Below, one piece after another: positions 1-64,000 of a stretch of 64,000 nucleotides of DNA. This DNA comes from an uncultured delta proteobacterium (GTDB taxonomy: Bacteria > Desulfobacterota > WTBG01 > CAIYCZ01 > CAIRTM01). Location of the stretch: positions 82,479 through 146,478 of the forward strand of contig CAVRBJ010000022.1 of the NCBI GenBank assembly GCA_963718965.1, read 5' to 3'. Below the pieces are notes generated by a model. That model worked only from the letters and a program-made list of their open reading frames with translations. It was not told the DNA's origin and searched no databases. The position numbers and the translations under genes are program-made. How positions within the stretch are numbered: the stretch's first letter is position 1; every line of letters starts with the position of its first letter.

Positions 1-227
1 ACCCCTCCGACCGAGTCGATCATGCGGGCGATTTCGCCGGCTGAGTACTTTTGTGTGCCTTTGAAAAGCATATGCTCAATAAAATGTGCTATGCCCGATT
101 CGGCTTTATGCTCATGCCGAGAGCCCGAGCGTATCCAGATGCCTATTGAAACGGAGTGAACATGCGGTACCCGCTCGCTCACTATCCGCACGCCGCTGTC
201 AAGAACGGTTTTATTAATTTTTGCCAT
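1..227 (-). CDS. M16-family zinc peptidase (insulinase-like), N-terminal fragment; the gene continues beyond the window start
   Basis: Reverse-complement translation MAKINKTVLDSGVRIVSERVPHVHSVSIGIWIRSGSRHEHKAESGIAHFIEHMLFKGT contains the HxxEH zinc motif region typical of M16 peptidases; common neighbour of pnp. Confidence 0.6.
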   Translation of the reverse strand, partial: MAKINKTVLDSGVRIVSERVPHVHSVSIGIWIRSGSRHEHKAESGIAHFIEHMLFKGTQKYSAGEIARMIDSVGG

Positions 228-272
228 TGCTTATTTTTCTTTTAAATTTTTTCAGACGCCTTTAGTACAAAG

Positions 273-395
273 CCCCCCAAAAGAGGGTGCGGAACGATTC
301 CCCCTTTAGCAAAGGGGGTTAGGGGGATTTGTCAGGCTGCAAAAAATCCCCCTGTATCCCCTTTTTCAAAGGGGGATGAAATATGAATGTTTTTT
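273..395. repeat. Dispersed double-hairpin intergenic repeat, copy 1 (CCCCCTTTAGCAAAGGGGG ... CCCCTTTTTCAAAGGGGGA)
   Basis: Near-identical to copies at 33861-33968 and (inverted) 51812-51913; partial copies at 28333, 42400 and 56514. Confidence 0.7.
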
Positions 396-446
396 TGTAT
401 AAAATTAATAGCGCCCTCTTTTTTATGTGCCACTGCCACTAGACGA

Positions 447-482
447 CGAAGGCACGGGGAAACATTGTTTCCCTGTGCCTCC
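447..482 (-). terminator. GC-rich hairpin downstream of pnp (GGCACGGGGAAACA/TGTTTCCCTGTGCC)
   Basis: 14-bp inverted repeat 45 bp past the pnp stop; no clear U-run. Confidence 0.4.
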
Positions 483-525
483 ATGCGGCAACCATCGTTA
501 TACAAGCAGGCTTTACTCAGTCGGC

Positions 526-2633
526 CTAATCCTGGTCACTGAGTGCAGCTTTGCGGCTCAGCCTGATCTTTCCCTGCGAATCGATCTCAAGTACCTTGAC
601 CATAACCTCATCTCCCTCGTTAAGAACGTCGCGCACATTTGCTACGCGCTCATTGGCAAGCTGGGAAATATGCACAAGGCCGTCACAGCCGGGAATGATC
701 TCAACAAAAGCACCGAAATCCATAATCTTGCGCACCTTGCCCTTGTAAATCTTGCCGATTTCCGCCTCGGCCACTACTCCGCGAATGAGATCAAGAGCCT
801 TCTCGATGGATGCCTGGTCGGCAGATGCCACCGATACCTTGCCGTCGTCCGCAACATCTATCTTACACCCGGTCTGGGCTATGATGCTTTTGATATTCTT
901 GCCGCCCGGGCCGATAACGGCGCTGATCTTGTCGGGCCGAACCTGAATGGTAACGATGCGCGGCGCGCGCGGCGAAATGTCGGGCCGCGGCTCACTGATC
1001 GTCTTCTGCATGATGTCAAGGATATGGAGCCGTCCCTCGCGGGCCTGCTCAAGCGCTGCAGACAGAATTTCCTTCGGCAGACCCTTGATCTTGATGTCCA
1101 TCTGGATGGCGGTCACGCCATTGCGCGTGCCTGCAACCTTGAAGTCCATGTCGCCGACATGATCCTCGTCGCCCAGAATATCGGAAAGAACCACAAAGGT
1201 ATCGCCTTCCTTGATAAGCCCCATGGCGATGCCCGCAACAGGATCCTTGATCGGCACGCCTGCATCCATCAGCGACAGCGTGCTGCCGCAGACCGTTGCC
1301 ATGGAGGATGAGCCGTTAGACTCAAGCACTTCCGACACGATCCGGATGGTGTATGGGAAAACCTCAGCCGTCGGCAAAACATAGCTGAGTGCGCGCTCGG
1401 CAAGATTTCCATGCCCGATGTCGCGGCGGCTGGCCGACCGCAAGGGTCGTGCCTCGCCAACGGAAAACGGCGGAAAATTGTAGTGCAGCATGAATGCCTT
1501 GGTGCTCTCGCCGATAAGCGCGTCAACCCGCTGCTCATCATCTGCCGTGCCAAGGGTTGTCGCCACCAGCGCCTGGGTCTCGCCGCGGGTAAACAGGCCC
1601 GATCCATGCGTTCTGGGCAGTATCGCCACATCGCAGGCTGATGGCCCGTATATCTTTATTGGTGCGGCCGTCAATGCGGCGGCCGTCCCTGGTGATGGCG
1701 CTGCGGATAATCTCTCCCTCAAGGCTCTCAAGAGCGGAGGCAATATCATTTCCCGCCTCAGGGAGCTCAGCTTTAAGCTCGGTGAGCGTCTGTGAGAAAA
1801 TGTCGCTCACGGCGGCATTGCGCTCGAGCTTCACCGGCAGTGCCAGTGCAGCCTTCATGGGCTCAAAGGCCTTCTGCCGAACCTTATCCGTGATGTCGGT
1901 GGCGATGCTGCGGTCGGCAATGTTCATCTTGGGCTTGCCGACGCGCTCGCGCAGTTCTCGCTGCATGGCCAGCACGTCCTGCAGGCCACTGTGGCCGAAC
2001 ATGATGGCATCCAGCAAAACCTGCTCGGATACGCACTGAGCCGATCCTTCAACCATGACCACCGCGTCCCGGCTGCCGGCAACAACGATGTCAAGCTCGC
2101 TGTCCGCCATTTTGGCTGATGGGCGGATTGATTTCAAACTGGCCGTCAAAACGGCCTACGCGCACACCGGCGATAGGCCCGTGAAAGGGAATATCGGAAA
2201 GCTCAAGGGCTGCCGAAGCGCCGATCATGGCCGCCATATCGGGATCGTTCTCGCCGTCGGCGGAAAGAACTGTTGCGATAATCTGAACATCGTTGCGAAA
2301 CCCCTTGGGAAAAAGAGGCCGCAGGGGCCGGTCGATGAACCGGGAGGTCAGTATTTCATGTTCGCTGAGCCGGCCTTCACGCTTGAAGAATCCGCCCGGA
2401 ATTTTGCCCGCAGCATAGGTCTTTTCAACATAATCTACTGAGAGGGGGAAAAAATCCACACCCTCCCGCTGCTTGCTTGAGACAACTGCGGTCACGAGCA
2501 CCACGGTTTCACCATAGCGCACCAGCACCGAACCGTTTGCCTGCTTGGCCAGCAGCCCTGTTTCAATCGTCAAAGGACGTCCGCCCACATCAATAGTTAC
2601 TTTTTCTTGTACTGTCATTATTTTTTCCTTCAT
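526..2633 (-). CDS. pnp: Polynucleotide phosphorylase (PNPase); reading frame broken twice in this assembly
   Basis: Three overlapping ORF pieces (2091-2633, 1538-2149, 526-1749) together give the RNase PH x2, KH and S1 domains ([23 protein letters not shown]1 [15 protein letters not shown]). Confidence 0.9.
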
Positions 2634-2656
2634 AGTGTGGGCAGAAATCTCGGATG

Positions 2657-2674
2657 GGCCTGCATCTGCAGGCC
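2657..2674 (-). promoter_or_regulatory. rpsO-pnp intergenic hairpin (rpsO terminator / pnp leader stem)
   Basis: Perfect 8-bp inverted repeat GGCCTGCA tc TGCAGGCC between the rpsO stop and pnp start, in the position of the known pnp leader/RNase III stem. Confidence 0.45.
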
Positions 2675-2709
2675 TCTTTTACTACCTGTTCCCGCCCGTG
2701 TAGTGTACG

Positions 2710-2979
2710 TTACTTTCTCAGATTCAGTGATATCAGAATCTCTTTGTACTTATCGACATTTCTGCTCTTCAGATAATCAAGGAGCCGTCTGCGCTGATTA
2801 ACCATTTTGATAAGCCCGCGCCGGGTGTTGAAATCCTTGACATGGCTCTTCATATGCCCGGTCAGATACGTTATGCGCTCGGAAAGCAGCGCAATCTGTA
2901 CTTCGCTCGAGCCGGTGTCCTTCTCGTGAGTTCTGAATTTTCCGATAATTTCCTGTTTCTGTTCGTTCTGTAATGCCAT
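2710..2979 (-). CDS. rpsO: 30S ribosomal protein S15
   Basis: MALQNEQKQEIIGKFRTHEKDTGSSEVQIALLSERITYLTGHMK..., canonical S15. Confidence 0.9.
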   Translation of the reverse strand: MALQNEQKQEIIGKFRTHEKDTGSSEVQIALLSERITYLTGHMKSHVKDFNTRRGLIKMVNQRRRLLDYLKSRNVDKYKEILISLNLRK

Positions 2980-2983
2980 ACCT

Positions 2984-4013
2984 CTAACCTCTCTCATTAC
3001 ATAGTGTTTCTCGTTTATTACTTCTGCCTTTTATTTTTTCTTCTGTTGTTGACTTCTCCCTGACAGCCACTGCATCACGGGGGAAAAACCCGCACGGTCT
3101 TCCAGGCCGGAGCGGCTGTGGCCGCTGAAAACAGCCGGGTCGCAGGCTGCAATCGTCTGCACCACGCCGACCAGGCCGCCGCCGGAAAGGCTGTATTTTC
3201 AGCAGCTGGCCGTCTGGTAGTGCCGGTGCATCGAAGTGGCGCATCTCGCATGCCGTTATGCTCAGTCCGTTGCGAATCCTTGCAGCCATTGAGTCATCGA
3301 CGACAACCTCGGGCAATCCGTGCAGGGCATCGCTGAGCGCAATCAGGTGGTCCCGGCAAATATCATCCGCCGAAAGCATCTCAAGAGCGTCCCATGGTCA
3401 GCGCGTCACGCACATGAAAACCGCCGGTGCGCACCCGTTCAAGGCGGGACAGGACACCTCCGCAGCCAAGCATGCGCCGATGTCATGGCACAGCGTCCGC
3501 ATATAGGTTCCATGCGAACACACCACGCGAAACGCTGCGTCCGGCGGCTCATAGTCAAGCACATCGAGCTCGTAGACGGTTACCCGCCGCGGCTCACGCT
3601 CCACGGTTTTGCCCTCCCGCGCCAAACGGTACAGCGGCACGCCATCGCGCTTGATTGCCGAATACATGGGCGGCGTCTGCAGTATGTCGCCCCTGAACGC
3701 TGCGCAGGCATCTTCCAGTGCATGCCGGTCCGGCCAGCGCGGCATCACAGGTGCTGAGCACCGCGCCTTCTATATCCTGCGTATCGGTCTCCATGCCAAG
3801 GCGCATGCGCCCCGCATATTCTTTTTCACCGAACATTAAAAACTGCACGAGCCGGGTGGCGCCATTAATGCACAGCGGCAGCACGCCGGTTGCCATGGGA
3901 TCAAGCGTTCCCGTATGGCCGACTTTAGCGGCCTTCAGTTTCCGCTTAACCCGCTGGCAGACATCATGGGATGTGCAGCCTGCGGGCTTATTGACTAAAA
4001 GTACGCCATCCAT
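2984..4013 (-). CDS. truB: tRNA pseudouridine(55) synthase TruB, split over three frames
   Basis: N-terminal piece MDGVLLVNKPAGCTSHDVCQRVKRKLKAAKVGHTGTLDPMATGVL (catalytic Asp motif); middle piece QTPPMYSAIKRDGVPLYRLAREG; C-terminal frame uncertain. Confidence 0.8.
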
Positions 4014-4022
4014 GCCGCAGGT

Positions 4023-4400
4023 CTATTCCTTTTCCTTGCCCGACTCCAGCTCATCTTCGATACCGCGCAGAATCTTGTCCATTCTCGCGCCGTTTTCAAA
4101 TGAGCTGTCATAGGCAAAGGTAATATGCGGCGTACACCGCAGCTGCAAACGGCCGCCGACCTTGCGCTGGACAAAGCCTGCAGCATGCCGCAGGCCCTCC
4201 ATCACCTCTTCCAGCAGCTGCCCGTCCTGAAGCAGTGTGGTAAAAAAAACCCTGGCGTTTCTCAGATCTTTTGACAGGCGCACGTCGGTGATGGTCACGA
4301 AGCGCACGCGCGGATCCTTCACCTCGCGCAGCAGAACCTCGGCTATATCGCGCCGCATAAGATCCGCAACCCGATCCGTCCGCTGGAATGTTCCGCTCAT
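4023..4400 (-). CDS. rbfA: Ribosome-binding factor A
   Basis: RVADLMRRDIAEVLLREVKDPRVRFVTITDVRLSKDLRNARVFFT is typical RbfA. Confidence 0.9.
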   Translation of the reverse strand: MSGTFQRTDRVADLMRRDIAEVLLREVKDPRVRFVTITDVRLSKDLRNARVFFTTLLQDGQLLEEVMEGLRHAAGFVQRKVGGRLQLRCTPHITFAYDSSFENGARMDKILRGIEDELESGKEKE

Positions 4401-4406
4401 AGCACG

Positions 4407-4700
4407 TCACCAGTTAATACTCATTATTTCCATCTGCTGATCGACAATCTCTGCAAGATACAGGCTTTCCACATAGTCAATAACCTTATCGATGCAGGAG
4501 TTTATATAGGCCCTGTCATTGCCGACCATGCTGAACCCCACCTGAGCGCTCTGCCATATGTCGTTATCGCCGACTTCTGCAATGGAAACCGGAAACCTGT
4601 TGCGGACCCGCTCGATGATCTTTTTTACTATGCTGCGCTTCTCTTTCAATGAGAAGACATCATGCAGCGCCAGCCGAAGGCAGCACACACCGACAACCAT
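4407..4700 (-). CDS. DUF503-family protein (YlxP-like) of the nusA-infB operon
   Basis: ~95 aa protein between infB and rbfA, the conserved position of the DUF503 family. Confidence 0.7.
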   Translation of the reverse strand: MVVGVCCLRLALHDVFSLKEKRSIVKKIIERVRNRFPVSIAEVGDNDIWQSAQVGFSMVGNDRAYINSCIDKVIDYVESLYLAEIVDQQMEIMSINW

Positions 4701-4703
4701 GGC

Positions 4704-7367
4704 TTACAGCTTGCGCTCCAGCTCTTCAACAATAAAAGACTCGATAATGTCGCCCTCCTGGAAATCCTTATAAGCACCCAGAGCGATACCGCAGTCCTGG
4801 CCCGGGACAGCTTCACGCACATCATCTTTAAAACGCTTCAGCGAGCTGATATCGCCTTCGTACACCACCTCGCCGCCGCGCAGCACGCGGCCCTTGGAGC
4901 GGCCCAGTATGCGCCCCTCAACAACAAAACAGCCGGCGATCGTGCCCAGCTTTGAAATCTCAAACACCTGCCGCACTTCTGCCTTGCCCGAAGACTTTTC
5001 AGCATACTTGGGCGCCAGCATGCCCAGCATGGCCTTTTTAACTTCGTCCATCACGTCGTAGATGATCTGGTAGTTGCGCACGTCAACCTTTTCCTGCTCG
5101 GCCGTTTCATTCACCTTGGGTTCGGTCTTCACGTTGAAACCGATGATAATGGCCTTTGATGCCGCAGCGAGCATAACATCGTTCTTACTGATAGCGCCCA
5201 CGCTTGAATGAATTATCTGAACCTTGACCTCATCGGTGCTCAGGTTTTCAAGAGACTGTTTGAGCGCCTCGAATGATCCCTGCACATCGGCTTTGAGAAC
5301 AATCCGCAGCACCTTGGCATCCGCCTCGGCAACGGAACTCATAAAATTTTCAAGCGAAATGCGGGCGTCTTTACGCAAATCCCCCTCACGCAGCTTCGTC
5401 AGCCAGTAGTCGCTGGTCTGGCGCGCCGTCTTCTCATCAACCACCAGGAACATATCCCCGGCCTCGGGCACGGCTGTAAAGCCGATAATCTCAACCGGAG
5501 TTGAAGGTCCGGCCTCTTTCATCGTCCGGCCATGATCATCGATGAGGGCGCGTACTTTGCCGAAGTGCTGCTTGGACGCAAACGAATCGCCTACCCGCAG
5601 CGTGCCTTCCTGCACAAGCACGGTGGCTATAGGGCCCCTGCCCTTATCAAGCCGTGCCTCGATAATGGAACCTTTGGCCGGCTTGTCGGGATTTGCCTTG
5701 AGATCAAGCATTTCAGCCTGCAGCAGCACCATTTCAAGCAGCTTATCGATATTAATATTCTTCTTTGCCGACACTTCAACAAAAATCGTGTCGCCGCCCC
5801 AATCCTCTGAAAGCAGGCCGTAGTTGCTCAATTCCTGACGGACTTTTTCGGGATTGGCCTCGGGCTTGTCGATCTTGTTAATGGCCACAATAATCGGAAC
5901 CTGCGCGGCTCGGGCATGATTTATCGCCTCTATGGTCTGGGGCTTGGGCCCCTCTTCGGCGGCAACCACAAGAATGACGATATCGGTCACCTGCGCGCCA
6001 CGGGCGCGCATGGAGGTAAAGGCTTCATGGCCCGGCGTATCGACAAATGCTATTTCGCCACGCGGCGTCGTGACTTTATACGCGCCTATATGCTGGGTAA
6101 TGCCGCCTTTTTCACCGTCGGCAACATTTGCATTTCGTATGACGTCCAGAAGACTTGTCTTGCCGTGATCGACATGCCCCATGACTGTCACAACCGGGCA
6201 GCGGGGCAGCATGTGTTCATCGGCATCGTGGGTCTTCGCCTCAAACATGGTTTCAGGCTCATTGGAAAGGCTTTCAATTTCATAGCTGAAGTCAGTAGCA
6301 ACCAGCGTTGCCGTATCAATGTCGAGCATCTGGTTAATTGTTGCCATTATGCCCAAGGCTATGAGCTTCCTGATGATATCGCTGGCCTTCACGCCCATGC
6401 GTTTTGCAAGTTCACCAACCGTAATGCCGTCCTGAACCCTGATTTTACGCTTGATCGCCTTAGGCACGGTCTTTTCAGTTCCTTTTTTGGCTGCAGGCGC
6501 AGCTTCTCCTTTGCGTCTGACTTTGACGGGCATCCTGTCTTTTACTTTATACCTGACACGGCGGCTCTGCGCTGCCCCCTGATCGGCCTCTTCGACTACT
6601 TCTTCGCTCAGCGGCGCCTGCTGCCAGCGGAATTTCTGGCGTTTGATTTTGTCTTTCACCGGATCTTTGGCGCGCTTTTCGCGCTCGCGCGCCTCTTCCT
6701 CGGCAGAGGGCTTTCGCACCAATCCCGGCTGTTCGACAGAAACCGGGACCGGCTGCACGGCCGGTGCATGAGGCGCACAGGCTGCTCCGGCTCAGGGACA
6801 TGCCGTGGCCTCAGGTCTATTCGACCGATAATGCTGGCCGGTGTAGATTCTTTGCCTTTAAAACTCAGTTTCTTGAAAGCAGGTTTCGCCTCAGCAGGCT
6901 CGTCAGCCGGCTCGACTTCAGCACCTGCGGTCTCTCCATCTGCTGCGGGCTCATGCTTGTTCCGGTTCGGGCAGCACCTGGCGCAATAAGCCCGGTTGAT
7001 GCAGTTGATCGTCCGGTTCATGCGCTCCTGCAGCAGCCAGGGGATCTTCAGTCTGCGCTACCGCAGCCTCAGGCTCGGCTTCGGCTTTCTTGCGGCGCCG
7101 GATAACTGTTTGGCCGATGCGCCGCTCCATAAGTTTCTCGCCCGATGCCACATCAATCTTTTCAACTTCCTTGACAGGTTCAAGGCCTTTTGCGGAACCT
7201 GCGTCTTTGCCGGCCTTGCCAGCACGAACCCGACGCCGTACATCATCGACCTGATAGTCGAGCAGGCCGCTTGAATGGGTCTTGACTTCAATGCCCAGCT
7301 CCTTGAGCAGTGGCATCATGTCCTTGGTCTCTATCTGCAACTCTTTGGCTAATTCGTGAACTCTCAT
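4704..7367 (-). CDS. infB: Translation initiation factor IF-2; N-terminal third frame-shifted (6656-7021)
   Basis: N-terminus [28 protein letters not shown]; G-domain [17 protein letters not shown] ... DTPGHEAF; broken across three ORF pieces. Confidence 0.9.
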
Positions 7368-7416
7368 CTGCTCCGCCTGTAATCGTTGCACGAGGCTGCA
7401 GGCCTCATGCAGCCCG

Positions 7417-8685
7417 TTATTGGTCTGTCGCCTCAGGCGCCTGCTCATGTCCCGCGCTGAGAAGAACCTGTGCCTGTGCCTTCACTTCCTCGGCAGCACC
7501 CTGATCGATACCGAGCATGCCCGCAAGATCTTCGGCCGATGCGGCAGCAACGGCATCGATGGACGTACAGTCAGCATCGATCAGTTTGTCGGCAAGAGCT
7601 GTGTCGATCCCCAAAATACCGGTAAGATCGTCGCGGTATTTTTTTGAAATCTTATCCGCCTTTGATTTGCTGCGGATGTCGATTCTCCAACCCGTAAGCT
7701 TGGCCGCAAGCCGGACATTCTGCCCCTTCTTGCCGATGGCAAGTGCGAGCTGGCTGTCATCCACAATAATTTCCATGCTGTGCGCCTGCTCGTCGATCAG
7801 TATCTCGGATATCTCCGCGGGCTGCATGGCTGAACGCACAAAATCCACAGCATCTTCACTCCATGGTATAATATCGATTTTCTCGCCATGAAGCTCATGT
7901 ATAATATTTTGAACCCTGGAACCGCGATTGCCCACACAAGCCCCCACAGGGTCAACTTTGGGATCAAAGGACTCAACAGCTATCTTGGCGCGGTTACCCG
8001 GTTCGCGCGCAACGCAGTGCACCTTGACAATGCCCTCGGCAATCTCGGGAACCTCAAGTTCAAAAAGCTTCAAAAGGAACCCCGGATGGGTGCGGGAAAT
8101 AATCACCTGCGGACCCTTGGCGTTTTTCTTGACATCAAGCACATAGCCTCTGACGCGATCACGCATCGAATAGATTTCGCCGGGTACCTGCTCCTGGGAA
8201 GGCATAATAGCCTCATGCTTTCCGAGCATCACCACAACATTGCCCTTTTCAAAGCGATGCACGAAACCGGTCACCAAATCGGCCTTTTTGTCTTTATAAT
8301 CGCTGTAAATGGTTTCGCGTTCGGCCTCGCGGATATTCTGCATAATGACCTGCTTGGCCGTCTGCGCGGCAATGCGGCCGAATTGCGCCGTGTCCATCTT
8401 CACCCCGATCTCATCGCCGGCCTGCGCCTCGGGGTCGATTTTTGCGGCTTCGGCCAGCCCGATCTCCTTGGTAATATTCTGGACCTCCTCGGCCACCGTC
8501 TTAAACTGGAAGAGCTCTATCTCGCCGAGTTCTTCATTGTAGTGCGCTTCAATGTCCAGGCCGTGGCCATACTTGTTGTGCGCCGCCTTCACGAGGGCAG
8601 TCTCCAGCGCATGTACAAGCACGTCCCGGTCGATACCCTTGTCCTTGCGGATTTCCTCCAGCACCTTATCGAGTTCTGAAAGCAT
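7417..8685 (-). CDS. nusA: Transcription termination/antitermination factor NusA
   Basis: MLSELDKVLEEIRKDKGIDRDVLVHALE..., S1 and KH domains, C-terminal acidic repeats. Confidence 0.9.
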   Translation of the reverse strand: MLSELDKVLEEIRKDKGIDRDVLVHALETALVKAAHNKYGHGLDIEAHYNEELGEIELFQFKTVAEEVQNITKEIGLAEAAKIDPEAQAGDEIGVKMDTAQFGRIAAQTAKQVIMQNIREAERETIYSDYKDKKADLVTGFVHRFEKGNVVVMLGKHEAIMPSQEQVPGEIYSMRDRVRGYVLDVKKNAKGPQVIISRTHPGFLLKLFELEVPEIAEGIVKVHCVAREPGNRAKIAVESFDPKVDPVGACVGNRGSRVQNIIHELHGEKIDIIPWSEDAVDFVRSAMQPAEISEILIDEQAHSMEIIVDDSQLALAIGKKGQNVRLAAKLTGWRIDIRSKSKADKISKKYRDDLTGILGIDTALADKLIDADCTSIDAVAAASAEDLAGMLGIDQGAAEEVKAQAQVLLSAGHEQAPEATDQ

Positions 8686-8780
8686 TGTCGTTTCCTTATG
8701 ATAATTCAACTATTAATTGTAAAGTATAGTCTGGAATTGCCTAAGTTAAAACCCGTCAATTGCCACACTCCTTAATTTAA

Positions 8781-9279
8781 CTAATGTTTCTTTTTCGGCT
8801 GTTTAAGCTTGCTGAAGTCAAATTCGACATTCGCTTTTTTAACAGCCGCCAGTGGCACGGAAAACCCGCATCCATCAATATCTATGCCAAGGACACCATC
8901 ATCCAGCCTGGTAAGCCTTCCCTTAAAATGCTTTCTGCCGTCAAGGGGTTCCATCGTGGTGATGCTCACCATCTCTCCCATGCGCGTTTCAAAGTCACGG
9001 GGCTTTTTAAGCGGCCGGTTCACGCCCGGCGAAGACACTTCAAGGCGATAGGCAAACGGAAGTATCTCCTTCACCTCAAGCACGTCACCGATCTGCCTGC
9101 TTATGTCAGCACACGTGTCAATGGTCACGCCGCCCGGCTGCCTGTCGATAAGCACCCGCAACTACACATCCGCCGGGCTCGCGCCGGCACTCCACATCCA
9201 CAAGCTCAAGCCCCTCGTGCCCGGCAATCTCACGAATGACTGCCTCTGCTGCGGCAAGTAACGACTCATGCGCCTTCAT
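8781..9279 (-). CDS. rimP: Ribosome maturation factor RimP; one frameshift near 9165
   Basis: Upstream frame MKAHESLLAAAEAVIREIAGHEGLELVDVECRREPGG joins the ORF RVLIDRQPGGVTIDTCADISRQIGDVLEV... Confidence 0.8.
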
Positions 9280-9376
9280 CTCGTTTCCCGTCGGTGTAAA
9301 ATAAAAAAGTGGGCAATGCCCACCTTCGACTACTCAACTACACAGAATTGCTGCCACATCCTGCGGAATCACACAG

Positions 9377-9452
9377 TGGAGCGGGCAACGGGATTCGAAC
9401 CCGCGACACCAAGCTTGGGAAGCTTGTACTCTACCAGCTGAGCTATGCCCGC
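9377..9452 (-). tRNA. tRNA-Gly (anticodon CCC)
   Basis: Reverse complement GCGGGCATAGCTCAGCTGGTAGAGTACAAGCTTCCCAAGCTTGGTGTCGCGGGTTCGAATCCCGTTGCCCGCTCCA folds as a cloverleaf with anticodon loop TTCCCAA, encoded CCA, and close resemblance to E. coli tRNA-Gly1. Confidence 0.85.
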
Positions 9453-9474
9453 ATTGATGCTCTAAAACATTAAA

Positions 9475-9502
9475 ATTATACTGAATATTTGATAGGTGTC
9501 AA
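9475..9502 (-). promoter_or_regulatory. Sigma70-type promoter for the tRNA-Gly/rimP-nusA-infB operon
   Basis: Minus-strand TTGACA (9497-9502), 16-nt spacer, TATAAT (9475-9480); upstream A-tract; ~20 nt before the tRNA 5' end. Confidence 0.6.
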
Positions 9503-9589
9503 TCTTTTTTTGCATTGTAATAAAATTGTGATATAAACATTCATCATGTGCCACCTGAAAACACCTACAGAAAGGGCCAAAACCATACA

Positions 9590-10276
9590 ATGAATGATCG
9601 AAAAGCAGCTTCCGTAAAGAAAACACCAGATTCGGCCCAAAGCCCGGCAGCATCCAGCATAATCAAAAAAACGTTGAACCGCGAAAATATCGAAGCCATA
9701 GTCATCGCCATCGTGCTGGCCCTGGCAATCAGAACCTTTGTTGTGCAGGCCTACAAAATCCCCTCAGGCTCCATGGAGCCCACGCTGCTCATTGGCGACC
9801 ATATCCTTGTCAGCAAATTCATTTACGGCATTTCCATCCCTTTCATCGACAATAAATTTTTTCAGCTGAAAACTCCAGCACGGGGAGATGTTGTTGTCTT
9901 CATCTATCCTATGGATGAAAGCAAGGATTTCATCAAACGCGTTGTTGCTGTTGAGGGCGATACCGTTGAAATCCGTCAAAAAAAAGTATACCTCAATGGC
10001 CGCCCTGTTGAAGACCCCCATGCCCATTTCACTGACAGCACCCTGTACAGCGGCACTGACGCAACAGCACAGCAGCGCGACAACTTCGGCCCGAGAACCG
10101 TACCACCCGGCAATATTTTTGTTATGGGCGACAACCGGGATCGAAGCCTCGACAGCCGCTTCTGGGGATTTGTCGGCATTAATAAAATCCGGGGCAAAGC
10201 GTTCCTGATCTACTGGTCATGGGAAAGTTTTTTCAACAACTTCCGCTGGCGCAGGCTCGGGCAGCTGATCGAGTAA
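9590..10276 (+). CDS. lepB: Signal peptidase I
   Basis: SGSMEPTLLIGDHILV ... GDNRDRSLDSRFWGFV, catalytic Ser/Lys boxes. Confidence 0.9.
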   Translation: MNDRKAASVKKTPDSAQSPAASSIIKKTLNRENIEAIVIAIVLALAIRTFVVQAYKIPSGSMEPTLLIGDHILVSKFIYGISIPFIDNKFFQLKTPARGDVVVFIYPMDESKDFIKRVVAVEGDTVEIRQKKVYLNGRPVEDPHAHFTDSTLYSGTDATAQQRDNFGPRTVPPGNIFVMGDNRDRSLDSRFWGFVGINKIRGKAFLIYWSWESFFNNFRWRRLGQLIE

Positions 10277-10306
10277 GCAATCTCGAACCCATAGAGTACG
10301 CGCTTT

Positions 10307-10969
10307 TCAGGAACACTCCTGGCCCGAAGGAATTTTAACCACATAGACGGCGGCGACCCCGCTTTCAGCTATAAATTTCTTGTCTACAATCAGCTGCTGC
10401 CGGCTGATCAGCCCTTCCAGACCGCGGCGTGCAATGAAGTCGCAATAATTCGCAAAATGCCTGCGCCCTGCGCTCAGTTCCATCGCCGTAACCACCATCT
10501 TCCACAGCCAGCCCCGGGGCGGTGGATACGGGCCGAAATGATAGTCCATGAGCATGATTCGGCCACCTGGTTTCACAACGCGCCTGCACTCCTGAAGCAC
10601 GGCAGAGCGCAGCATGGGAGGCATTTCGTGCAGCACCAGAACAATCGTGACAAGATCAAACAATGCCTCCGAAAAAGGCATCTGTGAAGCGTCGCCCACA
10701 TGAAGTTCGGCGGCTGAGCCAAGCTTCCGCCGTGCAACAGCGAGCATGGCAGGCGAAAGGTCAATACCTGTCAGCGAGCAGCCCGGCCTCTGGTACAGGG
10801 CCAATTGCATCCCCGTTCCGCACCCGACATCAAGAACCGACAGATTATCCCGGGGCGGGTAGAGTGTCAGGCCGATTGTTCGCAATCTTTGAGCTGCAGG
10901 CTCATACAGCCGGTCGTAAAACCGCGCATGAAAGCCGTACGGATCCTTTTTCATCGCCAGGGCGCTCAT
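10307..10969 (-). CDS. Class I SAM-dependent methyltransferase
   Basis: LDVGCGTG motif I and methyltransferase-11 fold. Confidence 0.8.
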   Translation of the reverse strand: MSALAMKKDPYGFHARFYDRLYEPAAQRLRTIGLTLYPPRDNLSVLDVGCGTGMQLALYQRPGCSLTGIDLSPAMLAVARRKLGSAAELHVGDASQMPFSEALFDLVTIVLVLHEMPPMLRSAVLQECRRVVKPGGRIMLMDYHFGPYPPPRGWLWKMVVTAMELSAGRRHFANYCDFIARRGLEGLISRQQLIVDKKFIAESGVAAVYVVKIPSGQECS

Positions 10970-11036
10970 TTTAAAAATTCCGCATCACTCCATATCGAAA
11001 AAGCGGGGGCAAGGTGCTTCATGCTGCAGCAGGGTG

Positions 11037-11336
11037 TTACGATTTTTTTATCGCTTCAAAAAAATCGGCCATAGGCAGAGCTGGCATGCTCTGAGCTGTT
11101 ACCCTGCCCTTTGAGCATATCTGCAAAATGGCCGTTGTGAGGGCTTTTTCATCGGGAAGTTCCCCAATGGTAATGACATCATACCGGCCGATAAGGCTAT
11201 AGGCATCGATAAGTTTCCCCCCGTTTTTCTTATAAATCTCCTTCACCGCCTCAAACCGCTCAGGCGTATGCTTGATATCCATAAGGCCATCGCGCGTATA
11301 CTTCCAAACCGTAATATATATTGCCATATTCTTCAC
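11037..11336 (-). CDS. GYD-domain protein
   Basis: ~97 aa, GRYDVITIGELPDEKALT is characteristic of the GYD family. Confidence 0.65.
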   Translation of the reverse strand: MKNMAIYITVWKYTRDGLMDIKHTPERFEAVKEIYKKNGGKLIDAYSLIGRYDVITIGELPDEKALTTAILQICSKGRVTAQSMPALPMADFFEAIKKS

Positions 11337-11920
11337 CCCTTTCCTGTTTATTTATTAAGCGGCTCTGCCCCCGCGGCATGCTCTTATAGTTTCAATATAG
11401 GCTATAAACACGGTTTCTTCAAAAGGATTATAGCTAAAGCATGTTTTCTTTTATACTATAGACGGTTTATCTATTCTGTCATCTCGACCAAAGGGAAGAG
11501 CATCTTTGGCTGAAGTACAACCAAATTGTTAAGATTGATGCGCAAAGGGACAACCTCCTGACTCATCCACCGGCTGCGGATTCGAAATGAAAATCGGGTT
11601 TAACCATTTAACAAAACACTCTATAAATCCCGGCGGAAATATCTTCGTCTGAGCCACTGTCATTGACCAGAGACTTTTCAAGCGCCGGCCGCAGAAAACA
11701 CCCATTAAGAATCTCTTTCCTCCCGGTGCGAGAACATGTTCGGGCGGATGGCAATCAGCAATCATGTCTTCGGGCCAGCGGGCTGCTAACCTTATTCCTG
11801 AGGGTAAAAAAAAATGGCGGTAATAGAGATAAAAATCCGAAACAAACATTCCGAAAATTGTTTTAATATGATATTAATAGTTAAACTAAACTACTACGCT
11901 GTTTAACACAAGGAGCTGCT

Positions 11921-13727
11921 ATGAAAAAACTGTTTGCCGGTAATAAATGCTTCGCCATCTGCCTGTGCCTGTATGCTTGCCGCCACAGGCCTGTATCTGG
12001 GCTGTAAATCCTCGATTTTACGGGGGAAAGACGGCTCCAGATGGAAACTGGCAAACGCCCCCGGCTTCGGCAACGACAACAATTCATCAGTCGTAGCCAT
12101 GGCAGAATACAAAGACTATCTCTATGCCATGACCCGCAACAAAGACGGGGCCGAGGTCTGGCGCATGAGTGCGGACGGCCAGTGGGAGCAGGTCATGTTC
12201 CCGAACGGCCAGACGAAAGGGTTTTACGGCAACAAGCTGATCAACAATGTCTGGGGCACGGATGATTGTTTTTAAGGACAAGCTCTATTTCGGCGCCTCA
12301 TCGGGATTCCAGGGGACCTATCTTTACTCATCGGCATGCGAAATATGGCGCTATGACGGTTCAAGCTGGGAGGCTGTCATATCCGACCGCAAAGACGCTG
12401 ATGAAAGCGGCTCAATTACTGCAATCGCAGGATGCGCAGCCAGTGACAACAACACGGCAGCACAGATTACCGACAGCACAAAAACCTGGACGCCCGACCA
12501 GTGGAAAGGCGCCATGCTGCAGATAACCTCGGGCAGCGGCAAACAGAGAAAATTTTACATCACCGGCAATGATAACACGACGCTCACCATCCAGCAGGAC
12601 GAAATTGCAGGCACAGGCCGCAATCAGGACAATGAGACGGAATTCACCGTGTGCAGCGAAACAGTATTACAAACCCTTTCCCTGCCTACACCTATACCCT
12701 CGGCGAGATTGCTGCCGGCGACGCCTATGAAATCGGCGCGGGCTCCGATGAAAGCGGATTCGGCGATTTCTGGAACAAGACCATTACCGGCATGGATATT
12801 TTAGACGGCAGGCTGTATGTGAGCACCGGGCTTAATTATGCCCGCGGCTCGCAGATATGGTACACAGATAACGGCGACACCTGGACGGTGACAACGCCGC
12901 CCAACAGCTTCGGCAATTATCATATTGACCCCAATGATCCATTCATCAGCGCTTTTCCTGACGGCAAAAAGCCCATCTCCAGCAGCCTGCCGTCAATGGC
13001 GGTTTCTTCATGCTCAGGCACGCCGACCCTGTATGCCACCGGCACGGGCACCTCGGGCAATATGGGCAGCTGCGCACGCGTTGCCAAACTGACGGATGCC
13101 GGCTGGGAGCTGATCGTCGACAATAAAGTAGATGCCAATGATACCGGCACCAATGAAAACGGTCTTGGCGACTGCCCCGGCGCGCAGCAGGGCAATTTCA
13201 TGGTATGGAGCATGACCGAATTCAATAACAGGCTTTTTGGCATCACCAATTCACCTATCGGCGGCGCCCGTATCCTGTACACCAATGACGGAGGATCAGC
13301 AGACGACAGCTGGCACTATGCTGTTGGCTGCCCAAAAGGCACAGATGAGGATGACTGCGAATCCCCGTATCCCAGCGGTTTTGACGGCGAGTTCTATCCC
13401 ATTTCGACGGTGCTTGGAGATGTCTATCAAAATATAGCCGGCTATCTGTTTGTCTTCAACAATACACTCTATTGCGGCACGCTCCAGTATTTCGATTCCA
13501 CGGTCGACCCCAGGGTTCCCAACAATGCCAATATATGGAAATCAAAAGACGGACTAACCTGGGAAAAGATAACGGTCAGCGGCTTTGGCGATGATCAGAT
13601 CATCATGTTTGAAAGCTTCGTCTCATTTAAGAACAAGCTCTATGTATCAGGAAGCAAAAGCGCCAACACGGAGCTTATCGGACTCGGCGGCGCGAAAGTT
13701 TACTGCCAGGTCAGAGAAGGCCGGTAA
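11921..13727 (+). CDS. Secreted or lipoprotein-type beta-propeller repeat protein, split into at least four frames
   Basis: Starts MKKLFAGNKCFAICLCLYAC (signal/lipobox-like); recurring xxLYxG blades (DKLYFGASSG, GRLYVSTG, NRLFGITNSP, NTLYCGTLQY, NKLYVSGSKS); pieces 11934-12275, 12247-12804, 12651-13727. Confidence 0.55.
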
Positions 13728-13747
13728 TTCTTCCCGGCATACCACAT

Positions 13748-13786
13748 ACAAAACCCCGAAGCATAAAATGCTTCGGGGTTTTGTAT
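13748..13786. terminator. Bidirectional intrinsic terminator (AAAACCCCGAAGCAT aaa ATGCTTCGGGGTTTTG)
   Basis: Perfect 15-bp stem flanked by A-run and T-run, between convergent genes. Confidence 0.65.
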
Positions 13787-13909
13787 TTCAAGCCAATCAC
13801 GCAAGATATTCCCACTGATGTCCTCAGGAAAAAGAGGTGGAATAAGGATGGAAATTGTTCATTTTGTTCCTGAGACTCAGGCTTCAGCCCGTCCATACCT
13901 GCAGGCTGT

Positions 13910-14224
13910 TTATTTAATATACGAGCAGCAGTAATCGGTAACGGCTTTGACCTTTAGCTTAAATTTCGAGTTTGCCGGTACTTCAAAGGACCGGCCCTCC
14001 GTAAACTTCTGCCAGTCGGCAGCACCCGGCAGAAGAACAGCAAGGTCGCCCGCGAGGATTTCCATGATCTCTTTATCTGCCGTACCGAATTCGTAGTCGC
14101 CGGGCAGCATGATGCCAAGCGTCTTTTTTGTCCCGTCGGGAAAAAGAACCGTTCGGCTGGTGACCTTTCCATCAAAATACATATTTGCCTTTTTTACAAC
14201 TGTTACATTGCTGAACTCAGACAT
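13910..14224 (-). CDS. ppnP: Pyrimidine/purine nucleoside phosphorylase PpnP (DUF1255)
   Basis: [48 protein letters not shown], ~105 aa. Confidence 0.75.
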
Positions 14225-14291
14225 GACGGCCTTTCTATGATGGTATACATAAAAAAAACAGCGGGCATATACTGCGACTGCCCCTAAAAGA

Positions 14292-15281
14292 TCACTTACC
14301 GGTATTCCAGAATGCCTGAAGCCTGACAAGCTCACCGTTTTTCCAGTAGCGGGCGTGCTTGCCCGTAAAGCCTGCAGCATACACATCTGCGCCGGACACA
14401 AAAATAGATTCGGAAAAAGAGAGCCAGGCAAGCTTTACCGGATCGCCGTTTTTCCAGTATTTCGCAGCAATGCCTTCATAGCCCGCTATATACACATCAT
14501 CGCCGGAGACGAAAATCGACTGGGCCGATGAATCTTTTCTGCCGTCGGTTAAAGCAACCTGCTCGCCGTTTTTCCAGTACCGCGCCGTGATAGTCCTGCC
14601 GAACTTCCGCTCATACCCGGCCACATGCACATCATCTCCCGAAACAAAGATTCCCGTTGCGGCGGCATCGCGGGAGCCATCGGTCAGATTATCGGACGCG
14701 CCATTTTTCCAGTAAGTTGCCGTAAAAGCTTTACCGTCTGATACGGAGCCTGCCACATACACATCATCCCCGGCTACATACAGGCTATAGGCGTAAGCAG
14801 CTTTTGTGCCGGTTGTCAGATTGACAAGCTCGCCGTTTTTCCAGTATTTTGCAGTATGTCCGTCATCGCCGGCAACATGCACATCATCTCCTGATATGAC
14901 TATTGAGCGGGCCGTCGCATTATTGCTTCCGCTGGTAAGGGCCACAGGGAGTCCGTTTTTCCAGTAGGTCGCCGTCTGCCCGTCATTGCCGGCCACATAC
15001 ACATCATCGCCGGAGACGACTATTGACCTTGCAGCAGCATTCCTGCTGCCATCGGTCAGTTCAACAAGAGTGCCGTTTTTCCAGTATGCGGCTATCGTTG
15101 ATTTGTAATTCCAGACTTTGCCTGCAACATAGACATCAGCCCCAGAGACAAAAATTGCCGTGGCAGTTGACTTGTAAGGTATGCGGCACGACGCGCACAA
15201 AAGCGCGAGCAGGGCGCAGCACAGAGGCAAAGCCGCACGGTACATACGAAAAAACCTGAGAAACCAATACTGTGTAACCAT
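14292..15281 (-). CDS. Lipoprotein with ~8 tandem 37-aa YWKNG/SBBP-like beta-propeller repeats
   Basis: Signal peptide and lipobox (LLCASC); repeating [35 protein letters not shown] units; SD AAGGAG 9 nt before the ATG at 15281. Confidence 0.7.
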
Positions 15282-15508
15282 TATATCCTGCTCCTTCCGG
15301 AAGGATAAAAATTTCCGTAAAATACTGTTATTGCTGAATTCTTTCTTAGTATAATAAACATAATCGTTCCGGTCAAGGGCGATGCGGTTCGATGCAGGTT
15401 CGGGCAGGCGCAGGGAGCAGGCGTAAGAGGCAGGAAAGCCCGTCCGTACAGCAAAACACCCGCACCGGAAAAAGGTACGGGTGCCCTGGTGCGGCATGGT
15501 GGTGTTTA

Positions 15509-16465
15509 TTAAAAGCCGTCCCGGGCAAGCTCCTCAAACAGCTTGCGCTGCTGCGGGGTGATATCCCGCGGTACGGCAACGCTTATCTGCACCAATTGGT
15601 CACCCTTGCCCGTTTTGCCGAAACGAGGGATACCATAGCCGCGAAGGCGCATCTTGGTGTTGTTCTGAATGCCTGCCGGCACCTTCATCTGCTTGGAATC
15701 CTGAAGGGTCGGCACCTCTATGGTCGTACCAAGCACCGCTTCGGAAAACTTTATCTCCCGGTTAAGGATGATGTCATCGCCATCGCGCTTGAAAAAAGGA
15801 TGCTCATGCACCTGAATGGTCAGATACAGGTCGCCGGGCGGCATGCCCGGCCCTGCCTCGCCGCCCTTACCGGTAAGGCGCAGCTTCTGGCCGGAGCTGA
15901 TGCCCGCCGGAATGCGCACCTTGACCTGCCTGCTGCTGCCGTCGAACATATAGTCGATTGTTTTCTCAGTGCCGTTTACGGCTTCGAGAAAATCGACAAA
16001 AAGATCCATGGTAAAGTCCTGGCCCTTCTGGGCATAGGCCTGACGTCCGCCGAAACCACCGCCGCCGCCAAAACCGCCGCTTCCGCTAAACAGATCCTCC
16101 AAATTGAAGGAACCGCCGCGCTGTCTGCCTCCTGCCCTGCCTCCTGCCCTGCCTCCTTCGCCGCCACCGCCGAAACCCATTTCCCTGAAAATATCATTAA
16201 TGTCGAAGCCCTTGAAAATGTCCTCCTGCGAGTAGCGCTGATGAAAGCCGCTGGAGCCGAACTGATCATACTGGCGCCGCTTTTTCTCATCGCTCAGCAC
16301 GGCATAGGCCTCATTTACTTCCTTGAAACGATCCTCCGACTTTTTATCGCCGGGATTTTTGTCGGGATGGTATTTAAAGGCAAGATTTTTGAAAGCCTTT
16401 TTTATATCATCCTGGGTAGCGGTTTTGTTGACCCCGAGGGTTTTGTAATAATCTTTTGCTGCCAT
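15509..16465 (-). CDS. J-domain co-chaperone, CbpA/DnaJ-like (no zinc-finger domain; Gly-rich linker)
   Basis: DYYKTLGV...KKAFKNLAFKYHPDKN J-domain with HPD; GGRAGGRAGG linker; DnaJ C-terminal domains; no CxxCxGxG repeats. Confidence 0.8.
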   Translation of the reverse strand: MAAKDYYKTLGVNKTATQDDIKKAFKNLAFKYHPDKNPGDKKSEDRFKEVNEAYAVLSDEKKRRQYDQFGSSGFHQRYSQEDIFKGFDINDIFREMGFGGGGEGGRAGGRAGGRQRGGSFNLEDLFSGSGGFGGGGGFGGRQAYAQKGQDFTMDLFVDFLEAVNGTEKTIDYMFDGSSRQVKVRIPAGISSGQKLRLTGKGGEAGPGMPPGDLYLTIQVHEHPFFKRDGDDIILNREIKFSEAVLGTTIEVPTLQDSKQMKVPAGIQNNTKMRLRGYGIPRFGKTGKGDQLVQISVAVPRDITPQQRKLFEELARDGF

Positions 16466-16474
16466 GCTTTCCCC

Positions 16475-18214
16475 TTAACGATATGATTCCTTTATAAGCC
16501 CATTTAAATAATCCTGCGGATTATCGATTGCCTGAGCGTCGATATCAAAAACGCCTCGGCCGGTCCTCTCCCGGATAAGCTTGAGGCCGTGCTGGTAGTT
16601 TGAAAACAGCTCGCGCAGCAGTTTGCCGGCATCGGCATCCTCAACAAGCGTGCGCCAGATCAGGCGATTAAGGGCCTGGTCCGTAAAGTGAATGCCGATG
16701 CCGTGGTGCCGGGAGAAGGCCTGCTCGTAGTCGCGCGCCTCCTCCGACACCAGAACGGACTCCTCCAGCACGGCAGCGCAGTCCATGCAGCAGGTAGATG
16801 CGATACGCACGATTGTGTCTATGAATATTTCGCTCAGCAGAAACAGGCACTGCGGATCCAGGCTCTCCCGGCGTTCAAGCATACGGGTTTTCAGGACATG
16901 CTCCTCTCGTGCAGAAAGCTCTTCATGGCGGGCATACATCTGCTCGAGCCCCTGGCCTGCCATGATGCGGTCAAATACGGAACCCGGGTCTGCTGCCATT
17001 TCAGCGCTGACCACGAGGCGGTTTATGTCGCTTGAAGGAAGCGCCTTCTCAAACTTCACAAGCACGCGCTCAAGGGCGCTTATCAGACCGCGAGCGCCCG
17101 TTTTTTCGCAAAAGGCAGCTTCGGCGATGGCACGCAGAGCCTTGTCTTCAAACCGCAGATCAATGCCGTAGGCAAAAAAATCCTTTTTTTTGCTCATAGC
17201 GACGGAACTTGCCGGGCTTTTCAATATCTGGTAGAGGTCATCTGCGCTCAGCGGATCAAACACTGCCACAACGGGCAGTCGGCCGATAAACTCCGATTCA
17301 AACCCGTAGCTCTGGAGGTCTTCGGCCTTGACCTCCCGCAGAAGGTGCTCGCGTCGGTTTGCCGTGCGCAGAGCAGCCTCGAAACCCAGGCCCTGACGGT
17401 TCAGCCGCTTTTCGATGATATCGTCAATATCGTTGAATGCGCCGCTCATGATAAATAAAATATTGCGCGTATTTATAATGCTTCGCTCCCGCTTGCCCGT
17501 GCGGCGGAACTGCTCAAGGGCCTCCATCTGGGAGACAACATCGTGGGGAACCTTCAAATCAACGTCCGTTTCCTCCATTGGCTTCAGCAGCGCCCGCTGA
17601 ACGCCCGTGCGCGACACGTCGAGGCCCCATCCGCCCCTGCTGCCGGCAATTTTGTCTATCTCATCGATATAGATGATGCCGTACTGCGCCCGCTTAATGT
17701 CTCCGCCCGATTCGCGCACCAGGTCGCGCACCAGGTCTTCCACATCGCCGCCCACATAGCCCGTCTCGCTGAACTTGGTTGCATCGCCCTTCACAAATGG
17801 AACGCCGAGTTTCTGTGCGATCAGCTTGATAAGAAATGTCTTGCCCACGCCGGTCGGACCGATCATAAGAATATTGTTCTTCACATTTCCGACGGCAGGT
17901 GACCGGTCCCGGCGGCTGACGCGGTTGAAGTGCGTGCAAATTTTGGTGGCAAGTATTTCCTTGGCCCTGCACTGCCCGATTGCATAGTCGTTGAGATATG
18001 CCTCGAGCTCCACGGGCTTCATGTTGAATGTGATATGCGGCCATCCCCCGGTATCTTTACCCTGTGGCGAGTCCTCAAGGCCTCCGGATATTTCATCAGT
18101 ATTGGGGAATGCCATAGGTGTGGCGAGTTTCACCCTGTCACCATATTTCTTGGACAAATAGTCATTGAGCTCTTTTTCAAGCTCACCCGGGCTTGGCAGT
18201 CTTTCCTTGGCCAT
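16475..18214 (-). CDS. ClpX-like AAA+ unfoldase paralog lacking the N-terminal zinc-binding domain, with a ~160-aa C-terminal extension
   Basis: Walker A ILMIGPTGVGKT, Walker B GIIYIDEIDKI, LGF (IGF-like) loop, sensor-2 KTGARGL; N-terminus MAKERLPSPGELEKEL without a CxxC zinc ribbon; SD GAGGAG before the ATG at 18214. Confidence 0.75.
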   Translation of the reverse strand: MAKERLPSPGELEKELNDYLSKKYGDRVKLATPMAFPNTDEISGGLEDSPQGKDTGGWPHITFNMKPVELEAYLNDYAIGQCRAKEILATKICTHFNRVSRRDRSPAVGNVKNNILMIGPTGVGKTFLIKLIAQKLGVPFVKGDATKFSETGYVGGDVEDLVRDLVRESGGDIKRAQYGIIYIDEIDKIAGSRGGWGLDVSRTGVQRALLKPMEETDVDLKVPHDVVSQMEALEQFRRTGKRERSIINTRNILFIMSGAFNDIDDIIEKRLNRQGLGFEAALRTANRREHLLREVKAEDLQSYGFESEFIGRLPVVAVFDPLSADDLYQILKSPASSVAMSKKKDFFAYGIDLRFEDKALRAIAEAAFCEKTGARGLISALERVLVKFEKALPSSDINRLVVSAEMAADPGSVFDRIMAGQGLEQMYARHEELSAREEHVLKTRMLERRESLDPQCLFLLSEIFIDTIVRIASTCCMDCAAVLEESVLVSEEARDYEQAFSRHHGIGIHFTDQALNRLIWRTLVEDADAGKLLRELFSNYQHGLKLIRERTGRGVFDIDAQAIDNPQDYLNGLIKESYR

Positions 18215-18244
18215 AACGCGCTCCTCGTCCGATGTTTCTGCCTG

Positions 18245-18407
18245 GTGTCTGAACAAAAAGTCATATCTTTGCAGGTTGTGTTAAGACCGGAAGAAACCGC
18301 TGGGTTTCGTACCTCAAACCAACCGCGCAAAAACAATTGCTTGTGAAAAAGTACAGGCATAAGGGCGAACCCGACAAATACATGGTTCCGGGTTTTCGTT
18401 CATCCAC
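18245..18407. mobile_element. MITE-like element, copy A (163 bp, terminal inverted repeats GTGTCTGAACAAAAAG / GTGGATGAACGAAAAC)
   Basis: ~85% identical (inverted orientation) to 61255-61419; ends are imperfect inverted repeats; no coding capacity. Confidence 0.6.
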
Positions 18408-18463
18408 TAACTACATGGTAAGCATCACCGGGTGTCGAGTCAAATTATTTATCATGCAGAGCG

Positions 18464-18499
18464 TTAAAAAAAGAGGCGTGCACCCTTAGATGCACGCCC
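18464..18499 (-). terminator. Candidate intrinsic terminator downstream of the TPR gene
   Basis: Minus-strand hairpin GGCGTGCA...TGCACGCC followed by CTCTTTTTTT. Confidence 0.45.
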
Positions 18500-18659
18500 T
18501 GCATGATAGTGATGGCAGAAAAATATTCGTCAAGAGAATCGGATAAAAACAGGCAGAGTGGGCGCATACAGTGCATTCTGAACCCGCATCACCAAGAAGC
18601 ATGCTGCCCGAACAATCCATGTCGTCCCACGGCGCAGCAGCATATCAGCACGATTGAGC

Positions 18660-19379
18660 CTATTTGCCTTTTTTGGGGCAGAGGCTGTCAACCTTGATCT
18701 GGGCAAACTGTTTCTGCCCGGACAGGGGGTTCTTTTCAAGGAACTCTTTATACTGATTGCAGGCCTTCTGCCTGTCGCCGGCCAATTCAAATACGCGGGC
18801 AAGATTCAGCGCAGCAGCACTCCCGCCATCAGACTGGGTATCGTTTTTCTGTTTTTCAAACCACTCTGCAGCCTGCTTAAAATCACCCTTTCCTTCAAAG
18901 GCATAGCCGATGCCCTCATAGCCTGCAGAGCGCAGATACTGAAGTGTTCCGTGGGCGGCATCAAGAAACTCCCTGAAATAGCCGATGGCTTCATCGTATT
19001 TTTTAAGGCTGTAGGCACAGTTACCCTCATACAGAAGGGCCATTGTGCCGGAGGTGGTGCTGCCATGCTTTTCCTTCACCTCTTTGAACTGAGCCAGGGC
19101 CTTTTCATACAGTGCCGTCTGAGCCCCGGCAGCCTTGCTGTCGGCAGGCGCCGTCATGGTGCTCATGGCGGCATAAAACATATTGAGGGAATCCCGCTCC
19201 GCCCGTGCCTTCATGGTGCTCCAGGCCAGAACTGCGGCAGCAACTACCATAACGGCGAGAGCGATGGAGCCGATTTGCCGGGCATTCTGCTCCACATACT
19301 CCCGTACAGTAATCCACAGTGTTATCGGGTTTTCAGCATCCATCAGTTTCTTCTTCGGCTTCACCTTAATCTTTGCCAT
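18660..19379 (-). CDS. Membrane-anchored TPR-repeat protein (YfgM-like)
   Basis: One N-terminal transmembrane helix followed by TPR-like repeats (YEKALAQFKEV..., EAIGYFREFLD...). Confidence 0.65.
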   Translation of the reverse strand: MAKIKVKPKKKLMDAENPITLWITVREYVEQNARQIGSIALAVMVVAAAVLAWSTMKARAERDSLNMFYAAMSTMTAPADSKAAGAQTALYEKALAQFKEVKEKHGSTTSGTMALLYEGNCAYSLKKYDEAIGYFREFLDAAHGTLQYLRSAGYEGIGYAFEGKGDFKQAAEWFEKQKNDTQSDGGSAAALNLARVFELAGDRQKACNQYKEFLEKNPLSGQKQFAQIKVDSLCPKKGK

Positions 19380-19464
19380 ACCTTAGCCGCCTCTCCTGCT
19401 GCTGTTAGTTCTTGTTCCCGTAATATGTCCAATACGGAAAACGTGCGCTGCGCTTTCCGCAATT

Positions 19465-20004
19465 TCAGTTTTCAGCCGTAAGATACGGCGCAAAGCGTTC
19501 ATATTTCTTCGGGCCGATACCTCCGACGTTTTTCAGCTCACCGATATTCCGAATGCCGCCGCTGCGGTCGCGGTAGTCGACTATAGCCTGTGCGGTGATC
19601 AAGCCCATACCGGGTATCAGCGCCAGTTCCTCAGCCGTTGCAGTTGCAAGGATTACCGGAAGGAAGCAGTGCATCCTCGCCTGGGCGCTCATGGACCCGA
19701 TGGAAACCTTCCCGTCGACAACAATTCTGCTGCCGTTTGGCACATTCCAGCTGCGAGCCGCTGCCTCCGGCAGGGGGGCCAGGGCTTCTCCCGCGTCAAG
19801 CAGCTGCCCCAGCTGTTGGGGGCTGCCATAGCTGTAGATGCCAGGCGACCGCACAGCGCCCGCAACTTCATAGGCATACTGCTTCCGCGGTGATTGCGGT
19901 GATACCGGCTCGCCCGGGGCCAGCACCTGCCAGCCGGCCCTGCACAGCATCAGCGCAAGCAGGGAGCATAGTACCATAAGCTGCTCTCTGTTGTACAGAG
20001 CCAT
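19465..20004 (-). CDS. ComEA-like helix-hairpin-helix DNA-binding protein
   Basis: C-terminal AEELALIPGMGLITAQAIVDYRDRSGGIRNIGELKNVGGIGPKKYERF HhH tandem. Confidence 0.8.
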   Translation of the reverse strand: MALYNREQLMVLCSLLALMLCRAGWQVLAPGEPVSPQSPRKQYAYEVAGAVRSPGIYSYGSPQQLGQLLDAGEALAPLPEAAARSWNVPNGSRIVVDGKVSIGSMSAQARMHCFLPVILATATAEELALIPGMGLITAQAIVDYRDRSGGIRNIGELKNVGGIGPKKYERFAPYLTAEN

Positions 20005-21594
20005 TTATTCAGCCTCTCCCTTAATCTCGTCTTTGAGCAGCTTGTAGGTGATGCTGTCGGTAAGGGCCTGCCAGCTTGCTTCGATAATATTTTCCGACAC
20101 GCCGACCGTGCCCCACCGGTCCTGCCGGTCACCGGTTTCGATGAGCACCCGCACCTTTGATGCCGTGCCTTCCCCTCCGGTCAGCACGCGCACCTTATAG
20201 TCGATGAGGTGCACCTGCTTCAGCTCGGGGTAGAACTTCTCAAGGGCCTTGCGCAGGGCATTGTCAAGAGCGTTCACCGGGCCATTGCCCATGGCTGCCG
20301 TATGCTCTATCTTGCCGCCTACTTTTACCATGATTGTTGCCTCGGACACGGGCTCGGCCTCTTCCTTTTTTTCATTGATGACACGAAACCCCACGAGGTC
20401 GAAATAGCGCTTCTTCACCCCCAGAGCCTTGCGCATGCGCAGCTCAAATGAAGCCTCGGCGCCTTCGAATTGAAACCCGTGGCGCTCCAGGTCTTTCAGG
20501 TCGGCAAGTATTTCCTTCACCAGCGGGTCGTGGCTTTCAATGTCGATATTAAACTGCTGGGCCTTCTGCAGGATATTGGCGCGGCCGGACTGGTCGGAAA
20601 CCAGTATCCGCTGCGTGTTGCCTACGCGCTCCGGGGATATATGCTCATAGGTATCGGAGCGGCGCTGAACAGCGCTCACATGCACGCCCGCCTTGTGCGC
20701 AAATGCGCTTGAGCCCACAAACGGCTGGTGCTTGTTGTGGGGCAGGTTGGCCAGTTCATAGACAAACCGCGAGAGCTCTGAAATTTTCCGCAGCTGCTCA
20801 TCGCTTATGCAGTCCATGCCCATCTTGATTTTCAGGTTGGGGATGATGGAGCAGAGGTTGGCATTGCCGCACCGCTCGCCGCAGCCATTGATGGTTCCCT
20901 GCACCTGCGTGCAGCCGCACTCAACTGCGGCAAGGCTGTTGGCAACGGCCAGATCGCTGTCATTGTGCGCATGAATGCCCAGGGGCGCGTCAATCTCCTG
21001 CCGCACGGCGCTGAGTATCCGGTGAATTTCATAGGGCAGCGTTCCGCCATTGGTGTCGCACAGCACCAGGCAGTCGGCGCCGCCGCTGAGGGCGCCGCGC
21101 AAAATGCTTATGGCATAGTCGGGGTGTGCCTTGTACCCGTCGAAAAAATGCTCGGCGTCGAAAAAAACTGTAGGCACATGCCGCTTGAGATAGGCTATCG
21201 ACTCCTGAATGAGCCGCAGGTTGTCATCAGGGGATATCCTGAGCACACCCTTTATATGCATGTCCCAGGACTTGCCGAAAATAGTCACGGCCTCTGTCCG
21301 GGCATTGATAAGATCGTTGAGGTTTTTATCTTTTTCAACCGCTGCGCCCGGCTTTGCCGTGCTGCCGAAGGCTGTAACGATTGCGTTTTTCAGGCGGCAG
21401 TTTTTGACTTCCTTGAAATACTGAAAATCCTTCGGGTTTGAGCCGGGCCAGCCGCCCTCGATATAGTGCATGCCAAGCTCGTCAAGCCGCTGCGTGATGC
21501 GAAGCTTATCCTCGATGGAAAAGGAAATATCTTCGGTCTGGTTGCCTTCCCTGAGCGTTGCGTCATAGAGACAAATCTGCTTCATAGTATGCAT
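20005..21594 (-). CDS. cimA: (R)-citramalate synthase / 2-isopropylmalate synthase-family enzyme
   Basis: [27 protein letters not shown]..., HMGL-like TIM barrel plus LeuA dimer regulatory domain; 529 aa. Confidence 0.85.
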
Positions 21595-21853
21595 CTTTCA
21601 TAGAAAAATTCGGGATGGCTGAAATCATAGCACAGCTGCTTCAAAAGAAAAAGCCCGCAGCAAAAAAACCCTGTGGGCCGTAAACCTCGTATCGCAATCA
21701 CAGTGCGTCAGCATCAATGTCCGGAGCAAGAGAGCCCCGGGAATGGTGCGGCCCGGTACTTCCCCTCGTGCAAAAGAATATTGTCAATCCCGTTAAGCAA
21801 CAGAAAGACCTCGAATACGGCAACGACATGCCAGAGAGTCGACACCCGTGTCA

Positions 21854-22315
21854 TCAGGGTGGCACCGCCGCTTTGACGACAATTTTTTTTACCGCCGAAG
21901 GCTGGCCGTCAACGGAAACGCCGGGCATATGGGCGTCGGAGGGCAGCATGACCGCAAACATGCCCTGTTGCAGCAGCAAAAAATCGGCATTCCCCTGATA
22001 AAACTGAACGTCGCGGCCCTCATCATAGGGCCCGTCTGGTTTCAGCGACATGGCCGGCGCATGGCCCATAAGCTCCCTGCCCCGCACTACATACTGCACG
22101 TCGATATACCGCCTGTGCGTTTCAAGCCTGCAGTCCTCCATCGGACGGGTCATATACTCATTTACAAGGGCATACAGGCTCTGCCCCTTCAGCTCATACT
22201 TACCGGGCGGCAGCTGCGCTGTGTTCTCACTCTTCAGCCAGCGCAGGGCAAACGCTATATTCTCATGAAGCAGCATGCTGAAGCTTTCATGCTCAAGACT
22301 GTCAACAACCATCAT
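21854..22315 (-). CDS. YhcH/YjgK/YiaL (DUF386) family protein
   Basis: ~150 aa; conserved GQSLYALVNEYMTRP...HRRYIDVQYVVRG region. Confidence 0.7.
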   Translation of the reverse strand: MMVVDSLEHESFSMLLHENIAFALRWLKSENTAQLPPGKYELKGQSLYALVNEYMTRPMEDCRLETHRRYIDVQYVVRGRELMGHAPAMSLKPDGPYDEGRDVQFYQGNADFLLLQQGMFAVMLPSDAHMPGVSVDGQPSAVKKIVVKAAVPP

Positions 22316-22532
22316 TAGTTTCCGTATGTATTTTTCTGAACATGCAGCTACCTGCGTCATTACGAAAATAAGGAGTACAAAAAACTCTTTTATCCTTAAT
22401 ACCGGCTTTCGGCGGTATGACAGTTCAGTAGCTCTGTGATTAAAAAACTGTATTCCAGCGAAAGCTGGAATACAGTTTTTGCATTCTTTTCACTATGGTG
22501 TTGTATGAGCAGCCACCACTCGGTGCCTGTTG

Positions 22533-23873
22533 CTACTCAAGGCTCTCGGCAGCCACAAGCTTGTATACCTCGCCGGTTCTGCCGACAGGGCCGAGTTTCC
22601 TGCTGGTCAGCAGGTACAGCTCGCCGTCTTCACCCTGGCCAAAGCTCAGCAGAAATCTGCCGAGCTTCCCCGCCCGTCCGCATTCATACTGCACATTTGC
22701 GGTCTTCACCTGCCACAGGCCGCCGACTCCTTCGACGGCAATAAGCAGCGAGCCGTCAGGACGGATAAAGCTTGACGACCAGTCGCCAAATACATACTTG
22801 CCCGCAAGGGCTGCTATGGCGCTTCCGCGGTAAACATATCCGCCGGTCACTGACCTGCCGGTAATGGAGCCGTTATCGCCGGGATGGCCGTACACAATGA
22901 TCGGGTCGATAAGGGGTTCGCCGCTGCTGCCGTTATCCGGACAGCTTGCAAGGGGCTCAGTGGCTTTGTCTTTGTTAAAGCAGCTCGTGCCTTCCTTGAT
23001 GTTCCAGCCATAGTTGCCGCCTGCGGTCACAATATTTATTTCTTCATACAGGCTTTGGCCCACATCGCCGCAGAAAAGCCGATTGTCGCCGCCTCGGTCA
23101 AAAGAGAAACGCCAGGGATTGCGAAAGCCATAGGCAAAAATTTCCTCTTTTTTATCCGGTTCGCCGGCAAAAGGATTTCCGGGAGGTATGGCTGCCGTGC
23201 CAGGCCCGCTCACATCGAGCCTGAGAATTTTCCCCAGCAGTTTTGTCGTGTCCTGGCCATTGCCGGTTCCCTCAGTGTGGCCCGTGCCCACATCATTGGC
23301 ATTGCCTCCATCGCCGATACCGATGTAGAGAAACCCATCAGGGCCGAAGGAAAGCTGGCCGCCATTGTGGTTTGCCTGCGGATGCGGCACATCAAGCAGC
23401 ACCTTCTCGCTGTCGGCATCGGCTTTATTCGCATCGGCAGCAGAGACCAGAAACTCTGACACCCGGGCATTTGAATGAAAGTCCGGCGGATCGGTCGGCT
23501 TGAGAGCGGCACTATAGAAAATAAAAAAGCGGCCGTTTGTCGCGTAATCAGGGTGAAACACCAGGCCCAGAAGGCCGCTTTCGTCATAGGCTGAAGTAAG
23601 TTTAACCATCCTGCTTTTGATGTCCAGAAACGGCTCAGCAGCTGCGCTGCCGTCAGTTTTTATTATTTTAATGATGCCCTTTTGCTCTGTGATAAACAGC
23701 CTGCCCGAACCGTCGGGCGGCGCTGCGAGCGCCGTGGGATGGGTAAGTCCGCCTGCAATGCGTTTAAGCTGCAGTGTGTACGCAGGCTCTGATTTTGGCT
23801 TGCATCCGGCTGCGGAAAAAATGATGCAGGCTGCGCACAGAGAAAAAAGAACACAAATTTTTTTCATCCTCAT
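22533..23873 (-). CDS. PQQ-dependent sugar (glucose/sorbosone) dehydrogenase-family beta-propeller lipoprotein
   Basis: MRMKKICVLFSLCAACIIFSAAGC lipobox; NHNGGQLSFGPDGFLYIGIGDGG and FAYGFRNPWRFSFD motifs; SD GGGGAG before the ATG. Confidence 0.8.
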   Translation of the reverse strand: MRMKKICVLFSLCAACIIFSAAGCKPKSEPAYTLQLKRIAGGLTHPTALAAPPDGSGRLFITEQKGIIKIIKTDGSAAAEPFLDIKSRMVKLTSAYDESGLLGLVFHPDYATNGRFFIFYSAALKPTDPPDFHSNARVSEFLVSAADANKADADSEKVLLDVPHPQANHNGGQLSFGPDGFLYIGIGDGGNANDVGTGHTEGTGNGQDTTKLLGKILRLDVSGPGTAAIPPGNPFAGEPDKKEEIFAYGFRNPWRFSFDRGGDNRLFCGDVGQSLYEEINIVTAGGNYGWNIKEGTSCFNKDKATEPLASCPDNGSSGEPLIDPIIVYGHPGDNGSITGRSVTGGYVYRGSAIAALAGKYVFGDWSSSFIRPDGSLLIAVEGVGGLWQVKTANVQYECGRAGKLGRFLLSFGQGEDGELYLLTSRKLGPVGRTGEVYKLVAAESLE

Positions 23874-24109
23874 AGTCTCCCCCTTAAAAAAATGAACAGT
23901 TTCAGCTGTCGCCCTACTGAGGCCAGGCACTGCCAGTCTGCCGCAGGAGCAGCCCATACAATACAAGTATGTTGTATGCAGGGATGTTTTACAATCTTTT
24001 TTATCGCCCATGCAGTTTAAGAATGTATACGCTGACTATCTATGGCAGCTCAGTTTCCTTAAGGAGAGGACAGGGTTTGGGGGGTTACTAAATCAAGCGC
24101 AAAAAGCGG

Positions 24110-26113
24110 CTAGGCATCTTTCAACACTGTGCCCATGGACTCATACAGGCTGCGGGCTGCATCGCGGGCCGATGCCTTCATATTTGCCGGCAGGCGCAGC
24201 AGAAGAGCGGTCATGGACGTATGCATGAGGACATACTCGGTGCCGGGCATTGCCTCGCAGGTTTTTTTGCCGAATGCTTTGCGCTCATTGAGGCTGCGGC
24301 AGACAGAATCCGCAAGCCCTGACCCCTGCGCGCTTTTATAATAATATTGGGCGGAGGGCGCTGTGCTGCCGGTAAAGACTGAAATAAAAAGATCCGCCTT
24401 TGCCTCTGCTGCCTTCATGACGCGCACCTGGGCTGACGGCGCGGGAAGGGTTTCCCAGGTTATCAGTGCTGTGCCCCCGGCATGTTCGATCAGGCTCTGC
24501 AACTCGCGCAGCACCGGCAGCGACGCCAGCGACTGGCCAGCCGCATCAAGCATCACGGTGCGGTTAAAAAAAACCCCCCTGTCAACAGGCTGCAGCCCGT
24601 AGTCTGACGAGACAAGTTTTCCTGCTGCAAGGGCTGCCGAAACACGCACAGGCTCATAGCCCTTCCTCCTGATGGTATAGCTGACGGTGCCGGCCGCACC
24701 CACGCTGTCAAACACCCTGCCTGATGCATCGGAAAGGGCAACTTCCCGATCGGCACGCACAAGGGCAGCGCCCTCGACCGGTTTGCCGCCGGCGTCTTTG
24801 ATAACAGCGGCAAAAAGCGCTTCCTTCGGTGTGCCGAAGGAAAGCGTGCAGTGCTCCCTGATATCTCCTGCCCTGACCGTTATTGCCGCCTGCTGTGGAT
24901 TTTTTTCAGGCAGCAAAAAAGCCCGCGCCCTGCCTTTTTTTGTCGCGACCACTGCCGAGGCAAGCCTGCCGGCAGAGGATTCAAGATCAACCTGCGTACC
25001 GTCCAGTACCGGACGGCCAAGGCGGTCGAACACGTCTATATCAATGGGTGCTGCAGACTGCCCGTCTGCCGGCACGATGGAAAAAACCGGTTTCGCGCTC
25101 ATCCGCGCAGGCGGCACAGCAACCGTAAAGGATATGCATGCTTTCTGCGCGGCATTGCCAGCTGCATTGCGCACATCAAGGCAGAACTCATGAGCGCCGT
25201 TGGACAAAGGCGCCCGCGGGGTATAGGAAACAGTGCTTGCATTGTCAAAGACAAGCCCGTCTTCAAGTTTGCCGTCGAGGCTGGCCTTGATGCTTGAACG
25301 GTCAAGGGCTGCGCCGGGCCCGCCTGCCGAAAGTCTGGCTGAAATTTTTGGCTGCGCTTCTGAAAGCACTGGCGGTTTTGGAGCAGTGAAGCTCACAGCA
25401 GGCACGCCCTTTTTATAATAGCTGAGTATGCCCAGAAAATAGCCCTGCGCCTCTGCATTGAGGGTGCGGTGATAGGACAGCTTTTCGCTGTTGCTTTTAT
25501 AATTCATGTATGAAGCTTCGCCGAGTATGGCAGGGGCTTGCGTGTTGCGCAGCACCAGGTAATTGCCCGGCTGGACCGAGGCTGGCTCGGCATGCATGCG
25601 CTCCTGCAGGGCGCTGCATACCTCGCGCGCAACATCGCGCGAGCAGCCGGGGTCTGACATTTTGTAAAACACGATAAGGTCGTTGCGCTCGCCCCGCTCT
25701 TTTCCGTCTGAGTTATGGTGGATGCTGACAAAAAGATCAGCTTTGGCTGCATTGCTCACAGCGGCGCGGGCCTCAAGCTCGCTGCGAAGAACAAAAGGCT
25801 CGCCCTTGAACAGGCAGGTATCCGAGCTGCGGGTGAGCACCGGCTGCGCTCCCGCATCTTTCAAAAAGCCCCACAGATACAGGGCGACGCCTATATTAAC
25901 CTCTGCCTCGCACAGGCCGTTCTCAGCAATGGCGCCGCGCTCGGGACCGCCATGGCCCGGGTCGAGGATGATGGTTTTGCCCCTGAGGGCTGCGGTATCA
26001 AGCCCTGAAATCCTGAACTCGACTGCAGGGGGCAGCGCCTGTTTGATGCAGCCGCTCCACAGGCAGGTCGCCGCAAGCAGGGTGTACACCAGGCTGTTCT
26101 GGCGGCATTTCAT
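24110..26113 (-). CDS. N-acetylmuramoyl-L-alanine amidase (Amidase_3) with a long C-terminal extension
   Basis: IILDPGHGGPERGAI ... FVSIHHNS ... LGEASYMNY catalytic domain; lipoprotein-like N-terminus. Confidence 0.8.
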   Translation of the reverse strand: MKCRQNSLVYTLLAATCLWSGCIKQALPPAVEFRISGLDTAALRGKTIILDPGHGGPERGAIAENGLCEAEVNIGVALYLWGFLKDAGAQPVLTRSSDTCLFKGEPFVLRSELEARAAVSNAAKADLFVSIHHNSDGKERGERNDLIVFYKMSDPGCSRDVAREVCSALQERMHAEPASVQPGNYLVLRNTQAPAILGEASYMNYKSNSEKLSYHRTLNAEAQGYFLGILSYYKKGVPAVSFTAPKPPVLSEAQPKISARLSAGGPGAALDRSSIKASLDGKLEDGLVFDNASTVSYTPRAPLSNGAHEFCLDVRNAAGNAAQKACISFTVAVPPARMSAKPVFSIVPADGQSAAPIDIDVFDRLGRPVLDGTQVDLESSAGRLASAVVATKKGRARAFLLPEKNPQQAAITVRAGDIREHCTLSFGTPKEALFAAVIKDAGGKPVEGAALVRADREVALSDASGRVFDSVGAAGTVSYTIRRKGYEPVRVSAALAAGKLVSSDYGLQPVDRGVFFNRTVMLDAAGQSLASLPVLRELQSLIEHAGGTALITWETLPAPSAQVRVMKAAEAKADLFISVFTGSTAPSAQYYYKSAQGSGLADSVCRSLNERKAFGKKTCEAMPGTEYVLMHTSMTALLLRLPANMKASARDAARSLYESMGTVLKDA

Positions 26114-26331
26114 TCGAGATACCCAAGGTTGCGCAGGCGTTTTTTGATTTCTTCAAAATCGACTTCGCTGATTTTATCCTCTGTTTTGCGCGTTGTTGCC
26201 ACAAGGTCACGCAGCACATACACGATAAAATCCGTAACAGAGTTGTAGCCTGAGCCCTCAAGGATAATCTTGAGCTTGCCGTAGAGCTGCCGGGGTATCT
26301 TAATGGTTACCTTGTCCTGTTCGCTGAGCAT
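26110..26331 (-). CDS. Ribbon-helix-helix (CopG-like) small DNA-binding protein
   Basis: MLSEQDKVTIKIPRQLYGKLKIILEGSGYNSVTDFIVYVLRDL has an RHH N-terminus; SD GGAG before the ATG; overlaps the amidase start by 4 nt. Confidence 0.55.
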   Translation of the reverse strand: MLSEQDKVTIKIPRQLYGKLKIILEGSGYNSVTDFIVYVLRDLVATTRKTEDKISEVDFEEIKKRLRNLGYLE

Positions 26332-26547
26332 GAATATCTCCTTTTTGTATAAACTCCTAGAGCAGTGAATATTAATGCTCCCGTACATAGTCAAACAAAC
26401 TGTCTTTGCAAATCCGCAGCGGCAGACACCTTGCAATGGCGCACGCCCGGACTGTTTTCGACGGAATAAACTTTAGCATGTTTTGAAAAAAAAATTAAGG
26501 TATAATGAGCATATTATTAAAATGAACTGAAAACAGGGGCGCAGAGG

Positions 26548-28205
26548 ATGTTTGACATACTTATACAGGGCGGCACAGTCATTGACGGCACGGGCTCTGC
26601 GGCTCAGCGCTGCGATGTGGGCGTTACCGGCGAAACGATAGCTGCCGTTGGGATGCTGCAGGCAGCGGAGGCCCGCGAGGTGATTGATGCACGGGGCATG
26701 CATATCTGCCCTGGCTTTATCGACATGCACGGCCACTCGGACTTCAACCTGCTGGTGCAGCCGCCGGGCCGGGGCAAAGTCATGCAGGGCATAACAACCG
26801 AAGTAATGGGCAATTGCGGCTTGTCTGCAGCTCCCCTGCTTGGTGCGGCGCGCAGCCAGCGGGGAAAAAGCATAAAAAACCTGGGCTTTGAGCTCTGCTG
26901 GACGCATCTTGACGAATTTGCCGAGGCCATAAAAGATACAAACCTCCCCTGCCATATGGTGCCCCTTGTCGGCCATGGCAATATCCGCGGCTCCATTGTG
27001 GGCTACGGCAGCCGGCAGCCCACGCCGGGTGACATGCAGGCAATGGAGCGCCTTCTCCTCCGGCAGATGGAGGCAGGAGCCTGGGGCCTTTCAACCGGTC
27101 TTGTCTATCCGCCCGGCATGTATGCCGGCCCCGATGAAATTGCAGCACTTGCAAAAATCGCCGCCCGCTTCGGGGGCATCTACACAAGCCATATGCGCAG
27201 CGAAGGCGACCGGCTGCTTGAGTCTATCGAAGAAACTCTTGCCGTTGGGCGCAGCGCAGGGATACCGGTGCAGATATCGCATCTCAAGACGCAGGGCAAG
27301 CGCAACTGGCACAAGCTGCCGGCTGCTTTTAAACTGATTGAAAAGGCTCGCGCTGACGGATTGACGGTTTTTGCCGACCGCTATCCCTACACAGCCTCCA
27401 GCACAGGGCTCGACGTGGTGTTTCCGGCCTGGGCCTGCGAGGGCGGCAACGCGGCCGAGCTCGAGCGGCTGCAATCACCTGATATGCGCGACAGGATCTA
27501 TGCCGATATTCTTGAGCGCATGACAGAGGACGAGCTTGCCCGGGATATACTCATTGCGAAAGTCGTTACCGAAAAAAACAAATCCCTTGAAGGTCTGCGG
27601 CTCGGGGCAGGCCGCTGCCCTGCGCGGACAGTCAGTGCGCGACTGCCCTGTTCTCGATTCTTACGGAGGAGGAGCTGGATGTCGATGCGGTATTTTTCTC
27701 CATGTGCGAGGACAACCTCAGGGAAATCCTGCGCAAAGACTATGTCATGATCGGCTCCGATGCCTCGGTCTGGGACACCGAGGGCGTGCTTGGCGCAGGC
27801 AAGCCGCACCCGCGCGCTTTCGGCAGCTTTCCCCGCGTACTGCGAAAATATGTGCTTGAGCAGAAGCTGCTCAGCCTTGAAGAGGCAGTCTATAAAATGA
27901 CCGGCCTGCCTGCAGCCGCCATCGGCCTTTCAGAGCGCGGGGTCATCAGGAAGGGGATGAAAGCGGACCTGGTGCTCCTGCGCCTGGACGATGTGCAGGA
28001 CCGGGCTGACTACGCAGAGCCGCACCGCTTTCCCGAGGGCATCAGCCGCGTCATGGTCGAAGGAATATGGGACAGTTGCGGATGGAGCTATTACCGGAAA
28101 CTATGCGGGCAGGCTTCTGCTAAAAAAGCCGGCGTAAGTGCGGCTCCACTCAAACAAAGGGGCAAAATGCCGGACACGAACCTGATGTTGCGCGTTAATT
28201 GGTAG
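26548..28205 (+). CDS. N-acyl-D-amino-acid deacylase (D-aminoacylase); two frameshifts near 27590-27700
   Basis: MFDILIQGGTVIDGTG ... CPGFIDMHGHSD metal-dependent amidohydrolase; C-terminal piece 27702-28205 continues the family. Confidence 0.8.
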
Positions 28206-28332
28206 GCCGGACAAAGCGAAGCGTGTCCGGCGATCTCGCAGACATTCTGCAAAGATCAGGTTCTTTGTCCAGCCTACGGTTTTTTCGCCCCTCTATCATG
28301 TGTTTCTGTATTAAGTGCGGCGTCGCGGAAAA

Positions 28333-28378
28333 GAAGGGACAAAAAATTCCCCTTTAGCAAAGGGGGAGGGTTTAGGCA
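28333..28378. repeat. Double-hairpin repeat, partial copy 2 (first hairpin only)
   Basis: AATTCCCCTTTAGCAAAGGGGGAGGGTTTAGG matches the left half of the 273-395 element. Confidence 0.5.
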
Positions 28379-28797
28379 ATAAGGGGTTATGCATATTTAT
28401 TATATTCGATTAATAGTGCCCCCCTTGTTTATATGGCGCTGGACTAAGCAGACAGGGGCATGGCAGAAGGAAAGCTCTACGAATCTCTGCCTTGCGATGG
28501 TTTTCCTAACAGCATCGAATCTACAGCAATGTTTAAAATATCCAGAAACGACTCGGGCTGCGTATAGTCCTGTACATCTATAAAAAAATTCATCACCGGT
28601 TTGTTTTTATAGGGAGAGGTAAGAAAAAAGCTCAGAGCGTTTGTCTTATTCTGAATAAACGGTACGAGCCTGAATCCGCAATCGTCGTCTCTGCAACTTG
28701 CCATGGTTAGTATTCCTGTATGAAAGTACGTATCAATATTCTATAGCCAGTATTTTATGTAAAGTATTGAGGAATACTTAAATTCCTTTAGAAAAGA

Positions 28798-28975
28798 AGC
28801 CAGAATTCAGTAGTCAGAATTCAGAATAGAAGGCACAGAGGCTTCCTGAAGTTTACTGGTTTCCTCCAGACAATCAGATCCTGAAACGTTTTTGTTTTTT
28901 TCTTTTCCATGTGGACTTCAAATTTTCAATTCTGTGTTCTGGACTACTGAATTCTGGATTCTGACTTCTGGTTTA
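28798..28975. repeat. GAATTCAG-motif inverted-repeat region
   Basis: CAGAATTCAGTAGTCAGAATTCAGAATAGA at the left and its imperfect reverse complement TCTGGACTACTGAATTCTGGATTCTGAC at the right, bracketing ~95 bp. Confidence 0.4.
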
Positions 28976-29008
28976 CGGCTTCTGACTCCTGCCCGCTTGG
29001 GCCGTCTT

Positions 29009-29680
29009 TTATTTTTTCTCAAAAAAACTTTTAATACTCCTGAACACAGCTTTCTCGGAATCAGGCTCTGGCATTAGCCGCACCCCTTCCCGAAGCATGG
29101 TCTCAACCTCGCGGGCAATCTTCTGCGGCTTGTACTTCTCAGCGGCAAAGTACCTGATTAATTCCCTGAGAGCATCACGCGTTGCAGCAGGTATAAAAGA
29201 ACCGCTCGCAATATGGCCGCAATCCGCAAGATATGCAAGCAGTTTCTCAGCTATCAGGCCGGTATCATTAACTGGCGGTGTGCTCTGCCGGCCTGCATGC
29301 CGGAGCAGATAATCATAAAATCCGCTGCTGTCCTGAAACGCGCAGCCCTCAATCCGCACATCATTGTCCGAGGATACGATCAGGCAGCTCGCGCCCAGGG
29401 CCGCCGCGTGAAAGCCCATGTCCCGTATCATTTCATCAGCCGTTTGCGGAGCTGCAAAGCGCACGGTCAGAGTTGCGCCTCCCGCGTCGCGGCTTGAACC
29501 GATGCCGTCGCCGTCAAACACCACTGTCCACTGCTCCCCGGGCGGCAGAGCGCGGAAGCAATGGTCTATGAGCCACTTCCGGGCTGCCTCGCCTCCCTGC
29601 GACTGCTCCAGGCGGGACCCGCTCGGATTGGTCCGGATGACATTGTATCCGTCGATAATGGTGCGCCTTGCAGGGTGCAT
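29009..29680 (-). CDS. NYN/YacP-like domain protein (predicted RNase)
   Basis: RRTIIDGYNVIRT ... WTVVFDG ... LIVSSDNDV core. Confidence 0.65.
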   Translation of the reverse strand: MHPARRTIIDGYNVIRTNPSGSRLEQSQGGEAARKWLIDHCFRALPPGEQWTVVFDGDGIGSSRDAGGATLTVRFAAPQTADEMIRDMGFHAAALGASCLIVSSDNDVRIEGCAFQDSSGFYDYLLRHAGRQSTPPVNDTGLIAEKLLAYLADCGHIASGSFIPAATRDALRELIRYFAAEKYKPQKIAREVETMLREGVRLMPEPDSEKAVFRSIKSFFEKK

Positions 29681-29833
29681 TTCATCAACCCACTCAGTTA
29701 AACACGAGAACAGCGAACAAGTAGTATACAAATATCAGACTGCTGTCAAGGAGGAGGAACAGCAACTTCACCTGCCTGATTTGCAGTTGCTTTTTCAGCC
29801 CTGCTATGATATTCACCTAATTCTTTTTTACAT

Positions 29834-29907
<74 letters not shown>

Positions 29908-29925
29908 TAAACATATAATCCGCAT

Positions 29926-29964
29926 ATAAAAAGAGACCGGCAACAGTGCCGGTCTCTTTTTATT
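29926..29964. terminator. Bidirectional intrinsic terminator between tRNA-Pro and the surface-protein gene
   Basis: AAAAAGAGACCGGCAacagTGCCGGTCTCTTTTTATTT: 11-bp stem, A-run on one side and T-run on the other. Confidence 0.75.
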
Positions 29965-30012
29965 TCTCAGGGTGGGTTCAACCCACCATTTTTAAAAACA
30001 GTGATCTTTATG

Positions 30013-33000
30013 CTACAGCATGCACACCGTATCGCACACAGGCTGACCATTGCCGCCGCAGCCGGGGTCTGGGTCGCACACATCGCCTATGCCATCACTG
30101 TCGGCATCAAGCTGATAGTAATTACAGATGGCCGGGCAGTTATCATGTGCACTATCATGGGAGTCATAGTCGGAATCAGTCTGCCCCTCACAGGTTGGCT
30201 GGCCGCACCCGTCGCCGCAGCCGGGTGTCGTGTCGCACACATCACCTATTGCTGTCGCCATCGGCATCAAGCTGAAGCGGATTGGCAATATCCGGGCAGT
30301 TATCAAGAACATTTAAAATACCGTCATTATCCGTATCGCATGACTGCTCGCAGGCAGGCTGCCCTGCACCGCCGCAACCCGGATCCGGGTCGCATATATC
30401 CCCTATGCCGTTGCCATTGGCATCGAGCTGATGCACATTGCAGACGTTCGGGCAGTTGTCAGCGGCATCAGCCTACCCATCGCCGTCTGTATCAATCTGG
30501 CTCTCACAAACAGGCTGGCCGCAGCCTGTGCCGCAGCCGGGTGACGGGTCGCACACATCGCCTATGCCGTTGCCATCGGCATCAAGCTGCTGGGGGTTGG
30601 CAATGGCCGGGCAGTTGTCTGAGGCATTTGAGAATACCGTCGCCGTCTTTATCACTTCCGACATTAGAGGTAAATTTGCAAAGCTGCTTGCGCAGCCCTC
30701 AAAAGCCCAAACGTTTTTTGTAATATAAGGGGATATGCACCTATTGGCTGGAAATGGATTATAATTACCCTCAAAATATGCCGCAGTCAAACGAGGACAA
30801 TTAGAAAACGCTGCCCCCGGCTTCTTAATCAGCCCCCCAGGAGGCGGACCACCACAATAAGGTTCTCCGGTCTCATCATCGTACATCTCCCAACAACATT
30901 CACAACCAGCACTCAAAATTAAACTCGCCGGTATGAACACGGTGGTCAATGCGGGTACTGAAAACGCATAAGCCCCAATTCTTCTTACCGGCAGGCCTGC
31001 TATGGTATTGGGAATTACAAGAATTTCGGCAGACCCGGTATATCTGGTGATTGTGGCTGTATTGTCGTACGCTATTATGTAGTTAAAATCCCCGGCAACT
31101 CCAATTGACGTGGTGGTTGTGGGTTGCATGGTTGTTGTCGTAGTTGCTAGAAACCGTAGTGGTCGTAGTCGGCTGGATGGTAGTCGAAACGCTTGTCGTC
31201 CCGGTGACAGAAGTTGTCGTTGATGTGGTCAGCGCGTTAAAAGCATTAACGAGGGTATAAGCCCCTATGGAGCTTGAGCTGTAATGCCGCACCGCGACAT
31301 AATAGGTGCCGGCTGACAGCGTTCTCGTAATTGAAAAATTTAATCCTTCGCCATCATCGTCATCGGATTCGATATCGGTACATGCGCTGTCTTTTAAATA
31401 GCCATACGTGTCGGTGGACCCGGTTGTATACACATTCAGCGTTCCGTATGCGGGAATATTAATCGCGAAATAATCATAGTCGCCGGCAGGATTTATAGAA
31501 GCACTTATGGAGCTGTTGAGCGGCATGGCAAAGGCTGCTGCGCAACTGTTGCCGTAATCGTCGAGAATCAGTCGACGTTGTGGTCGGCTGAGTTGTTGTA
31601 GTTGTAGTTGTTACAGATGGATCAAACACCGCCGCAGGATAGCCGTACCAGGGATTGGTAAACCCGGTGGCACCGGCAACATAGTACACTTTAAAGCCGC
31701 TTGCGCAGTTATTAAAAACATATACCCCATTGTCGGCGCATTCCCGTAAAAATAGGCGGAGGCCAAACCTGGTGCAGCCATACAAACGCATTATCGCCAA
31801 TGCTCGTAACACTGGCAGGAATGTTAATGCTGGTCAAACCTGTGCAATGCCCAAAACATTGGGTCCAATAGCTTATAACGCTGCCAGGAATAGTCACACT
31901 GGTCAAACCTGTGCATCTCATAAAATGCTCGCCTGTCCCCAAAGCTTGTAACGCCGTTAGTATCCTGGTCACATCTGGTCAAGCCTGGTGCAATAGATAA
32001 AACGCCATTTTGTCCGGAATACTCGTAACGTTGCTCGGGATTTTAAGCTGGCCAAACTGCGCAACTGGAAAAAGCACAGGCCCAATAATTGTAACATTCT
32101 GAGGAATGGTCATACTGGTCAAGCCGGTGCAGCCAGAAAACGCGTTATGCCCAATATTCGTTACGCTGCTCGGGATGTAACGCTCGGTTAACCCGCTGCT
32201 ATCCTTGAAAATAGCACTGATCCCAATGGTTACTACCGGCATGCCGTCTATGGTATCTGGTATTACAACCGCTCCACCGGAGCCGGTATAGCCGGTGATG
32301 GTGACAGAGCCAGCTGATACTGTATAGGTAAACGGAAATAATGCCGTCGTATAGCCATACCACGGATTGGTAAACCCGGTGGCTCCGGCACGATAGTACA
32401 CTTTAAAACCGCTTGCGCAGCCACCGAAAACAATGTCGCCAATGTCGGTGCATTCCCGTAAAAATAGGCGGCAGCAAACTGTACAAAGGAAAACCCCCAC
32501 TTCCCAATACTTGTAACACTGGCCGGAATGATAATACTGGTCAAACCGGTGCAGTATAAAACTTCCGTGCCCGAGACTTGTAACATTGTTCGAAATGATC
32601 GCATTGGTCAAGCCTGAGCAATAGGCAAACGCAGCCTGTTCGATTCTGGTAACGCCGTTCAGGATGGTAACGCTGGTCAAACCGGAACATCCCATAAACA
32701 TGTAAGAGTAATGCTCGTAACGCTTTCGGAATGGTAAGCTGGTTAACCCTGCGCAGAAGGCAAACGCGGCTGTTCCAATACTGGTAACACTGTCGGGAAT
32801 GGTCAAACTGGTCAAACCGCAACCTTGAAACGCCCTTATCCCAATGCTCGTAACGCTGTTTGGGATGATAATCCCGGTCAAGTTACTGCAACCTTGAAAT
32901 GCCTCCAACCCAATGCTTGTAACGCTGCCCGGTATGGTAGCGCCGGTCAAGCTGCTGTTGTTCAAAAAAACCTGATCCCCAATACTTACTACCGGCATGC

Positions 33001-33193
33001 CGTCAATAGTATCGGGAATGGCAACATCTCCGCCGGGTCCGGTATAGCCGGTGATTGCGACCGCACTGCCTGAGACCGTGTAGGTAAAATCCCCATATTG
33101 CTGGGCAAAAGCAGATGAGTACAGAAACAGACAACCAATCACTGGCAGCAGGAAAATAGATTTTTTGAACTGCATAGAGAACCCCTCCTCCAC
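30013..33193 (-). CDS. Large secreted surface protein with signal peptide, BspA-type leucine-rich repeats, a pre-peptidase C-terminal (PPC) domain and thrombospondin-type-3-like Ca-binding Cys-rich repeats; fragmented into at least eight frames
   Basis: MQFKKSIFLLPVIGCLFLYSSAFA signal; repeated GLTSxTIPxSVTSIGxxAFxxC units; GDYDYFAINIPAYGTL...GTYYVAVRHY PPC; DADGNGIGDVCDPSPGCG TSP3-like; ~150-bp internal direct DNA repeats (31620-31760 vs 32350-32470). Confidence 0.55.
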
Positions 33194-33382
33194 ATATTAT
33201 GGTTAATTAATCTCTTTATGCCATCCGTCATCCCCGAATCAAACAGGGGAAGGGCGAACAGCCGTTCGCCCCTGCGAATTCAAAAAAGCATTTAACGGCA
33301 TGCGACCTTGCTTATTGAGATAACCGCGTCCGGCTTGAAGGACCTGTTATGACAGCCTCAATTGCCGCATATGTGTCCGGTC

Positions 33383-33422
33383 AGCAAAATAAAAGGCCTG
33401 TCCTTGAATAAAGGACAGGCCT
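33383..33422 (-). terminator. Minus-strand intrinsic terminator (AGGCCTGTCCTT gaata AAGGACAGGCCT + TTTTATTTTG)
   Basis: 12-bp perfect stem followed on the minus strand by a U-run; no annotated gene ends here. Confidence 0.55.
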
Positions 33423-33607
33423 GCCAAGACCCAGTAACTTCCAAACCGGCAGTTCCGCTGTCCTAACACTTTATAGACCGGTAACTTTGCGCTTTACCCG
33501 TGAAGGTAAATTGCTCTTTTCGGTTCGCACTTGAGTACTAATTTAGCACACTTTTTCAGTTTGTATATAAAAAGTCTCAGCAATAAAATTATTTATTACT
33601 GCAAAAT

Positions 33608-33802
33608 CTAAGAACCCGGAAGCATATTCCTGTGCTTTGTCCACACGCAGTGGGGAAATTCTGTGGATAACCAGTTTACAACCTCCTGCCCGACATGCAG
33701 GGTGTGCCTTTTCCCCGCTTTGCTCAATAACTGCGCATGGGTTGGGTAGATGCCGCCTTCCGCATGTCCTTTGTACCTGTACTGTGCAACTTTGTTTTCC
33801 AT
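33608..33802 (-). CDS. Small hypothetical protein (~65 aa) or sRNA region upstream of the orphan terminator
   Basis: ORF MENKVAQYRYKGHAEGGIYPTHAQLLSKAGKRHTLHVGQEVVNW...; weak RBS; low confidence. Confidence 0.25.
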   Translation of the reverse strand: MENKVAQYRYKGHAEGGIYPTHAQLLSKAGKRHTLHVGQEVVNWLSTEFPHCVWTKHRNMLPGS

Positions 33803-33860
33803 ACATGGTTCGACCCTTTTGTGAGGGATTAGTAACATGTTGCACAGTACCGGAACAAAG

Positions 33861-33968
33861 CCCCACAAAAGAGGGCATAAAAATTCCCTCTTTAGCGAAG
33901 AAGGTTAGGGGGATTTGTCATGTAGCAAAAAATAACCATGTATCCCCCTTTTTCAAATGGGGATGAAA
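33861..33968. repeat. Double-hairpin repeat, copy 3
   Basis: CCCCACAAAAGAGGG...TTCCCTCTTTAGCGAAGAAGG...TATCCCCCTTTTTCAAATGGGGATGAA aligns along the full length with copy 1. Confidence 0.7.
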
Positions 33969-34188
33969 CAGGCTTGTTTATTGTAAAATTAAATTTTATA
34001 TGATGCACAGGATTGGACATCAGGATGACTCCGGCATAGACTTAAACATACAACTATCCAAACAGCAGCAGAATATGGTAAATGAATTGTTATCCAAAAT
34101 ATGAGCTTGCCGCGTCCACCGTGGCGGACTCGAAATGAGACTTTATTTATCTGTCATGACTGGTGTTCTCATACTTAAAGGTATACGC

Positions 34189-35319
34189 ATGAAGAAAAAA
34201 CTTACAATCGGCATTGCGCTGGGAGCCATTGTCGTGGCCGCGCTGCTTTTTTTCGCACTGCGGGGAAAAAGTTCATCCCTCTACAAAACAGACAAGGCAG
34301 CCAAAGGCGATATCCGCTCGGCCTGCATAGCCACCGGCACGGTCAACCCCATCACCACCGTTCTTGTGGGCACGCAGGTTTCCGGCCGCATAAAAGAGCT
34401 GTATGCCGATTTCAACTCGCCCGTCACCAAGGGCCAGCTCATCGCGCTTATCGACCCGGCCCCCTTCGAGTCTCAGCTTGAGCAGGCCCGGGCAAATCTG
34501 CTGTCGGCGCAGGCCGCTCTTGCAAAGGCGCAGGCCACGGACAAAGAGGCGGTGCGGAATTTTGTGCGCAAGCAGCAGCTTTTTAACAGCAAGGTCATCG
34601 GCACAAGCGAGATTGACGCCGAAGAGACCAACGGCGCTGTGGCCAAAGCCCAGGTGGGTCTGGCCGAGGCACAGGTGGTGCAGGCCGAGGCCTCATACAA
34701 GCTTTCGGAAACAAACCTGCAGTATACGAAAATCATTTCCCCTGTTGACGGCATCGTCATATCGCGCAATGTCGACATCGGCCAGACCATGGCCGCCATG
34801 TTCCAGAGCCCGACGCTGTTCTCCATTGCCCAGGACCTGAGCAAAATGCAGATCAACACCAATGTGGATGAATCAGATATCGGCCGCATTCAGACGGGCC
34901 AGGATGCTGAATTTGTGGTTGATGCCTACCCTGAAACGGTTTTTACCGGCAAAGTTACGCAGGTTCGCAATGCGCCCGTGGTGGTGCAGAATGTGGTCAC
35001 CTACGATGTGGTCATAACCGTTGCAAATCCCGACCTCAAGCTCAAGCCCGGCATGACCGCCAATGTGTCGATTATAACCGGGGTTAAAAACGGCGTGCTG
35101 CGGTTACCCAATGCGGCGCTGCGCTTCAAGCCGAAAAAAATGCCTGCCAGCGCCCCGGGTGAACACGGCCAAAGGGTATGGCTCCCGGATGGCGATGAGG
35201 CAAAGCCCGTGAAGGTCAAAACCGGCATCACCGACGGCAGCTGGTCGGAGCTGCTCGAAGGAGACCTTGCTGATGGACAGGAGCTGATCGTCGGCCTTGT
35301 CGAAAAAGAAAAAAAGTAG
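34189..35319 (+). CDS. HlyD/MacA-family periplasmic adaptor subunit of a tripartite efflux pump
   Basis: N-terminal transmembrane anchor, coiled-coil (LEQARANLLSAQAALAKAQ), lipoyl and beta-barrel domains. Confidence 0.85.
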   Translation: MKKKLTIGIALGAIVVAALLFFALRGKSSSLYKTDKAAKGDIRSACIATGTVNPITTVLVGTQVSGRIKELYADFNSPVTKGQLIALIDPAPFESQLEQARANLLSAQAALAKAQATDKEAVRNFVRKQQLFNSKVIGTSEIDAEETNGAVAKAQVGLAEAQVVQAEASYKLSETNLQYTKIISPVDGIVISRNVDIGQTMAAMFQSPTLFSIAQDLSKMQINTNVDESDIGRIQTGQDAEFVVDAYPETVFTGKVTQVRNAPVVVQNVVTYDVVITVANPDLKLKPGMTANVSIITGVKNGVLRLPNAALRFKPKKMPASAPGEHGQRVWLPDGDEAKPVKVKTGITDGSWSELLEGDLADGQELIVGLVEKEKK

Positions 35320-35415
35320 AAAAAAGCCGTTCGAGAAGGTCGAACTTCGTATCGTCATTAAAAAAAGATCAGTCTGGGTGCTGGCTTAAGCCCAATGCTG
35401 TTCATTTAAGAGGTT

Positions 35416-35453
35416 CCTTCTCCCCTTGAGGGGAGAAGGTCAGGATGAGGGGT
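35416..35453. repeat. GC hairpin with GGATGAGGGG tail (related to the 41-42 kb direct-repeat family)
   Basis: CCTTCTCCCCttgaGGGGAGAAGGTCAGGATGAGGGG; compare CTCCCTCTCCCCTGGTGGGAGAGGGTTGGGGTGAGGG. Confidence 0.45.
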
Positions 35454-35639
35454 GTTGAAAACACAGCAAAACAACACGGCCACCTCACCTCGCGCCTCTC
35501 CCCCGTGCCGGGGGCGAGGAGGTGTTTTGCTTCAATGAACAGTATTGGACTTAAGCTACCATAAACTGTTTCTCAATAAAGGCAGCGCCCCCTGCTAACT
35601 ATCAGAACGTGCTGGAAAACCATTTCTTAGAAGCTCCTT

Positions 35640-36332
35640 ATGAAGGAAACCCTTATAGAAGTCAGCAGCCTCTCCCGTCTCTATCACGTGGGCGACAGCG
35701 ACATTGCCGCGCTCAACAATGTGAGCCTGAGCATCGGCAAGGGCGAGTTCGTGGCCATCATGGGCCCTTCGGGCTCGGGCAAATCAACTTTCATGAATCT
35801 CATCGGCTGCCTCGACACTCCCAGCAGCGGAACCTACAGGCTCGATGGCTCCGATGTGAGCAGCCTTGTGCGCGATGAGCTGGCGGAAATCCGCAATAAT
35901 AAAATAGGTTTTGTGTTCCAGGGCTTCAATCTGCTGTCGCGCACTACCGCCCTTGAAAACGTTGAACTGCCCCTGCTCTACAGCGGCATGCCTGCGCGCC
36001 AGCGGCGCGAGCGGGCACTTGATGCGCTCAAAACCGTGGGCCTTGAGGACCGCGTCGACCACCAGCCCAACCAGCTTTCCGGCGGACAGCAGCAGCGCGT
36101 GACCATAGCCCGGGCAATTGTCAATAAGGCCCCCATTATTCTTGCCGACGAGCCGACGGGAAATCTCGACACCAAAACAAGCGCCGAAATAATGGAGCTG
36201 TTCGTGCGGCTCAACCGGGACTCCGGCATTACCGTCATTCTGGTAACCCATGAGCACGATATCGCGGCTTACAGCAGGCGCCTGGTGCGGTTTCGCGACG
36301 GCAGCATTATCAGCGACGAGGAGACAGGGTAG
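35640..36332 (+). CDS. ABC transporter ATP-binding protein (MacB/LolD-type)
   Basis: Walker [10 protein letters not shown], signature LSGGQQQRV, Walker [12 protein letters not shown]. Confidence 0.85.
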
Positions 36333-36480
36333 AATTCAGGGTTCAGGGTTCAGGGTTCAGGAGTTAAAATTCAGAAAACAGCTGGTGCGGAAAGAAGTTC
36401 GGAGTAAAATAATAAAAATTGTCAGGGGCAGGTTTCACACCTGCCCGGAGTTCGGAGAAAAGGAATCAGAAGTTAGCATT
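36333..36480. repeat. Degenerate tandem heptamer array (GGTTCAG-like)
   Basis: GAATTCAGGGTTCAGGGTTCAGGGTTCAGGAGTTAAAATTCAGAA ... AGTTCGGAG ... AGTTCGGAG. Confidence 0.5.
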
Positions 36481-36626
36481 AAATGAATAACAGTAGCATT
36501 TCAGGAGATGACTGCACGGTGAAACAAGTAAGCTTCTGGAAGCCTATGTATCTTCTCTAATCTGAATTCATGACTCAACTGAATTCTCTGATGAACATAT
36601 ATGACATGCTATAGAACCATTTACTC

Positions 36627-37856
<1,230 letters not shown>

Positions 37857-37882
37857 ATTACTCAATCATTGTCGGTACGGAT

Positions 37883-38923
37883 ATGCACTTTGATGATACA
37901 AACGGCATACGGCGGCGTCTGCTTGCCGGCCTTCTGGGCGTTGTCGTCACACTGGCGGGCGGCAGCCTCGGGTATTACCTGATCGGGCAGGGCCGCTGGC
38001 AGTTTGACGACTGCCTGTATATGACAGCCATATCCCTCACCACGGTAGGGTATGGCGAGATCATCGACGTAGGGGCAGTGCCCGGCGCAAGGCTCTATAC
38101 TATACTGCTGATCCTTCTCGGCATGGGAATTATCGTGTATTTTGCCTCAACGGTCGTGTCGTTCATCGTCGAGGAAAGGGAGTATTTCGGGAGAAAAAAA
38201 ATGGACAAGGAAATAGGCAAGCTGAGAAACCATGTCATCATCTGCGGCGGAGGGACGACAGGGGCCTGCACGCTCAAAGAGATGCAGGCAACGCGGACGC
38301 CCGCTGTGGTCATCGATGAAAGCGAAGAAAACATAAAAAAAATGATGGGGTCCGAGGAGACGGGGCCGTTCCCGTACATAATCGGCGATGCCTCGGCAGA
38401 CCATGTCCTGGTGCAGGCCGGCATCGAGCATGCCCGGGGCCTGGTGGCTGCCCTGCCCGAAGACCGGGACAACCTGTTTCTGGTCATCTCGGCCCATCAG
38501 CTCAACCCGAAGCTGCGCATCGTCTCCCGCGGCATCGAGCCAAATATAGCCGAAAAGCTCCGGCGGGCCGGGGCCGATGCAGTCGTATCGCCCAACCGCA
38601 TCGGCGGCATGCGCATGGCCTCCGAGATCATACGGCCCCATAGCGTTGAGTTTCTCGATCTCATGCTGCGCGACACTGCTGAGAGCCGCCGCGTCGATGA
38701 GGTCCGGCTGGGCCAGGGCTCGCACCTTGCGGGCAAAACTTTTGCACAGGCCGATCTCCGCAGCCATGCCGATGTGCTGGTCATGGCGGCAAAAACGCCC
38801 TCTGGCCAATACGTGCACAACCCGCGCCCCGAATTTCCCCTGGATCAGGGAACCGTGCTCATCGTTATCGGCACGGTCGATGAGATGCACAAGCTGCGCA
38901 AAGTCTGTCATGCCCCAGGGTGA
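37883..38923 (+). CDS. Potassium channel with a TVGYG selectivity filter and C-terminal RCK/TrkA-N domain
   Basis: ISLTTVGYGEI pore helix and filter; VIICGGGTTG Rossmann RCK. Confidence 0.8.
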   Translation: MHFDDTNGIRRRLLAGLLGVVVTLAGGSLGYYLIGQGRWQFDDCLYMTAISLTTVGYGEIIDVGAVPGARLYTILLILLGMGIIVYFASTVVSFIVEEREYFGRKKMDKEIGKLRNHVIICGGGTTGACTLKEMQATRTPAVVIDESEENIKKMMGSEETGPFPYIIGDASADHVLVQAGIEHARGLVAALPEDRDNLFLVISAHQLNPKLRIVSRGIEPNIAEKLRRAGADAVVSPNRIGGMRMASEIIRPHSVEFLDLMLRDTAESRRVDEVRLGQGSHLAGKTFAQADLRSHADVLVMAAKTPSGQYVHNPRPEFPLDQGTVLIVIGTVDEMHKLRKVCHAPG

Positions 38924-38964
38924 GCCTGCCTGGGCTCGCCGCTGCTGATCAATGAACAAAAAAT

Positions 38965-39002
38965 ATAAAGGGGAAGGCTTTAAAGCCCTCCCCTTTTTTT
39001 GT
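38965..39002. terminator. Bidirectional intrinsic terminator between the K+ channel gene and ilvD
   Basis: GGGGAAGGCTTTaaAGCCCTCCCC followed by TTTTTTTGTTT; the reverse strand also ends in a T-run. Confidence 0.65.
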
Positions 39003-39016
39003 TTCCGAGTGAAATG

Positions 39017-40678
39017 TTAATCCTTGAACACCGCGCCCGTGCTCGCCGATGTTACCATCTGCGCATAGCGGTAGGCATAGCCTTTTGTAATCTTGGGCTT
39101 TGGCGCCTTCCATGCAGCGCGGCGTCCGGCAAGCACCTTGTCATCAACCTTCAGATTGATGCTCCTGGCAGGGATATCTATCTCTATCACGTCGCCGTCT
39201 TCAACAAGGCCGATTGTGCCGCCTTCGGCAGCCTCGGGTGATACATGTCCGATGGCAGCCCCGCGCGTGCCGCCGCTGAAGCGGCCGTCGGTTATGAGCG
39301 ACACAGCCTTATCAAGTCCCATGCCGGCTATGGTCGAGGTGGGCGTGAGCATCTCGCGCATGCCCGGCCCGCCCTTGGGCCCTTCATAGCGTATGACCAC
39401 CACATTGCCCGCCTTTATCTGCCCGCCGAGAATAGCTGCCACGGCATCTTCTTCTGAATTAAACACCCGGGCCGTGCCGCTGCTTTTCATCATTTCATCA
39501 GCAACGGCAGACTGCTTCACCACAGCGCCGTCCGGGGCGAGATTGCCGCGAAGGATAGCAATGCCGCCCTGCTTGTGATGGGGCTTGTCAAGGGGCATAA
39601 TGACAGCATAATTCTTAACCGATGCCCGCTTCAGGCTCGCAGCCAGTGGCTCGCCTGTTGCAGTCATAACGCTTTCATCGATGAGCCCGGCCTTTGACAG
39701 CTCCTTCATCACTGCCATGATGCCGCCGGCAAGATCAAGGTCCTGAATATGCACCGGGCCTGCAGGGGAGAGCGAGCAGAGATGGGGCGTCTTTGCGCTC
39801 ACCTCATTGAAGGTATCAAGGCTCAGCTCCAGCTCAGCCTCATGGGCAAGGGCCGGCACATGCAGCACCGTGTTTGTCGAGCAGCCAAGGGCCATGTCAA
39901 CTGCCATGGCATTGCGGAATGCCGCAGGCGTTGCAATATCGCGGGGCTTAATGTCTTTTTCCACGAGTTCCATAACCTTCATGCCAGCCTTCTTGGCAAG
40001 GCGCACGCGCGCGGCATGCACTGCCGGTATGGTTCCGTTGCCGGGAAGTCCCAGGCCAAGGGCCTCGCTCAGGCAGTTCATGGAGTTTGCCGTAAACATG
40101 CCCGCGCAGGAGCCGCAGCCCGGACAGGCATTGTCTTCCAGCTCTTTCAATTCATCTTCGCTGACCGTGCCGGCCTTCACCCCGCCCACGGCTTCAAACA
40201 CATTAATGAGGTCAACCTCGCGGCTGCCCACACGGCCGGCAAGCATGGGCCCGCCGCTCACCACAATGGAGGGGATGTTCAGGCGCAGCGCAGCCATGAG
40301 CATGCCGGGGATGACTTTATCGCAGTTGGGGATGAGCACCAGGCCGTCAAATGGATGGGCCATGGCCATGACCTCGACGGAATCGGCAATCAGCTCGCGG
40401 CTGGCAAGGGAATACTTCATGCCTTCATGGTTCATGGCAATGCCGTCGCAGACGCCGATGGTTGAAAACTCAATCGGGGTGCCTCCTGCCATGCGGATAC
40501 CGGCCTTGACAGCATCGGCTATGATATCCAGATGAATATGGCCGGGAATGATTTCATTCTTTGAATTCACCACACCGATAAGAGGCCGGTTGATTTCCTC
40601 ATCGGTATAGCCCATAGCCTTGAACAGCGAGCGGTGCGGCGCTTTCTCAAGGCCTTTTTTCATTTTGTCGCTTCTCAT
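39017..40678 (-). CDS. ilvD: Dihydroxy-acid dehydratase
   Basis: [29 protein letters not shown] ... [12 protein letters not shown] ... Fe-S cluster Cys ligands. Confidence 0.9.
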
Positions 40679-40919
40679 AGAACCCTCCACATATAACAAC
40701 GGTTGCCTTTATAAGATTGCCTATAATTGTTCAAAGCGGTTTTTTTTTCAAGAAAATTCAAGACGCCCGGCTAAACTCCTGCTCGCATGAAGTCAAATAT
40801 AAGCACATCCAACCGGCTTGACATGGTGTGTTGACTCTCGATTATATTGAAAATTAAAAACAATCCTGCTAAAAGCATGCTAAAATTATATCCAAAGCAT
40901 CATGGGCTGCGCAAACAAC

Positions 40920-41060
40920 CAGTAGATCATCACATTTGATATTATAAGTTGAGATCACCCTCCCCTTAATCCCCTCACATCAAGGGAGGGGAAAATTGTT
41001 GACTCCCTCTCCCCTGGTGGGAGAGGGTTGGGGTGAGGGAGCCTATAAAATCATATGTGT
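40920..41060. repeat. ~140-bp direct repeat, upstream copy flanking the BON gene
   Basis: AGTAGATCATCACATTTGATATTATAAGTTGAGATCACCCTCCCCTTAATCCCCTC...CTCCCTCTCCCCTGGTGGGAGAGGGTTGGGGTGAGGG, ~90% identical to 42045-42185. Confidence 0.7.
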
Positions 41061-41167
41061 AATCTGCTAGCTATGTGTCATACTTTTTGGTTTAATTAAA
41101 TTTTCAATAATGCCGGGCAAATACATACATACTAACTATATTATAGACCTATAACAAAGGGGAGACG

Positions 41168-42046
41168 ATGCAAACAAACAGAATTTTTTTAAAAGGCACG
41201 ATTAGCATCAAACGTATATGCCTGTCTGGACACGCCGCTGCAGCAGTTCTTTTACTCCTGCTGTGCGTAATTTTGACAGCCTGCAGCCGTGGGCCCTCAG
41301 ATGAAGAGCTGCAAAAAAAAGTCGCTGCAGCACTTGATAATGATACGCAGCTACAGGGGCAAAAACTTGACATTGCCGTCAAGGAAGGCGAATTGACTAT
41401 TGCGGGTGAAGTTCCCACAGACGCAGAACGTCTGAAGGCCTATAAAAAAGCCGCTGACACGCCGGGAGTGAAAAAAGTCAATGACCGTATGAAGCTGCAG
41501 CCACCACCTCCGCCTCCCCGGGTGTATACCCTGCCTGCCGGAACCACGGTGCGGGTGGTTATGCTGAGTGGCGTCGATTCCAGCGTCAACAGGGTTGGGC
41601 AGACCTTTCCATCCAGCCTCGTCTTCGCCCTGACCTCCGGCGATACGGTCGTCATCCCCGAAGGAACCGAGGTGATGGTTATGCTGGCTGAAGCTCAGCA
41701 GGCAGGCCGTTTGCAAGGTGCAAGCCAGCTTGAAGTAACCCTGAAAAGCATCACCTGGCTTGGAACGACCTATGAGCTTAAAAGCGAAACAGTGTCAGCC
41801 GTGGGTGAGTCTCGCGGAAAACAGTCAGCCAAGCGAATCGGCATTGCTACAGGTGTTGGCGCAGCCGTGGGAGCCATTGCCGGCAAAGGCAAGGGAGCGC
41901 TTATCGGAGCAGGTATCGGAGCAGCAGGATCTACCGCCTACCAATTGGCGACAAAGGGGCCGTCAGTGCGGATCCCCGCACAGACCAAGCTCGATTTCAA
42001 GCTGCGTGACGCAGTAACTATTACACTTCCGCCAAAAGAACACTAG
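41168..42046 (+). CDS. Secreted BON-domain protein with a C-terminal glycine-zipper (YMGG-like) segment
   Basis: Signal/transmembrane N-terminus; BON region DNDTQLQGQKLDIAVKEGELTIAGEVPTDAERLKAYKKAADTPGVKKVNDRMKL; GIATGVGAAVGAIAGKGKGALIGAGIGAAGS zipper. Confidence 0.7.
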   Translation: MQTNRIFLKGTISIKRICLSGHAAAAVLLLLLCVILTACSRGPSDEELQKKVAAALDNDTQLQGQKLDIAVKEGELTIAGEVPTDAERLKAYKKAADTPGVKKVNDRMKLQPPPPPPRVYTLPAGTTVRVVMLSGVDSSVNRVGQTFPSSLVFALTSGDTVVIPEGTEVMVMLAEAQQAGRLQGASQLEVTLKSITWLGTTYELKSETVSAVGESRGKQSAKRIGIATGVGAAVGAIAGKGKGALIGAGIGAAGSTAYQLATKGPSVRIPAQTKLDFKLRDAVTITLPPKEH

Positions 42047-42185
42047 TAGATCATCACATTTGAAATTATCAGTTGAGATCACCCTCCCCTTAATCCCCTC
42101 CTATCAAGGGAGGGGAAATATTGGGCTCCCTCTCCCCTGGTGGGAGAGGGTTGGGGTGAGGGGACCAACAAAATCAAATGTGAAG
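42045..42185. repeat. ~140-bp direct repeat, downstream copy (starts on the BON gene stop codon)
   Basis: Direct repeat of 40920-41060. Confidence 0.7.
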
Positions 42186-42399
42186 GCCCACTAGCAGGTT
42201 GTTGAAAAAGTCAATGAAGGCAGGCTGTTTAAAAATGCTCAGATGCAAGGCGCACGAAATCATGAGAAATGAGGCGTACTTTTTGTACGCCGCAGTGAAG
42301 CATGATGAGCGCAACGCAGCAGATGGGCGTTTTTAAACAGCCTGCTAGGCTGAAAGGAAGGTCTATCAGAAAAGTTCCGAATACTAGTACCGCCTTACT

Positions 42400-42445
42400 G
42401 AAAAGAGGGGCCGTCAATATTCCCCCTTTTTCAAAGGGGGATTAA
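42400..42445. repeat. Double-hairpin repeat, internally deleted copy 4
   Basis: AAAAGAGGGGCCGTCAATATTCCCCCTTTTTCAAAGGGGGATTA: start motif joined directly to the second hairpin. Confidence 0.45.
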
Positions 42446-42478
42446 ATAGTCCGATTCCCTCTTTTACATGATACTTTA

Positions 42479-43335
42479 CTATGATTTATTCCGCATTAAC
42501 GGCACGGTAAAAACAATCGAGGCATAGCTGACCGTATCGGTATAATCCTGCAGCAAATCACCCGAGGTATAATACGCCAGCTTTGTTCCCCGGGCTTCCG
42601 GCGGCAGCATCTGGAGCAGCACAGCTATCGGGCGGCTGCCGCAGATAGTGGCGCCGGTCTCATCCACATAGCGCAGAAAGCCGCTGGCGTCGCGGGCGAT
42701 AATTTTTTTAATCGCATCGCCATCGAGCTTTGCAAGGTTCTGCTTCAGCTTGTCGCGAAACGGCATATACCCGAACCGCGGGCCGTAATGCGTAAAATCG
42801 GAGCTTGCCACAACCACGGTCTCTTCATTCATATATTTCCTGAGCTCCGCAGCAGCCACGGCATAGTCATGCCTGCCAAGCTCGCCGACCACAAGGGGCA
42901 CCAGGTCGAATGCTCCCAGCACCACCTGCAAAAAAGGCAGCTGCATCTCAAGGGAGTGCTCGGGCATCTCGGCATGCGAAGGGCCCTGAAACAGCGGCTG
43001 CCGGGCAAGGGCATCGCATATTTTCCGGTCAACGCGCACCTTCCCCAAAGGCGTCTCATAGGCTTCAACCCCAGATACCGCCATGCCGTGCATGCAGGTG
43101 TAATGCGACGGGCCCATGAGGATGACGCGCTTCACCGTCATGCCCTGCAAGGCCTTGTAGCCGCAGGCAGCAGCGCTGCCGGAAAACTGAATGCCCGCAT
43201 GGGGTGAAATCAGGCCGCAGGGCCTGCCCTTGAGTCTCCGGCAGCTGCGCGCCAGCCAGCAGCTCAGTGACCAGCTTCTGTCAGCTCGTCACTGGTGCCG
43301 GGATACCATGATCCTGCTATGGGTGATTTTCGCAT
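42479..43335 (-). CDS. MEMO1-family protein (AmmeMemoRadiSam system protein B-like); N-terminal 30 aa lie in another frame
   Basis: CGLISPHAGIQFSGSAAACGYKAL...VILMGPSHY; upstream frame MRKSPIAGSWYPGTSDELTEAGH matches the family N-terminus. Confidence 0.75.
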
Positions 43336-43730
43336 ACACACCTTTCCCCGCATCAGCTTTCGGGCTTTAACGGTATAAACAAAACTGCTCCCATGAGTGC
43401 CGGTGCTAGTAGTCGTATTTTATTTTTAGTATAGTTGCGGCGGAATATCAACTTTTTCTCATGCATGAAGTGTGATAGGCTCATGTCAATTTTGGATTTT
43501 GAAATGCGGATTTCAATTGGTTCTTTCCGGAATTCATTTAATACTATTTAAAAAGCTAACCACAGGGACACAGAGTGCCCGGAGAGAAGTTCCAGTAATT
43601 ATTAACGCCCTCTGTGAAAGCTGGCATTCAGACGGAATGTTTGTCGCCGTCTCCCGACAAACATTCCATTATTCAATCTCTGTGTTCTCCGCGCCTCTGT
43701 GGTCAATACCGGCGACTAAACAAAGATACT

Positions 43731-44993
43731 ATGACAAAAGACACCCGAAAACCCTGGCTGTATGTGCCGACGCTCTATTTCGCCGAAGGCCTGCCCTATG
43801 TGATCGTCAACACCGTTTCAGTCATCATGTACAAAAAAATGGGGCTTTCAAATGAGTTCATCGGCCTCACCAGCATCCTGTATCTGCCCTGGTTTCTCAA
43901 AATGGCGTGGAGCCCTTTTGTCGATATCTACAGCACCAGGCGGGCATGGATTATCGGCGCGCAGGCCATACTCTGCAGCCTGCTGGCACTGCTTGCCCTG
44001 TCGGTGCCGACGCCGCTGTTCATAGGAGCATCGCTTGCTCTTTTTCTCCTTATGGCCTTTGCCTCAGCCACCAATGATATCGCAACCGACGGCTTTTACA
44101 TGCTTGCGCTTGATACATCGCAGCAGGCCTTTTTTCTCGGCATTCGCTCGGCAGCCTACAGGCTCTCGCTGGTGTTCGGCTCGGGGCTGCTGGTGGTGCT
44201 TGCGGGTGTTATTGAAACCCGCACCGGCAATATACCCCTCAGCTGGTCTGCGGTGCTGGCAGCAGCCGCGCTGGTCTGCTGTGCTCTTGCCCTTTTTCAC
44301 CGGCAGTATCTTCCGAAACCTTTCGCTGATGCCGCAGGCGCCGCAGCCGGAAGCAGCGGATCAGGCTTTGCCGATGCTTTCATAACCTATTTCCGCCAGC
44401 CAAAAATTCTACCGGTTATCGGGTTCATTCTCCTGTACCGCCTGGGAGAGGCAATGCTTATTAAAATGGCAGCCCCTTTTCTGCTTGACCGCATCGATGC
44501 CGGAGGGCTGGGGCTTTCGACTGAAACCGTGGGAATTGTCTATGGAACGGTGGGAATCATATGCCTTTCAGCAGGCGGCATCCTTGGCGGCTGGCTTATT
44601 GCGCGGCTGGGCTTGAGGCGCATTATCTGGCCCATGGCCATCATCCTGAATGTGCCGCACCTGCTGTATGTGTATATGGCCATGGCCCGCCCGCCTCTTG
44701 CCGCAGTATATCTTATGGTGGGGGTTGAACAGTTCTGCTATGGCCTCGGGTTCACGGCCATGGCGGTCTTTATGATGTACAATGCCCGCGACCCGTACAA
44801 GACCTCGCATTTTGCCATCTCAACCGGGTTCATGGCCCTGGGCATGATGCTCCCCGGGATGATAAGCGGCGTGGTGCAGCAGGCGGTGGGGTATGTGAAT
44901 TTTTTCATCATCGTTGTTGCCATGGCACTTCCGGGCATGGCCCTTGTGCCATTTATACCGCTTGACGACCACGGGTCTGCGAACAATAAATAG
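43731..44993 (+). CDS. AmpG-family MFS permease (muropeptide transporter-like)
   Basis: 12 predicted TM helices; YFAEGLPY ... WSPFVD motifs typical of AmpG. Confidence 0.75.
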   Translation: MTKDTRKPWLYVPTLYFAEGLPYVIVNTVSVIMYKKMGLSNEFIGLTSILYLPWFLKMAWSPFVDIYSTRRAWIIGAQAILCSLLALLALSVPTPLFIGASLALFLLMAFASATNDIATDGFYMLALDTSQQAFFLGIRSAAYRLSLVFGSGLLVVLAGVIETRTGNIPLSWSAVLAAAALVCCALALFHRQYLPKPFADAAGAAAGSSGSGFADAFITYFRQPKILPVIGFILLYRLGEAMLIKMAAPFLLDRIDAGGLGLSTETVGIVYGTVGIICLSAGGILGGWLIARLGLRRIIWPMAIILNVPHLLYVYMAMARPPLAAVYLMVGVEQFCYGLGFTAMAVFMMYNARDPYKTSHFAISTGFMALGMMLPGMISGVVQQAVGYVNFFIIVVAMALPGMALVPFIPLDDHGSANNK

Positions 44994-45035
44994 AGCCACG
45001 ATGTCCCATGCCCATACCATTGCGAAGATACAGTT

Positions 45036-45105
45036 TATGACCCGCCCCGCCAGATAGACTACCGCTTTTACATATGCCTTCCTCCTGCCAAAAACCCGTT
45101 GTTTG
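45036..45105. repeat. 62-bp direct repeat R1a flanking the RelBE module
   Basis: TTATGACCCGCCCCGCCAGATAGACTACCGCTTTTACATATGCCTTCCTCCTGCCAAAAACCCGTT; second copy at 45696-45765 with 5 mismatches. Confidence 0.6.
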
Positions 45106-45119
45106 ATTTCGAAAATGAC

Positions 45120-45148
45120 TTGACAAAACATGCATCCCTGCATACATT
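45120..45148 (+). promoter_or_regulatory. Promoter (TTGACA-17-TACATT) with overlapping ATGCATCCCTGCAT operator palindrome for the relBE-like operon
   Basis: -35 at 45120-45125, -10 at 45143-45148; SD AGGAGG 6 nt before the ATG at 45177. Confidence 0.55.
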
Positions 45149-45176
45149 GTAATACATAAATGACAGGAGGTACGCC

Positions 45177-45395
45177 ATGAATACAGCGATATCAGTACGG
45201 CTTCCCAAGAATCTTGCCAGCCAACTCGATAGCATCGCCAAAGAGACCGAAAGACCCCGCTCTTTCATCATTCAGAAGGCACTGGAGTCCTATATCGAGG
45301 ATTTCGCGGATCTCCAGATCGCCCTGGACCGGCTCCACGACAAGGGGGATGAGGTTATTTCAGCCAAAGAGATGAGGAAGTCTCTTGGCCTATAA
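45177..45395 (+). CDS. Type II antitoxin, RelB/DinJ-like ribbon-helix-helix
   Basis: 72 aa; MNTAISVRLPKNLASQLDSIAKETERPRSFIIQKALESYIED; overlaps the toxin gene by 11 nt. Confidence 0.75.
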   Translation: MNTAISVRLPKNLASQLDSIAKETERPRSFIIQKALESYIEDFADLQIALDRLHDKGDEVISAKEMRKSLGL

Positions 45396-45645
45396 TATCG
45401 CCTACAAGAAGTCGGTCGCCCGCGACCTCAAGAAGCTATCGAAGCCCGAGGCGAAACGAATCCTGGACCTCATTGAGAAGGAACTGATCAAGCAGCCTGA
45501 ATCCAATCCTGTGCTCAAGGGTCAGTTTGCCGGGCTTCGCAAGTACCGCGTCGGTGACTACAGGGTGATCTATGCCCTGTTGGGTCTTGATATCCTTATC
45601 CTCAGAATCGGCAATCGTAAGGATGTTTACAAAGGCGAAATCTAA
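45385..45645 (+). CDS. Type II toxin, RelE/ParE family
   Basis: 86 aa; LKGQFAGLRKYRVGDYRVIYALLGLDILILRIGNRKDVY. Confidence 0.8.
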   Translation: MAYNIAYKKSVARDLKKLSKPEAKRILDLIEKELIKQPESNPVLKGQFAGLRKYRVGDYRVIYALLGLDILILRIGNRKDVYKGEI

Positions 45646-45695
45646 CCAGGGCTTGCAAGGAACGCCGATAGATTATCGGTGCGCATCGCGCAACC

Positions 45696-45765
45696 TTTGG
45701 ACTTATGACCAGCCCCGCCAGATAGACTCCCGCTTGTACATATGCCTTCCTCCTGCCAAAAATCC
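45696..45765. repeat. 62-bp direct repeat R1b
   Basis: Second copy of 45036-45105, immediately after the toxin gene. Confidence 0.6.
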
Positions 45766-46056
45766 GTTGATATATAGAGGTCTGTATAACACAGGGATTC
45801 CCCACAAAATGCAGAACGAGGGTTTATATATTGACAATATTTGTATAATTTGAAATAAGCGCCATAGGCTAGAGTTCGGGAAATACAGATGTCTGTATAA
45901 TGTATGTTAATCTATGAGAGATGAAAAATGCCAAAAAGGATCAAATAAGGGATAACCTATATGAGACTTTTGCCAAAAATCTTTCTGCCATAAAAAGAGG
46001 AGACTTTTGTTCATTTCGAGCCAAACATAGAAAATTGTTATATCTGTCCTTTATGT

Positions 46057-46910
46057 GTGAGGTGCTTTACAAAAAATGCCCTAGATCAGGGAAAGCCTAA
46101 TTGCCTGACGATTGAAGATATTCCTCCAAGAGCATTAGGTGGTAGACCATTGGCTTTAACATGCAAACAATGCAATAACAAATCAGGTACTTTATTGGAT
46201 GAACAGTTAAGGAGAAAACTAGCAACTGAGGAATTCGTACTAAAAATACCAGATGCCCATGTTGAAGCATCAATAAAATTTAAGTCGAAGCTTTATACAT
46301 CAGGGACTTTGAGCCACCGAGTTGATGGGGGGCTACAATATTTGTCTTTTCAAAAATGGGTTTCAAACAAAAAAGGGAAAGGGCAAATGCTTCTCAAAAT
46401 TGGAAAGAAAATCTTAGAGTTAATGGAATCAAAGATTTTAAGTTTTCGATAAAAACTTATAAAAAAAATCATCCCAATATTGCTCTTCTCCGTATAGCCT
46501 ATCTTTTAACGTTTAGCAAATTCGGAAATGGGTTTCTTTTTAATCCAAACCTAAATATCATTAGAAAACAAATTCAAAATCCAACTCAAAATATATTACC
46601 GAATTTTGGGGTTTTGGAATTAGAGAATCCATTTAACTCAGGTATATATGTTATTGTAAGCCCAATTGAGTTACGGTCTTTTTTGGTAATATTTTGTTTA
46701 AAAACAAAAAATAGAACAACTAAACATGCTGTAATCTTACCCGGTCCAGATGAATGTTGCATGGAAGTTTACACTAATATGGCTAATCACCAGAAAACCA
46801 ATGGTGGTTTAAAGTTCAATGGAGAACTAATACCATCACTTGATTATCTTAATGATGCACGTCTTAAATTTGCACCTCAGATATTCTGGGACATGCTAAA
46901 TAATGTTTAA
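46057..46910 (+). CDS. AT-rich hypothetical protein with an N-terminal CxxC...C zinc-ribbon-like motif and an HNH-like (E-D-I...C-x2-C-N) motif; one frameshift
   Basis: In-frame upstream NCYICPLCVRCF; IEDIPPRALGGRPLALTCKQCNNKSG resembles the HNH core but lacks the His-His dyad; pieces 46057-46452 and 46356-46910. Confidence 0.4.
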
Positions 46911-46962
46911 CAAAATCACTTCACCCGCTCCGCTCCGGCGGGTGAGCTTTTCATTAAACGTA
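46908..46962. repeat. Imperfect 55-bp palindrome (GTTTAAC...CACCCGC tccgctccg GCGGGTG...TTAAAC), an attC-like or terminator hairpin
   Basis: Left arm GTTTAACAAAATCACTTCACCCGC versus the reverse complement of the right arm GTTTAATGAAAAGCTCACCCGC; 21-nt core shared with 49443-49480. Confidence 0.4.
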
Positions 46963-46981
46963 AAAAGGAAACGACGACAAG

Positions 46982-47731
46982 ATGGAAGAGAGTAGATCGA
47001 GACATATTATAGAACTCGCTAAAGAATTATTGGATGACATTGAACTGAACAGGATCAGTGCTGAGCAACTTTTGTTAAAAGCTAGCAGACTTGCGAGGTG
47101 GATGGGCTCGGAGGAAATCCAACAATGGTTGAAGCTTGAAATGACTGGCTACGACAATAGCAAGGTGGCCCTCAAATATATGTCAATAACTGGCAGGTGG
47201 ACGGACAGAGAAAAAGGAATGGGATACTGGGGGGCCACTAGCCCAACAGGAAGCTACAATACAGGCTCAGAAAGCCAAACTAGCCAGTATGAGAACGCCC
47301 GATATAGGTGGCGACTACGCGAACATTGCCATCACAAATGTTACAAACACGATGAATGCGACAGCAAATCATATTTCTACGTTCAGCGCGATAAAAAGCA
47401 GGGTACTTGCACAGCTTCATCAATTCGTTAGTGAAGTTTATTACAGTCTGTATTTGAAGGATTATCGGAATCAATCTTTGAACGATACAAACGGGACGTG
47501 GATATTCTCATAGCAGAGTCGTGCGGCACAGTTCTAACGCAGATTGCTACCGTTATGGACCGGCTCGTCGAGGGGGATATAGAGGCAATCAGCCAGGCGC
47601 TAACAACGTGCCGTCGTATAATTGAAAGCTTTGCTGATTCTGTTTTCCCACCCAGTGATGAACCAATCGAAATCGGCGGGAATATTCTCAACTTGGGCGC
47701 AGATAAGCATCAGAATAGAATGAATGCCTAA
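46982..47731 (+). CDS. AT-rich hypothetical protein, three frame pieces
   Basis: MEESRSRHIIELAKELLDDIELNRISAEQLLLKASRLARWMGSEE... ; no confident family. Confidence 0.35.
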
Positions 47732-48112
47732 GTTCATCAGCATTCAGAGAGCCAAACGCGGAAGAAACGATTGAGACAGAATCTCTCCAATCTTTTTAAC
47801 AGGGTATCTACGGGTGTGCATAGCGATATTACACCAGAAGAAGCAAGGGCATTATTCTTGAACACATATTTGCTTCTGGGCGAAGTCTTGCATCTGGGAA
47901 AAAAAGACGTTTAACTACCACATACAGCCGACCTCGTACCTCGGCGGCCGATGCAAGCGTTGGGTGGCGCGATTAGATAAATATAAATAAACAACAAATT
48001 GATCAGGTGGGCAGAGATAGTATTTACCTGACACTACCGCCCCTAGCGGCCCCCAAAAAACGTGGCTCCGGAGCACTTACAGAAACTAAACGGAATCAAG
48101 CGCATAGGACCA

Positions 48113-48150
48113 CTTTTTTGGAGCCATCCTGGCCGAATGGCTCCAAAAAA
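48113..48150. terminator. Bidirectional terminator-like hairpin (TTTTTTGGAGCCAT cctggccga ATGGCTCCAAAAAA)
   Basis: Perfect 8-bp stem flanked symmetrically by T6 and A6. Confidence 0.6.
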
Positions 48151-48236
48151 GTTTGTTCAGGAAATAAAAGCCCGGGAGGAAACTGACCTGACTTTCTGAA
48201 GGCTTCCCTAAACTCAAGAGAAAAGGAGCTCCTTGT

Positions 48237-49259
48237 ATGAAATCGAAATTTATGAAAATTATGGCATCTGTTTTTTGTGTCCTCATCATTGGCATGGCGT
48301 TGGGGTATCATTTCATAACATACACACCGCACGGGCGCATGGATTTTTCATCTGGGCTTGTTGTGCGAATTGTAGGTTTTTTCGGCAGTGAGAAAAAAAC
48401 ATCCGACTATACGCCAGAAGAATTTAGAAAAAGAATGGATGGAATAATTCTTCGTGGCCAGAAAAAAATTGAACAGGTAAACAAGGTGGAGGATAAAGAG
48501 ATTGCATGGACCGCAGGCACTATACCCATTAGGATTTACAAACATTCCGATAATAGCCGATTACCAGTCATTATTTACTTTCATGGTGGAGGCTGGGCCT
48601 CAGGATCCATAGCTACTCATGATAGCCTTTGCAGAAAGCTGGCAAAAGTTTCAAATACAACCGTACTATCGGTTGGATATGGACTGGCGCCTGAGGTGAA
48701 ATTCCCAACTCCTCTTGAACAGGGCTATGCGGTCTTGCAATGGGTTGTTGGTAATGCAGTCGATTTGGATATTGATATTAATAAAATTATCCTGGCAGGC
48801 GACAGTGCAGGAGCAACGATTGCCACAGCACTGTGCATGATGTCCAGAGACAGAAACGGTCCGGTTATCAGGTATCAAATACTGTTATACCCCGTAACTA
48901 ATTTGTCCAGCTTTTCAACACCGTCTCACAGGAATTTTGGAAAAGGATATTTATTAACAACAGAATCACTTGAATGGCTGCGGGGGCTGTATTTGAGCAG
49001 CGATGCTGAAAAGACAAATCCCCTGGTTTCACCTCTTCTTGCAAAAAATCTGGGTAAGCTGCCTCCGGCTTTTATTGTCACCGCTCAGTTTGATCCACTC
49101 AATTCAGACGGAAAAGCCTATTATGAAACGCTCAAGGCTGCCGGCAATGATTGCAGATATGAAAATATGCCGGGTGTTTTACATGGATTTATGCAAACAG
49201 AATCTTCAAGGGCAGACGATGTTTTCAGTATGATTGCCCAAATATGTCGTGGTTTATAG
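48237..49259 (+). CDS. Alpha/beta-hydrolase fold-3 esterase/lipase
   Basis: HGGGW oxyanion motif and GDSAGA nucleophile elbow; N-terminal transmembrane/signal segment. Confidence 0.85.
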   Translation: MKSKFMKIMASVFCVLIIGMALGYHFITYTPHGRMDFSSGLVVRIVGFFGSEKKTSDYTPEEFRKRMDGIILRGQKKIEQVNKVEDKEIAWTAGTIPIRIYKHSDNSRLPVIIYFHGGGWASGSIATHDSLCRKLAKVSNTTVLSVGYGLAPEVKFPTPLEQGYAVLQWVVGNAVDLDIDINKIILAGDSAGATIATALCMMSRDRNGPVIRYQILLYPVTNLSSFSTPSHRNFGKGYLLTTESLEWLRGLYLSSDAEKTNPLVSPLLAKNLGKLPPAFIVTAQFDPLNSDGKAYYETLKAAGNDCRYENMPGVLHGFMQTESSRADDVFSMIAQICRGL

Positions 49260-49442
49260 CCGTAATAAATCTTAGCGCTATACTCCGAGCTGCAGAGCAA
49301 GCGCTGCCCTTTGGTTCAAGGTTCACTGCATGTTAATAAAATACACAAACGCCATCTCAGTCCGAAGGGCGGGTGCTAAACCGCCGAATTTAACATGAAT
49401 CACCTGAACAGGAGCGCCCAACGTGGCGCTGCACAGGACGTA

Positions 49443-49480
49443 GTTCCGCTTCGCTCCGGCGGGTGACCTTCTCGTTATGA
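49443..49480. repeat. Cassette-end repeat CCGCTTCGCTCCGGCGGGTGACCTTCTCGTT
   Basis: 21-nt core nearly identical to 46924-46948 (CCGCTCCGCTCCGGCGGGTGAGCTTTTC). Confidence 0.4.
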
Positions 49481-49503
49481 AAAAAATCTTGATTTGCTAC
49501 TCA

Positions 49504-49527
49504 TTTTGATCTATATTTAGATCAAAA
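49504..49527 (+). promoter_or_regulatory. Operator-like palindrome TTTTGATCTA tatt TAGATCAAAA upstream of the second toxin-antitoxin pair
   Basis: Perfect 10-bp inverted repeat 27 bp before the antitoxin ATG. Confidence 0.45.
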
Positions 49528-49553
49528 AATGAGTCTAAATAAGGAGCTATACT

Positions 49554-49838
49554 ATGAAGACCATTTCCATTACTAATGACATTGTCCCTATTGCCGAATT
49601 CAAGGTAGGCATCTCCAAGTGGTTCAAGAGCCTCAAGATTACCGGTCACCCCCTGATCATTACGCAAAATGGGAAACCAGCCGGCGTACTTTTATCACCG
49701 GGCGACTATGATGATCTGGTATATAAAAAATATTTTCTTGATTCCATCGGCAGAGGAATATCTGATGCTGAAAGCGGAAAAACCTATCATACTGAAGAGG
49801 TGCGTGCGGCATTAACCGCAAGAAGAAGTAAGAGATAA
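49554..49838 (+). CDS. Type II antitoxin (Phd/YefM- or ParD-like)
   Basis: 94 aa, immediately upstream of a ParE-family toxin. Confidence 0.6.
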   Translation: MKTISITNDIVPIAEFKVGISKWFKSLKITGHPLIITQNGKPAGVLLSPGDYDDLVYKKYFLDSIGRGISDAESGKTYHTEEVRAALTARRSKR

Positions 49839-49844
49839 GTCCTG

Positions 49845-50141
49845 ATGAAAATCAGATGGACACATGAGGCCCTTGAGCGATTAATCGAAATTGAAGAGTA
49901 TATTTCAAAAGACAGTCCGGGCCGTGCTGTTCAATTTGTTGAAGAACTTATTGAACACGCGGAATTATTACCCGACAAACCACGTATGGGCAGGGCAGTC
50001 CCCGAACTCGCTAACCCCGACATACGAGAACTGCTATTTAAAAAATATCGTATTGTCTATAGGCTTAAAGCAAATTGCATCGAAATACTGACCGTTTTTG
50101 AAGGACACAGAATCCTTCGTATTGATGAATGCGATGTTTAA
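49845..50141 (+). CDS. Type II toxin, RelE/ParE family
   Basis: 98 aa; ...DIRELLFKKYRIVYRLKANCIEILTVFEGHR. Confidence 0.75.
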   Translation: MKIRWTHEALERLIEIEEYISKDSPGRAVQFVEELIEHAELLPDKPRMGRAVPELANPDIRELLFKKYRIVYRLKANCIEILTVFEGHRILRIDECDV

Positions 50142-50182
50142 TAAATGAAAACACAGCTGCGCTATCATAACGAATCACAGCA

Positions 50183-50222
50183 GCCGACCGCTTTCAGCGG
50201 CGGCTGACCTTTGCGTTCCAGC
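50183..50222. repeat. GC hairpin CAGCCGaCCGC tttca GCGGCGGCTG + ACCTTTGCGTT at the island boundary
   Basis: Tail CGGCGGsTGAsCTTT shared with the hairpins at 46924 and 49443. Confidence 0.4.
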
Positions 50223-50311
50223 GGATGGGCGTCATGCTCACGCCCCGAGCACACTAAGACCCGCCTCCTCAACCCAAGCCCCTAACCCCTGATCCCTCAA
50301 CCCCGCTCCAC

Positions 50312-51644
50312 CTATCCCTGCCAGTTCGGTCGCGAGGCGGTCCAGCGGGAAATCTCGTCATGCAGCCAGCCCTCAAGACCCTTGGCAAGATAAAACTGCG
50401 GCAACAGCAGATCATCATCGGCTGCAATGACTCCTTCGGAAACCGCAATGCGGGCAAGCCCGGTATCGGGGTAGATGCGGATGCCTGCGGTGAGCTTTAA
50501 AAAATCAAGAGGCAGGGAATCGGCAAAGCGCAAGCTCTCAAGCACGGTTTCGCGCGTCTCGCCCGGCCCGCCGAGCAGCAGATAGCCGTTGAGCTTAATG
50601 CTGTGTTTTTTAAAAAGCTCTGCCGCCTGCCGGACATCATCAGGAGAGAATCGCTTGCGCATGCTTTTGAGTATGGCCGGGCTGCCGCTTTCAAACCCGA
50701 GGGCAACCTCGACGCAACCTGCCCGTGCCATGTCGGCAACCAGAGCTTCATCGATTTTGTACGGATAGACAATGCAGGTCCAGCTGACGCTCAAGCGCTG
50801 CATCGATAAAAGCCCGGCACAGATCGCGGGCATAATCCGCTGGAAGGTTAAAAGTGTTGTCTGTGCAGTAAAAGCGCGTAAATCCTGCCTCCGCATGGCG
50901 AAGGATGTGGCCTACCACAGCCTTCGGGTCGCGCTTGCGAAGGGTTGTGCCTTCAATACTGGCTGTTGAGCAGTAGCTGCATGCAAGCGGGCAGCCGCGC
51001 CGTGTCTGAAACGGCAGCCATAGATCCTGCCGCCCCTCCATCGGGCAGGGCCACAGTTCTGGATCGGGCTGGGGGAGCTTGTTCAGGTCAAGGATGGAGC
51101 AGATTTTTTTAAACGGGGAGCGGCCCTTGACATACACGCCCTTGATCATGGCAGGGTCAACGCCCATGCGCAGGTGGTCGAGCACGGCGGGCAGCGCTGC
51201 CTCGCCATCGCCCTTAATGCCGATATCAGCGTCAAGCCATGCAAGCAGCCGCTCCGGATACATGCTGTAGCCTGCGCCTCCCAGAATGATGGGGGCCTTT
51301 GAAAGCCTGCGGCAACTGGCGACAATCGCCTGAAGCGGCTCAAGAAGGAACCGCGTATCATGCATGCTCTGATCATCGATATTGCGCACCGAAATGCCGA
51401 TTGCATCAGGGGCAAAGTCCGTAATCGCCTCTGCCGCCTGCTGCCCGGCATCGCTGCCGGCACAAATCTCCTGAATCCGCACCTCATGACCATCCCGCTG
51501 CGCAGCCGTTGCAACGCAAACAATGCCGAGGGGCAGCGTCGGCATAATCAGATCGGGCATGGAAATTGTAATAAACAGAACTTTCATAAGCTGATTGTAT
51601 ACCATGAAGCCATGGCGCTTTACATTGTTTTTACCGGCAGACAA
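50312..51644 (-). CDS. B12-binding-domain radical SAM protein; frameshift near 50750-50900
   Basis: N-terminal cobalamin-binding fold; CPLACSYCS radical SAM cluster motif; C-terminal piece 50312-50896. Confidence 0.75.
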
Positions 51645-51811
51645 CAGGAGTGTATGTTCTCAAATGCCGGTAAAGAGTTTATCGGCAATCACCTGTAGCC
51701 GCGCCCGTCAAACAATATTTGACATCCCCTGCCGCCTGGGTTAATACATTATGACCTGATTCGTTCCCGAACGAAAAATTTTTTATTTGACACAAAAAAA
51801 TACGTCTATTC

Positions 51812-51913
51812 AATCCCCCTTTGAAAAAGGGGGATACAGGGGGATTTTTTAAATCCTGACAAATCCCCCTAACCCCCTTTGCTAAAGGGGGAATTTTTTC
51901 GCCCCCTCTTTTG
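51812..51913. repeat. Double-hairpin repeat, copy 5 (inverted orientation)
   Basis: Reverse complement aligns end to end with copy 1. Confidence 0.7.
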
Positions 51914-51927
51914 TAGGATTTTGTACA

Positions 51928-51960
51928 TAGGTTTTCGTTCAGCCACTAATTCCGCTTGCA
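51928..51960. repeat. Solo terminal repeat of the MITE-like family (TTTTCGTTCAGCCACTAATTCC)
   Basis: Matches the ends TTTTCGTTCAGACACTAAGTACC (61401-61423) and TTTTCGTTCATCCACTAACTAC (18392-18413). Confidence 0.4.
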
Positions 51961-51972
51961 TAGACAGTACTT

Positions 51973-52380
51973 ATGAAAGAAATTCTTTTTCTGCACCCGG
52001 TAGGTCAGGCCTTTTCCTTAGCCTGCGGCCTGTTCAACCTGATTACAGGCCTGACGCGCAGGATGTTCAATATCTCCATCCACATTAATTGCGGAGCGAT
52101 ATATTATTTCACCACGCTGCTTGGCGCAGGGCTGGGTATTGTCGCAACAAAGTGGGCAGACAAAAAAGGAATTCCCATTGACATGGATATCCATGAAATT
52201 GCCGCCATGGTCATGGTGCTGCTGCTTGCCATGGGCGCCACAACCGGCCTTGCCATGCTGGCAAAACGCGAAAAGCGCGCCGTACTGCTGAAATATCACA
52301 GCTGGATAAATATCCTGAGCGTTGCCCTTTTCTGCGCGCAGGCAATAACCGGCATTGCCCAGCTTATAAAGCTCATGTAA
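51973..52380 (+). CDS. Hypothetical integral membrane protein (four predicted TM helices)
   Basis: 135 aa hydrophobic ORF, codon usage consistent with the host. Confidence 0.55.
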   Translation: MKEILFLHPVGQAFSLACGLFNLITGLTRRMFNISIHINCGAIYYFTTLLGAGLGIVATKWADKKGIPIDMDIHEIAAMVMVLLLAMGATTGLAMLAKREKRAVLLKYHSWINILSVALFCAQAITGIAQLIKLM

Positions 52381-52429
52381 TACCGCAGGCCTGATTTCAC
52401 AAACCCCATTATCCTTTAGCAAGTTACCT

Positions 52430-53366
52430 ATGCAGTTTGCAATCGAAGCTCAATCACTTGTCAAAAAATATGGCGGCTTTACTGCGCTTGACGATATCAA
52501 CCTTGTGGTGAACCGCGGGGAAATATTCGGCTTTCTCGGGCCCAACGGCGCCGGCAAAAGCACCTTCGTCAAAATCATCCTCAATCTCGTGCATGCCACA
52601 TCAGGCAGCGCGCGTATTTTCGGTGAGCAGATAGAACAGGCCTCAGGCACGAAAAACTGTTGGTTTTCTGCCTGAGAATATCCGTGCCTACCCCTATTTA
52701 AGCATCGAGGAATTCATTCGCTTTCATGGAGAACTGATTGGAATATCTTCAAAAAAAATAAAAGAAGATGTCGATTCATGCCTCTGCGATATAGCCCTTG
52801 AATCCGTGCGCAGCCAAAAAATAGGTACACTTTCAAAAGGCATGCTGCAGAGAACGGGCATAGCCCAGGCAATACTCGGAAATCCTGAACTGCTCATTCT
52901 CGATGAACCCACCTCCGGCCTTGACCCCATAGGATTCACCGAACTGCGGCGCCTGCTGCTTGAAATGAAGGCGCGTGGCACAACCATATTTCTTAATTCG
53001 CACCTGCTCTCAGAGGTTGAACGGACCTGCGACCGCGTGGCAATACTCAATAAAGGCAAAATAATCAAAAGCGGCTCCAGAGACGACCTCTCAGACAGGG
53101 GTAAGCATCTTGAGGTTGTGGCTGAGGGCTTTACTGAAGGCATGGGAAACGCCATCAATGCACTGTCTCAAAAAAACCTTGAAAGTGACGGAAAATACTT
53201 GCGAATATATCTATCTAATGAAAAAGATTCTGTTACTGTCCACCGCATCATTGTCGAGGCGGGAGGCTGGGTGCAGTCGCTTGCGTGGAAGTCGGAGTCG
53301 CTCGAGGAACTTTTTTACAGACTGGTTAAACATGAAGATATGGGCTTTAACAAAGATCGGCCTTAA
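52430..53366 (+). CDS. ABC transporter ATP-binding protein (ABC-2 type); frameshift near 52650
   Basis: Walker A GPNGAGKST; signature LSKGMLQR; Walker B LLILDEPTSGLD; the intervening frame reads ...LPENIRAYPYLSIEEFIRFHG. Confidence 0.8.
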
Positions 53367-54127
53367 AGAATGTCTCAGGCAGCGCGTGGTCTATTTCATC
53401 TTTCTGATCTCGCTGCTGTTTGTTTTCATGGCAAAAGGCTGCGATATCGGCTCCATTAAAGGCGAATAGCATGCTTATCGGCAATGCGGCGCGCCAGGGC
53501 ATTACTCTTGGAATATCATTCCACGGTATTGTTTTCTGGAGCATCATGCTCTGCGGGTTGCTGGCCTCCCAGGTTCTCACGCGCGATATGGATGAAGGGT
53601 ATGCTTCCGTAACGCTTGCGAGGCCATTAAGCCGCGACGCATTTATCGCTGGTAAGCTGCTGCCGGTTCTTATTATTTCGGCGCTCAACCTCACCCTTTT
53701 AGGCTGGCTTTTCTGCTGGTTTTTCTACAGGTCAAACGGCTCAATTACCATGCAGCTTCCGCTGAGCTTTTTATTCATGACAGCAAGCCTTGGGCTGTAC
53801 GGGCTTATGATCTGCTGCCTGTCGCTGTTCATTCCGAGGCTGCTGGCGCCGCTGGCTGGCATCGTGCTGTATATGCTGAGCTGCTGGTCGTCGCTGCCCT
53901 ATTTTTTTGAAAACCTTAAAATACTCTGGACGCCGTCTGAAACTGTACAGCGGCTGCATATGCTGCTGCCGAAATTCGGGGATCTGCAGTTTATCGGCGC
54001 CTCCATTTTAAGCGGGGATAAACCCTTCGACGCCGTTAACCCCATGATTGTACTCTGCAATATTGCAGCCTATGCCTGCGTGTTCTGGCTTGTCACGGCC
54101 TGGGCCTTCAGGCGCCGCGAGCTGTAA
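53332..54127 (+). CDS. ABC-2-family transporter permease; frameshift near 53460
   Basis: MKIWALTKIGLKECLRQRVVYFIFLISLLF then six-TM continuation in ORF 53420-54127. Confidence 0.65.
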
Positions 54128-54215
54128 GAAGTATTGAAACTATCTGCCGTTTCTGCTATAGTTTTAAATTCTAAAGTCGCCATGTAAACCTCACACCAGT
54201 AAGGAGAACACACCC

Positions 54216-54779
54216 ATGATAGATACGACCGCTATCAGGAAAAACCTGAAGCTGCTTATTGACAACGACCCCTGGATCGTTGTGGATTTTCAGTTCGTCA
54301 AGCCTGGCAAAGGGCAGGCCTTCACCCGCACAAAGCTGAAAAACCTGATTTCCGGCAATACCATGGAGCGCACCTATAAATCGGGCGAAAAGCTCGAAGA
54401 GGCCCGCATAGATGAAAATGAAATGGTCTTCCTCTACAGTCAGGGTAAAAACTACACATTCATGGACAATACCACCTACGAGCAGGTCGAGCTTACTGAA
54501 GATCATGTGGGTGATGCCAGGAATTTTCTTGTCGAGAATATGAATGTCGAAGTGCTGTTCTTCGACAGCCGCCCGATCAGCGTCGAGGTGCAGAACTTCG
54601 TGAATCTTCAGATCGTTGAAACCGAGCCTGCAACCAAGGGCGACACGGTCAGCGGCGCCACCAAGCCGGCCACTCTTTCAACCGGACATACGGTCAATGT
54701 GCCGCTTTTTGTCAATAACGAGGAGTGGATCGTCATCGATACGCGCAACGGATCATATGTGGAGCGGGTAAAAAAATGA
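54216..54779 (+). CDS. efp: Elongation factor P
   Basis: VKPGKGQAFTRTKLKNLISGN with the conserved modifiable Lys in the KPGKG loop; 187 aa. Confidence 0.9.
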   Translation: MIDTTAIRKNLKLLIDNDPWIVVDFQFVKPGKGQAFTRTKLKNLISGNTMERTYKSGEKLEEARIDENEMVFLYSQGKNYTFMDNTTYEQVELTEDHVGDARNFLVENMNVEVLFFDSRPISVEVQNFVNLQIVETEPATKGDTVSGATKPATLSTGHTVNVPLFVNNEEWIVIDTRNGSYVERVKK

Positions 54780-55696
54780 GCGGGCAGCCCTCCCCGCGCA
54801 CCATGTTCCCCGGCGATTTCGCCGCAACGCTCCGCCTCAGGCACAGCATCATACAGGAAATACGCCGGTTTTTCGACACCACCGGCTATACCGAAGTCGA
54901 AACACCCCTCAGAGTACCATGCCCCTGCATAGACATCTTTATAGATGCCTTTCCCGCAGGGGCATCTCTTTTTCTCTCGACATCGCCGGAATTTCACATG
55001 AAAAGGCTGCTTCGGCTGAACCTTGAGCGCATCTACCAGATCGGGCGCGCTTTTCGCGCTGAAGAGGCGGGAAGGCACCACAGCCCTGAGTTCACCATGC
55101 TTGAATGGTACCGCATTGGCACTGATTACCGCGGCATTATGGAGGAAACCGAGCAGCTTGTGCGCCGTCTTACAGAAGCGCTCGGTCCGCAATGCGAAGC
55201 CCTCAGCTTTCCGTTTGGCCGAATGACCGTCGCAGAGCTGTACGGAAAGTATGCCGGCTGGGACCCTGTCACCGGATGGGATGAAGAGCGCTATTTCCGC
55301 GACTGGGCTGATAAAATCGAGCCTGAACTTTCCGGGCTTGGCTCATTTTTTCTGATAGATTTCCCGGCCCCCCTTGCAGCCCTTAGCCGCATCAAACAGG
55401 GAGAACCTCTGGTCTGCGAGCGGTTCGAGCTCTTTATCCACGGCCTTGAAATAGGCAATGCCTACAGCGAGCTCCTGGACTATGATGAGCATATCAGCCG
55501 GTTTGCGCTGGCTTCTGCAGCCCGCACGGCAATGGGCAGGCAGCCCTACCCTGCGGATGAAGGATTTCTGGAATCCATCAGACTGGGCCTGCCTGCATGC
55601 GGCGGCATGGCAGTGGGTGTCGACCGCCTCATCATGGCCCTTCTGGGACGTGACCACATAAACCTTGTGCAGGCATTCCCGGTGGAAAGGCTCTGA
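54776..55696 (+). CDS. epmA: EF-P lysine aminoacylase EpmA (GenX/PoxA), class II aaRS-like
   Basis: FPGDFAATLRLRHSIIQEIRRFF ... LEWYRIGTDY ... CGGMAVGVDRLIMAL motifs; ATGA overlap with efp. Confidence 0.85.
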   Translation: MSGQPSPRTMFPGDFAATLRLRHSIIQEIRRFFDTTGYTEVETPLRVPCPCIDIFIDAFPAGASLFLSTSPEFHMKRLLRLNLERIYQIGRAFRAEEAGRHHSPEFTMLEWYRIGTDYRGIMEETEQLVRRLTEALGPQCEALSFPFGRMTVAELYGKYAGWDPVTGWDEERYFRDWADKIEPELSGLGSFFLIDFPAPLAALSRIKQGEPLVCERFELFIHGLEIGNAYSELLDYDEHISRFALASAARTAMGRQPYPADEGFLESIRLGLPACGGMAVGVDRLIMALLGRDHINLVQAFPVERL

Positions 55697-55697
55697 C

Positions 55698-56510
55698 ATG
55701 CTGCGCAAAAAGCCGTACCTGAAAATACTTGCCCATAAGCCTGATATTTTCAGCGCACTACCTGCCGAGGTGCTGAGCGAGGAGGCCGCAGACCGGCTCC
55801 GGGAGATTCCCCGCCTTGCCGTTGCCGAAATCACCGGCCCGGCAGACCTGCCTGCCCTGCGCGAGCTGCTGAAGCACCACAGGCCCGATGGGCTGCTGCC
55901 CACATTTGCCTATACCGGCACTGAATACGGCGATTGGGCGCAGCTAAGTGATATGGCGGCAGCGCTGAAAAAAAAATTCGAGAAAGAGCTCAACATTTAT
56001 GTTGCCGAACCCGTTGTGCTGGGCTCTCCCGCGCTTTGGAAAGCGCTGCGGGAGGCTCATGAAGGGGAGGTCCGGAGGCGTTTCGGTTTTCCCTGCTCAT
56101 GCCTGGGGTGCCGGCTGTACAGCTACGTGCTTCGCGTTCCCCTGTGCAAAACAATCGATGCCCGTTTTTTCATACCGTCGCTGCACGGCCTGGTTCAGCG
56201 CGGCTGCCCGGCACATACAACGACTATTGAAAGAAAATATTTCACTTTTCTTATGTCCGGCTACGGCATTGATGTCTGGCATCAGGGTTTGAATTATGAG
56301 CAGACAGGTGACGAGGGCCCCTGCCTGTCATGCGTGCTTATGCCTGAGGAAGGCAGCAATATATCGCAGGACAAACTGATCCGGTACTTCGAGCTATTCG
56401 CCCTTCCCGCAGCAGGCGGCATACTGAGCCTTGCGGTCTCCGGCGCGCAGGCTGACTATGCACGGATTGTTTTTCAAGCAGCACAGCAGAAAAAGGCTGC
56501 CCGGCCATAA
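55698..56510 (+). CDS. Cys-rich hypothetical protein translationally coupled to epmA
   Basis: 271 aa; FPCSCLGCRLYSYVL ... GCPAH ... CLSC; TGAcATG junction with epmA. Confidence 0.5.
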   Translation: MLRKKPYLKILAHKPDIFSALPAEVLSEEAADRLREIPRLAVAEITGPADLPALRELLKHHRPDGLLPTFAYTGTEYGDWAQLSDMAAALKKKFEKELNIYVAEPVVLGSPALWKALREAHEGEVRRRFGFPCSCLGCRLYSYVLRVPLCKTIDARFFIPSLHGLVQRGCPAHTTTIERKYFTFLMSGYGIDVWHQGLNYEQTGDEGPCLSCVLMPEEGSNISQDKLIRYFELFALPAAGGILSLAVSGAQADYARIVFQAAQQKKAARP

Positions 56511-56513
56511 TAT

Positions 56514-56560
56514 TTGTCAGGCTGTAAAAAATCCCCCTGTATTCCCCTTTTTCAAAGGTG
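56514..56560. repeat. Double-hairpin repeat, partial copy 6 (second hairpin)
   Basis: GTCAGGCTGTAAAAAATCCCCCTGTATTCCCCTTTTTCAAAGGTGGAATGAA. Confidence 0.5.
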
Positions 56561-56653
56561 GAATGAATAGGCTTATTTTTTAATGTAAAACTCACTATTG
56601 CCCCCTTGTTTGAGGGCCGCTGCACTACAGCCAAACCAGAGGAGCGGGACGAT

Positions 56654-57558
56654 ATGGATTTCAATCAGGACACCTTTGCACGGATTGTCGAAAGCCTTCA
56701 TGATGGCCTGTATTTCGTCGATCCAGACAGGCGCATCACCTACTGGAACAAGGCCGCAGAGCGGATCACCGGCTATACGGCCGCCGAAGTGCTCGGGAGG
56801 TCATGCTCGGACAATATCCTGACGCATGTTGACGCCGACGGAAACCATCTTTGCACAGCCATCTGCCCTCTTGCCGCCACCATTGCCGATGGCGCTGCGC
56901 GCAGCTCGGAAATCTATCTGCACCATAAGGACGGCCACAGGATTCCCATATCCGTGCGCACCAGCATACTGACCGATACCGCAGGCAGCGTCATCGGCGG
57001 CATTGAACTGTTCACCGACATCAGCAATCAGGCTGTCAGCCAGCTGCGAATACGGGAACTGGAAAAAATGGCTCTGATCGACACCCTCACTCAGCTGCCC
57101 AACAGAAACTATCTTGAAAAAGAGCTGTACAATAAGTGTGAAGAAAAAAAACGCCTCAACCTGCCCCTTGGCATCCTTTTCATTGATATTGATCACTTTA
57201 AAAAATTCAATGACACCTACGGGCACGATGTCGGCGACAAGGTTCTTGCCTGCGTTGCCAGAACTTTTACCGCCAACTCAAGGTCTTTTGACATCTACGG
57301 CCGCTGGGGGGAGAGGAATTTATAGGCATCATACATATTGCCACTGGCGATGAAATGGAGCATCTGGCAGACAGGCTGCGCATGCTGGTTGAAAACTCCT
57401 ATATCATGCATGAAGGGAAAAGGCTCCTGGTTACCGTTTCTCTCGGGGCCACCCTTCTGCGGGATGATGACACGATTGAGAGCCTGATCAAAAGGGCGGA
57501 CGGGCTTCTGTATACAAGCAAACAGGCCGGGCGGAATCGTTATTCTTTCAGCCCGTGA
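56654..57558 (+). CDS. PAS-GGDEF diguanylate cyclase; frameshift at a G-run near 57310
   Basis: PAS RITYWNKAAERITGY; GGDEF domain with RWGGEEF(IGI) spanning the frame break. Confidence 0.85.
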
Positions 57559-57687
57559 GTAGGGATCAGGTGCCAGGTTTCGGGGTTCAGGTGGCAGTTT
57601 TCGTAGGTCGGATTAAGCGGAGCGAATCCGACACAATGTGTTTTTAATTTTCAAATTCAAATCAAAAGAACCTGCACATTAACAAAC

Positions 57688-57727
57688 AAAGGCCGTTCCT
57701 TTTCAGGATCGGCCTTTTATTTGTTTT
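57688..57727 (+). terminator. Intrinsic terminator after the diguanylate cyclase gene
   Basis: AAAGGCCG ttccttttcaggat CGGCCTTTTATTTGTTTT. Confidence 0.55.
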
Positions 57728-57879
57728 AAAACTTCCGCTTACCTACTACATCGTGCAAACCTTCTCACAGGCAATCTGCCCGCCGCAACCGGGTGTTGTA
57801 TCGCATCAACGTAAGCAATTATTATTTTTATTTAAAACATATAAAGCACTAAACGGTAATTTTAGGCACTTTTGAGCCA

Positions 57880-57990
57880 TTGGAGATTAGGGCAGGGATC
57901 AGGTGATAGGAATGAAAAATCAGAGTTCGGGGGTCAGGGCGCAGGGATTGTAAGGATCAAAATTCATAATTCGCAAAGAAGGGCTTATAG
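57880..57990. repeat. Degenerate GGxTCAGG-type short-repeat array
   Basis: GGGCAGGGATCAGGTGATAGG...AGAGTTCGGGGGTCAGGGCGCAGGGATTGTAAGGATCAAAATTCA; a related array at 57560-57620. Confidence 0.35.
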
Positions 57991-57991
57991 C

Positions 57992-59320
57992 CTACTTTAC
58001 CGTAAAATCTGCGCACAGAGAGTCGGGGTATTGGCCGTAGATAATAACATTTACTTGCGTATCGCCCTTTTCCACCCTGAACGGGTTGAAGGCGTAAAGG
58101 CCGACAATAATTCTTGAACCGAGCTTGATTCTGGCCAGACAGTGTATGAAATCAGAATTGAATGCGAGCGAGAAGTTCCCGAAATCAATGCCGCTTTCTT
58201 TATCTGCGCTGATAATGAACGGGACAACATGCACAAAAAACATTCCCACACTGGAAACCTGTGCGGGAATGATTTTCAGGGAGCAGGGAGCTGATTGGCA
58301 TCCTTCATGAATTGTCCAGTCAGTGTCGTCGCAGTCCTGCGGTATGCAGCCTTTGCCGGCAAAATAGCCATCGCCGTCCGCATCGGTACAATTGTCCGAA
58401 GGCCCGCATTGCCCGGCACGCACAGCTCGAACATACAGCTCGTCACCGGAAGAAAAACCGTTCATATCTCCGCTGCGTAACCCCACGAACCACCAGAGGT
58501 CTGCGCCTTCATAGTCGATGGGGACTTTGGTTGACGACCAGTACTCGGACAACTCAGTGTCAGGGAAATAGGCCGTATTGATAGCTGGATTAAAACGGGT
58601 ATAGTCAACTATCGACTGCAGTTCATTCCTGGTGGGGAGCCGCCAGTCGTTTTTGCCCCCAAGAGTGAGGTTTTCACAGTACGCCTTTGCCTTTGCCAGG
58701 GTAACGGCGCCGGAACCTGCTGACTTTTCCCATACAAGGCCGCTGGCGGCATCAGTTATCGTACCATCTCCATTGTCAATAAAGCTATTGACAAACTGCT
58801 CCCCGCGAACAGCGCGAACATAGTAAAAGCCGGTCGATGTATTATCATAGCCGACTGAACCGAAGGAAAAATCCACGGTCCAGGCCTGGCCTGAATCGCC
58901 TGAAAGCAGACTCGACGACCAGTAATTGTCGGCTTCGGTGCCAGGGAAATAGGTCAAATCGATAGTCGGGTTGGGCTGTTCTGATGATAAGGTAACACCG
59001 CTGTCGACAAGCATGGATAATTCCTTAATTGCCGGCAGGCGCCAGTCAGTATAGCCACCCAGGGTAAGATTATTGCAGTAGTCAACAGCCTGCTGCCTGC
59101 TGTACACTCCCTCAGTAATCCCCGGAGCCGTTGCCTTCTGCCATAAAAGACCGGTGACATTATCCCGGATAATGCCATTGCCGAAATCCGTGTACGAATG
59201 AGGGTTGCAGGTGAAATCAGTGGATTGTCCGGTATCGGGCACAGGACCGGCAAAGGCAGCAGAGCCGCAGGCCAGCAATGCGCACATGAACAGAATGTAT
59301 ATTGATTTACCGAACAGCAT
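57992..59320 (-). CDS. Lipoprotein with two DUF1566 (Lcl C-terminal-like) domains
   Basis: Signal/lipobox LLACGSAAFA; two YTDWRLPAIKELSML / KNDWRLPTRNELQSIV cores. Confidence 0.7.
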   Translation of the reverse strand: MLFGKSIYILFMCALLACGSAAFAGPVPDTGQSTDFTCNPHSYTDFGNGIIRDNVTGLLWQKATAPGITEGVYSRQQAVDYCNNLTLGGYTDWRLPAIKELSMLVDSGVTLSSEQPNPTIDLTYFPGTEADNYWSSSLLSGDSGQAWTVDFSFGSVGYDNTSTGFYYVRAVRGEQFVNSFIDNGDGTITDAASGLVWEKSAGSGAVTLAKAKAYCENLTLGGKNDWRLPTRNELQSIVDYTRFNPAINTAYFPDTELSEYWSSTKVPIDYEGADLWWFVGLRSGDMNGFSSGDELYVRAVRAGQCGPSDNCTDADGDGYFAGKGCIPQDCDDTDWTIHEGCQSAPCSLKIIPAQVSSVGMFFVHVVPFIISADKESGIDFGNFSLAFNSDFIHCLARIKLGSRIIVGLYAFNPFRVEKGDTQVNVIIYGQYPDSLCADFTVK

Positions 59321-59520
59321 GCAGCGACCATTTTTAATAGAGTATTTAAACCATTCTTATAGGTATAGGCACAGGCGCCTGTATGTCAATGAAAATCTCC
59401 CGGTAAACATGTCAGTGGAGAACGGCCCGGACAGGAGAAACGGCACTGCCTGAGAATATCGTAAAAAAAGAGAGGTCGCATTACTCAATGGCGGAGAGAA
59501 TAAAAAAGAGCGGCGCAGCT

Positions 59521-60528
59521 TTAATGTGCTTCACGCACCAATCGCATGCCGACCAGCGTGTAGCGCGTATCCGGCATATTCCAGTTCCGGTATGATGATC
59601 GCGCGTAAAACGGCCAGGTGTGCCACGACCCGCCGCGGCGCACCCGCACCTTACCCGCTGCAGGCCCCTGCGGATCATCAACGGGCGACTGTGCATAGTA
59701 CGTATCGGCATGCCAGTCAGCACACCATTCCCAGACATTTCCATGCATATCATACAGGCCCCAGGAATTAGGTGCAAAACTGCCGGCGGGGGAAGTAAAC
59801 TCAAACCCGTCATGCCCGGTCAGGGCATACTGTTTCCACTGAGGCCAGTTCTTCGTGGTATCGGCATCAAAAACATTTGCCGCCTTCAGCAGCGTGGCCG
59901 GATCATCGCCACTGTAATAACGCGTCCGGGTACCGGCACGGCAGGCATATTCCCATTCGGCTTCGGTGGGCAGCCGGTATTTTTTCCCTTCTTTCCTGCC
60001 CAGCCATGCTGCCATGGCAACTGCGTCATGCCAGGTCACATTGACCACAGGATCATCATCGACCTGTTTAAAGCCCGGATTGCGCCAGGAATACTGCGGA
60101 CTGCGCCCTTCGAAAGCATCCCCCCGACTTGGATTTTTTTGGGTCATAGTCGCGGTTATAGCCATAACCGCCCGTGCCGTCAGCTATGGATTCGGGCGTG
60201 TAGCCGGAGGATTCAAGGAACTTCCTGAACTGACCGACCGTCACCTCATATTGCCCCATGTAGAACGGCCGGGTGATACGTACTTTATGCACGGGCGCTT
60301 CATCGCCAAGAAGAAGAAAGCGCTGACGATCGTACTGCGGATAGGCTTTGGCAAGCTCTTCAGGGGACTCATCACTGCCCATCAAAAATTCACCGGACGG
60401 GATCAAGACGAATTTCATGCCAAGGGAATTTTCAATCTGCCTGGGCAATTCGGCGTCTGACTCAGCCGGCCAGTACCGGAAAGAACAACAGCGCAGCCAA
60501 AAAGGCACATCGATAGTTGATTACGCAT
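59521..60528 (-). CDS. Formylglycine-generating-enzyme (SUMF1/EgtB/PvdO) family protein; two frameshifts
   Basis: YDMHGNVWEWCADW ... RVRRGGSWHTWPFYARSSYRNW; N-terminal signal peptide MRNQLSMCLFGCAVVLSG in a third frame. Confidence 0.75.
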
Positions 60529-60717
60529 GGTATGAAGCCCTACGCACAATTAAAAAATGAGAAACAAAAAACAGAGGTCAGATCAAAAATGAGCTATGAT
60601 GGCTGCATGTGAAACTATCCGGATATGGGGAGCAAAGCGGATATATTCGTCCGAGTGCAGGCACTATAAAATGAGGGCTATTGTGTGTCAAGGCAAATAT
60701 GGGCAGAGATGTTAGGA

Positions 60718-60775
60718 GTCCCTTCATCACCCTCTCCGCCATGTATTGAGGAGAGGGTCAGGGTGAGGTGGCATC
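60718..60775. repeat. GC hairpin + GGGTGAGG tail, diverged member of the 41-42 kb repeat family
   Basis: CACCCTCTCCgccatgtattgaGGAGAGGGTCAGGGTGAGGTGG. Confidence 0.4.
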
Positions 60776-61254
60776 AATTGCGCAATTCTGTGTTTGAAGT
60801 ATGGCTGCCTCATGCTTAATGTGCTCCAGTTACATCTTTCGAACCAGCACATCACCGATATTCCGGCCTTGGGCATTCATCCACAGCTGAAAACTATGCA
60901 GACAATCAAACATTTCCATAGCACCTGCCTTGAAGAATGAAAAAAAATAAATTTTTTTTTATTTTTTGACCTTATATGACAAAACCGGCGGCTATAAGGG
61001 AGACATACAATAACCTTATGTGGAGGCCGTATGAGACAGTATCTGTATCTTTTTTGGGGGTTGGTGCTTGCGGGAATGCTTATTCTAACAGCGGCATACC
61101 CGGAGTGCCGTCAGGCAGCCGCCCTGCAGTATCCTGCAAACCGCGACTATGCAGTGTATGACCAGAACGGTGATCGAATGCTCGTGAGCGGCGCTTATCT
61201 GGAGGCTCAGATAAGCGCTGAGGGAAAGCGGGCAGGCCAAACCCGGTTTTAAGT

Positions 61255-61419
61255 AGTGGCTGAATGAAAACCCGGAACCATACATTTGTTGGGTTCGCCC
61301 TTATGCCGGTACTTCTTCGTAAGGAATTGTTTTTGCGCAGGTTGGTTTGAGGTACGAAACCCAACGGTTTCTTCCGGGCTTAACCCAACCTACACATACA
61401 TGACTTTTCGTTCAGACAC
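61255..61419. mobile_element. MITE-like element, copy B (terminal inverted repeats GTGGCTGAATGAAAAC / GTGTCTGAACGAAAAG)
   Basis: ~85% identical over ~140 bp to the reverse complement of 18245-18407. Confidence 0.6.
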
Positions 61420-61491
61420 TAAGTACCGCAAGGCATACCGTGTAACAACAAAATCCTGGATGCCGGCTTTCGCCGTCATGCCGAAAAAAAA

Positions 61492-63522
61492 TTATAGCAG
61501 TACTAAATGCCGTTCCAGTGCAGCCGGGTCAATGATCGGTGGCAGGCAACTGCCGGTGGTGCAGATATATGCTGCGGCATTGCCGTCAAGAGCGCTGCAG
61601 GATTTCGTGTGCGGAGCAAGCTCTGTCATGTCGTCGTTCCCGCTTCCGCACAGCGCCAGGGTCGCAAAGGGATTAAATCCTTTCACGGCCGCCAGCAGCT
61701 CATCTATGCCAGTGCCGCAGGCCAGCACAATGTTCGTGCCGCCATGCCGGCAATATACATCCGCGCACAGCAGGCCCGTATAGGCAACGGGATAGGCGTT
61801 CATGTCCCCGGACAGGGATTCACGTATCCGCTCAGCAGCGCTGCCGAAAATCTCGTTATGGGTCACGGCAGCCAGCCGCGCCAGCGTTAAAGCGGCAACG
61901 GCATTGCCTGAGGGCAGCGCGCCGTCATGTATATTTTTTCCACGAACCGGTAGGTCCACCACGTCGTGGCCGGAAAGAAACAGGCAGCCGTCGGCGTCAT
62001 CGCGAAACAGCCACAGCATACTGTCGGCAATCTGTATGGCCGCGGCAAGCCAGCACGGCTGCAATGTTGCCTGATACAGCTCAAACATTCCCCAGAGTAC
62101 ATAGGCATAGTCATCAGAGGTGGCCGGATGCCGCAGCACGCCGTCACGCAGGCTGGCCTGCAGCCTGTTATCATAAAACATATTCTCAAGAATAAAATGA
62201 CCTGTTTTTTCAGCGGCGGCAATATAATCAGCATTCTGCATGAGGCGGCCTGCAGTCGCCAGGGCGGCCAGCATAAGGCCATTGACAGCGGCAAGCATTT
62301 TATCATCTTTAAGCGGCGGCACGCGTTTTTCACGATACTGCCGCAGAGCAGGAAAGCAGTTCCCGGCAAAGGCCTCATCGTCTGCTGTCGGGCTGCTGCG
62401 AAGAAGGTTCGGTATGCTTTTGCTTTCGAAATTCCCCTGCGGGGTAATGTCAAAAAGGGTGCAAAAGCGGCGGCCATCGTCAGGGCCTAAAACTTTTTTC
62501 ATTTCTGACGGCGTGAAGACATAGTACCTGCCCTCCTCCCCCTCGCTGTCGGCATCCTGGGCCGTATAAAAGCCGCCGCAGGCATCAGCCATTTCCCTGA
62601 AGCAGTAGTCCAGTATCCTGCGGGCCACTGTAAAAAAGCTTTCGTCGATGGCTGCGCCTGCTTCGCAGCAGGCTATGGTCAGCATGGCATTGTCGTACAT
62701 CATTTTTTCAAAATGCGGCACCAGCCACCGTTCATCAGTCGAGTAGCGGCTAAAGCCGCCGCCGATATGGTCCCAGATGCCGCCGCGCTGCATGGCCTTG
62801 AGTGTGGCTGCAACCATATCTGCCGCCTGCCGGTTTTTGTACAGCAGCTGATACCGGATGAGAAAAAGCAGGTTATGGGCCGAGGGAAATTTGGGAGCAC
62901 TCCCGAAACCTCCGTATTTTTTATCAAAAGAGGCTTCAAGCTGCTGAAAGGCCTGGTGAGAAGGATTGTCTGCAGTTCCCGTCAGCGTTGAAACTTTTTT
63001 TTCTGACAGGTGGCGGATTATGTCGTCTGAGGCCGACAGCAGCCGCTGCCTGTCCTGGTGCCATAAACCAGCTAAGGTGCCAAGAATTGTCATAAAGCCG
63101 CGCATGCCGTAGCTGTCGTTTTTAGGAAAATATGAACCCGTAAAAAAAGGTTTTTTATCCGGCGTCAGAAAGCAGGAAAGGGGCCACCCTCCTCTGCCGG
63201 TCAGGGCGGTACAGGCGCTCATATAAAAGTGGTCGATGTCCGGCCGCTCCTCGCGGTCGACCTTGATGCAGACAAAGTGCAGGTTTAAAAGACCGGCGAC
63301 TTCGGCGTCCTCAAAACTTTCCCGCTCCATAACATGGCACCAGTGGCAGGTCGAATAACCGATGCTTAAAAAAACCGGCACATCACGCTGTTTGGCCTCG
63401 GCAAAAGCTTCGTCTCCCCAGGGGTACCAGTCGACCGGGTTATGGGCATGCTGTAAAAGGTAGGGGGATTTTTCATGTATGAGCCTGTTGGCCGTTTCTG
63501 TCATTGAAAGCATCCCCTGCAT
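61492..63522 (-). CDS. Thioredoxin-domain protein of the YyaL/DUF255 family with a six-hairpin glycosidase-like C-terminal domain
   Basis: [48 protein letters not shown] signature N-terminus; 676 aa. Confidence 0.8.
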
Positions 63523-63607
63523 AAAAAATAAAGCGGTACGCGCAGCGCACCCTCATCTCCTTGAAGCACAGCTTCAAGGTATTTTGAAGATCAGCCGGTC
63601 AGAGGCA

Positions 63608-64000
63608 TCACTGAAGTGCTGCAGCCACCCGTGTAAGCCCTGACCGTATCGCCTGGCGAAGTAACGGGTGCCGCTCAAACATGGCGATCAGCCGCGGGCT
63701 GCAGCGGTAATAAAACGATATAAACTGCCGCCCTGCGGCAGAGCCTGCCAGGTGACGGTCGCGGAAACACCGCAGCGCCGCAAGTCCGGCATCATCGGAT
63801 TCAAGCATATAGGCTGCGGCGCAGGGGCTGCTGTCATTGACGGTAATATCCTGCCCCTGAAACCGCACAGTAAAAGGCTGCGACCAATCCCACCACAGGG
63901 GCAGTTCATAGACAGCGCCGCTGATGTCACCTCCAGCTTGTATTTCCCTGTTGCAGTCCGGGCAGTACAGTACTGCGGCAGTGCTGTTATCGGCCCAGTA
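63608..64000 (-). CDS. Hypothetical protein, partial (runs off the window end), two frames
   Basis: Overlapping minus-strand ORFs 63608-63868 and 63688-63930 with host-like codon usage; no family recognised. Confidence 0.25.
   Translation of the reverse strand, partial: YWADNSTAAVLYCPDCNREIQAGGDISGAVYELPLWWDWSQPFTVRFQGQDITVNDSSPCAAAYMLESDDAGLAALRCFRDRHLAGSAAGRQFISFYYRCSPRLIAMFERHPLLRQAIRSGLTRVAAALQ

Follow-up and report, generated by a model that had tools for sequence, protein, structure and literature searches.

The repeats dispersed through the intergenic DNA of the window, by which we mean the whole 64,000-nt stretch that was analysed, are very probably copies of a ~182-nt MITE (a non-autonomous DNA transposon). 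This MITE family is previously undescribed, and the kind of selfish DNA that it represents is an ordinary one. It forms a single repeat family with six copies in the window, five on the + strand and one on the - strand. The sequence-only reading had claimed six copies, all intergenic and in both orientations, and each of these points is borne out by our analysis. Indeed, a scan of the window with the hairpin pattern CCCCCTTTNNCAAAGGGGG returned 16 strand-matches, spread over 8 sites, where 0.18 would be expected, far beyond chance, and all 8 sites are located within the six copies. A separate repeat search of the window also retrieved the family (D10, D13, D15, I1, I2, and I5), and the alignment of the copies still holds when recomputed independently. 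Matches at positions 10160 and 63460 lie inside coding sequence and were dismissed as chance.

The ends of the element were set with nhmmer and MAFFT on 21 copies, giving a full length of ~182 nt; the ~110 bp first attributed to it had overlooked ~35 nt on each side. The element is bounded by imperfect terminal inverted repeats (TIRs) of ~30 nt with the consensus GTACARMGCCCCNCAAAMRAGGGGGC, whose first letters are GTAC (start, GTACARMGCCCC). The arms pair at 72% across 27 arm pairs, as compared with 39–54% when the partners are slid, and the arm consensus is retrieved from either end. The core is an 80-nt palindrome made of three hairpins with stems of 8–10 bp and loops of 3 or 13 nt, and it is followed by an A/T-rich spacer (TATAAAAT in intact copies). 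This architecture replaces the double hairpin with 5-bp stems and 9-nt loops that had been proposed: hairpins A and C, which are near-identical, have 8-bp stems (CCCCCTTT/AAAGGGGG) and 3-nt loops (AGC, TTC), and the central hairpin B reads GGGGGATTT-13 nt-AAATCCCCC. The ~182-nt element holds no ORF, and its predicted fold is very stable (z -9.8 for the copy in L026 and -5.0 for copy 1).

Copy 1 (265–438, + strand) is full-length and sits in the gap between pnp, whose 3′ end faces it, and an M16-peptidase gene, which starts on its other side. It consists of the 5′ TIR arm (265–297), the core (298–377, with hairpin A at 300–318, hairpin B at 323–353, and hairpin C at 357–375), the A/T-rich spacer (378–405), and the 3′ TIR arm (406–438), and orthologues of this copy are present in L005 and L008. 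The remaining copies make up a decay series. Copy 2 (28315–28444, + strand) has two intact arms around a one-hairpin core in which the A-type AGC loop is retained, and of copy 4 (42387–42454, + strand) there remain the 5′ arm, one hairpin (an A/C hybrid with a TTC loop), and a short spacer, everything else being deleted; the orthologue of copy 4 in L001 is full-length. Copy 6 (56512–56625, + strand) is 5′-truncated within hairpin B and retains the spacer, the 3′ arm, and a hairpin C with two stem mutations; a PAS-GGDEF gene has its ATG 28 nt downstream of the end of this copy. Of the three copies earlier described as truncated or internally deleted (28333, 42400, and 56514), the first two are one-hairpin deletion derivatives. 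Copy 3 (33853–33993, + strand) has the 5′ arm, the spacer, and a core (33861) so point-mutated that hairpins A and B are disrupted and the fold is lost (z -0.48), with an unrecognizable 3′ arm; it is flanked on one side by a c-di-GMP-I riboswitch/LRR gene and on the other by a divergent HlyD-family gene, and L043 has no copy at this site. Finally, copy 5 (51779–51926, - strand) has the 5′ arm, an intact core, and the spacer; its 3′ arm, missing in the window, is still present in the orthologue in L029.

A 3-bp target-site duplication (TSD) of the form TNA brackets the copies. Identical flanking triplets occur in eight copies at independent insertion sites, namely TTA/TTA in L004, L008, and L016 and TAA/TAA in L007, L010, L029, copy 2 of the window (a perfect pair at 28312–28314 and 28445–28447), and the sister element described below. 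L016 and L007 are recent paralogues that have derived indels in common, and yet their flanks differ (TTA/TTA versus TAA/TAA), so the triplet is duplicated target and not a part of the TIR. Among full-length aligned copies in which both triplets are TWA, six have them in the same sense and one in the opposite sense. A perfect TSD is kept in only ~40% of the copies, the others being off at one or two of the three positions, which is consistent with the age of the copies. In copy 1, the 5′ triplet is TTA (262–264), and its 3′ partner (439–441) is CTA in the window and TTA in the orthologue in L008. A 2-bp TA or a 5-bp CTNAG duplication was rejected, as the ends would vary among copies or L008 and L010 would be mismatched.

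The pnp/M16-peptidase site also provides an empty site. L032, whose pnp product has 89% amino acid identity, reads GTC-TCA-AGG at the exact junction, where the occupied site of L008 reads GTC-TAA-[element]-TAA-AGG and the window is one base off. In L033, too, no copy is present between pnp and the M16-peptidase gene, and on the P0011 contig just 120 nt remain at this site. L032 is the one clean empty site, the remaining polymorphic sites being rearranged. For copy 6, a full-length copy occupies the site in L011 and none is found in L029, but the whole intergenic region is replaced in L029, so that the junction is not clean. Similarly, L043 was rejected as an empty site for copy 2 because it has kept a 3′-arm remnant and is therefore a deletion.

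A sister element (28138–28311, - strand) lies next to copy 2. It has the TIR arms of the main family around an unrelated interior of ~105 nt and is flanked by TAA/TAA (28135–28137 and 28312–28314), the left TAA being the stop codon of a D-aminoacylase gene; the same interior with matching arms is also found in L030 and L031. Since arms and TSD are common to both elements and the interior is different, the arms are the ends of a mobile element, and since the sister subfamily transposes with another interior, the core is dispensable for mobility. The window holds at least three further MITE families beside the main one, and in L029, a nested MITE unlike the main family starts with GAGRCTGT.

Insertion takes place at TNA trinucleotides, each of which is duplicated, and this implies a DDE-type transposase acting in trans and making a 3-bp staggered cut. 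Inserted copies then remain at their sites across species and decay through point mutation, end truncation, or nested insertion of other MITEs, and deletion between hairpins A and C has given rise to the one-hairpin forms at 28333 and 42400. The 40 ORFs of the window include no transposase. Neither the window nor ~400 kb of related loci contained an autonomous element with the TIRs of the family, an arms-only HMM run over the same sequences detected no TIR pair 0.7–2.5 kb apart, and a degenerate TIR pattern run against metagenome sequences yielded no IS, only two extra MITE copies and chance terminator hairpins. An IS1595-family IS found in L043 at the copy 3 site was discarded as a partner, its 21-bp TIR (GGGTCATGACTAGTTTAGAGG) being unrelated. 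From the TNA duplication only, we infer an IS5/IS1031-like partner. Among prokaryotes, the group known for exactly such TNA behavior is the IS1031 group of the IS5 family. Its elements insert at 5′-TNA-3′ and generate 3-bp repeats (PMC12016507). The exclusive 3-bp direct repeat at TNA that characterizes the group is found in our family; the resemblance in the TIRs is not, as the family starts with GTACARMGCCCC and has no GA-type start. The assignment to the IS1031 group is therefore weak.

Among known systems, MITEs derived from IS5-family elements of the IS1031 group and the eukaryotic PIF/Harbinger "Tourist" MITEs are likewise short, non-coding, and TIR-bounded, insert at TNA with a 3-bp duplication, and have a high predicted hairpin stability. 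The window family departs from them by its interior, a highly conserved three-hairpin G5/C5 palindrome, and by its cognate transposase, which was not found in the places searched above; moreover, the TIR of ISLrh (IS1031 group) carries the GA-type motif GAACCTGT, and the nested MITE of L029 also has a GA-type start, where ours starts with GTAC. Correia elements are intergenic, with ~26-bp TIRs, a TA duplication, and hundreds of copies, and they can provide promoters or terminators and form RNA hairpins. They occur in full-length and internally deleted size classes, as does the window family, but there is no sequence similarity between them and the host phylum is different. Correia elements (CREE/NEMIS) of Neisseria are MITEs of ~100–160 bp (PMC3184786). 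[quoted passage not shown] Because of these 21-bp TIRs and 9-bp repeats, Chunjie was ruled out as the identity of our family, which has ~30-bp TIRs, a 3-bp TNA duplication, and G5/C5 hairpins. The pneumococcal BOX, RUP, and SPRITE repeats are unrelated in sequence and host, although a terminator-like hairpin module, such as SPRITE has, is predicted in some copies of the window family. BOX is not known to have a TSD. These small repeat families are modular and are clustered and nested in intergenic DNA (PMC10969869), features in which the window's repeats resemble them.

The family has a narrow host range, limited to a few uncultured sulfate-reducer-type bacteria of a Thermodesulfobacteriota clade. 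Besides two further metagenome contigs, numerous contigs from at least three other MAGs carry it, and more than 25 copies are dispersed on more than 20 contigs with unrelated flanks. The exact core 18-mer occurs 13, 5, and 2 times in three related MAGs of a 185,579-species collection, which indicates a copy number in the tens and contradicts the hundreds of copies predicted genome-wide from the window. A full-text literature search with core sequence strings gave unrelated primer and barcode matches only. A duplication limited to the window locus could be considered, as six copies in 64 kb is a denser packing than elsewhere and, of the 13 and 5 intact cores counted in the relatives, several come from the window's own region. 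However, copies with unrelated flanks on at least 20 other contigs, from three MAGs and one further metagenome, leave this explanation with next to no credibility, and the confinement to one locus that the earlier reading had named as its refutation is not what we find.

Hairpins that are G/C-rich, extragenic, and present in both orientations might also suggest a REP/BIME-type element, moved by a RAYT (an IS200/IS605-like tyrosine transposase) acting on single-stranded hairpins. REPs are units of 20–40 nt that are not known to have TIRs or a TSD, usually number in the hundreds, and have a partner Y1 transposase. The window family has extragenic G/C-rich palindromes in common with them, but not the short palindrome unit: its unit is 182 nt long, with 30-nt TIRs and a 3-bp TSD, the conserved GTAG-type 5′ tetranucleotide is absent, the copies are in tens, and no RAYT (Y1 transposase) occurs among the 40 ORFs of the window. 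The TSD and the empty site contradict this explanation, which is highly improbable, and of the initial label "REP/MITE-like," a MITE-like dispersed intergenic family stands while the REP-like part is to be dropped. A structured non-coding RNA gene family, or a set of cis-regulatory leaders, seems just as improbable to us. It would account for the very stable predicted structure, the conserved core, and the location of some copies directly upstream of genes, but Rfam gives no match at the gathering threshold and no family at an E-value threshold either (the best sub-threshold matches being spurious miRNA and snoRNA models), compensatory changes are found in 0 of 28 core pairs, and arm covariation within copies is no better than in shuffles (439–488 of 500 shuffles at least as high). 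The arms were also rejected as a closing RNA stem, their within-copy complementarity showing no excess (8.7 vs 9.6) and shuffles equaling the observed value. Furthermore, the neighboring genes are functionally unrelated, and presence or absence of a copy is accompanied by the TSD. Orientation relative to genes is unbiased (~9 to 8), and the 5′-UTR or riboswitch-like role for which this bias was tested was discarded. Altogether, the absence of arm covariation within copies, the random orientation, and the absence of an Rfam match argue for a MITE and not for a REP or an RNA gene.

One feature, the slower evolution of the core, is not expected of a fossil MITE under pure neutrality. Comparison of orthologous pairs gives 4 core differences in 123 positions, a count that leaves out the 18-mer used for ascertainment, versus 29 in 210 for arms plus spacer (Fisher p = 0.002), i.e. 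the core evolves ~4–5 times slower than the arms, and its variation is nearly confined to the loops of hairpins B and C. This could mean, in addition to the MITE reading, that the palindromic core was co-opted by the host and that many copies are under selection, with a putative effect on neighboring genes; we regard this as unlikely. Possible roles would be those of a terminator, an mRNA 3′-end stabilizer, a protein-binding site, or an outward promoter in the A/T-rich spacer. The recognition module that the sequence-only reading preferred to a simple terminator may likewise be a function of the hairpin block. In line with co-option, the core is unneeded for mobility judging from the sister subfamily, several copies end 15–35 nt upstream of start codons, and in L026 and in copy 5 (c51913; 51873–51891 on the + strand of the window), an intrinsic terminator is predicted at hairpin A in antisense together with the AATTTTTT that comes after it. 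On the other hand, no intrinsic terminator was detected at hairpin A in copy 1, the terminator orientation agrees with that of an incoming gene for about half of the sites only, and the random orientation to genes does not suit any single directional role. In the promoter scan, the L026 and c51913 copies gave no match, and c273 gave just a 9/12 match. Compensatory stem changes were not seen, and the copies at 33861, 56514, 28333, and 42400 are visibly decaying. Core conservation could also come from gene conversion among identical cores or from ascertainment by an exact 18-mer, and L036, a copy ascertained by its arms, does have core changes.

Less probable still is the idea that the MITE arms are a vehicle for an 80-nt G5/C5 three-hairpin functional cassette, near-invariant across species. 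Such a cassette would reach intergenic DNA through transposition and may be kept by the host or by gene conversion while the arms decay. Proteins might bind to it, it might extrude as a cruciform, or it might serve as an RNA hairpin/terminator module that works in both directions. A sub-motif consisting of a C5 hairpin followed by TTAGGGGGATTTG is also found in Bacteroidota, in a cyanobacterium, and in a viral contig, and it could be a widespread recognition motif rather than a coincidence.

The slow evolution of the core is the sole feature that might point past selfish DNA. As a MITE, the family adds at least two subfamilies with TIRs in common and different interiors; its TSD is defined, one insertion is dated, and its decay is visible as a series. 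Its copies should be masked by annotators before sRNAs, terminators, or promoters are called. Together with at least three other MITE families, these elements account for a large part of the intergenic repeats and rearrangements of this window.

With up to three mismatches allowed, a scan of the window for the hairpin pattern CCCCCTTTNNCAAAGGGGG gave 16 strand-matches at 8 sites where 0.18 were expected, and all 8 sites lie inside six copies of one non-coding repeat, the main family, which an independent repeat search of the window recovered again. All three long copies (3/3) contain the junction 16-mer TTAGGGGGATTTGTCA without a mismatch; it also matches less well at two further positions, 10160 in a signal-peptidase-like coding stretch and 63460 in a DUF255 gene, both by chance. 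A sequence-only reading had correctly seen the family, and its positions for three long and three short copies are all confirmed, but its description was incomplete: in the flanked alignment of the copies conservation extends well past the 110 nt allotted to the element, and the double hairpin with 5-bp stem and 9-nt loop is inaccurate. The consensus of 21 copies is about 182 nt long and runs from a flanking TNA and GTACAAAGCCCCACAAAAGAGGGGGCGAAAAAAT through hairpin A (TCCCCCTTT-AGC-AAAGGGGG, then TTA), hairpin B (GGGGGATTT-13 nt-AAATCCCCC, then TGTAT), hairpin C (CCCCCTTT-TTC-AAAGGGGGA) and an A/T-rich spacer (TTAAATAGGCTTATTTTTTTGTATAAAATTAATATT) to the 3' end, GCCCCCTTGTTTGAGGGGCGCTGTAC followed by TNA. 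Read inward from its own end, each arm gives one and the same sequence of about 30 nt, so the arms are terminal inverted repeats (TIRs), and the core is a single long palindrome with alternative folds, three hairpins with 8-10 bp stems or one nested hairpin. The pnp, D-aminoacylase and B12-binding radical-SAM genes (526-2633, 26548-28205 and 50312-51644) are each split into overlapping ORFs by frameshifts, probably long-read assembly indel errors, or else as pseudogenes; homopolymer errors being probable, little weight should be given to single-base differences in G5/C5 runs, such as the CCCC that copy 1 has in hairpin C.

The triplet outside each element end fits TNA, and both flanking triplets are identical in eight copies from independent sites: TTA/TTA at L004, L008 and L016, loci compared with the window, and TAA/TAA at L007, L010 and L029, at window copy 2 and at a sister element. 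L016 and L007 are recent paralogues from one MAG, with common derived indels and unrelated flanks, and their contrasting triplets (TTA/TTA vs TAA/TAA) are, on sequence comparison, what a target-site duplication would predict and the opposite of what palindromic extension of the TIRs would give. In the window as in L005 and L008, copy 1 (265-438, complete) occupies the interval from pnp to an M16-peptidase gene. Among more distant relatives, whose corresponding intervals were retrieved via PNPase homologues, L032 (89% amino-acid identity) and L033 (82%) are without the element, and in a 94% relative the interval is just 120 nt long. At the exact position where L008 reads CGTC-TAA-element-TAA-AGGC, L032 reads CCGTC-TCA-AGGG: the site is empty, with a clean junction at a TNA target. 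Window copy 1 has one base changed relative to the L008 junction.

The other window copies complete a decay series. Copies 2 (28315-28444) and 4 (42387-42454; full length in orthologue L001) each carry a deletion that runs from one point in hairpin A to the matching point in the near-identical hairpin C; the loop retained is A-type (AGC) in one and C-type (TTC) in the other, a sign that these 19-nt repeats have recombined or slipped more than once. Copy 3 (33853-33993) is point-mutated and has lost its folding (z -0.48); no main-family copy occupies the equivalent CAWDSQ site, L043, where the intergenic region instead holds an unrelated, compact IS1595-family IS (15081-15817, 737 nt, transposase of 226 aa, perfect 21-bp TIR GGGTCATGACTAGTTTAGAGG). 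Copy 5 (51779-51926, minus strand) is without the 3' arm, which is present in orthologue L029, and copy 6 (56512-56625) has been cut short within hairpin B, its L011 counterpart being full length and L029 having a different intergenic sequence. In the L029 orthologue of copy 5, another MITE of about 135 nt (about 2640-2775; TIR GAGRCTGTGTCRCAATT with an IS5/IS1031-like start, TTA duplication) is inserted in the hairpin A loop, and sequence adjacent to the L010 copy resembles it.

The core 18-mer GGTTAGGGGGATTTGTCA, scanned over 185,579 species genomes, gave 31 loci, 20 of which lie in three uncultured Thermodesulfobacteriota/'Deltaproteobacteria' MAGs (JAFGCP01 13, CAWDSQ01 5, CAYNVA01 2) and are genuine family members; the other 11 are non-members, and the exact 18-mer thus occurs as a family member in these three MAGs only. 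It is kept by half of the window copies, about 250 kb flanking other such loci hold just two or three extra fragments, and a degenerate TIR scan of a metagenome collection gave two further copies and no more. These counts contradict the hundreds of copies genome-wide extrapolated from sequence alone and point to tens per genome. Six copies and the sister element in 64 kb make the window an unusually dense region: the closest MAGs have just 5-13 intact cores in total, and several of these map to the same syntenic region (L001, L005, L008, L011, L029, L043). No transposase was found among the 40 window ORFs, nor a TIR pair at IS-like spacing in the window and the related loci searched. A 3-bp TNA duplication is typical of Harbinger-type elements. 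Within the IS5 family it marks out the IS1031 group (PMC12016507), which suggests an IS1031-group partner. Confidence in this is modest, since the main-family TIR starts with GTAC, whereas ISLrh and the MITE nested in L029 have a GA-type start.

The arms pair in 72% of cells vs 39-54% with partners slid; yet the value is unchanged (73%) when partners are shuffled among copies, and complementarity is no higher within copies than between them, so that each arm has decayed on its own from a single ancestral TIR and no helix is maintained. In addition, the core has no compensatory changes and an Rfam search of the element gave no match, and a structured RNA gene is rejected. A directional regulatory leader is rejected as well: at about 17 independent sites element and downstream gene are co-oriented about as often as not, and the neighbours are unrelated housekeeping or miscellaneous genes. 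A REP is rejected too: it would have a short unit, a conserved 5' tetranucleotide and hundreds of copies, none of which is seen here, and TIRs and a target-site duplication are present.

The core changes slowly. In orthologous pairs, 29/210 positions are different in the arms and spacer vs 4/123 in the core, ascertainment 18-mer left out (Fisher p = 0.002). Conservation among independent paralogues is 97-100% for hairpins A and C vs 80% for the arms; core changes fall in the hairpin B and C loops. This conservation is partly ascertainment, because L036, a copy ascertained by its arms, has core changes; gene conversion among identical cores and selection at host level are both candidate explanations. 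A terminator-like site is predicted in the consensus only in antisense (hairpin A plus AATTTTTT), and in copy 1 the T-run after it is disrupted. In several copies the element stops 15-35 nt before a start codon. The sub-motif of a C5 hairpin plus TTAGGGGGATTTG also occurs outside the family (L002 4449-4486, L014 1885-2130, L020 107-160, L041 about 4873-4925, L042 about 7240-7276), in Algoriphagus (Bacteroidota), a cyanobacterial MAG where such hairpins are clustered, an unclassified MAG and a viral contig with two occurrences; either a shared motif or convergence of low-complexity, terminator-like sequences could account for it.

Other repeats share these loci. A second MITE family, its element about 150 nt long, has two direct copies (40928-41075, 42052-42195) on either side of a BON-domain gene, with TIRs TAGATCATCACATTTGA.../...TCAWATGTG..CTA, CTAG flanks and interior hairpins CCCTCCCC/GGGAGGGG and CCCTCTCCCC..GGGAGAGGGTTGGGGTGAGGG; the copy is absent from the L001 site orthologous to 42052. 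A third element of about 170 nt (18245-18415, plus strand; 61250-61419, minus strand; 85-90% identity; TIRs GTGTCTGAACAAAAAG / GTGGATGAACGAAAAC) is also present as TIR fragments adjoining main-family copies, at 51931-51950 and on the 3' side of the L016 copy. The window also holds a c-di-GMP-I riboswitch (33445-33525, minus strand; 48 bits, exceeding the gathering score) upstream of a gene that has strong DNA repeats inside it (31979-33193; BspA-type leucine-rich-repeat protein), a 67-nt direct repeat (45035-45101 and 45703-45769; 94% identity, spacing 668 nt), and an ORF with an AbiTii (abortive-infection) domain (46982-47431) which, beside unannotated small ORFs, may be part of a small defence islet.

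Directly left of copy 2, the sister element (28138-28311, minus strand) has both main-family arms and the TAA/TAA duplication; its TAA at 28312-28314 is common to copy 2, and the D-aminoacylase gene has the leftmost one (28135-28137) as its stop codon. Between the arms lie about 105 nt unrelated to the main core; L030 and L031 have the same combination of interior and arms, which identifies the arms as the transposition ends and the three-hairpin core as dispensable for mobility. The repeats are real: they form a MITE family, ordinary in kind, that had not been described before.

What the first reader, a model, noticed from the sequence alone, without database searches (positions are those of the whole stretch)
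15509..18214. ClpX paralog without zinc-binding domain, with a C-terminal extension, co-oriented with a CbpA-type J-protein
The 16475-18214 product has the complete ClpX AAA+ core (Walker A/B, LGF docking loop, sensor-2 KTGARGL). It replaces the N-terminal C4 zinc ribbon with an unrelated ~60-aa segment and adds ~160 aa after the AAA module. Ten bp downstream sits a DnaJ-like protein with J-domain and C-terminal substrate-binding domains but no zinc-finger domain (CbpA-like). This looks like a dedicated, possibly ClpP-coupled, unfoldase/co-chaperone pair distinct from housekeeping ClpX, which is not in this window. Its promoter region is occupied by the MITE-like element.
Basis: partly seen in the sequence, partly recalled or inferred. 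Interest (0 to 1): 0.6.

Follow-up and report, generated by a model that had tools for sequence, protein, structure and literature searches.

The report
Second ClpX-type unfoldase with J-protein partner
This is a real two-gene operon encoding an unstudied relative of the protein-unfolding motor ClpX, which lacks ClpX's zinc domain and carries a duplicated "lid" domain at its tail, followed by a DnaJ-like co-chaperone. The motor belongs to a large family found in many bacterial phyla whose job is unknown.

Summary
Window 16475-18214(-) encodes a 579-aa ClpX-like AAA+ ATPase. Nine bases downstream, 15509-16465(-) encodes a 318-aa class-B (CbpA-like) J-protein with no zinc finger.

The ATPase keeps Walker A/B, the GYVG pore loop, the arginine finger, sensor-2 and the ClpP-docking [I/L]GF loop. 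It has no zinc-binding domain and no RKH loop, and it scores below both curated ClpX cut-offs.

New here:
- The C-terminal extension is a helical linker plus a second, degenerate AAA+ lid domain.
- The protein belongs to a conserved, uncharacterised family. The ~580-aa form occurs in at least 592 Thermodesulfobacteriota species genomes. A ~520-aa form occurs in Verrucomicrobia, Planctomycetes, Chlamydiota, Acidobacteria and Spirochaetes.
- Two relatives carry a canonical zinc-finger ClpX on the same contig, so it is a true paralog.
- The J-protein pairing is conserved only in the window's clade (33 of 44 loci). The sister clade instead has ahbC-hemB-ahbA (heme synthesis) downstream.

Most likely it is a hexameric unfoldase, probably ClpP-coupled, that receives clients through the J-protein/Hsp70 system. 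The ClpP and J-protein steps are inferred. I rate it a new variant of a known kind, of moderate to good interest.

The parts
16475..18214 (-). Gene for the 579-aa ZBD-less, tandem-lid ClpX-like AAA+ ATPase
   Evidence: ORF. Pfam and NCBIfam hits. More than 120 full-length homologues at 54-92% identity. The best structural matches are all ClpX, with target-normalised TM-score up to 0.86 over about 345 columns.
18023..18214 (-). N-terminal region (aa 1-64) that replaces the zinc-binding domain. It holds a conserved amphipathic helix motif (aa 9-25, ELEKELNDYLSKKYG) followed by a variable disordered linker.
   Evidence: No Cys and no Pfam hit. The motif is conserved in both the ~580-aa and ~520-aa subfamilies. 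AF2 predicts a helix at aa 9-24, and aa 29-60 have pLDDT below 50.
17258..18022 (-). AAA+ large domain (aa 65-319), containing Walker A 17837-17860, GYVG pore-1 loop 17750-17761, Walker B 17654-17677, LGF docking loop 17381-17389 and arginine finger FIGRL 17276-17290
   Evidence: Alignment to solved ClpX chains. Motifs are invariant or nearly invariant in 238 family members. Coordinates verified.
17477..17569 (-). 31-aa basic, partly helical segment (TDVDLKVPHDVVSQMEALEQFRRTGKRERSI) at the position of the ClpX pore-2/RKH loop. It is 11 aa longer than in ClpX and has no RKH.
   Evidence: Gap of 11 residues in the alignment to ClpX. The length of 31 aa is conserved in both subfamilies. AF2 predicts a helix at aa 226-239.
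17000..17257 (-). First (functional) lid/small domain, aa 320-405, with sensor-2 TGARG at 17087-17101
   Evidence: Pfam ClpB_D2-small at aa 323-385. Alignment to ClpX. Coordinates verified.
16775..16999 (-). Helical linker (aa 406-480). It is 75 aa long in the Desulfobacterota subfamily and only about 15 aa in relatives from other phyla.
   Evidence: AF2 model of the C-terminus, pLDDT 93.7, with helices in this stretch. Length comparison. No PDB sequence or fold match for this part.
16478..16774 (-). Second, degenerate lid-like domain (aa 481-579). It lacks the sensor-2 GARG and carries the conserved motif Y-x-H-G-L-K-L-I.
   Evidence: hhalign of lid1 against this region gives probability 95.5%, E 1.3e-8. 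In Foldseek the top matches are ClpX chains over about 76 columns, rmsd 2.6-3.2 A, probability about 1.0, E about 0.1; HslU chains also match, but more loosely. The motif is conserved in both subfamilies.
16466..16474 (-). 9-nt intercistronic spacer GGGGAAAGC, which carries the ribosome-binding site of the J-protein gene
   Evidence: Sequence read directly. The spacing is 12-63 nt in most related loci and 9-10 nt in the closest relatives.
15509..16465 (-). Gene for a 318-aa class-B (CbpA-like) J-protein: J-domain 16265-16453 (HPD), Gly/Phe-rich linker 16010-16264, DnaJ_C 15569-16009. No zinc finger.
   Evidence: Pfam DnaJ and DnaJ_C. Below the cut-offs of the DnaJ and CbpA equivalog models. 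Coordinates verified.
18415..18443 (-). Sigma-70-like promoter candidate, TTGACT-17-TACCAT, upstream of the operon
   Evidence: Consensus scan, 9 of 12 positions match. This is a pattern match only.
18474..18499 (-). Intrinsic-terminator-like hairpin plus T-run that ends the upstream TPR gene and separates it from the operon
   Evidence: 11-bp stem with 7 G-C pairs, followed by CTTTTTTT.
18245..18409 (.). MITE-like repeat of about 165 nt lying between the promoter candidate and the start codon, so probably within the 5' UTR. Terminal inverted repeats are GTGGATGAACGAAAA and TTTTTGTTCAGACAC.
   Evidence: Second copy at 61254-61419 with 88.6% identity. RNA fold -50.8 kcal/mol, z = -2.2. In the 74%-identical relative the same intergenic gap is 199 bp, against 445 bp here.

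Best explanation
The window carries a bicistronic operon.

**What is shown.** The first gene encodes a member of a conserved but uncharacterised sister family of ClpX. Members have a full ClpX-type AAA+ motor. An N-terminal helix motif stands in place of the zinc-binding domain, a longer basic segment stands in place of the RKH loop, and the C-terminal module consists of a helical linker plus a duplicated, nucleotide-blind lid domain. The second gene encodes a class-B J-protein (J-domain, G/F linker and two C-terminal client-binding domains, with no zinc finger).

**What is inferred.**
- The ATPase forms a hexameric ring that grips and translocates polypeptides with its GYVG loops.
- It docks onto ClpP through its conserved [I/L]GF loops, so it unfolds clients for degradation.
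- Client choice depends not on ZBD/RKH contacts but on the N-terminal helix and the peripheral C-terminal tandem-lid module.
- In this clade the co-transcribed J-protein captures non-native clients. It hands them over either directly or through DnaK. This would make a stress or quality-control route parallel to housekeeping ClpXP.
For: **Motor identity**
- Pfam and NCBIfam hits.
- 41-42% identity to canonical ClpX across the core.
- The best structural matches are all ClpX chains.
- All catalytic and pore motifs, and the [ILMV]GF loop, are conserved in 238 of 238 family members from several phyla.

**Distinct family**
- It is below the ClpX cut-offs.
- It aligns end to end with the ~520-aa relatives (330-380 bits), against 241 bits over the core only with ClpX.
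- At least 592 species genomes carry it.
- Canonical zf-C4 ClpX lies on the same contig in L002 and L013.

**Tandem lid**
- hhalign gives probability 95.5%.
- Foldseek matches the ClpX small domain.
- The AF2 model has pLDDT 93.7.

**Operon**
- The gap is 9 nt and contains a ribosome-binding site.
- A terminator lies upstream.
- The J-protein gene sits immediately downstream in 33 of 44 clade members, in three or more flank contexts, in the three nearest relatives, and in an independent metagenome sample (L089).

**Precedent (established knowledge)**
- ClpB/Hsp104-type AAA+ motors cooperate with the DnaK-DnaJ system.
- In Thermus, dnaJ and clpB share an operon.
Against: - There is no experimental datum for any family member.
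- ClpP docking rests only on loop conservation. No clpP gene lies near the gene in any of about 120 loci examined.
- The J-protein pairing is absent from the sister clade and from other phyla. The family's core function therefore cannot depend on this J-protein.
- No heat-shock regulatory motif (CIRCE, sigma-32 or sigma-54) was found upstream.
- The presence of a canonical ClpX in this very genome was not verified.
Confidence: 0.5

Rival explanations
1. The protein is a ClpP-independent remodelling chaperone. It partially unfolds specific clients and releases them rather than degrading them, as yeast mitochondrial ClpX (Mcx1) does with ALA synthase. It may work with the J-protein/DnaK system here and with heme-pathway enzymes in the sister clade.
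For: - No clpP gene is nearby in any locus.
- The sister clade has ahbC, hemB and ahbA directly downstream on the same strand in 36 of 41 loci, and again in the metagenome sample.
- An operon partner that is a co-chaperone fits a chaperone role.
Against: The [ILMV]GF loop is strictly conserved across the family. By established knowledge, ClpX homologues that work without ClpP (yeast Mcx1) have lost this loop. Such conservation is hard to explain without a docking partner.
Confidence: 0.25
2. The adjacency has no mechanistic meaning. The J-protein is a general CbpA-like co-chaperone of DnaK that merely shares a transcript with an unrelated ClpX-like protease subunit.
For: - The pairing is limited to one clade.
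- 11 of 44 members of that clade lack it.
- The wider family functions without it.
Against: Tight spacing of 9-63 nt is retained through 50-60% protein divergence and through changes of both flanks. Both products act on non-native proteins.
Confidence: 0.15
3. The natural protease partner is not ClpP but an ATP-independent LonC-type protease. The ClpX-like ATPase would supply the unfolding activity that LonC lacks.
For: - In 11 related loci (L003 and L004 hold the same protein) the order is ClpX-like, J-protein, LonC-like.
- That LonC-like protein has a degenerate Walker A (GLAGTGRFT), has no DE Walker B, and keeps an intact GDSAS protease site.
Against: - There is no LonC-like gene in this window.
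- LonC is present in one subclade only.
- The LGF loop is a ClpP-cleft ligand.
- The gaps of 160-205 bp between the J-protein gene and lonC suggest separate transcription.
Confidence: 0.05
4. It is simply this organism's divergent housekeeping ClpX, that is, the only clpX in the genome.
For: No canonical clpX or clpP is in the 64-kb window. The genome itself could not be searched.
Against: - Relatives carry both genes on one contig (L002, L013).
- The family is as distant from ClpX (about 41% identity) in every lineage as it is here.
- It lacks the ZBD and RKH in all 238 members.
- PGAP names it 'AAA family ATPase', not ClpX.
Confidence: 0.03

Closest known systems
Bacterial ClpX (E. coli ClpX; PDB 6WRF, 3HWS and others)
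   Same: - AAA+ large and small domains, 41-42% identity over about 340 residues.
- GYVG pore-1 loop, Walker A/B, arginine finger and sensor-2.
- IGF-type ClpP-docking loop.
- Best structural match.
   Different: - No C4 zinc-binding domain.
- No RKH loop; a 31-aa basic segment takes its place.
- An extra 170-aa C-terminal module (helical linker plus second lid).
- A conserved N-terminal helix motif.
- Below the curated ClpX cut-offs.
- Not next to clpP.
Myxococcus xanthus ClpX3 (MXAN_2743; PMC11423568)
   Same: - An extra, non-essential ClpX paralog that lacks the N-terminal zinc domain and the RKH motif.
- About 43% identical to E. coli ClpX.
- The mutant is heat-sensitive.
   Different: ClpX3 is only 356 aa (Table S1), so it has no C-terminal tandem-lid module. 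It is isolated in the genome with no J-protein partner mentioned. On architecture it is not a member of this family.
Mitochondrial ClpX (yeast Mcx1, human CLPX)
   Same: - A ClpX-type motor with accessory elements on the substrate-facing side that select clients.
- A functional link to heme biosynthesis (ALAS). The ahbC-hemB-ahbA synteny of the sister clade echoes this.
   Different: - The mitochondrial insertion sits near the start of the AAA+ domain, not at the C-terminus.
- Human CLPX keeps an N-domain.
- Similarity is lower (173 bits, in two separate stretches).
- The heme link here is synteny only, and it is in relatives, not in this window.
E. coli CbpA / class-B J-domain proteins
   Same: The partner protein has a J-domain with HPD, a G/F-rich linker and DnaJ_C client-binding domains, with no zinc-finger domain.
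   Different: - It scores 159.6 bits against the CbpA cut-off of 403.
- There is no cbpM-like modulator gene downstream.
- It is paired with an AAA+ ATPase instead.
ClpB/Hsp104-DnaK-DnaJ bi-chaperone system
   Same: An AAA+ translocase genetically linked to a J-protein. By established knowledge, Thermus dnaJ and clpB share an operon. A helical accessory module sits on the ATPase periphery.
   Different: - This protein has a single AAA+ ring of ClpX type.
- It retains a ClpP-docking loop.
- The helical module is C-terminal rather than a middle domain.
- Cooperation with DnaK is not shown.

Membership tests
ClpX (NCBIfam PRK05342 / TIGR00382 equivalogs) | Whole-protein score at or above the curated cut-off | tested here: not met
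   306.7 bits against a cut-off of 359, and 275.3 bits against 370.75. The match covers aa 65-409 only.
ClpX | N-terminal C4 zinc-binding domain (zf-C4_ClpX) | tested here: not met
   No Pfam hit. No Cys in aa 1-64. Members of the family have 0-1 Cys in this region across all 238 sequences.
ClpX | AAA+ module with Walker A/B, GYVG pore-1 loop, arginine finger and sensor-2 | tested here: met
   All are present and conserved. Structural match to ClpX has target-normalised TM-score up to 0.86.
ClpX | IGF-type ClpP-docking loop | tested here: met
   LGF at aa 276-278. [ILMV]GF is present in 238 of 238 family members.
ClpX | RKH loop at the pore entrance | tested here: not met
   It is replaced by TDVDLKVPHDVVSQMEALEQFRRTGKRERSI, which is 11 aa longer and has no RKH.
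ClpX | Physical docking to ClpP and activation of ClpP | not testable with these tools
   This needs biochemistry or complex modelling. No clpP gene is in the window or in about 120 related loci.
HslU | Score above the cut-off, and an I-domain inserted in the AAA+ module | tested here: not met
   158.7 bits against a cut-off of 362.45, in three fragments. No I-domain-sized insertion is seen in the alignment or the model.
Tandem-lid ZBD-less ClpX-like family (defined here, unnamed) | Five features together: the N-terminal ..KKYG helix motif, C(T/D)H(F/Y)N, a 31-aa pore-2 segment, [ILMV]GF, and a C-terminal second lid with Y-x-[HY]-G-L-x-L-I | tested here: met
   The window protein has all five. 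It aligns end to end with members from other phyla.
CbpA (NCBIfam PRK10266) | Whole-protein score at or above the cut-off | tested here: not met
   159.6 bits against a cut-off of 403.
Class-B J-domain protein (architecture) | J-domain with HPD, G/F-rich linker and DnaJ_C domains, with no zinc-finger domain | tested here: met
   Pfam DnaJ at aa 5-67 and DnaJ_C at aa 153-299, with no other domain. The sequence was read directly.
DnaJ (class A, TIGR02349) | Cys-rich zinc-finger domain, and score at or above the cut-off | tested here: not met
   285.4 bits against a cut-off of 377.2. The match is split in two around the missing zinc finger.
MITE (upstream repeat) | Short, non-coding and multi-copy, with terminal inverted repeats and target-site duplication | tested here: inconclusive
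   Two copies in the window at 88.6% identity, and terminal repeats matching at 12 of 15 positions. No target-site duplication was identified, and the genome-wide copy number is unknown.

The most novel reading that the evidence does not exclude
The tandem-lid, ZBD-less ClpX-like proteins are an ancient, pan-bacterial second ClpX lineage with its own way of recognising clients, through the N-terminal helix and the C-terminal linker/lid module.

In sulfate-reducing Desulfobacterota this lineage has been wired into two different pathways. In one clade it is linked to the Hsp70 system through a dedicated class-B J-protein. In the other it is linked to the siroheme-dependent heme pathway (AhbC, HemB, AhbA).

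The second link would make it a bacterial counterpart of the control that mitochondrial ClpX exerts over heme synthesis. In a subclade it may also act as the missing unfoldase for an ATP-independent LonC protease.
Probability: 0.15. Interest if true: 0.8.

Novelty: new variant of a known kind. Interest (0 to 1): 0.55.

Why it matters
ClpX is among the best-understood protein-unfolding machines, and its client selection is explained largely by the zinc-binding domain, the RKH loops and adaptors.

This locus points to a large family that keeps the motor and the ClpP-docking loop but has swapped every known specificity element. The family occurs in hundreds of Desulfobacterota species and in several other phyla, and is annotated only as 'AAA family ATPase'.

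If the operon partnership is functional, it would be an example of a J-protein/Hsp70 system feeding a ClpX-type unfoldase or protease. The heme-cluster synteny in the sister clade suggests a testable link between regulated unfolding and the alternative heme pathway of anaerobes.

The duplicated lid domain is also an unusual AAA+ architecture and would be worth a structure.

Tried and rejected
- **Heat-shock control.** CIRCE, sigma-32-like and sigma-54-like motifs were sought in the 350 bp upstream of 82 family genes. There was no consistent hit, and none in the window.
- **Rfam.** A scan of 13-20 kb found nothing above the gathering score near the operon.
- **Defence system.** PADLOC gave only generic P-loop matches at 18-21 bits.
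- **Sequence search of the C-terminus against the PDB.** Only chance-level viral Bcl-2 hits, E about 1.
- **C-terminus in other architectures.** phmmer against 1.8 billion representatives gave 226 hits. Nine of the ten checked had the same AAA_2 plus D2-small architecture or were fragments of it. The exception, P0216 (1228 aa), matched neither domain and was not followed up. No clearly different architecture was identified.
- **M. xanthus ClpX3 as a characterised member.** Rejected, because it is only 356 aa.
- **Mitochondrial insertion as the equivalent of the pore-2 segment.** Rejected, because that insertion lies near the N-terminus of the AAA+ domain.
- **Promoter and MITE comparison with close relatives.** The contigs of the relatives at 74-84% identity had no DNA on file. 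The metagenome scan found nothing closer than 61% identity.
- **Cluster look-up for organism names.** It added nothing.
- **Literature.** Searches for a described ZBD-less ClpX with a C-terminal extension, or for a ClpX-Ahb link, found none.
Full report
**1. Observation**

The minus strand of 15509-18214 holds two tightly packed ORFs.

The upstream ORF is 16475-18214, 579 aa counted from the ATG at 18214. That ATG follows a GAGGAG ribosome-binding site, and homologues start at the same place.
- Pfam finds AAA_2 at aa 113-315 and ClpB_D2-small at aa 323-385.
- The best NCBIfam model is ClpX: PRK05342 at 306.7 bits and TIGR00382 at 275.3 bits.
- Those matches cover only aa 65-409, and both are below the curated cut-offs of 359 and 370.75.
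- phmmer against the PDB aligns aa 67-405 to ClpX chains, E about 1e-68 to 1e-70.
- The AlphaFold model's best structural matches are all ClpX, with target-normalised TM-score up to 0.86 over about 345 columns at about 40% identity.

Verified motifs and coordinates:

| Motif | Coordinates |
|---|---|
| Walker A GPTGVGKT | 17837-17860 |
| GYVG | 17750-17761 |
| Walker B IIYIDEID | 17654-17677 |
| LGF | 17381-17389 |
| FIGRL | 17276-17290 |
| TGARG | 17087-17101 |

There is no zinc-ribbon hit, and aa 1-64 contain no cysteine.

The downstream ORF is 15509-16465, 318 aa. It has a J-domain with HPD, a Gly/Phe-rich linker and DnaJ_C, with no zinc finger. It scores below the DnaJ and CbpA equivalog cut-offs.

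The junction reads TAA-GGGGAAAGC-ATG, a 9-nt gap. The window holds no other ClpX, ClpP, DnaK, J-protein, LonC or ahb gene.

**2.

*N-terminus.*
- aa 9-25 form a predicted helix, ELEKELNDYLSKKYG.
- The motif is conserved across the whole family: LEKELN.YL.KKYG in the ~580-aa forms and LR.DMEEFFS.KYG in the ~520-aa forms.
- A variable, disordered linker follows.
- The N-terminus is therefore a conserved element rather than filler.

*Pore-2/RKH position.*
- ClpX has ...VPPQGGRKHPQQEF... here.
- This protein has a 31-aa basic, partly helical segment that is 11 residues longer and has no RKH.
- Its length is conserved family-wide.

*C-terminal extension.*
- Modelled alone it is very confident: pLDDT 93.7, pTM 0.84.
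- Its second half (aa about 481-579) aligns by profile-profile comparison to the protein's own lid domain. Lid aa 346-405 match aa 501-561 with probability 95.5% and E 1.3e-8.
- Foldseek independently returns ClpX chains as the closest matches over about 76 columns, rmsd 2.6-3.2 A and probability about 1.0. E is only about 0.1 because the match is short. HslU chains also appear, but less tightly aligned.
- The sensor-2 GARG is not retained in this second lid.
- The extension therefore consists of a helical linker (aa 406-480) plus a second, degenerate lid.

**3. The family**
- A search of 5.8 billion proteins returned more than 120 full-length relatives of 575-629 aa at 54-92% identity. Where they are named, the name is 'AAA family ATPase' from Desulfobacterota MAGs, or an automatic ClpX label.
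Nearly all of the 80 best are Thermodesulfobacteriota or 'delta' lineages: Syntrophales-like, Syntrophobacterales, Desulfobacterales, Desulfatiglandales, Desulfobaccales, Desulfarculaceae and Desulfomonile. One is a MAG labelled Spirochaetaceae.
- The C-terminal module alone hits 226 cluster representatives. Nine of the ten checked have the same architecture or are fragments of it. One 1228-aa hit (P0216) matched neither domain and was not followed up.
- Some hits are shorter forms of about 515-550 aa. A search seeded with one of them shows a large sister subfamily in Verrucomicrobia, Planctomycetes, Chlamydiota, Acidobacteria, Spirochaetes, Poribacteria and others.
- These shorter forms align end to end with the window protein at 36-46% identity and 330-380 bits. 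Canonical ClpX aligns only through the core, at 241 bits.
- Across 238 sequences of both subfamilies the following are invariant or nearly so: Walker A/B, GYVG, [ILMV]GF, the arginine finger, sensor-2, C(T/D)H(F/Y)N, the N-motif and the lid-2 motif.
- The two subfamilies differ mainly in the linker, which is 75 aa against 15 aa.

**4. Paralogy**
- In L002 and L013 a canonical zf-C4 ClpX (417 aa in L002) lies within 7 kb of the family member.
- The L002 canonical ClpX is 41% identical to the window protein.
- The family therefore coexists with true ClpX. The source genome itself could not be searched.

**5. Gene neighbourhoods**

A neighbour-joining tree of 84 loci plus the window, rooted on canonical ClpX, splits the Desulfobacterota subfamily in two.

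*Window's clade (44 entries).*
- 33 entries, the window included, have the J-protein gene 12-140 nt downstream on the same strand.
- The pairing occurs in at least three flanking contexts: CimA-ComEA-TPR upstream as in the window; a LonC-like gene downstream; and others.
- Gene maps of the three closest relatives examined (74-84% identity) show the same pair with 9-10 nt spacing.

*Sister clade (41 entries).*
- None has the J-protein. In 36 of them the next genes on the same strand are a radical-SAM enzyme and/or HemB.
- The radical-SAM enzyme is identified as AhbC (TIGR04546, 749.5 bits against a cut-off of 650).
- HemB is identified by Pfam ALAD (E 6.7e-154).
- AhbA is identified by NF040708 (165 bits against a cut-off of 140).
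- Sources for this clade.

*Other samples.*
- An independent metagenome sample repeats both patterns.
- The ~520-aa relatives in other phyla show neither pattern.
- No clpP gene is adjacent anywhere.

*LonC subclade.*
- In 11 loci (L003 and L004 hold the same protein) the pair is followed by a LonC-like protease.
- That protein has a degenerate Walker A (GLAGTGRFT), no DE Walker B, and an intact GDSAS active site.

**6. Transcription unit in the window**
- The upstream TPR gene ends in a strong terminator-like hairpin at 18499-18474.
- A TTGACT-17-TACCAT promoter candidate follows at 18443-18415.
- Between that candidate and the start codon lies a repeat of about 165 nt, 18245-18409.
  - It has imperfect terminal inverted repeats.
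  - A second copy lies at 61254-61419, 88.6% identical.
  - As RNA it folds into a long hairpin of -50.8 kcal/mol, z = -2.2.
- The same intergenic gap is 199 bp in a 74%-identical relative, against 445 bp here. That is consistent with an insertion.
- Downstream of the J-protein gene, a 225-bp gap with its own promoter-like site precedes an unrelated lipoprotein gene.
- The unit is therefore bicistronic.
- No CIRCE, sigma-32 or sigma-54 motif was found.

**7. Mechanism**

Shown:
- A ClpX-type motor with every catalytic, pore and docking motif intact.
- Loss of both known ClpX specificity elements, the ZBD and the RKH loop.
- Gain of a conserved N-helix and a linker plus second lid.
- Operon linkage to a class-B J-protein that is conserved in one clade.

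Inferred:
- Hexameric translocase activity.
- ClpP docking through the LGF loop.
- Client delivery by the J-protein, directly or through DnaK.

I put about 0.5 on this combined picture. The main rival, at 0.25, is a ClpP-independent remodelling role. The heme-cluster synteny and the absence of any nearby clpP favour that rival. The strict conservation of the docking loop argues against it. Lesser rivals are coincidental adjacency (0.15), LonC as the partner (0.05) and divergent housekeeping ClpX (0.03).

**8. Comparison with what is known**
- The protein works like ClpX but fails membership on three defining features that were tested: the curated score, the ZBD and the RKH loop.
- The only studied bacterial ZBD-less, RKH-less ClpX paralog I found is M. 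xanthus ClpX3, which gives a heat-sensitive mutant (PMC11423568). It is 356 aa and so lacks the tandem-lid module.
- Mitochondrial ClpX offers a functional parallel through heme and ALAS (PMC12970495), but its architecture is different.
- The partner protein is class-B (CbpA-like) by architecture but is not a CbpA equivalog, and no cbpM gene is present.
- I found no paper describing this family.

**9. Verdict**

It is not an artefact and not ordinary housekeeping ClpX. It is a new variant of a known kind: an uncharacterised, widely distributed ClpX sister family with a duplicated lid. In this clade it is operon-linked to a J-protein. Interest is 0.55.

Noticed in passing
window 18245-18409 and 61254-61419: MITE-like repeat of about 165 nt. 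The two copies are 88.6% identical and in opposite orientation. Imperfect 15-nt terminal inverted repeats are GTGGATGAACGAAAA and TTTTTGTTCAGACAC. As RNA it folds into a long hairpin. One copy sits in the probable 5' UTR of the ClpX-like operon.
   Followed up: partly
related loci, for example L078:12053-13234, L052:13070-14044, L068:4187-4636: In the sister clade of the family, the ClpX-like gene is followed on the same strand by ahbC (12,18-didecarboxysiroheme deacetylase), hemB and ahbA, which belong to the alternative heme pathway. This holds in 36 of 41 loci, and again in metagenome loci L090-L104.
   Followed up: partly
related loci, for example L011:12850-15339, L003:11044-13548: A LonC-like protease with a degenerate Walker A (GLAGTGRFT), no Walker B and an intact GDSAS active site follows the ClpX-like/J-protein pair in 11 loci (L003 and L004 hold the same protein). 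This places an ATPase-dead protease next to a protease-less ATPase.
   Followed up: partly
L002:14981-16234 and L013:3111-4133: The canonical zf-C4 ClpX in these relatives lies within 7 kb of the paralog. In L002 it is not adjacent to a clpP gene.
   Followed up: no
window 13746-13786: A perfect 19-bp inverted repeat with a 3-nt loop (ATACAAAACCCCGAAGCAT / ATGCTTCGGGGTTTTGTAT) lies between two convergent genes. It is probably a bidirectional terminator. It produced sub-threshold Rfam hits on both strands.
   Followed up: partly
window 14292-15284 (-): A lipoprotein-like ORF of about 330 aa with a lipobox (LLCASC) and 8 repeats ending in YWKNG. It has no convincing Pfam or NCBIfam family. A protein of the same size, also without a family, follows the J-protein gene in a close relative.
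   Followed up: no
window 46000-50200: A low-GC stretch (0.40-0.44, against about 0.53 elsewhere). It includes a possible alpha/beta-hydrolase-like ORF at 48237-49259 and two small adjacent ORFs at 49554-50141 that look like an antitoxin/toxin pair. These function guesses come from reading the translations only; no family search was run. The stretch may be a horizontally acquired island.
   Followed up: no
window 18660-21594 (-): The upstream block of citramalate synthase (CimA, TIGR00977, 788 bits), a ComEA-like HHH protein and a TPR protein is syntenic with the ClpX-like/J-protein pair in several relatives (L001, L005-L007, L021, L026, L038).
   Followed up: partly

Follow-up and report, generated by a model that had tools for sequence, protein, structure and literature searches.

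The stretch of deltaproteobacterial DNA analyzed here (64,000 nt in total; hereafter, the window) contains two similar intergenic repeats in inverted orientation, one of them just upstream of a gene encoding a ClpX-like ATPase, which raises the question of what these repeats are, how they came to be where they are, and what the upstream copy contributes to its neighbor. We consider it quite likely that they are members of a MITE family (non-autonomous transposable elements, about 164 bp long), because the repeats are alike without shared flanks, have copies elsewhere, carry copy-specific repeats in their flanks, are missing from orthologous sites, and have interchangeable interiors. The first-pass annotation had proposed a non-autonomous element mobilized in trans; copies, duplications, and empty sites support the former, and mobilization in trans we infer. 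The elements of the window and the direct repeats around copy B are as follows.

18245–18407, + strand: putative MITE copy A, 163 bp; left terminal inverted repeat (TIR) 18245–18260, right TIR 18392–18407
61256–61419, − strand: putative MITE copy B, 164 bp; left TIR 61404–61419, right TIR 61256–61271
61420–61425, − strand: left flanking direct repeat of copy B, 6 bp, TACTTA on the − strand
61250–61255, − strand: right flanking direct repeat of copy B, 6 bp, TACTTA on the − strand
51763–51946, + strand: third TIR-bounded element, 184 bp; flanks TGATTC/TAATTC (5/6 identical)
51763–51778, + strand: left TIR of the third element, degenerate, GTTCCCGAACGAAAAA, then the same T-run
about 51782–51926, + strand: interior of the third element, a copy of an unrelated “double-hairpin” repeat
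51931–51946, + strand: right TIR of the third element, inside a TIR-like end at 51930–51948

According to blastn, copies A and B are 88.6% identical over 166 nt (E 4e-57), and the similarity ends at the element boundaries, the flanks being different. This agrees with the initial description of two inverted repeats at 18245–18407 and 61255–61419 with an identity of about 85%, except that copy B starts at 61256. The imperfect TIRs described for both copies are likewise seen at all four ends, each 16 nt long (GTGTCTGAACAAAAAG/GTGGATGAACGAAAAC in copy A and GTGTCTGAACGAAAAG/GTGGCTGAATGAAAAC in copy B). No credible ORF was found inside either copy, in line with the reported absence of a transposase gene; the ORFs overlapping them are artefacts of the repeat. 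Spurious ORFs arising from the repeats include a 94-aa “MGFVPQTNLRK...” at 61080–61364 and a TTG-extended version of the ClpX-like ORF. That the window has just two full copies might suggest a resemblance by chance or the immobile duplication of a local segment, but we regard this explanation as practically negligible given the E-value, the lack of common flanks (by which a segmental duplication of A and B was rejected), the occurrence of copies in unrelated contexts across many metagenomes, and an orthologous region, L022, without copy A.

The ends of the family are imperfect TIRs of 16–19 nt, G(T/A)GCCTGAACGAAAAG ... CTTTTCGTTCAG(N)CAC, with GTG as the first letters in most copies and GAG in the metagenome copy L020. 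The TIR consensus has six sites in the window at three or fewer mismatches, compared with 0.49 expected, and none of 100 shuffled sequences reached six. All three window elements carry 16-nt imperfect TIRs, which are also kept in nine TIR-bearing copies from other sources. The TIR-like end at 51930–51948 (a 19-nt match, 95%), previously taken for a solo end, is real but not solo, as the degenerate left TIR at 51763–51778 pairs with it. Moreover, an IMG/VR contig (L025, positions 193–327) has the same TIRs around a third unrelated interior, flanked by TAGATA/TAGATA. Hence, an identical type of TIR bounds three unrelated interiors, those of the 164-bp type, the 51763–51946 hybrid, and L025, and since the same TIRs enclose unrelated sequences, it is the TIRs that define the mobile unit.

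A search for extra copies, recommended in the first-pass annotation, yielded about 17 more, found in 15 contigs from freshwater metagenomes and in L005, a Thermodesulfobacteriota MAG. These outside copies are without exception intergenic and occur in both orientations relative to the neighboring genes. Their positions vary as well: 5′ or 3′ of a gene, or between two genes that converge. Together with the three in the window, the elements are 135–184 bp long and have no real ORF.

The flanks of the 12 two-ended elements were compared for duplications. In the 6-bp register, 61 of 72 positions are identical (85%), compared with 39% in the 3-bp register, which rejects a 3-bp TNA duplication, i.e., the geometry of IS1031. 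The repeat has the form TANNTA; it is perfect in five elements, matches at five of six positions in another five, and is weak or absent in two, L013 and copy A. At position 3 of the hexamer, the two flanks covary, and of the 24 central NN positions, 19 agree within a copy versus 11.3 with permuted partners (P about 4e-4). Of the 12 elements with TIRs at both ends, 11 carry 6-bp direct repeats that are copy-specific, the exception being copy A, whose flanks TGCCTG/TAACTA do not form a duplication; copy A is the older, more degenerate copy. Flanking duplications had been suggested as a check, with 2 bp as a possible size; the duplications exist, but their size is 6 bp. A 2-bp TA duplication of the IS630/Tc1-like type was rejected, as it fits only because the hexamer starts and ends with TA, while the NN is duplicated as well and is copy-specific. 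The same flank sequence would also be expected from a 2-bp NN duplication if TA were counted within each end.

Comparison of the same loci in relatives requires the genes and signals adjoining both copies:

16475–18214, − strand: gene of an AAA+ ClpX-like ATPase, 579 aa; predicted 5′ leader about 194 nt, mostly copy A
18415–18443, − strand: predicted sigma-70-like promoter of the ClpX-like gene, TTGACT-17-TACCAT, by consensus match and conservation
18474–18499, − strand: intrinsic-terminator-like hairpin and T-run of the upstream TPR gene, outside the MITE and kept in L022
61031–61252, + strand: 73-aa ORF, of the same length in the related locus L023; convergent with the DUF255 gene; copy B adjoins its stop codon
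61492–63522, − strand: DUF255/thioredoxin-domain gene; stop codon 72 nt upstream of copy B

In L022, the TPR/ClpX-like intergenic region, with synteny on both sides and a ClpX-like protein 86% identical, aligns with the window through the terminator, promoter, and RBS, and the 163 bp of copy A are missing. Similarly, the orthologous locus in L023 (DUF255 protein 87% identical) lacks copy B; 17 bp lie between the convergent genes, and a single AGCTTA stands where the window reads TACTTA-element-TACTTA. A further contig (P0124), judged by gene coordinates, is also without copy B. We conclude that both copies are insertions, because orthologous loci of related MAGs do not have them. The empty sites, which the first-pass annotation had proposed to look for among related strains, are those of other species (84–87% identity), so that the pre-insertion sequence is a reconstruction. 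A conspecific empty allele would join ...GTAGTTA to CAGGCAG..., or read ...GCGGTACTTAAAACC..., with a single hexamer. The insertion of copy B would have taken place where the 73-aa ORF ends, between the two convergent genes; the right repeat of this copy, read on the + strand, supplies the TAA stop codon of the ORF.

Copy A begins 30 nt upstream of the ATG of the ClpX-like gene (18214, − strand), exactly as first noted, and this start codon is backed by homologs of 579 aa. The suggestion that the copy provides the promoter or the 5′-UTR holds, at the level of prediction, for the 5′-UTR and fails for the promoter, which lies upstream of the element and is conserved in the empty ortholog (TTGACT-17-TACTAT in L022); a consensus scan found no outward promoter inside copy A. 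With 7 nt between the end of the promoter and the element, transcription is predicted to start right at the element boundary. Since copy A is situated just downstream of the conserved promoter, it makes up most of the predicted 5′ leader. According to this scheme, copy A would have inserted at about position +1 of the ClpX-like gene, and the mRNA would then carry a self-folding leader of about 163 nt, the native promoter and RBS remaining intact; we infer that the effect on expression is modest or neutral.

Copy A lies within a predicted 5′ leader, the interior blocks are strongly conserved, and either strand of copy B has a better fold than its shuffled counterparts (z −3.2 and −3.5). These features could also be explained by a cis-regulatory leader or structured non-coding RNA of which the genome has duplicates, with a closing helix formed by the inverted ends. 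This explanation is very improbable. The two strands fold equally well, as for any palindrome; the 30 consensus pairs are mostly invariant, with both-sided changes in four, all of them in the TIR helix, and the RNAalifold covariation term is unfavorable (+1.12). Orientation varies, as do positions (5′, 3′, and between convergent genes), whereas flanking duplications and empty sites point to insertion. A known RNA family was rejected, as no Rfam covariance model matched, whether at the gathering threshold or with E values of up to 10 allowed.

The non-coding interior of the main type contains four copies of an 8-mer (GTTGGGTT twice and AACCCAAC twice), which form nested REP-like hairpins, and in addition a small variable stem. 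The hairpins are arranged as an inverted heads-out doublet of GTAG-headed palindromes, GTAGGTTGGGTT...AACCC / GTTGGGTT...AACCCAACCTAC. The hairpin module, GTAG-GTTGGGTT...AACCCAAC-CTAC, has identical stretches of 24–28 nt in cyanobacteria and in a Syntrophobacterales MAG, and stretches of 27–33 nt that are 88–93% identical on Moraxella, Calothrix, Kovacikia, and Desulforapulum replicons; motif doublets also occur in cyanobacteria, on Moraxella plasmids, and on Desulforapulum pHRM2a. Pairwise identity is about equal for the TIRs and the internal hairpin motifs (0.85–0.94) and lower for the spacers (0.57–0.73), although the metagenome copies were retrieved by an interior 22-mer, which biases the conservation estimates for that block.

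These features are reminiscent of REPINs. If the element were one, a RAYT (Y1/HUH) transposase would mobilize the nested GTAG hairpins themselves, in single-stranded form, and the outer repeats would amount to an additional palindrome layer. The heads-out hairpin doublet, its presence in other replicons, its conservation to the same degree as the TIRs, and the copies with no recognizable left TIR all agree with such an interpretation. Still, we find it improbable, as the same TIRs enclose interiors without the hairpin motif, the 8-mer is confined to the element within the window instead of being dispersed like a REP, inspection of the ORFs adjoining the copies revealed no RAYT gene, and the 6-bp flanking duplications are copy-specific. 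HUH enzymes (IS200/IS605, RAYT) are not known to make such duplications. The GTAG-headed inverted doublet is common to REPINs and the MITE interior, whereas the TIRs and flanking duplications of the MITE are missing from REPINs.

An IS110-family IS interrupts the metagenome copy L020 exactly at the interior hairpins. The insertion site can be written CAACCCAACCT/AC (the slash denotes the junction); in L020, the stem reads GTCAGATAGC...GCTATCTGAC, and CCCAACCT is located in the internal loop of the left-end RNA. Insertion into REPs is known for the IS110-family members IS621 and IS1594 (PMC3184786), and L020 is split in the same manner. As a speculation that we hold to be rather unlikely, the interior hairpin module may be a landing pad of RNA-guided IS110-family recombinases rather than filler.

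The MITE scenario needs a transposase from elsewhere: a DDE transposase would recognize the TIRs and paste the element into AT-rich intergenic TANNTA sites, leaving a 6-bp direct repeat. Such a transposase would most likely belong to the IS1031-like type of the IS5 family. The left end of the MITE, TTA followed by GTGCCTGAACGAAAAGT, matches at 21 of 22 nt the terminus of an IS from Polymorphobacter megasporae (NZ_CP081849.1, 185269–186195), TTA followed by GAGCCTGAACGAAAAGT. This IS scores as NF033580 transpos_IS5_3 and contains DUF4096 and DDE_Tnp_1 domains; the MITE terminus after TTA, G(A/T)GCCTGAACGAAAAGT, is nearly identical to its left end. Both IS1031-like ISs inspected, the Polymorphobacter one and IS12528 of Gluconobacter, start with GAGCC, as does the MITE copy L020. 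They differ from the MITE in having 3-bp TNA duplications (TTA, TAA) abutting their GAG ends, compared with 6-bp repeats, and the MITE interior has no homology to them; the only IS found with a near-identical end resides in an alphaproteobacterium. No transposase with matching TIRs was seen in the window, the 83 fetched loci, or IMG/VR, and no autonomous partner was retrieved by TIR pattern in the window, by exact TIR patterns in the loci fetched to that point, by IMG/VR scans with a paired-TIR test, or by BLAST of the right end against plasmids; tblastn with an IS5_3 transposase found no cognate enzyme in the MITE-bearing organisms. Of the two transposase types initially guessed (IS630/Tc1- or IS5-like), the IS5 family is the one whose end the TIR resembles, while the partner itself was not found.

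Like other bacterial MITEs (Correia/nemis, ERIC, RUP, Nezha, QMITE2), which are 100–250 bp long, have TIRs and flanking direct repeats but no ORF, fold into long hairpins, and target AT-rich intergenic regions beside promoters and 3′ ends, the element shows all these traits. It differs in being unrelated to the named MITEs in sequence as far as checked, in its 6-bp TANNTA flank, and in an interior whose building block, a REP-like hairpin, is conserved across phyla. Another shared trait is that copies which have decayed and lost an end look like REPs, as has been described for QMITE2 (PMC10969869; PMC3184786). [quoted passage not shown] The present element, with its size of about 164 bp, 16–19-nt TIRs, and 6-bp direct repeats, differs from Chunjie as described. 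A literature search by sequence strings returned nothing relevant, and the family, apparently unnamed, is a bacterial repeat of an ordinary kind.

The current understanding of MITEs is left unchanged by these observations. The family joins IS5-like TIRs, REP-like hairpins, and IS110-family insertion, which are usually treated apart, and could help to explain how conserved targets are located by RNA-guided IS110 elements in different phyla. In annotation, repeats of this sort may be mistaken for sRNAs or regulatory leaders. Copy A, located between the intact promoter and RBS of the ClpX-like gene, offers a testable case of leader remodeling by a MITE. If the landing-pad suggestion is true, the spread of a DDE-mobilized MITE would at the same time spread the sites into which another IS family, with an unrelated mechanism, inserts, and selection on the hairpin module, or on a host use of the hairpins, would explain their TIR-level conservation.

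The two MITE copies of the window are 88.6% identical across 166 nt (blastn, E 4e-57), which confirms the first-pass annotation of two similar inverted copies with imperfect terminal inverted repeats (TIRs), and cease to be similar beyond the element borders, so that the shared flanks expected of a segmental duplication are absent. The TIR consensus with at most three mismatches occurs at six sites in the 64-kb window versus 0.49 expected, and none of 100 shuffles yielded six. Four of these sites are the ends of copies A and B, and the remaining two are 51931-51946 and 51763-51778, the latter (GTTCCCGAACGAAAAA) followed by a T-run as in the full copies. Thus, the TIR-like end near 51928-51960, previously considered solo, is the right end of a two-ended element.

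Elements bounded by the TIRs in the window
18245-18407, plus strand: MITE copy A, imperfect 16-nt TIRs GTGTCTGAACAAAAAG / GTGGATGAACGAAAAC
61256-61419, minus strand: MITE copy B, imperfect 16-nt TIRs GTGTCTGAACGAAAAG / GTGGCTGAATGAAAAC
51763-51946: two-ended hybrid element, 184 bp, interior a copy of the double-hairpin repeat

The double-hairpin repeat is a second dispersed family (~145 nt, two G/C-run hairpins, ATCCCCCTTTGAAAAAGGGGGAT ... CCCCCTTTGCTAAAGGGGG), with full copies at 265-408, 33861-33982, and 51782-51926 and partial copies at 28327-28366, 42401-42456, 56508-56590, and 10164-10190; it is also present at 4092-4253 of the outside locus L019, with the MITE inserted at its end. Other features of the window are direct repeats of ~141 nt (40918-41059 and 42042-42182; 86-94% identical, rich in CCCTCCCC/GGGAGGGG hairpins) flanking a gene for a 292-aa BON-domain/Gly-zipper protein (41168-42046), and a c-di-GMP-I riboswitch at 33445-33525, minus strand (Rfam RF01051, 48 bits), upstream of the gene 31979-33193 (minus), which consists of 66-69-nt units and encodes a BspA-type leucine-rich-repeat protein.

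Additional copies, for which a search had been proposed, were found outside the window. An interior 20-mer scanned against one genome per species, the window's own species not being among the matches, led to a copy of full length with 77% identity in L005, an uncultured Thermodesulfobacteriota MAG, and an interior 22-mer matched 15 freshwater-sample metagenome contigs, on which ~17 copies were located by nhmmer. All outside copies are intergenic and lie in either orientation relative to the neighboring genes. Five copies have no recognizable left TIR, consistent with observations on other MITEs, where partial copies that have lost one end come to look like REPs (PMC10969869).

In the 12 two-ended elements, we compared the outer flanking hexamers of the left and right TIRs.

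Bases flanking the two-ended elements
TACTTA/TACTTA (6/6): copy B, L019, L014
TAATTA/TAATTA (6/6): L020
TAGATA/TAGATA (6/6): L025
5/6 matches: L005, L021, L008, L016, window hybrid
Weak or absent match: L013, copy A

Matching positions amount to 85% at the 6-bp register, 39% at 3 bp, 4% at 4 bp, and 83% at 2 bp, the last value only reflecting the TA at both hexamer ends; hence, the target-site duplications sought do flank most two-ended copies as direct repeats, but in the form of a hexamer, TANNTA. The central NN varies among copies, with within-copy agreement at 19 of 24 positions versus 11.3 with partners permuted (P ~4e-4). The flanking repeat is a true duplication of the target, for which TANNTA sites are preferred. 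The sequences fit, without distinguishing them, a 6-bp duplication or a 2-bp NN duplication with TA being part of each element end; given the TGATTC/TAATTC flanks of the hybrid, we would favor the 6-bp reading.

The proposed comparison with related loci revealed empty sites for both copies. The closest ClpX-like homolog with retrievable DNA (L022, NCBI MAG GCA_026388975.1; protein 86% identical) shares synteny with the copy A locus in both directions, the TPR gene being the upstream neighbor, and its intergenic region aligns with that of the window, including the TPR-gene terminator hairpin, the TTGACT-17-TAC(C/T)AT promoter, and the AGGAG RBS, while the 163 bp of copy A are absent. In the nearest relative by protein (92%), the gap between the genes, judged from gene spacing, is 228 bp, too short for the element. 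For copy B, another related MAG (L023; DUF255 protein 87% identical, synteny on both sides) has only 17 bp separating the DUF255 gene from the 73-aa ORF convergent with it, with a single AGCTTA versus TACTTA-element-TACTTA in the window, and in a third relative these two genes overlap by 4 bp. As the orthologous loci are empty, copies A and B are both insertions according to this between-species comparison. The lack of a second hexamer at copy A is consistent with an older, more degenerate copy. L023 lacks an equivalent of the ~65 bp that separate copy B from the DUF255 stop codon (61426-61491), in which a T-run precedes a GC-rich imperfect hairpin (TTTTTTTTCGGCATGACGGCGAAAGCCGGCATCC).

Copy A begins, as annotated, 30 nt 5' of the ATG at 18214 of the ClpX-like gene, which encodes a 579-aa AAA+ protein (Pfam AAA_2, AAA, ClpB_D2-small); this start is backed by homologs of exactly 579 aa. 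The suggestion that copy A supplies the promoter or 5'-UTR holds for the predicted leader and not for the promoter. The promoter scan of 18100-18700 yielded one sigma-70-like site only, TTGACT-17-TACCAT (18443-18415, minus), which lies outside the element and is retained in the MITE-free ortholog, and detected no outward-facing promoter in copy A. This promoter ends 7 nt before the element, placing the predicted transcription start at the element border, and the MITE accounts for ~163 of the ~194 predicted leader nucleotides; it is predicted to fold back on itself, with the AGGAG RBS not included in the structure. For copy A, we infer a tolerated insertion into the leader, which may alter mRNA stability or translation of the ClpX-like gene. 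The 73-aa ORF has copy B at its stop codon and is unchanged in length, since its TAA is within the duplicated hexamer. The MITE also lengthens the ClpX-like ORF to an upstream TTG and creates spurious ORFs, and gene callers are likely to mis-annotate such MITE-derived ORFs.

Spurious ORFs from the MITE
61080-61364, minus strand: 94 aa, 'MGFVPQTNLRK...'
61286-61783, plus strand
17930-18346, plus strand
16475-18256, minus strand

The interior contains GTTGGGTT and AACCCAAC, twice each, with pairing F1-R2 and F2-R1, and the predicted structure of the element is one long hairpin closed by the TIRs. The consensus pairs are mostly invariant (both-sided change in four out of 30, all within the TIR helix), the covariation term is unfavorable, the two strands fold equally well, and no match for the element was found in Rfam; in these respects, the element is unlike an RNA gene. 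Across the copies with TIRs, the hairpin blocks equal the TIRs in pairwise conservation (0.85-0.94 versus 0.85), and the spacers drift (0.57-0.73).

Conservation across phyla is seen for the F2-R1 hairpin, GTTGGGTTTCGTACCTCAA(A/C)CCAACCTAC, which has a CTAC tail (read on the opposite strand, a GTAG head).

Sites of the F2-R1 hairpin
Window: 61288-61390, 18277-18375
L001: 5955-5982
L002: 3500-3592
L006: 7482-7624
L004: 3808-3840
L026: 130-225
L027: 2480-2530

Three cyanobacteria and one Syntrophobacterales MAG carry it with 24-28 identical nt; versions with 88-93% identity across 27-33 nt occur on plasmids of Moraxella bovis, on replicons of Calothrix and Kovacikia, and on Desulforapulum pHRM2a. 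A second hairpin is close by wherever the flanks were read (L002, a heads-out inverted doublet; L006; Moraxella). No name for this hairpin was found in the searchable literature. Within the window, the interior 8-mer is confined to the element. At 870-910 of L005, and at the equivalent site in L008 and L020, a small variable stem is swapped for another perfect GTAG-headed palindrome, GTAGAGACAGGTTTCAAACCTGTCTCTAC or GTAGGGGCAGGTTTGAAACCTGCCCCTAC, with compensatory changes distinguishing the two variants; possibly, a REP-like hairpin of a second type is nested here within the MITE.

A GTAG head with a palindrome is the REP signature, and one could regard the whole element as a REPIN moved by the RAYT mechanism. 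This is unlikely, because HUH enzymes are not known to leave duplications such as those flanking the element, and because the same TIRs also bound hairpin-free interiors. Three unrelated interiors are found within these TIRs, namely, the 164-bp type, the window hybrid, and a 135-bp element at 193-327 of L025 (IMG/VR UViG_3300009484_000041) with perfect TAGATA duplications, as expected if a transposase acts on the ends in trans. The L025 element also contains a left TIR directly joined to a right TIR; this palindrome of 31 bp (GTGCCTGAACGGGGTTTTCGTTCAGGCAC) represents a minimal unit made of TIRs only.

According to a BLAST search against plasmids, the left end of the MITE, TTA|G(T/A)GCCTGAACGAAAAGTC, matches at 21 out of 22 nt the exact left terminus of an annotated IS5-family IS from Polymorphobacter megasporae, TTA|GAGCCTGAACGAAAAGTA ... 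GGGCTC|TTA, whose transposase belongs to NF033580 (transpos_IS5_3, with DUF4096 and DDE_Tnp_1) and whose relatives include IS12528 (GAGCCC ends, TAA duplication). Taken alone, the match has E ~1; chance is improbable, as the matched site is the terminus of an IS, is correctly oriented, and has the same external TTA. In the ISfinder classification, the IS1031 group of the IS5 family is marked by GAG ends together with TNA duplications of 3 bp, which the 6-bp duplication of the MITE does not fit. The proposed search for a transposase with matching TIRs led to this IS end; no IS5_3-type transposase was found in the window or any fetched locus. For these two reasons, we file the element as a MITE with IS5-like ends rather than a proven IS1031-group derivative. 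All MITE-defining features tested are present, apart from a cognate IS, none of which was found in the window, the fetched loci, or IMG/VR. Chunjie of Geobacter, the best-known MITE of a related lineage, differs in dimensions (178-235 bp, 21-bp TIRs, 9-bp DRs) (PMC3184786).

In L020 (metagenome contig Ga0209450_10190796), a MITE copy is split by a 1168-bp IS110-family IS (138-1305, minus strand of the locus), whose insertion point falls precisely at CAACCCAACCT|ACGCAA of the REP-like hairpin, each junction having CT. The IS encodes a 315-aa IS110-family RNA-guided transposase (match to NF033542), the closest solved relatives being ISCro4 (E 2e-42) and IS621 (E 5e-38). Its 192-nt left non-coding end contains a 10-bp stem, GTCAGATAGC...GCTATCTGAC, the internal loop of which contains CCCAACCT, the same sequence as the target's left half, as would be expected of a bridge-RNA guide. 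Comparably, REPs are known insertion targets of IS621 and IS1594 (PMC3184786). A single case does not make a pattern; if general, it would mean that the MITE distributes landing pads for a second IS family.

Follow-up and report, generated by a model that had tools for sequence, protein, structure and literature searches.

Repeats that bracket a BON-domain gene in an uncultured deltaproteobacterium are probably independent insertions of one MITE family with a BoxC/TM core

The BoxC/PIT/TM repeats were first described in Escherichia coli and, to my knowledge, have been familiar since the 1990s without acquiring an accepted function or mode of spread; the triplex motifs of E. coli and other Proteobacteria are reportedly the subject of work by Bachellier and by Hoyne and Maher in 2000. 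Bacterial MITEs are exemplified by Correia/NEMIS, ERIC, RUP, Nezha and Chunjie, and REP elements carry what is called a 'GTAG head'. BoxC, PIT elements and TM_ECO were recognized as names for one and the same motif by Holder et al. (2015; PMC4666352), who described it as strictly intergenic and often arranged in inverted pairs of two types (A/B), capable of forming an intrastrand triplex in vitro, and situated at loci that are rearranged among E. coli strains (PMC4666352). The same authors never found the E. coli TM motifs together with mobility functions and drew no transposon link (Holder et al., 2015; PMC4666352), and in the summary that their paper gives of the earlier literature, neither promoter nor terminator activity was seen for PIT elements in E. 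coli. Kaplan et al. (2016; PMC5100583) subsequently described the same sequences as a hairpin/G-quadruplex switch. A further system that invites comparison is the integron mobilisation unit, in which a pair of MITEs mobilises the cargo between them (Poirel, 2009, as summarised in PMC3184786).

The window discussed here, meaning the whole stretch of DNA that was analysed, comprises 64,000 nt from an uncultured delta proteobacterium (GCA_963718965.1 CAVRBJ010000022.1:82479-146478), and its relevant features are collected in Table 1. A preliminary description had reported a single 292-aa BON/Gly-zipper protein encoded between two direct repeats, the downstream one starting on the stop codon of the gene, and all of this was borne out. 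The BON domain is found in a profile search with an E value of 4.6e-14, the YMGG Gly-zipper match is sub-threshold, and the N-terminus is of lipoprotein type with an LTAC lipobox; the TAG stop at 42044-42046 is contained in the CTAG (42043-42046) that forms the left edge of copy 2. The repeats themselves are real, since a repeat search aligned 40918-40994 with 42042-42118 at 94% and 40989-41059 with 42112-42182 at 86%, blastn gave 93.3% identity over 120 bp (the core) and 90.7% over 140 bp, and exact matches of 37 nt and at least 26 nt link the two copies where shuffles give an expectation of 0; over the full 152-bp units the identity is 87.4%. The limits originally assigned to the repeats (40920-41060 and 42045-42185) were too narrow, having missed the outer ~10 bp that complete the terminal inverted repeats.

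Genes for a TrkA-type channel, ilvD, Memo, an MFS protein and toxin-antitoxin systems lie near the repeats, and copy 1 is placed between the divergent genes ilvD and BON. Upstream of copy 1 there is a promoter-like site (40818-40845, plus strand) that is not conserved in the BON-carrying relative L003; if this site serves BON, then copy 1 would be in the transcribed 5' leader, and any effect of the copies on the expression of BON or ilvD is putative. A scan for intrinsic terminators predicted none at copy 1 or copy 2. As a side observation on the neighbouring Memo gene, the ORF at 42479-43150 (minus strand) encodes 223 aa and covers just positions 61-269 of the Pfam profile, whereas the orthologues in L001, L128 and L129 have 278-284 aa and that in L002 is likewise short (224 aa); a start-codon problem, a frameshift or a truncation could lie behind the short window version.

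Table 1. Repeat units, core modules, the enclosed gene and other palindromic or triplex-type elements in the window
Feature	Position	Strand	Remarks
Copy 1 of the 152-bp MITE, family W	40919-41070	+	End tetranucleotides CCAG and CTAG included
Left core module, copy 1	40958-40993	-	Looser triplex scan
Right core module, copy 1	41005-41039	+	Exact TM_ECO pattern match
BON-domain/Gly-zipper lipoprotein gene	41168-42046	+	292 aa, between the two repeat copies
Copy 2 of the 152-bp MITE, family W	42043-42194	+	CTAG at both ends
Left core module, copy 2	42082-42117	-	Looser triplex scan
Right core module, copy 2	42128-42162	+	Exact TM_ECO pattern match
Unrelated second palindromic MITE-like element	42215-42350		Arms GCAGGCTGTTTAAAAA; BON-Memo spacer, next to copy 2
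T-rich triplex-motif doublet, remnant half	42423-42448	+	Complete at the equivalent place in L129
Palindromic element, macA/ABC spacer	35384-35556		Own arms GCTTAAGYCCAATRCTGTTCATT around a convergent triplex-motif doublet
Single triplex-type module	60730-60769	+	Triplex scan

Each unit of family W is one long imperfect palindrome without an ORF, bounded by terminal inverted repeats of ~17 bp (left TAGATCATCACATTTGA, right TCAAATGTGAAGGCCCA) and by CTAG, or a one-base variant of it, at each end, and the inverted-repeat arms TRGRYCWTCACATTTGA are conserved in 7/7 aligned copies. Both window copies are predicted to fold end to end as a single long hairpin, with energies of -67 and -75 kcal/mol (z -4.9 and -5.1). 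The core of the unit consists of two G/C-rich triplex-type modules in an inverted, divergent arrangement, with their G-rich tails pointing outward, and the arms outside the core hairpins, ~35 bp in length, are inverted-repeat and family-specific. What had been taken for two GC hairpins per repeat therefore stands as far as the modules go, yet these are oppositely oriented triplex-type modules and the whole unit is one hairpin. With its 152 bp (below ~400 bp), its non-coding sequence and its terminal inverted repeats, the unit has the dimensions of a MITE, and like bacterial MITEs of ~150 bp it also has apparent short direct repeats at its ends, a long stem-loop, intergenic sites, presence or absence among relatives, and nested insertions; unlike typical MITEs, its core is a repeat module common to several phyla that is found in another shell (CTATAGTGA...) as well. 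Rfam searches (at the gathering score and then at E up to 1) returned only sub-threshold matches to eukaryotic miRNA hairpins at the unit, and these were dismissed as noise from a long hairpin. The phage collection held no match to the unit, and matches in the plasmid collection were confined to the core modules.

The modules share one design, in which a C-rich arm and a loop are followed by a G-rich arm complementary to the C-rich one and, after a short linker, by another G-rich arm in mirror image of its predecessor, so that arms 2 and 3 form a mirror repeat and the layout, read from sequence alone, would be triplex-capable. On the minus strand the left module reads CCCCTCCC-TTGAT-GKGAGGGG-ATTAA-GGGGAGGG, and the right module reads CCCTCTCCC-CTGGT-GGGAGAGGG-TTG-GGGTGAGGG. 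The published TM_ECO pattern, CCCTCNCCC N3-6 GGGNGAGGG N3 GGGNGAGGG (Holder et al., 2015; PMC4666352), is matched exactly by the right module of either copy, with 0 matches expected in shuffles, while the left modules depart from it and are picked up only by a looser 8-nt triplex scan. Searched against E. coli, the right module (query positions 83-125) matches 1355/5426 genomes at 86-95% identity, at unannotated sites, and by these sequence criteria it is assigned to the BoxC/PIT/TM_ECO intrastrand-triplex repeat. A likeness of GATCACCCTCCCCTTA to the 3' end of 16S rRNA was dropped from consideration, because the search pattern itself had forced that sequence. Across the window the looser scan detects 11 triplex-type modules as compared to 0 in 20 shuffles, none of them within a listed long ORF and 10 arranged as 5 inverted pairs. 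The correspondence with BoxC/PIT/TM_ECO extends from the pattern and the E. coli matches to the intergenic position and the inverted doublets, and the host locus is rearranged among relatives as TM loci are. The differences are that the window doublet is divergent and pairs a TM_ECO motif with an 8-nt-arm variant (CCCCTCCC / GGGAGGGG / GGGGAGGG), that it is wrapped in ~35-bp arms ending in inverted repeats and CTAG, and that its host is an uncultured deltaproteobacterium.

The ends of the unit repay closer attention. In the seven-copy alignment they read CTAG/CTAG in 4/7 copies, CCAG/CTAG in copy 1, TTAG/CTAG in L122 and CTAC/CTAC in L118. IS5-group elements duplicate CTAG and IS630-type elements duplicate the central TA; because CTAG is palindromic, a 4-bp duplication, a TA duplication and the tip of the repeat itself are indistinguishable at such ends, with L118 favouring the 4-bp duplication and L122 better fitting duplication of TA. 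The window contains only 17 CTAG sites versus ~248 expected from base composition (GATC occurs at 180 sites), and 13 of the 17 fall within 41.0-48.1 kb; three lie at ends of the two W copies, and the site at 42345 is where the second, unrelated element has its right edge. The position of copy 2 on the stop codon would then be accounted for by a (C)TA(G) target, since such sites are few and include a TAG stop with C before it. A parent IS would be expected to have ends reading GTGGATCATCACATTTGA; no transposase ORF was found between matching ends when pairs of TIR-like sites were inspected in the collected loci. One extra TIR-like site in L063 was considered as the end of a parent IS and set aside, as it leads into an ordinary gene and is due to chance or is a remnant.

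Full-length copies of family W also occur at unrelated loci (L063, L118, L119, L120, L121 and L122), of which L063 and L118 represent two copies in the Danish deltaproteobacterial MAG MFD04716.bin.2.188 and the remainder come from four metagenome contigs, with L119 and L120 identical in sequence. Another delta-proteobacterial MAG (L018) has a left-end fragment only, cut by the contig end. The 64-kb window has just its two copies, adjacent to each other, and copy 2 is 94.7% identical to the L063 copy and copy 1 90.8%, as compared to the 87.4% between the two. Since each is closer to the L063 copy than to its partner, the copies are best read as independent insertions from a diversified family, and the same figures led to the rejection of a tandem or segmental duplication, which would have to reconcile only 87% identity with a closer match in another MAG. 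Inside the core hairpin loop of L063 (2234-2374) and of L118 (minus strand) there is a second, nested MITE of 141 bp with ends GAGGCTGTGTCRYAATT, flanked by 3-bp repeats (TCA, TGG), and L101 seems to show the same nesting habit.

Nine syntenic loci, reached through homologues of BON and ilvD, could be read for comparison. BON is located between ilvD and Memo in L001, L002 and L129 (Deltaproteobacteria MAG GCA_016932595.1), and L003 carries BON on a short contig that ends before Memo; none of these four relatives has a match to the 152-bp unit at either site, and the gaps in the alignments of the BON-carrying relatives coincide with the unit. L001, L002 and L003 all end BON at the same codon; in L001 and L002 a C stands before this stop, so that CTAG is already present there. 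In L128, ilvD is next to Memo without BON, and the spacer between them is unrelated sequence with a GTTCGTTAGTCGTTG-type tandem repeat, with no copy of the unit and no solo-repeat scar; in L123-L127 a MazE/PIN toxin-antitoxin pair adjoins ilvD and BON is absent. Homology among all the relatives ends at window position 40770, upstream of the ilvD start by ~90 bp, and the interval from 40770 to ~42496 is a rearrangement hotspot among relatives. The BON gene is resident yet lineage-variable at this unstable intergenic hotspot. The L128 locus additionally contains, at 1-538 on the minus strand, a Y1_Tnp gene that is IS200/RAYT-like.

This comparison of orthologous loci, which the preliminary description had itself put forward, supports its proposals in part. 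That the repeat is mobile is supported by its absence from both sites in the four BON-carrying relatives and its presence at unrelated loci elsewhere. That BON was captured between two copies is not supported, given that the gene sits in the same place without repeats in L001, L002, L003 and L129 and that the copies are independent; nor is the idea of an excision or phase-variation unit, given a BON-less L128 without a solo scar and two copies less alike than each is to a copy in another MAG. With no copies in the L128 spacer or in the BON-carrying relatives, the repeats neither brought BON in nor mark the loss of BON in the sampled lineages.

Other repeats populate the window. Diverged solo copies of the repeat had been described at 35416 and 60718, and these are indeed related triplex modules, although neither is a copy of the 150-bp unit, and the first (35416) is half of a different palindrome: the modules at 35416-35451 and 35482-35519 pair inside the element of the macA/ABC spacer, which measures 320 bp in the window versus 42 bp in L001 and 9 bp in L002. 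In the variant at 35416 all three arms are altered together (CCTTCTCC / GGAGAAGG / GGATGAGG). Copies ~75% identical to the second element beside copy 2 are found in L102, L082, L039 and L085 (Smithella and other deltaproteobacterial MAGs). There is also a family of T-rich triplex-motif doublets of ~85-100 bp (ATCCCCCTTTGAAAAAGGGGGATACAGGGGGA...), present in the window as four copies (286-395, 33883-33982, 51807-51905 and 56512-56581) and one half copy, with another copy in L001. At 4333-4430 of L128 a convergent triplex-motif doublet occupies the MFS-Memo spacer, where the window has none, which makes triplex-motif doublets polymorphic in both directions among relatives. Two further observations concern the window more generally: a c-di-GMP-I riboswitch aptamer at 33445-33525 (minus strand) scores 48.2 bits, above the Rfam gathering score, and an accessory islet at 45177-50141 encodes RHH/ParE, an HNH endonuclease, an AbiTii-domain protein and Phd/ParE, its RHH/ParE part being ~95% identical to L128 and L129 while the flanking housekeeping genes are less conserved.

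I consider it likely that the two repeats are independent insertions of one MITE family with a BoxC/TM core and not the boundaries of a gene cassette. A transposase encoded elsewhere would recognise the ends of the unit and act in trans, and insertion at (C)TA(G) sites would duplicate CTAG or the central TA; the depletion of CTAG would leave few targets, among them the BON stop preceded by C, and BON was resident before the insertions, its bracketing by direct copies being incidental. The data demonstrate the anatomy of the repeat, its insertion polymorphism, its dispersal and the membership of the right core module; the type of transposase and present-day mobility are what I infer here. Points that weigh against the MITE reading are that the collected loci yielded no transposase with matching ends, that a palindromic CTAG could be the tip of the inverted repeat, that 64 kb contain only two copies, side by side, and that Holder et al. 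(2015) never met E. coli TM motifs together with mobility functions. An origin in a REPIN-like system, in which inverted doublets of REP-type hairpins are moved as single-stranded DNA by a single-copy Y1/HUH (RAYT) transposase and not by a DDE enzyme, would fit the core as an inverted doublet of 35-40-nt hairpin modules, akin to the A/B pairs of E. coli TM motifs, as well as the GTRG just inside CTA at each end, which resembles the REP 'GTAG head', and the Y1_Tnp gene situated ~5.5 kb from ilvD in the relative L128. I find this origin unlikely, however, for although the unit does resemble REP/BIME and REPIN-RAYT systems in its inverted doublets of short G/C-rich hairpins in intergenic DNA, it differs from them in its ~35-bp inverted-repeat arms outside the hairpins and the apparent short direct repeats at its ends, and IS200/IS605-type elements do not insert with long outer inverted repeats and short end direct repeats. 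Moreover, a tblastn search of the window and of 122 loci (L001-L122) with the L128 Y1 protein gave no hit, no triplex modules lie beside the L128 Y1 gene within the portion seen, and the available sequence contains no linked RAYT gene.

A functional cassette, whether a MITE-flanked composite that moved in or an on/off switch operated by recombination between direct repeats, I regard as quite improbable. For rare homologous recombination, shared exact stretches of 37 nt and at least 26 nt would suffice, and with the 37-nt block recombination between the copies would be physically possible; BON is, furthermore, variably present among relatives (absent from L128 and L123-L127). MITE pairs that mobilise cargo are known, as in integron mobilisation units (PMC3184786), with which the locus shares two copies of one MITE on either side of a gene, but here BON preceded the arrival of the MITEs and there is no sign of the unit having moved. 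Against a cassette there is also the presence of BON at this locus in four relatives that have no repeats, the BON-less L128 spacer without an element copy, the closer match that each copy has outside the pair, and the finding of no recombinase or integrase among the neighbouring ORFs scanned. Two specific forms were considered and rejected: an integron attC cassette, with no IntI among the neighbours and the RYYYAAC...GTTRRRY core sites absent at the repeat ends, and a MITE-flanked composite transposon, for which the expectation that cargo be absent where the MITEs are absent fails, the four relatives having BON without MITEs. It is very improbable, finally, that the repeats are host regulatory sequence, that is, non-mobile DNA serving as a terminator, insulator or mRNA-stabilising hairpin, with one duplicate on either side of the gene; a very stable hairpin does follow immediately upon the stop codon and copy 1 does lie between divergent genes, but no T-run follows the hairpins, the terminator scan is empty there, relatives have the same gene arrangement without repeats, and PIT elements, as summarised in PMC4666352, displayed neither promoter nor terminator activity in E. 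coli.

The core of the two copies is of modest wider interest. The left-module 21-mer ATCACCCTCCCCTTAATCCCC occurs in more than 115 stretches among the matches listed (species-representative genomes), in MAGs of about ten phyla or candidate divisions with labels that include Deltaproteobacteria, Nitrospirota, Dehalococcoidia, Planctomycetota, Actinomycetota, Ignavibacteria, WOR-3, Schekmanbacteria and Coprothermobacterota. Across MAGs that carry the labels Deltaproteobacteria, Nitrospirota and Dehalococcoidia, the 86-nt core doublet retains 85-91% identity, and the outer arms differ. At least two shells are seen around the same core, W (CTAG-TGGATCATCACATTTGA...) and J (CTATAGTGAAAGC...), the latter having the form CTATAGTGAAAGCAATAAATGTGTTGACATAA-core-TATGTAAACTTATTTATAACCGTTACTATAG in at least 12 copies across 5 MAGs, with flanks that differ from copy to copy and some copies with nested insertions. 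Complementary flanks were seen at other doublets as well: when the flanks of triplex doublets were examined for complementarity, only 12/95 lay above the 99th percentile of a control that is inflated by shared families, which shows several shell families but does not establish a universal rule. Dense clusters of triplex modules were observed in Dehalococcoidia MAGs (L009, L033, L043, L065, L099, L104 and others), with up to 5 anchors per 8 kb and modules sometimes 120-180 bp apart, interleaved with another repeat (GTTCGCCCTTCGATTTCCCTCAGGACGAACC).

It is tempting to propose that the BoxC/TM doublet is a portable core that crosses phyla inside MITE shells with lineage-specific terminal repeats, a possibility that I put forward tentatively and as doubtful at present, together with the weaker corollary that the MITE-BON-MITE arrangement may now be mobilisable or deletable; a limited search of the literature did not find the portable-core idea stated. 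For the BON locus itself little is at stake, the 'cassette' being an accident of two MITE insertions at rare CTAG sites around a resident lipoprotein gene of envelope-stress type. If true, however, a portable core would explain the dispersal of repeats that Holder et al. (2015) could not tie to mobility, and its residence in units with inverted repeats, apparent end duplications, empty sites and nested insertions offers a testable route of spread, namely transposition in trans. A MITE-borne core may also bear on the apparent instability of loci that carry BoxC/PIT/TM motifs.
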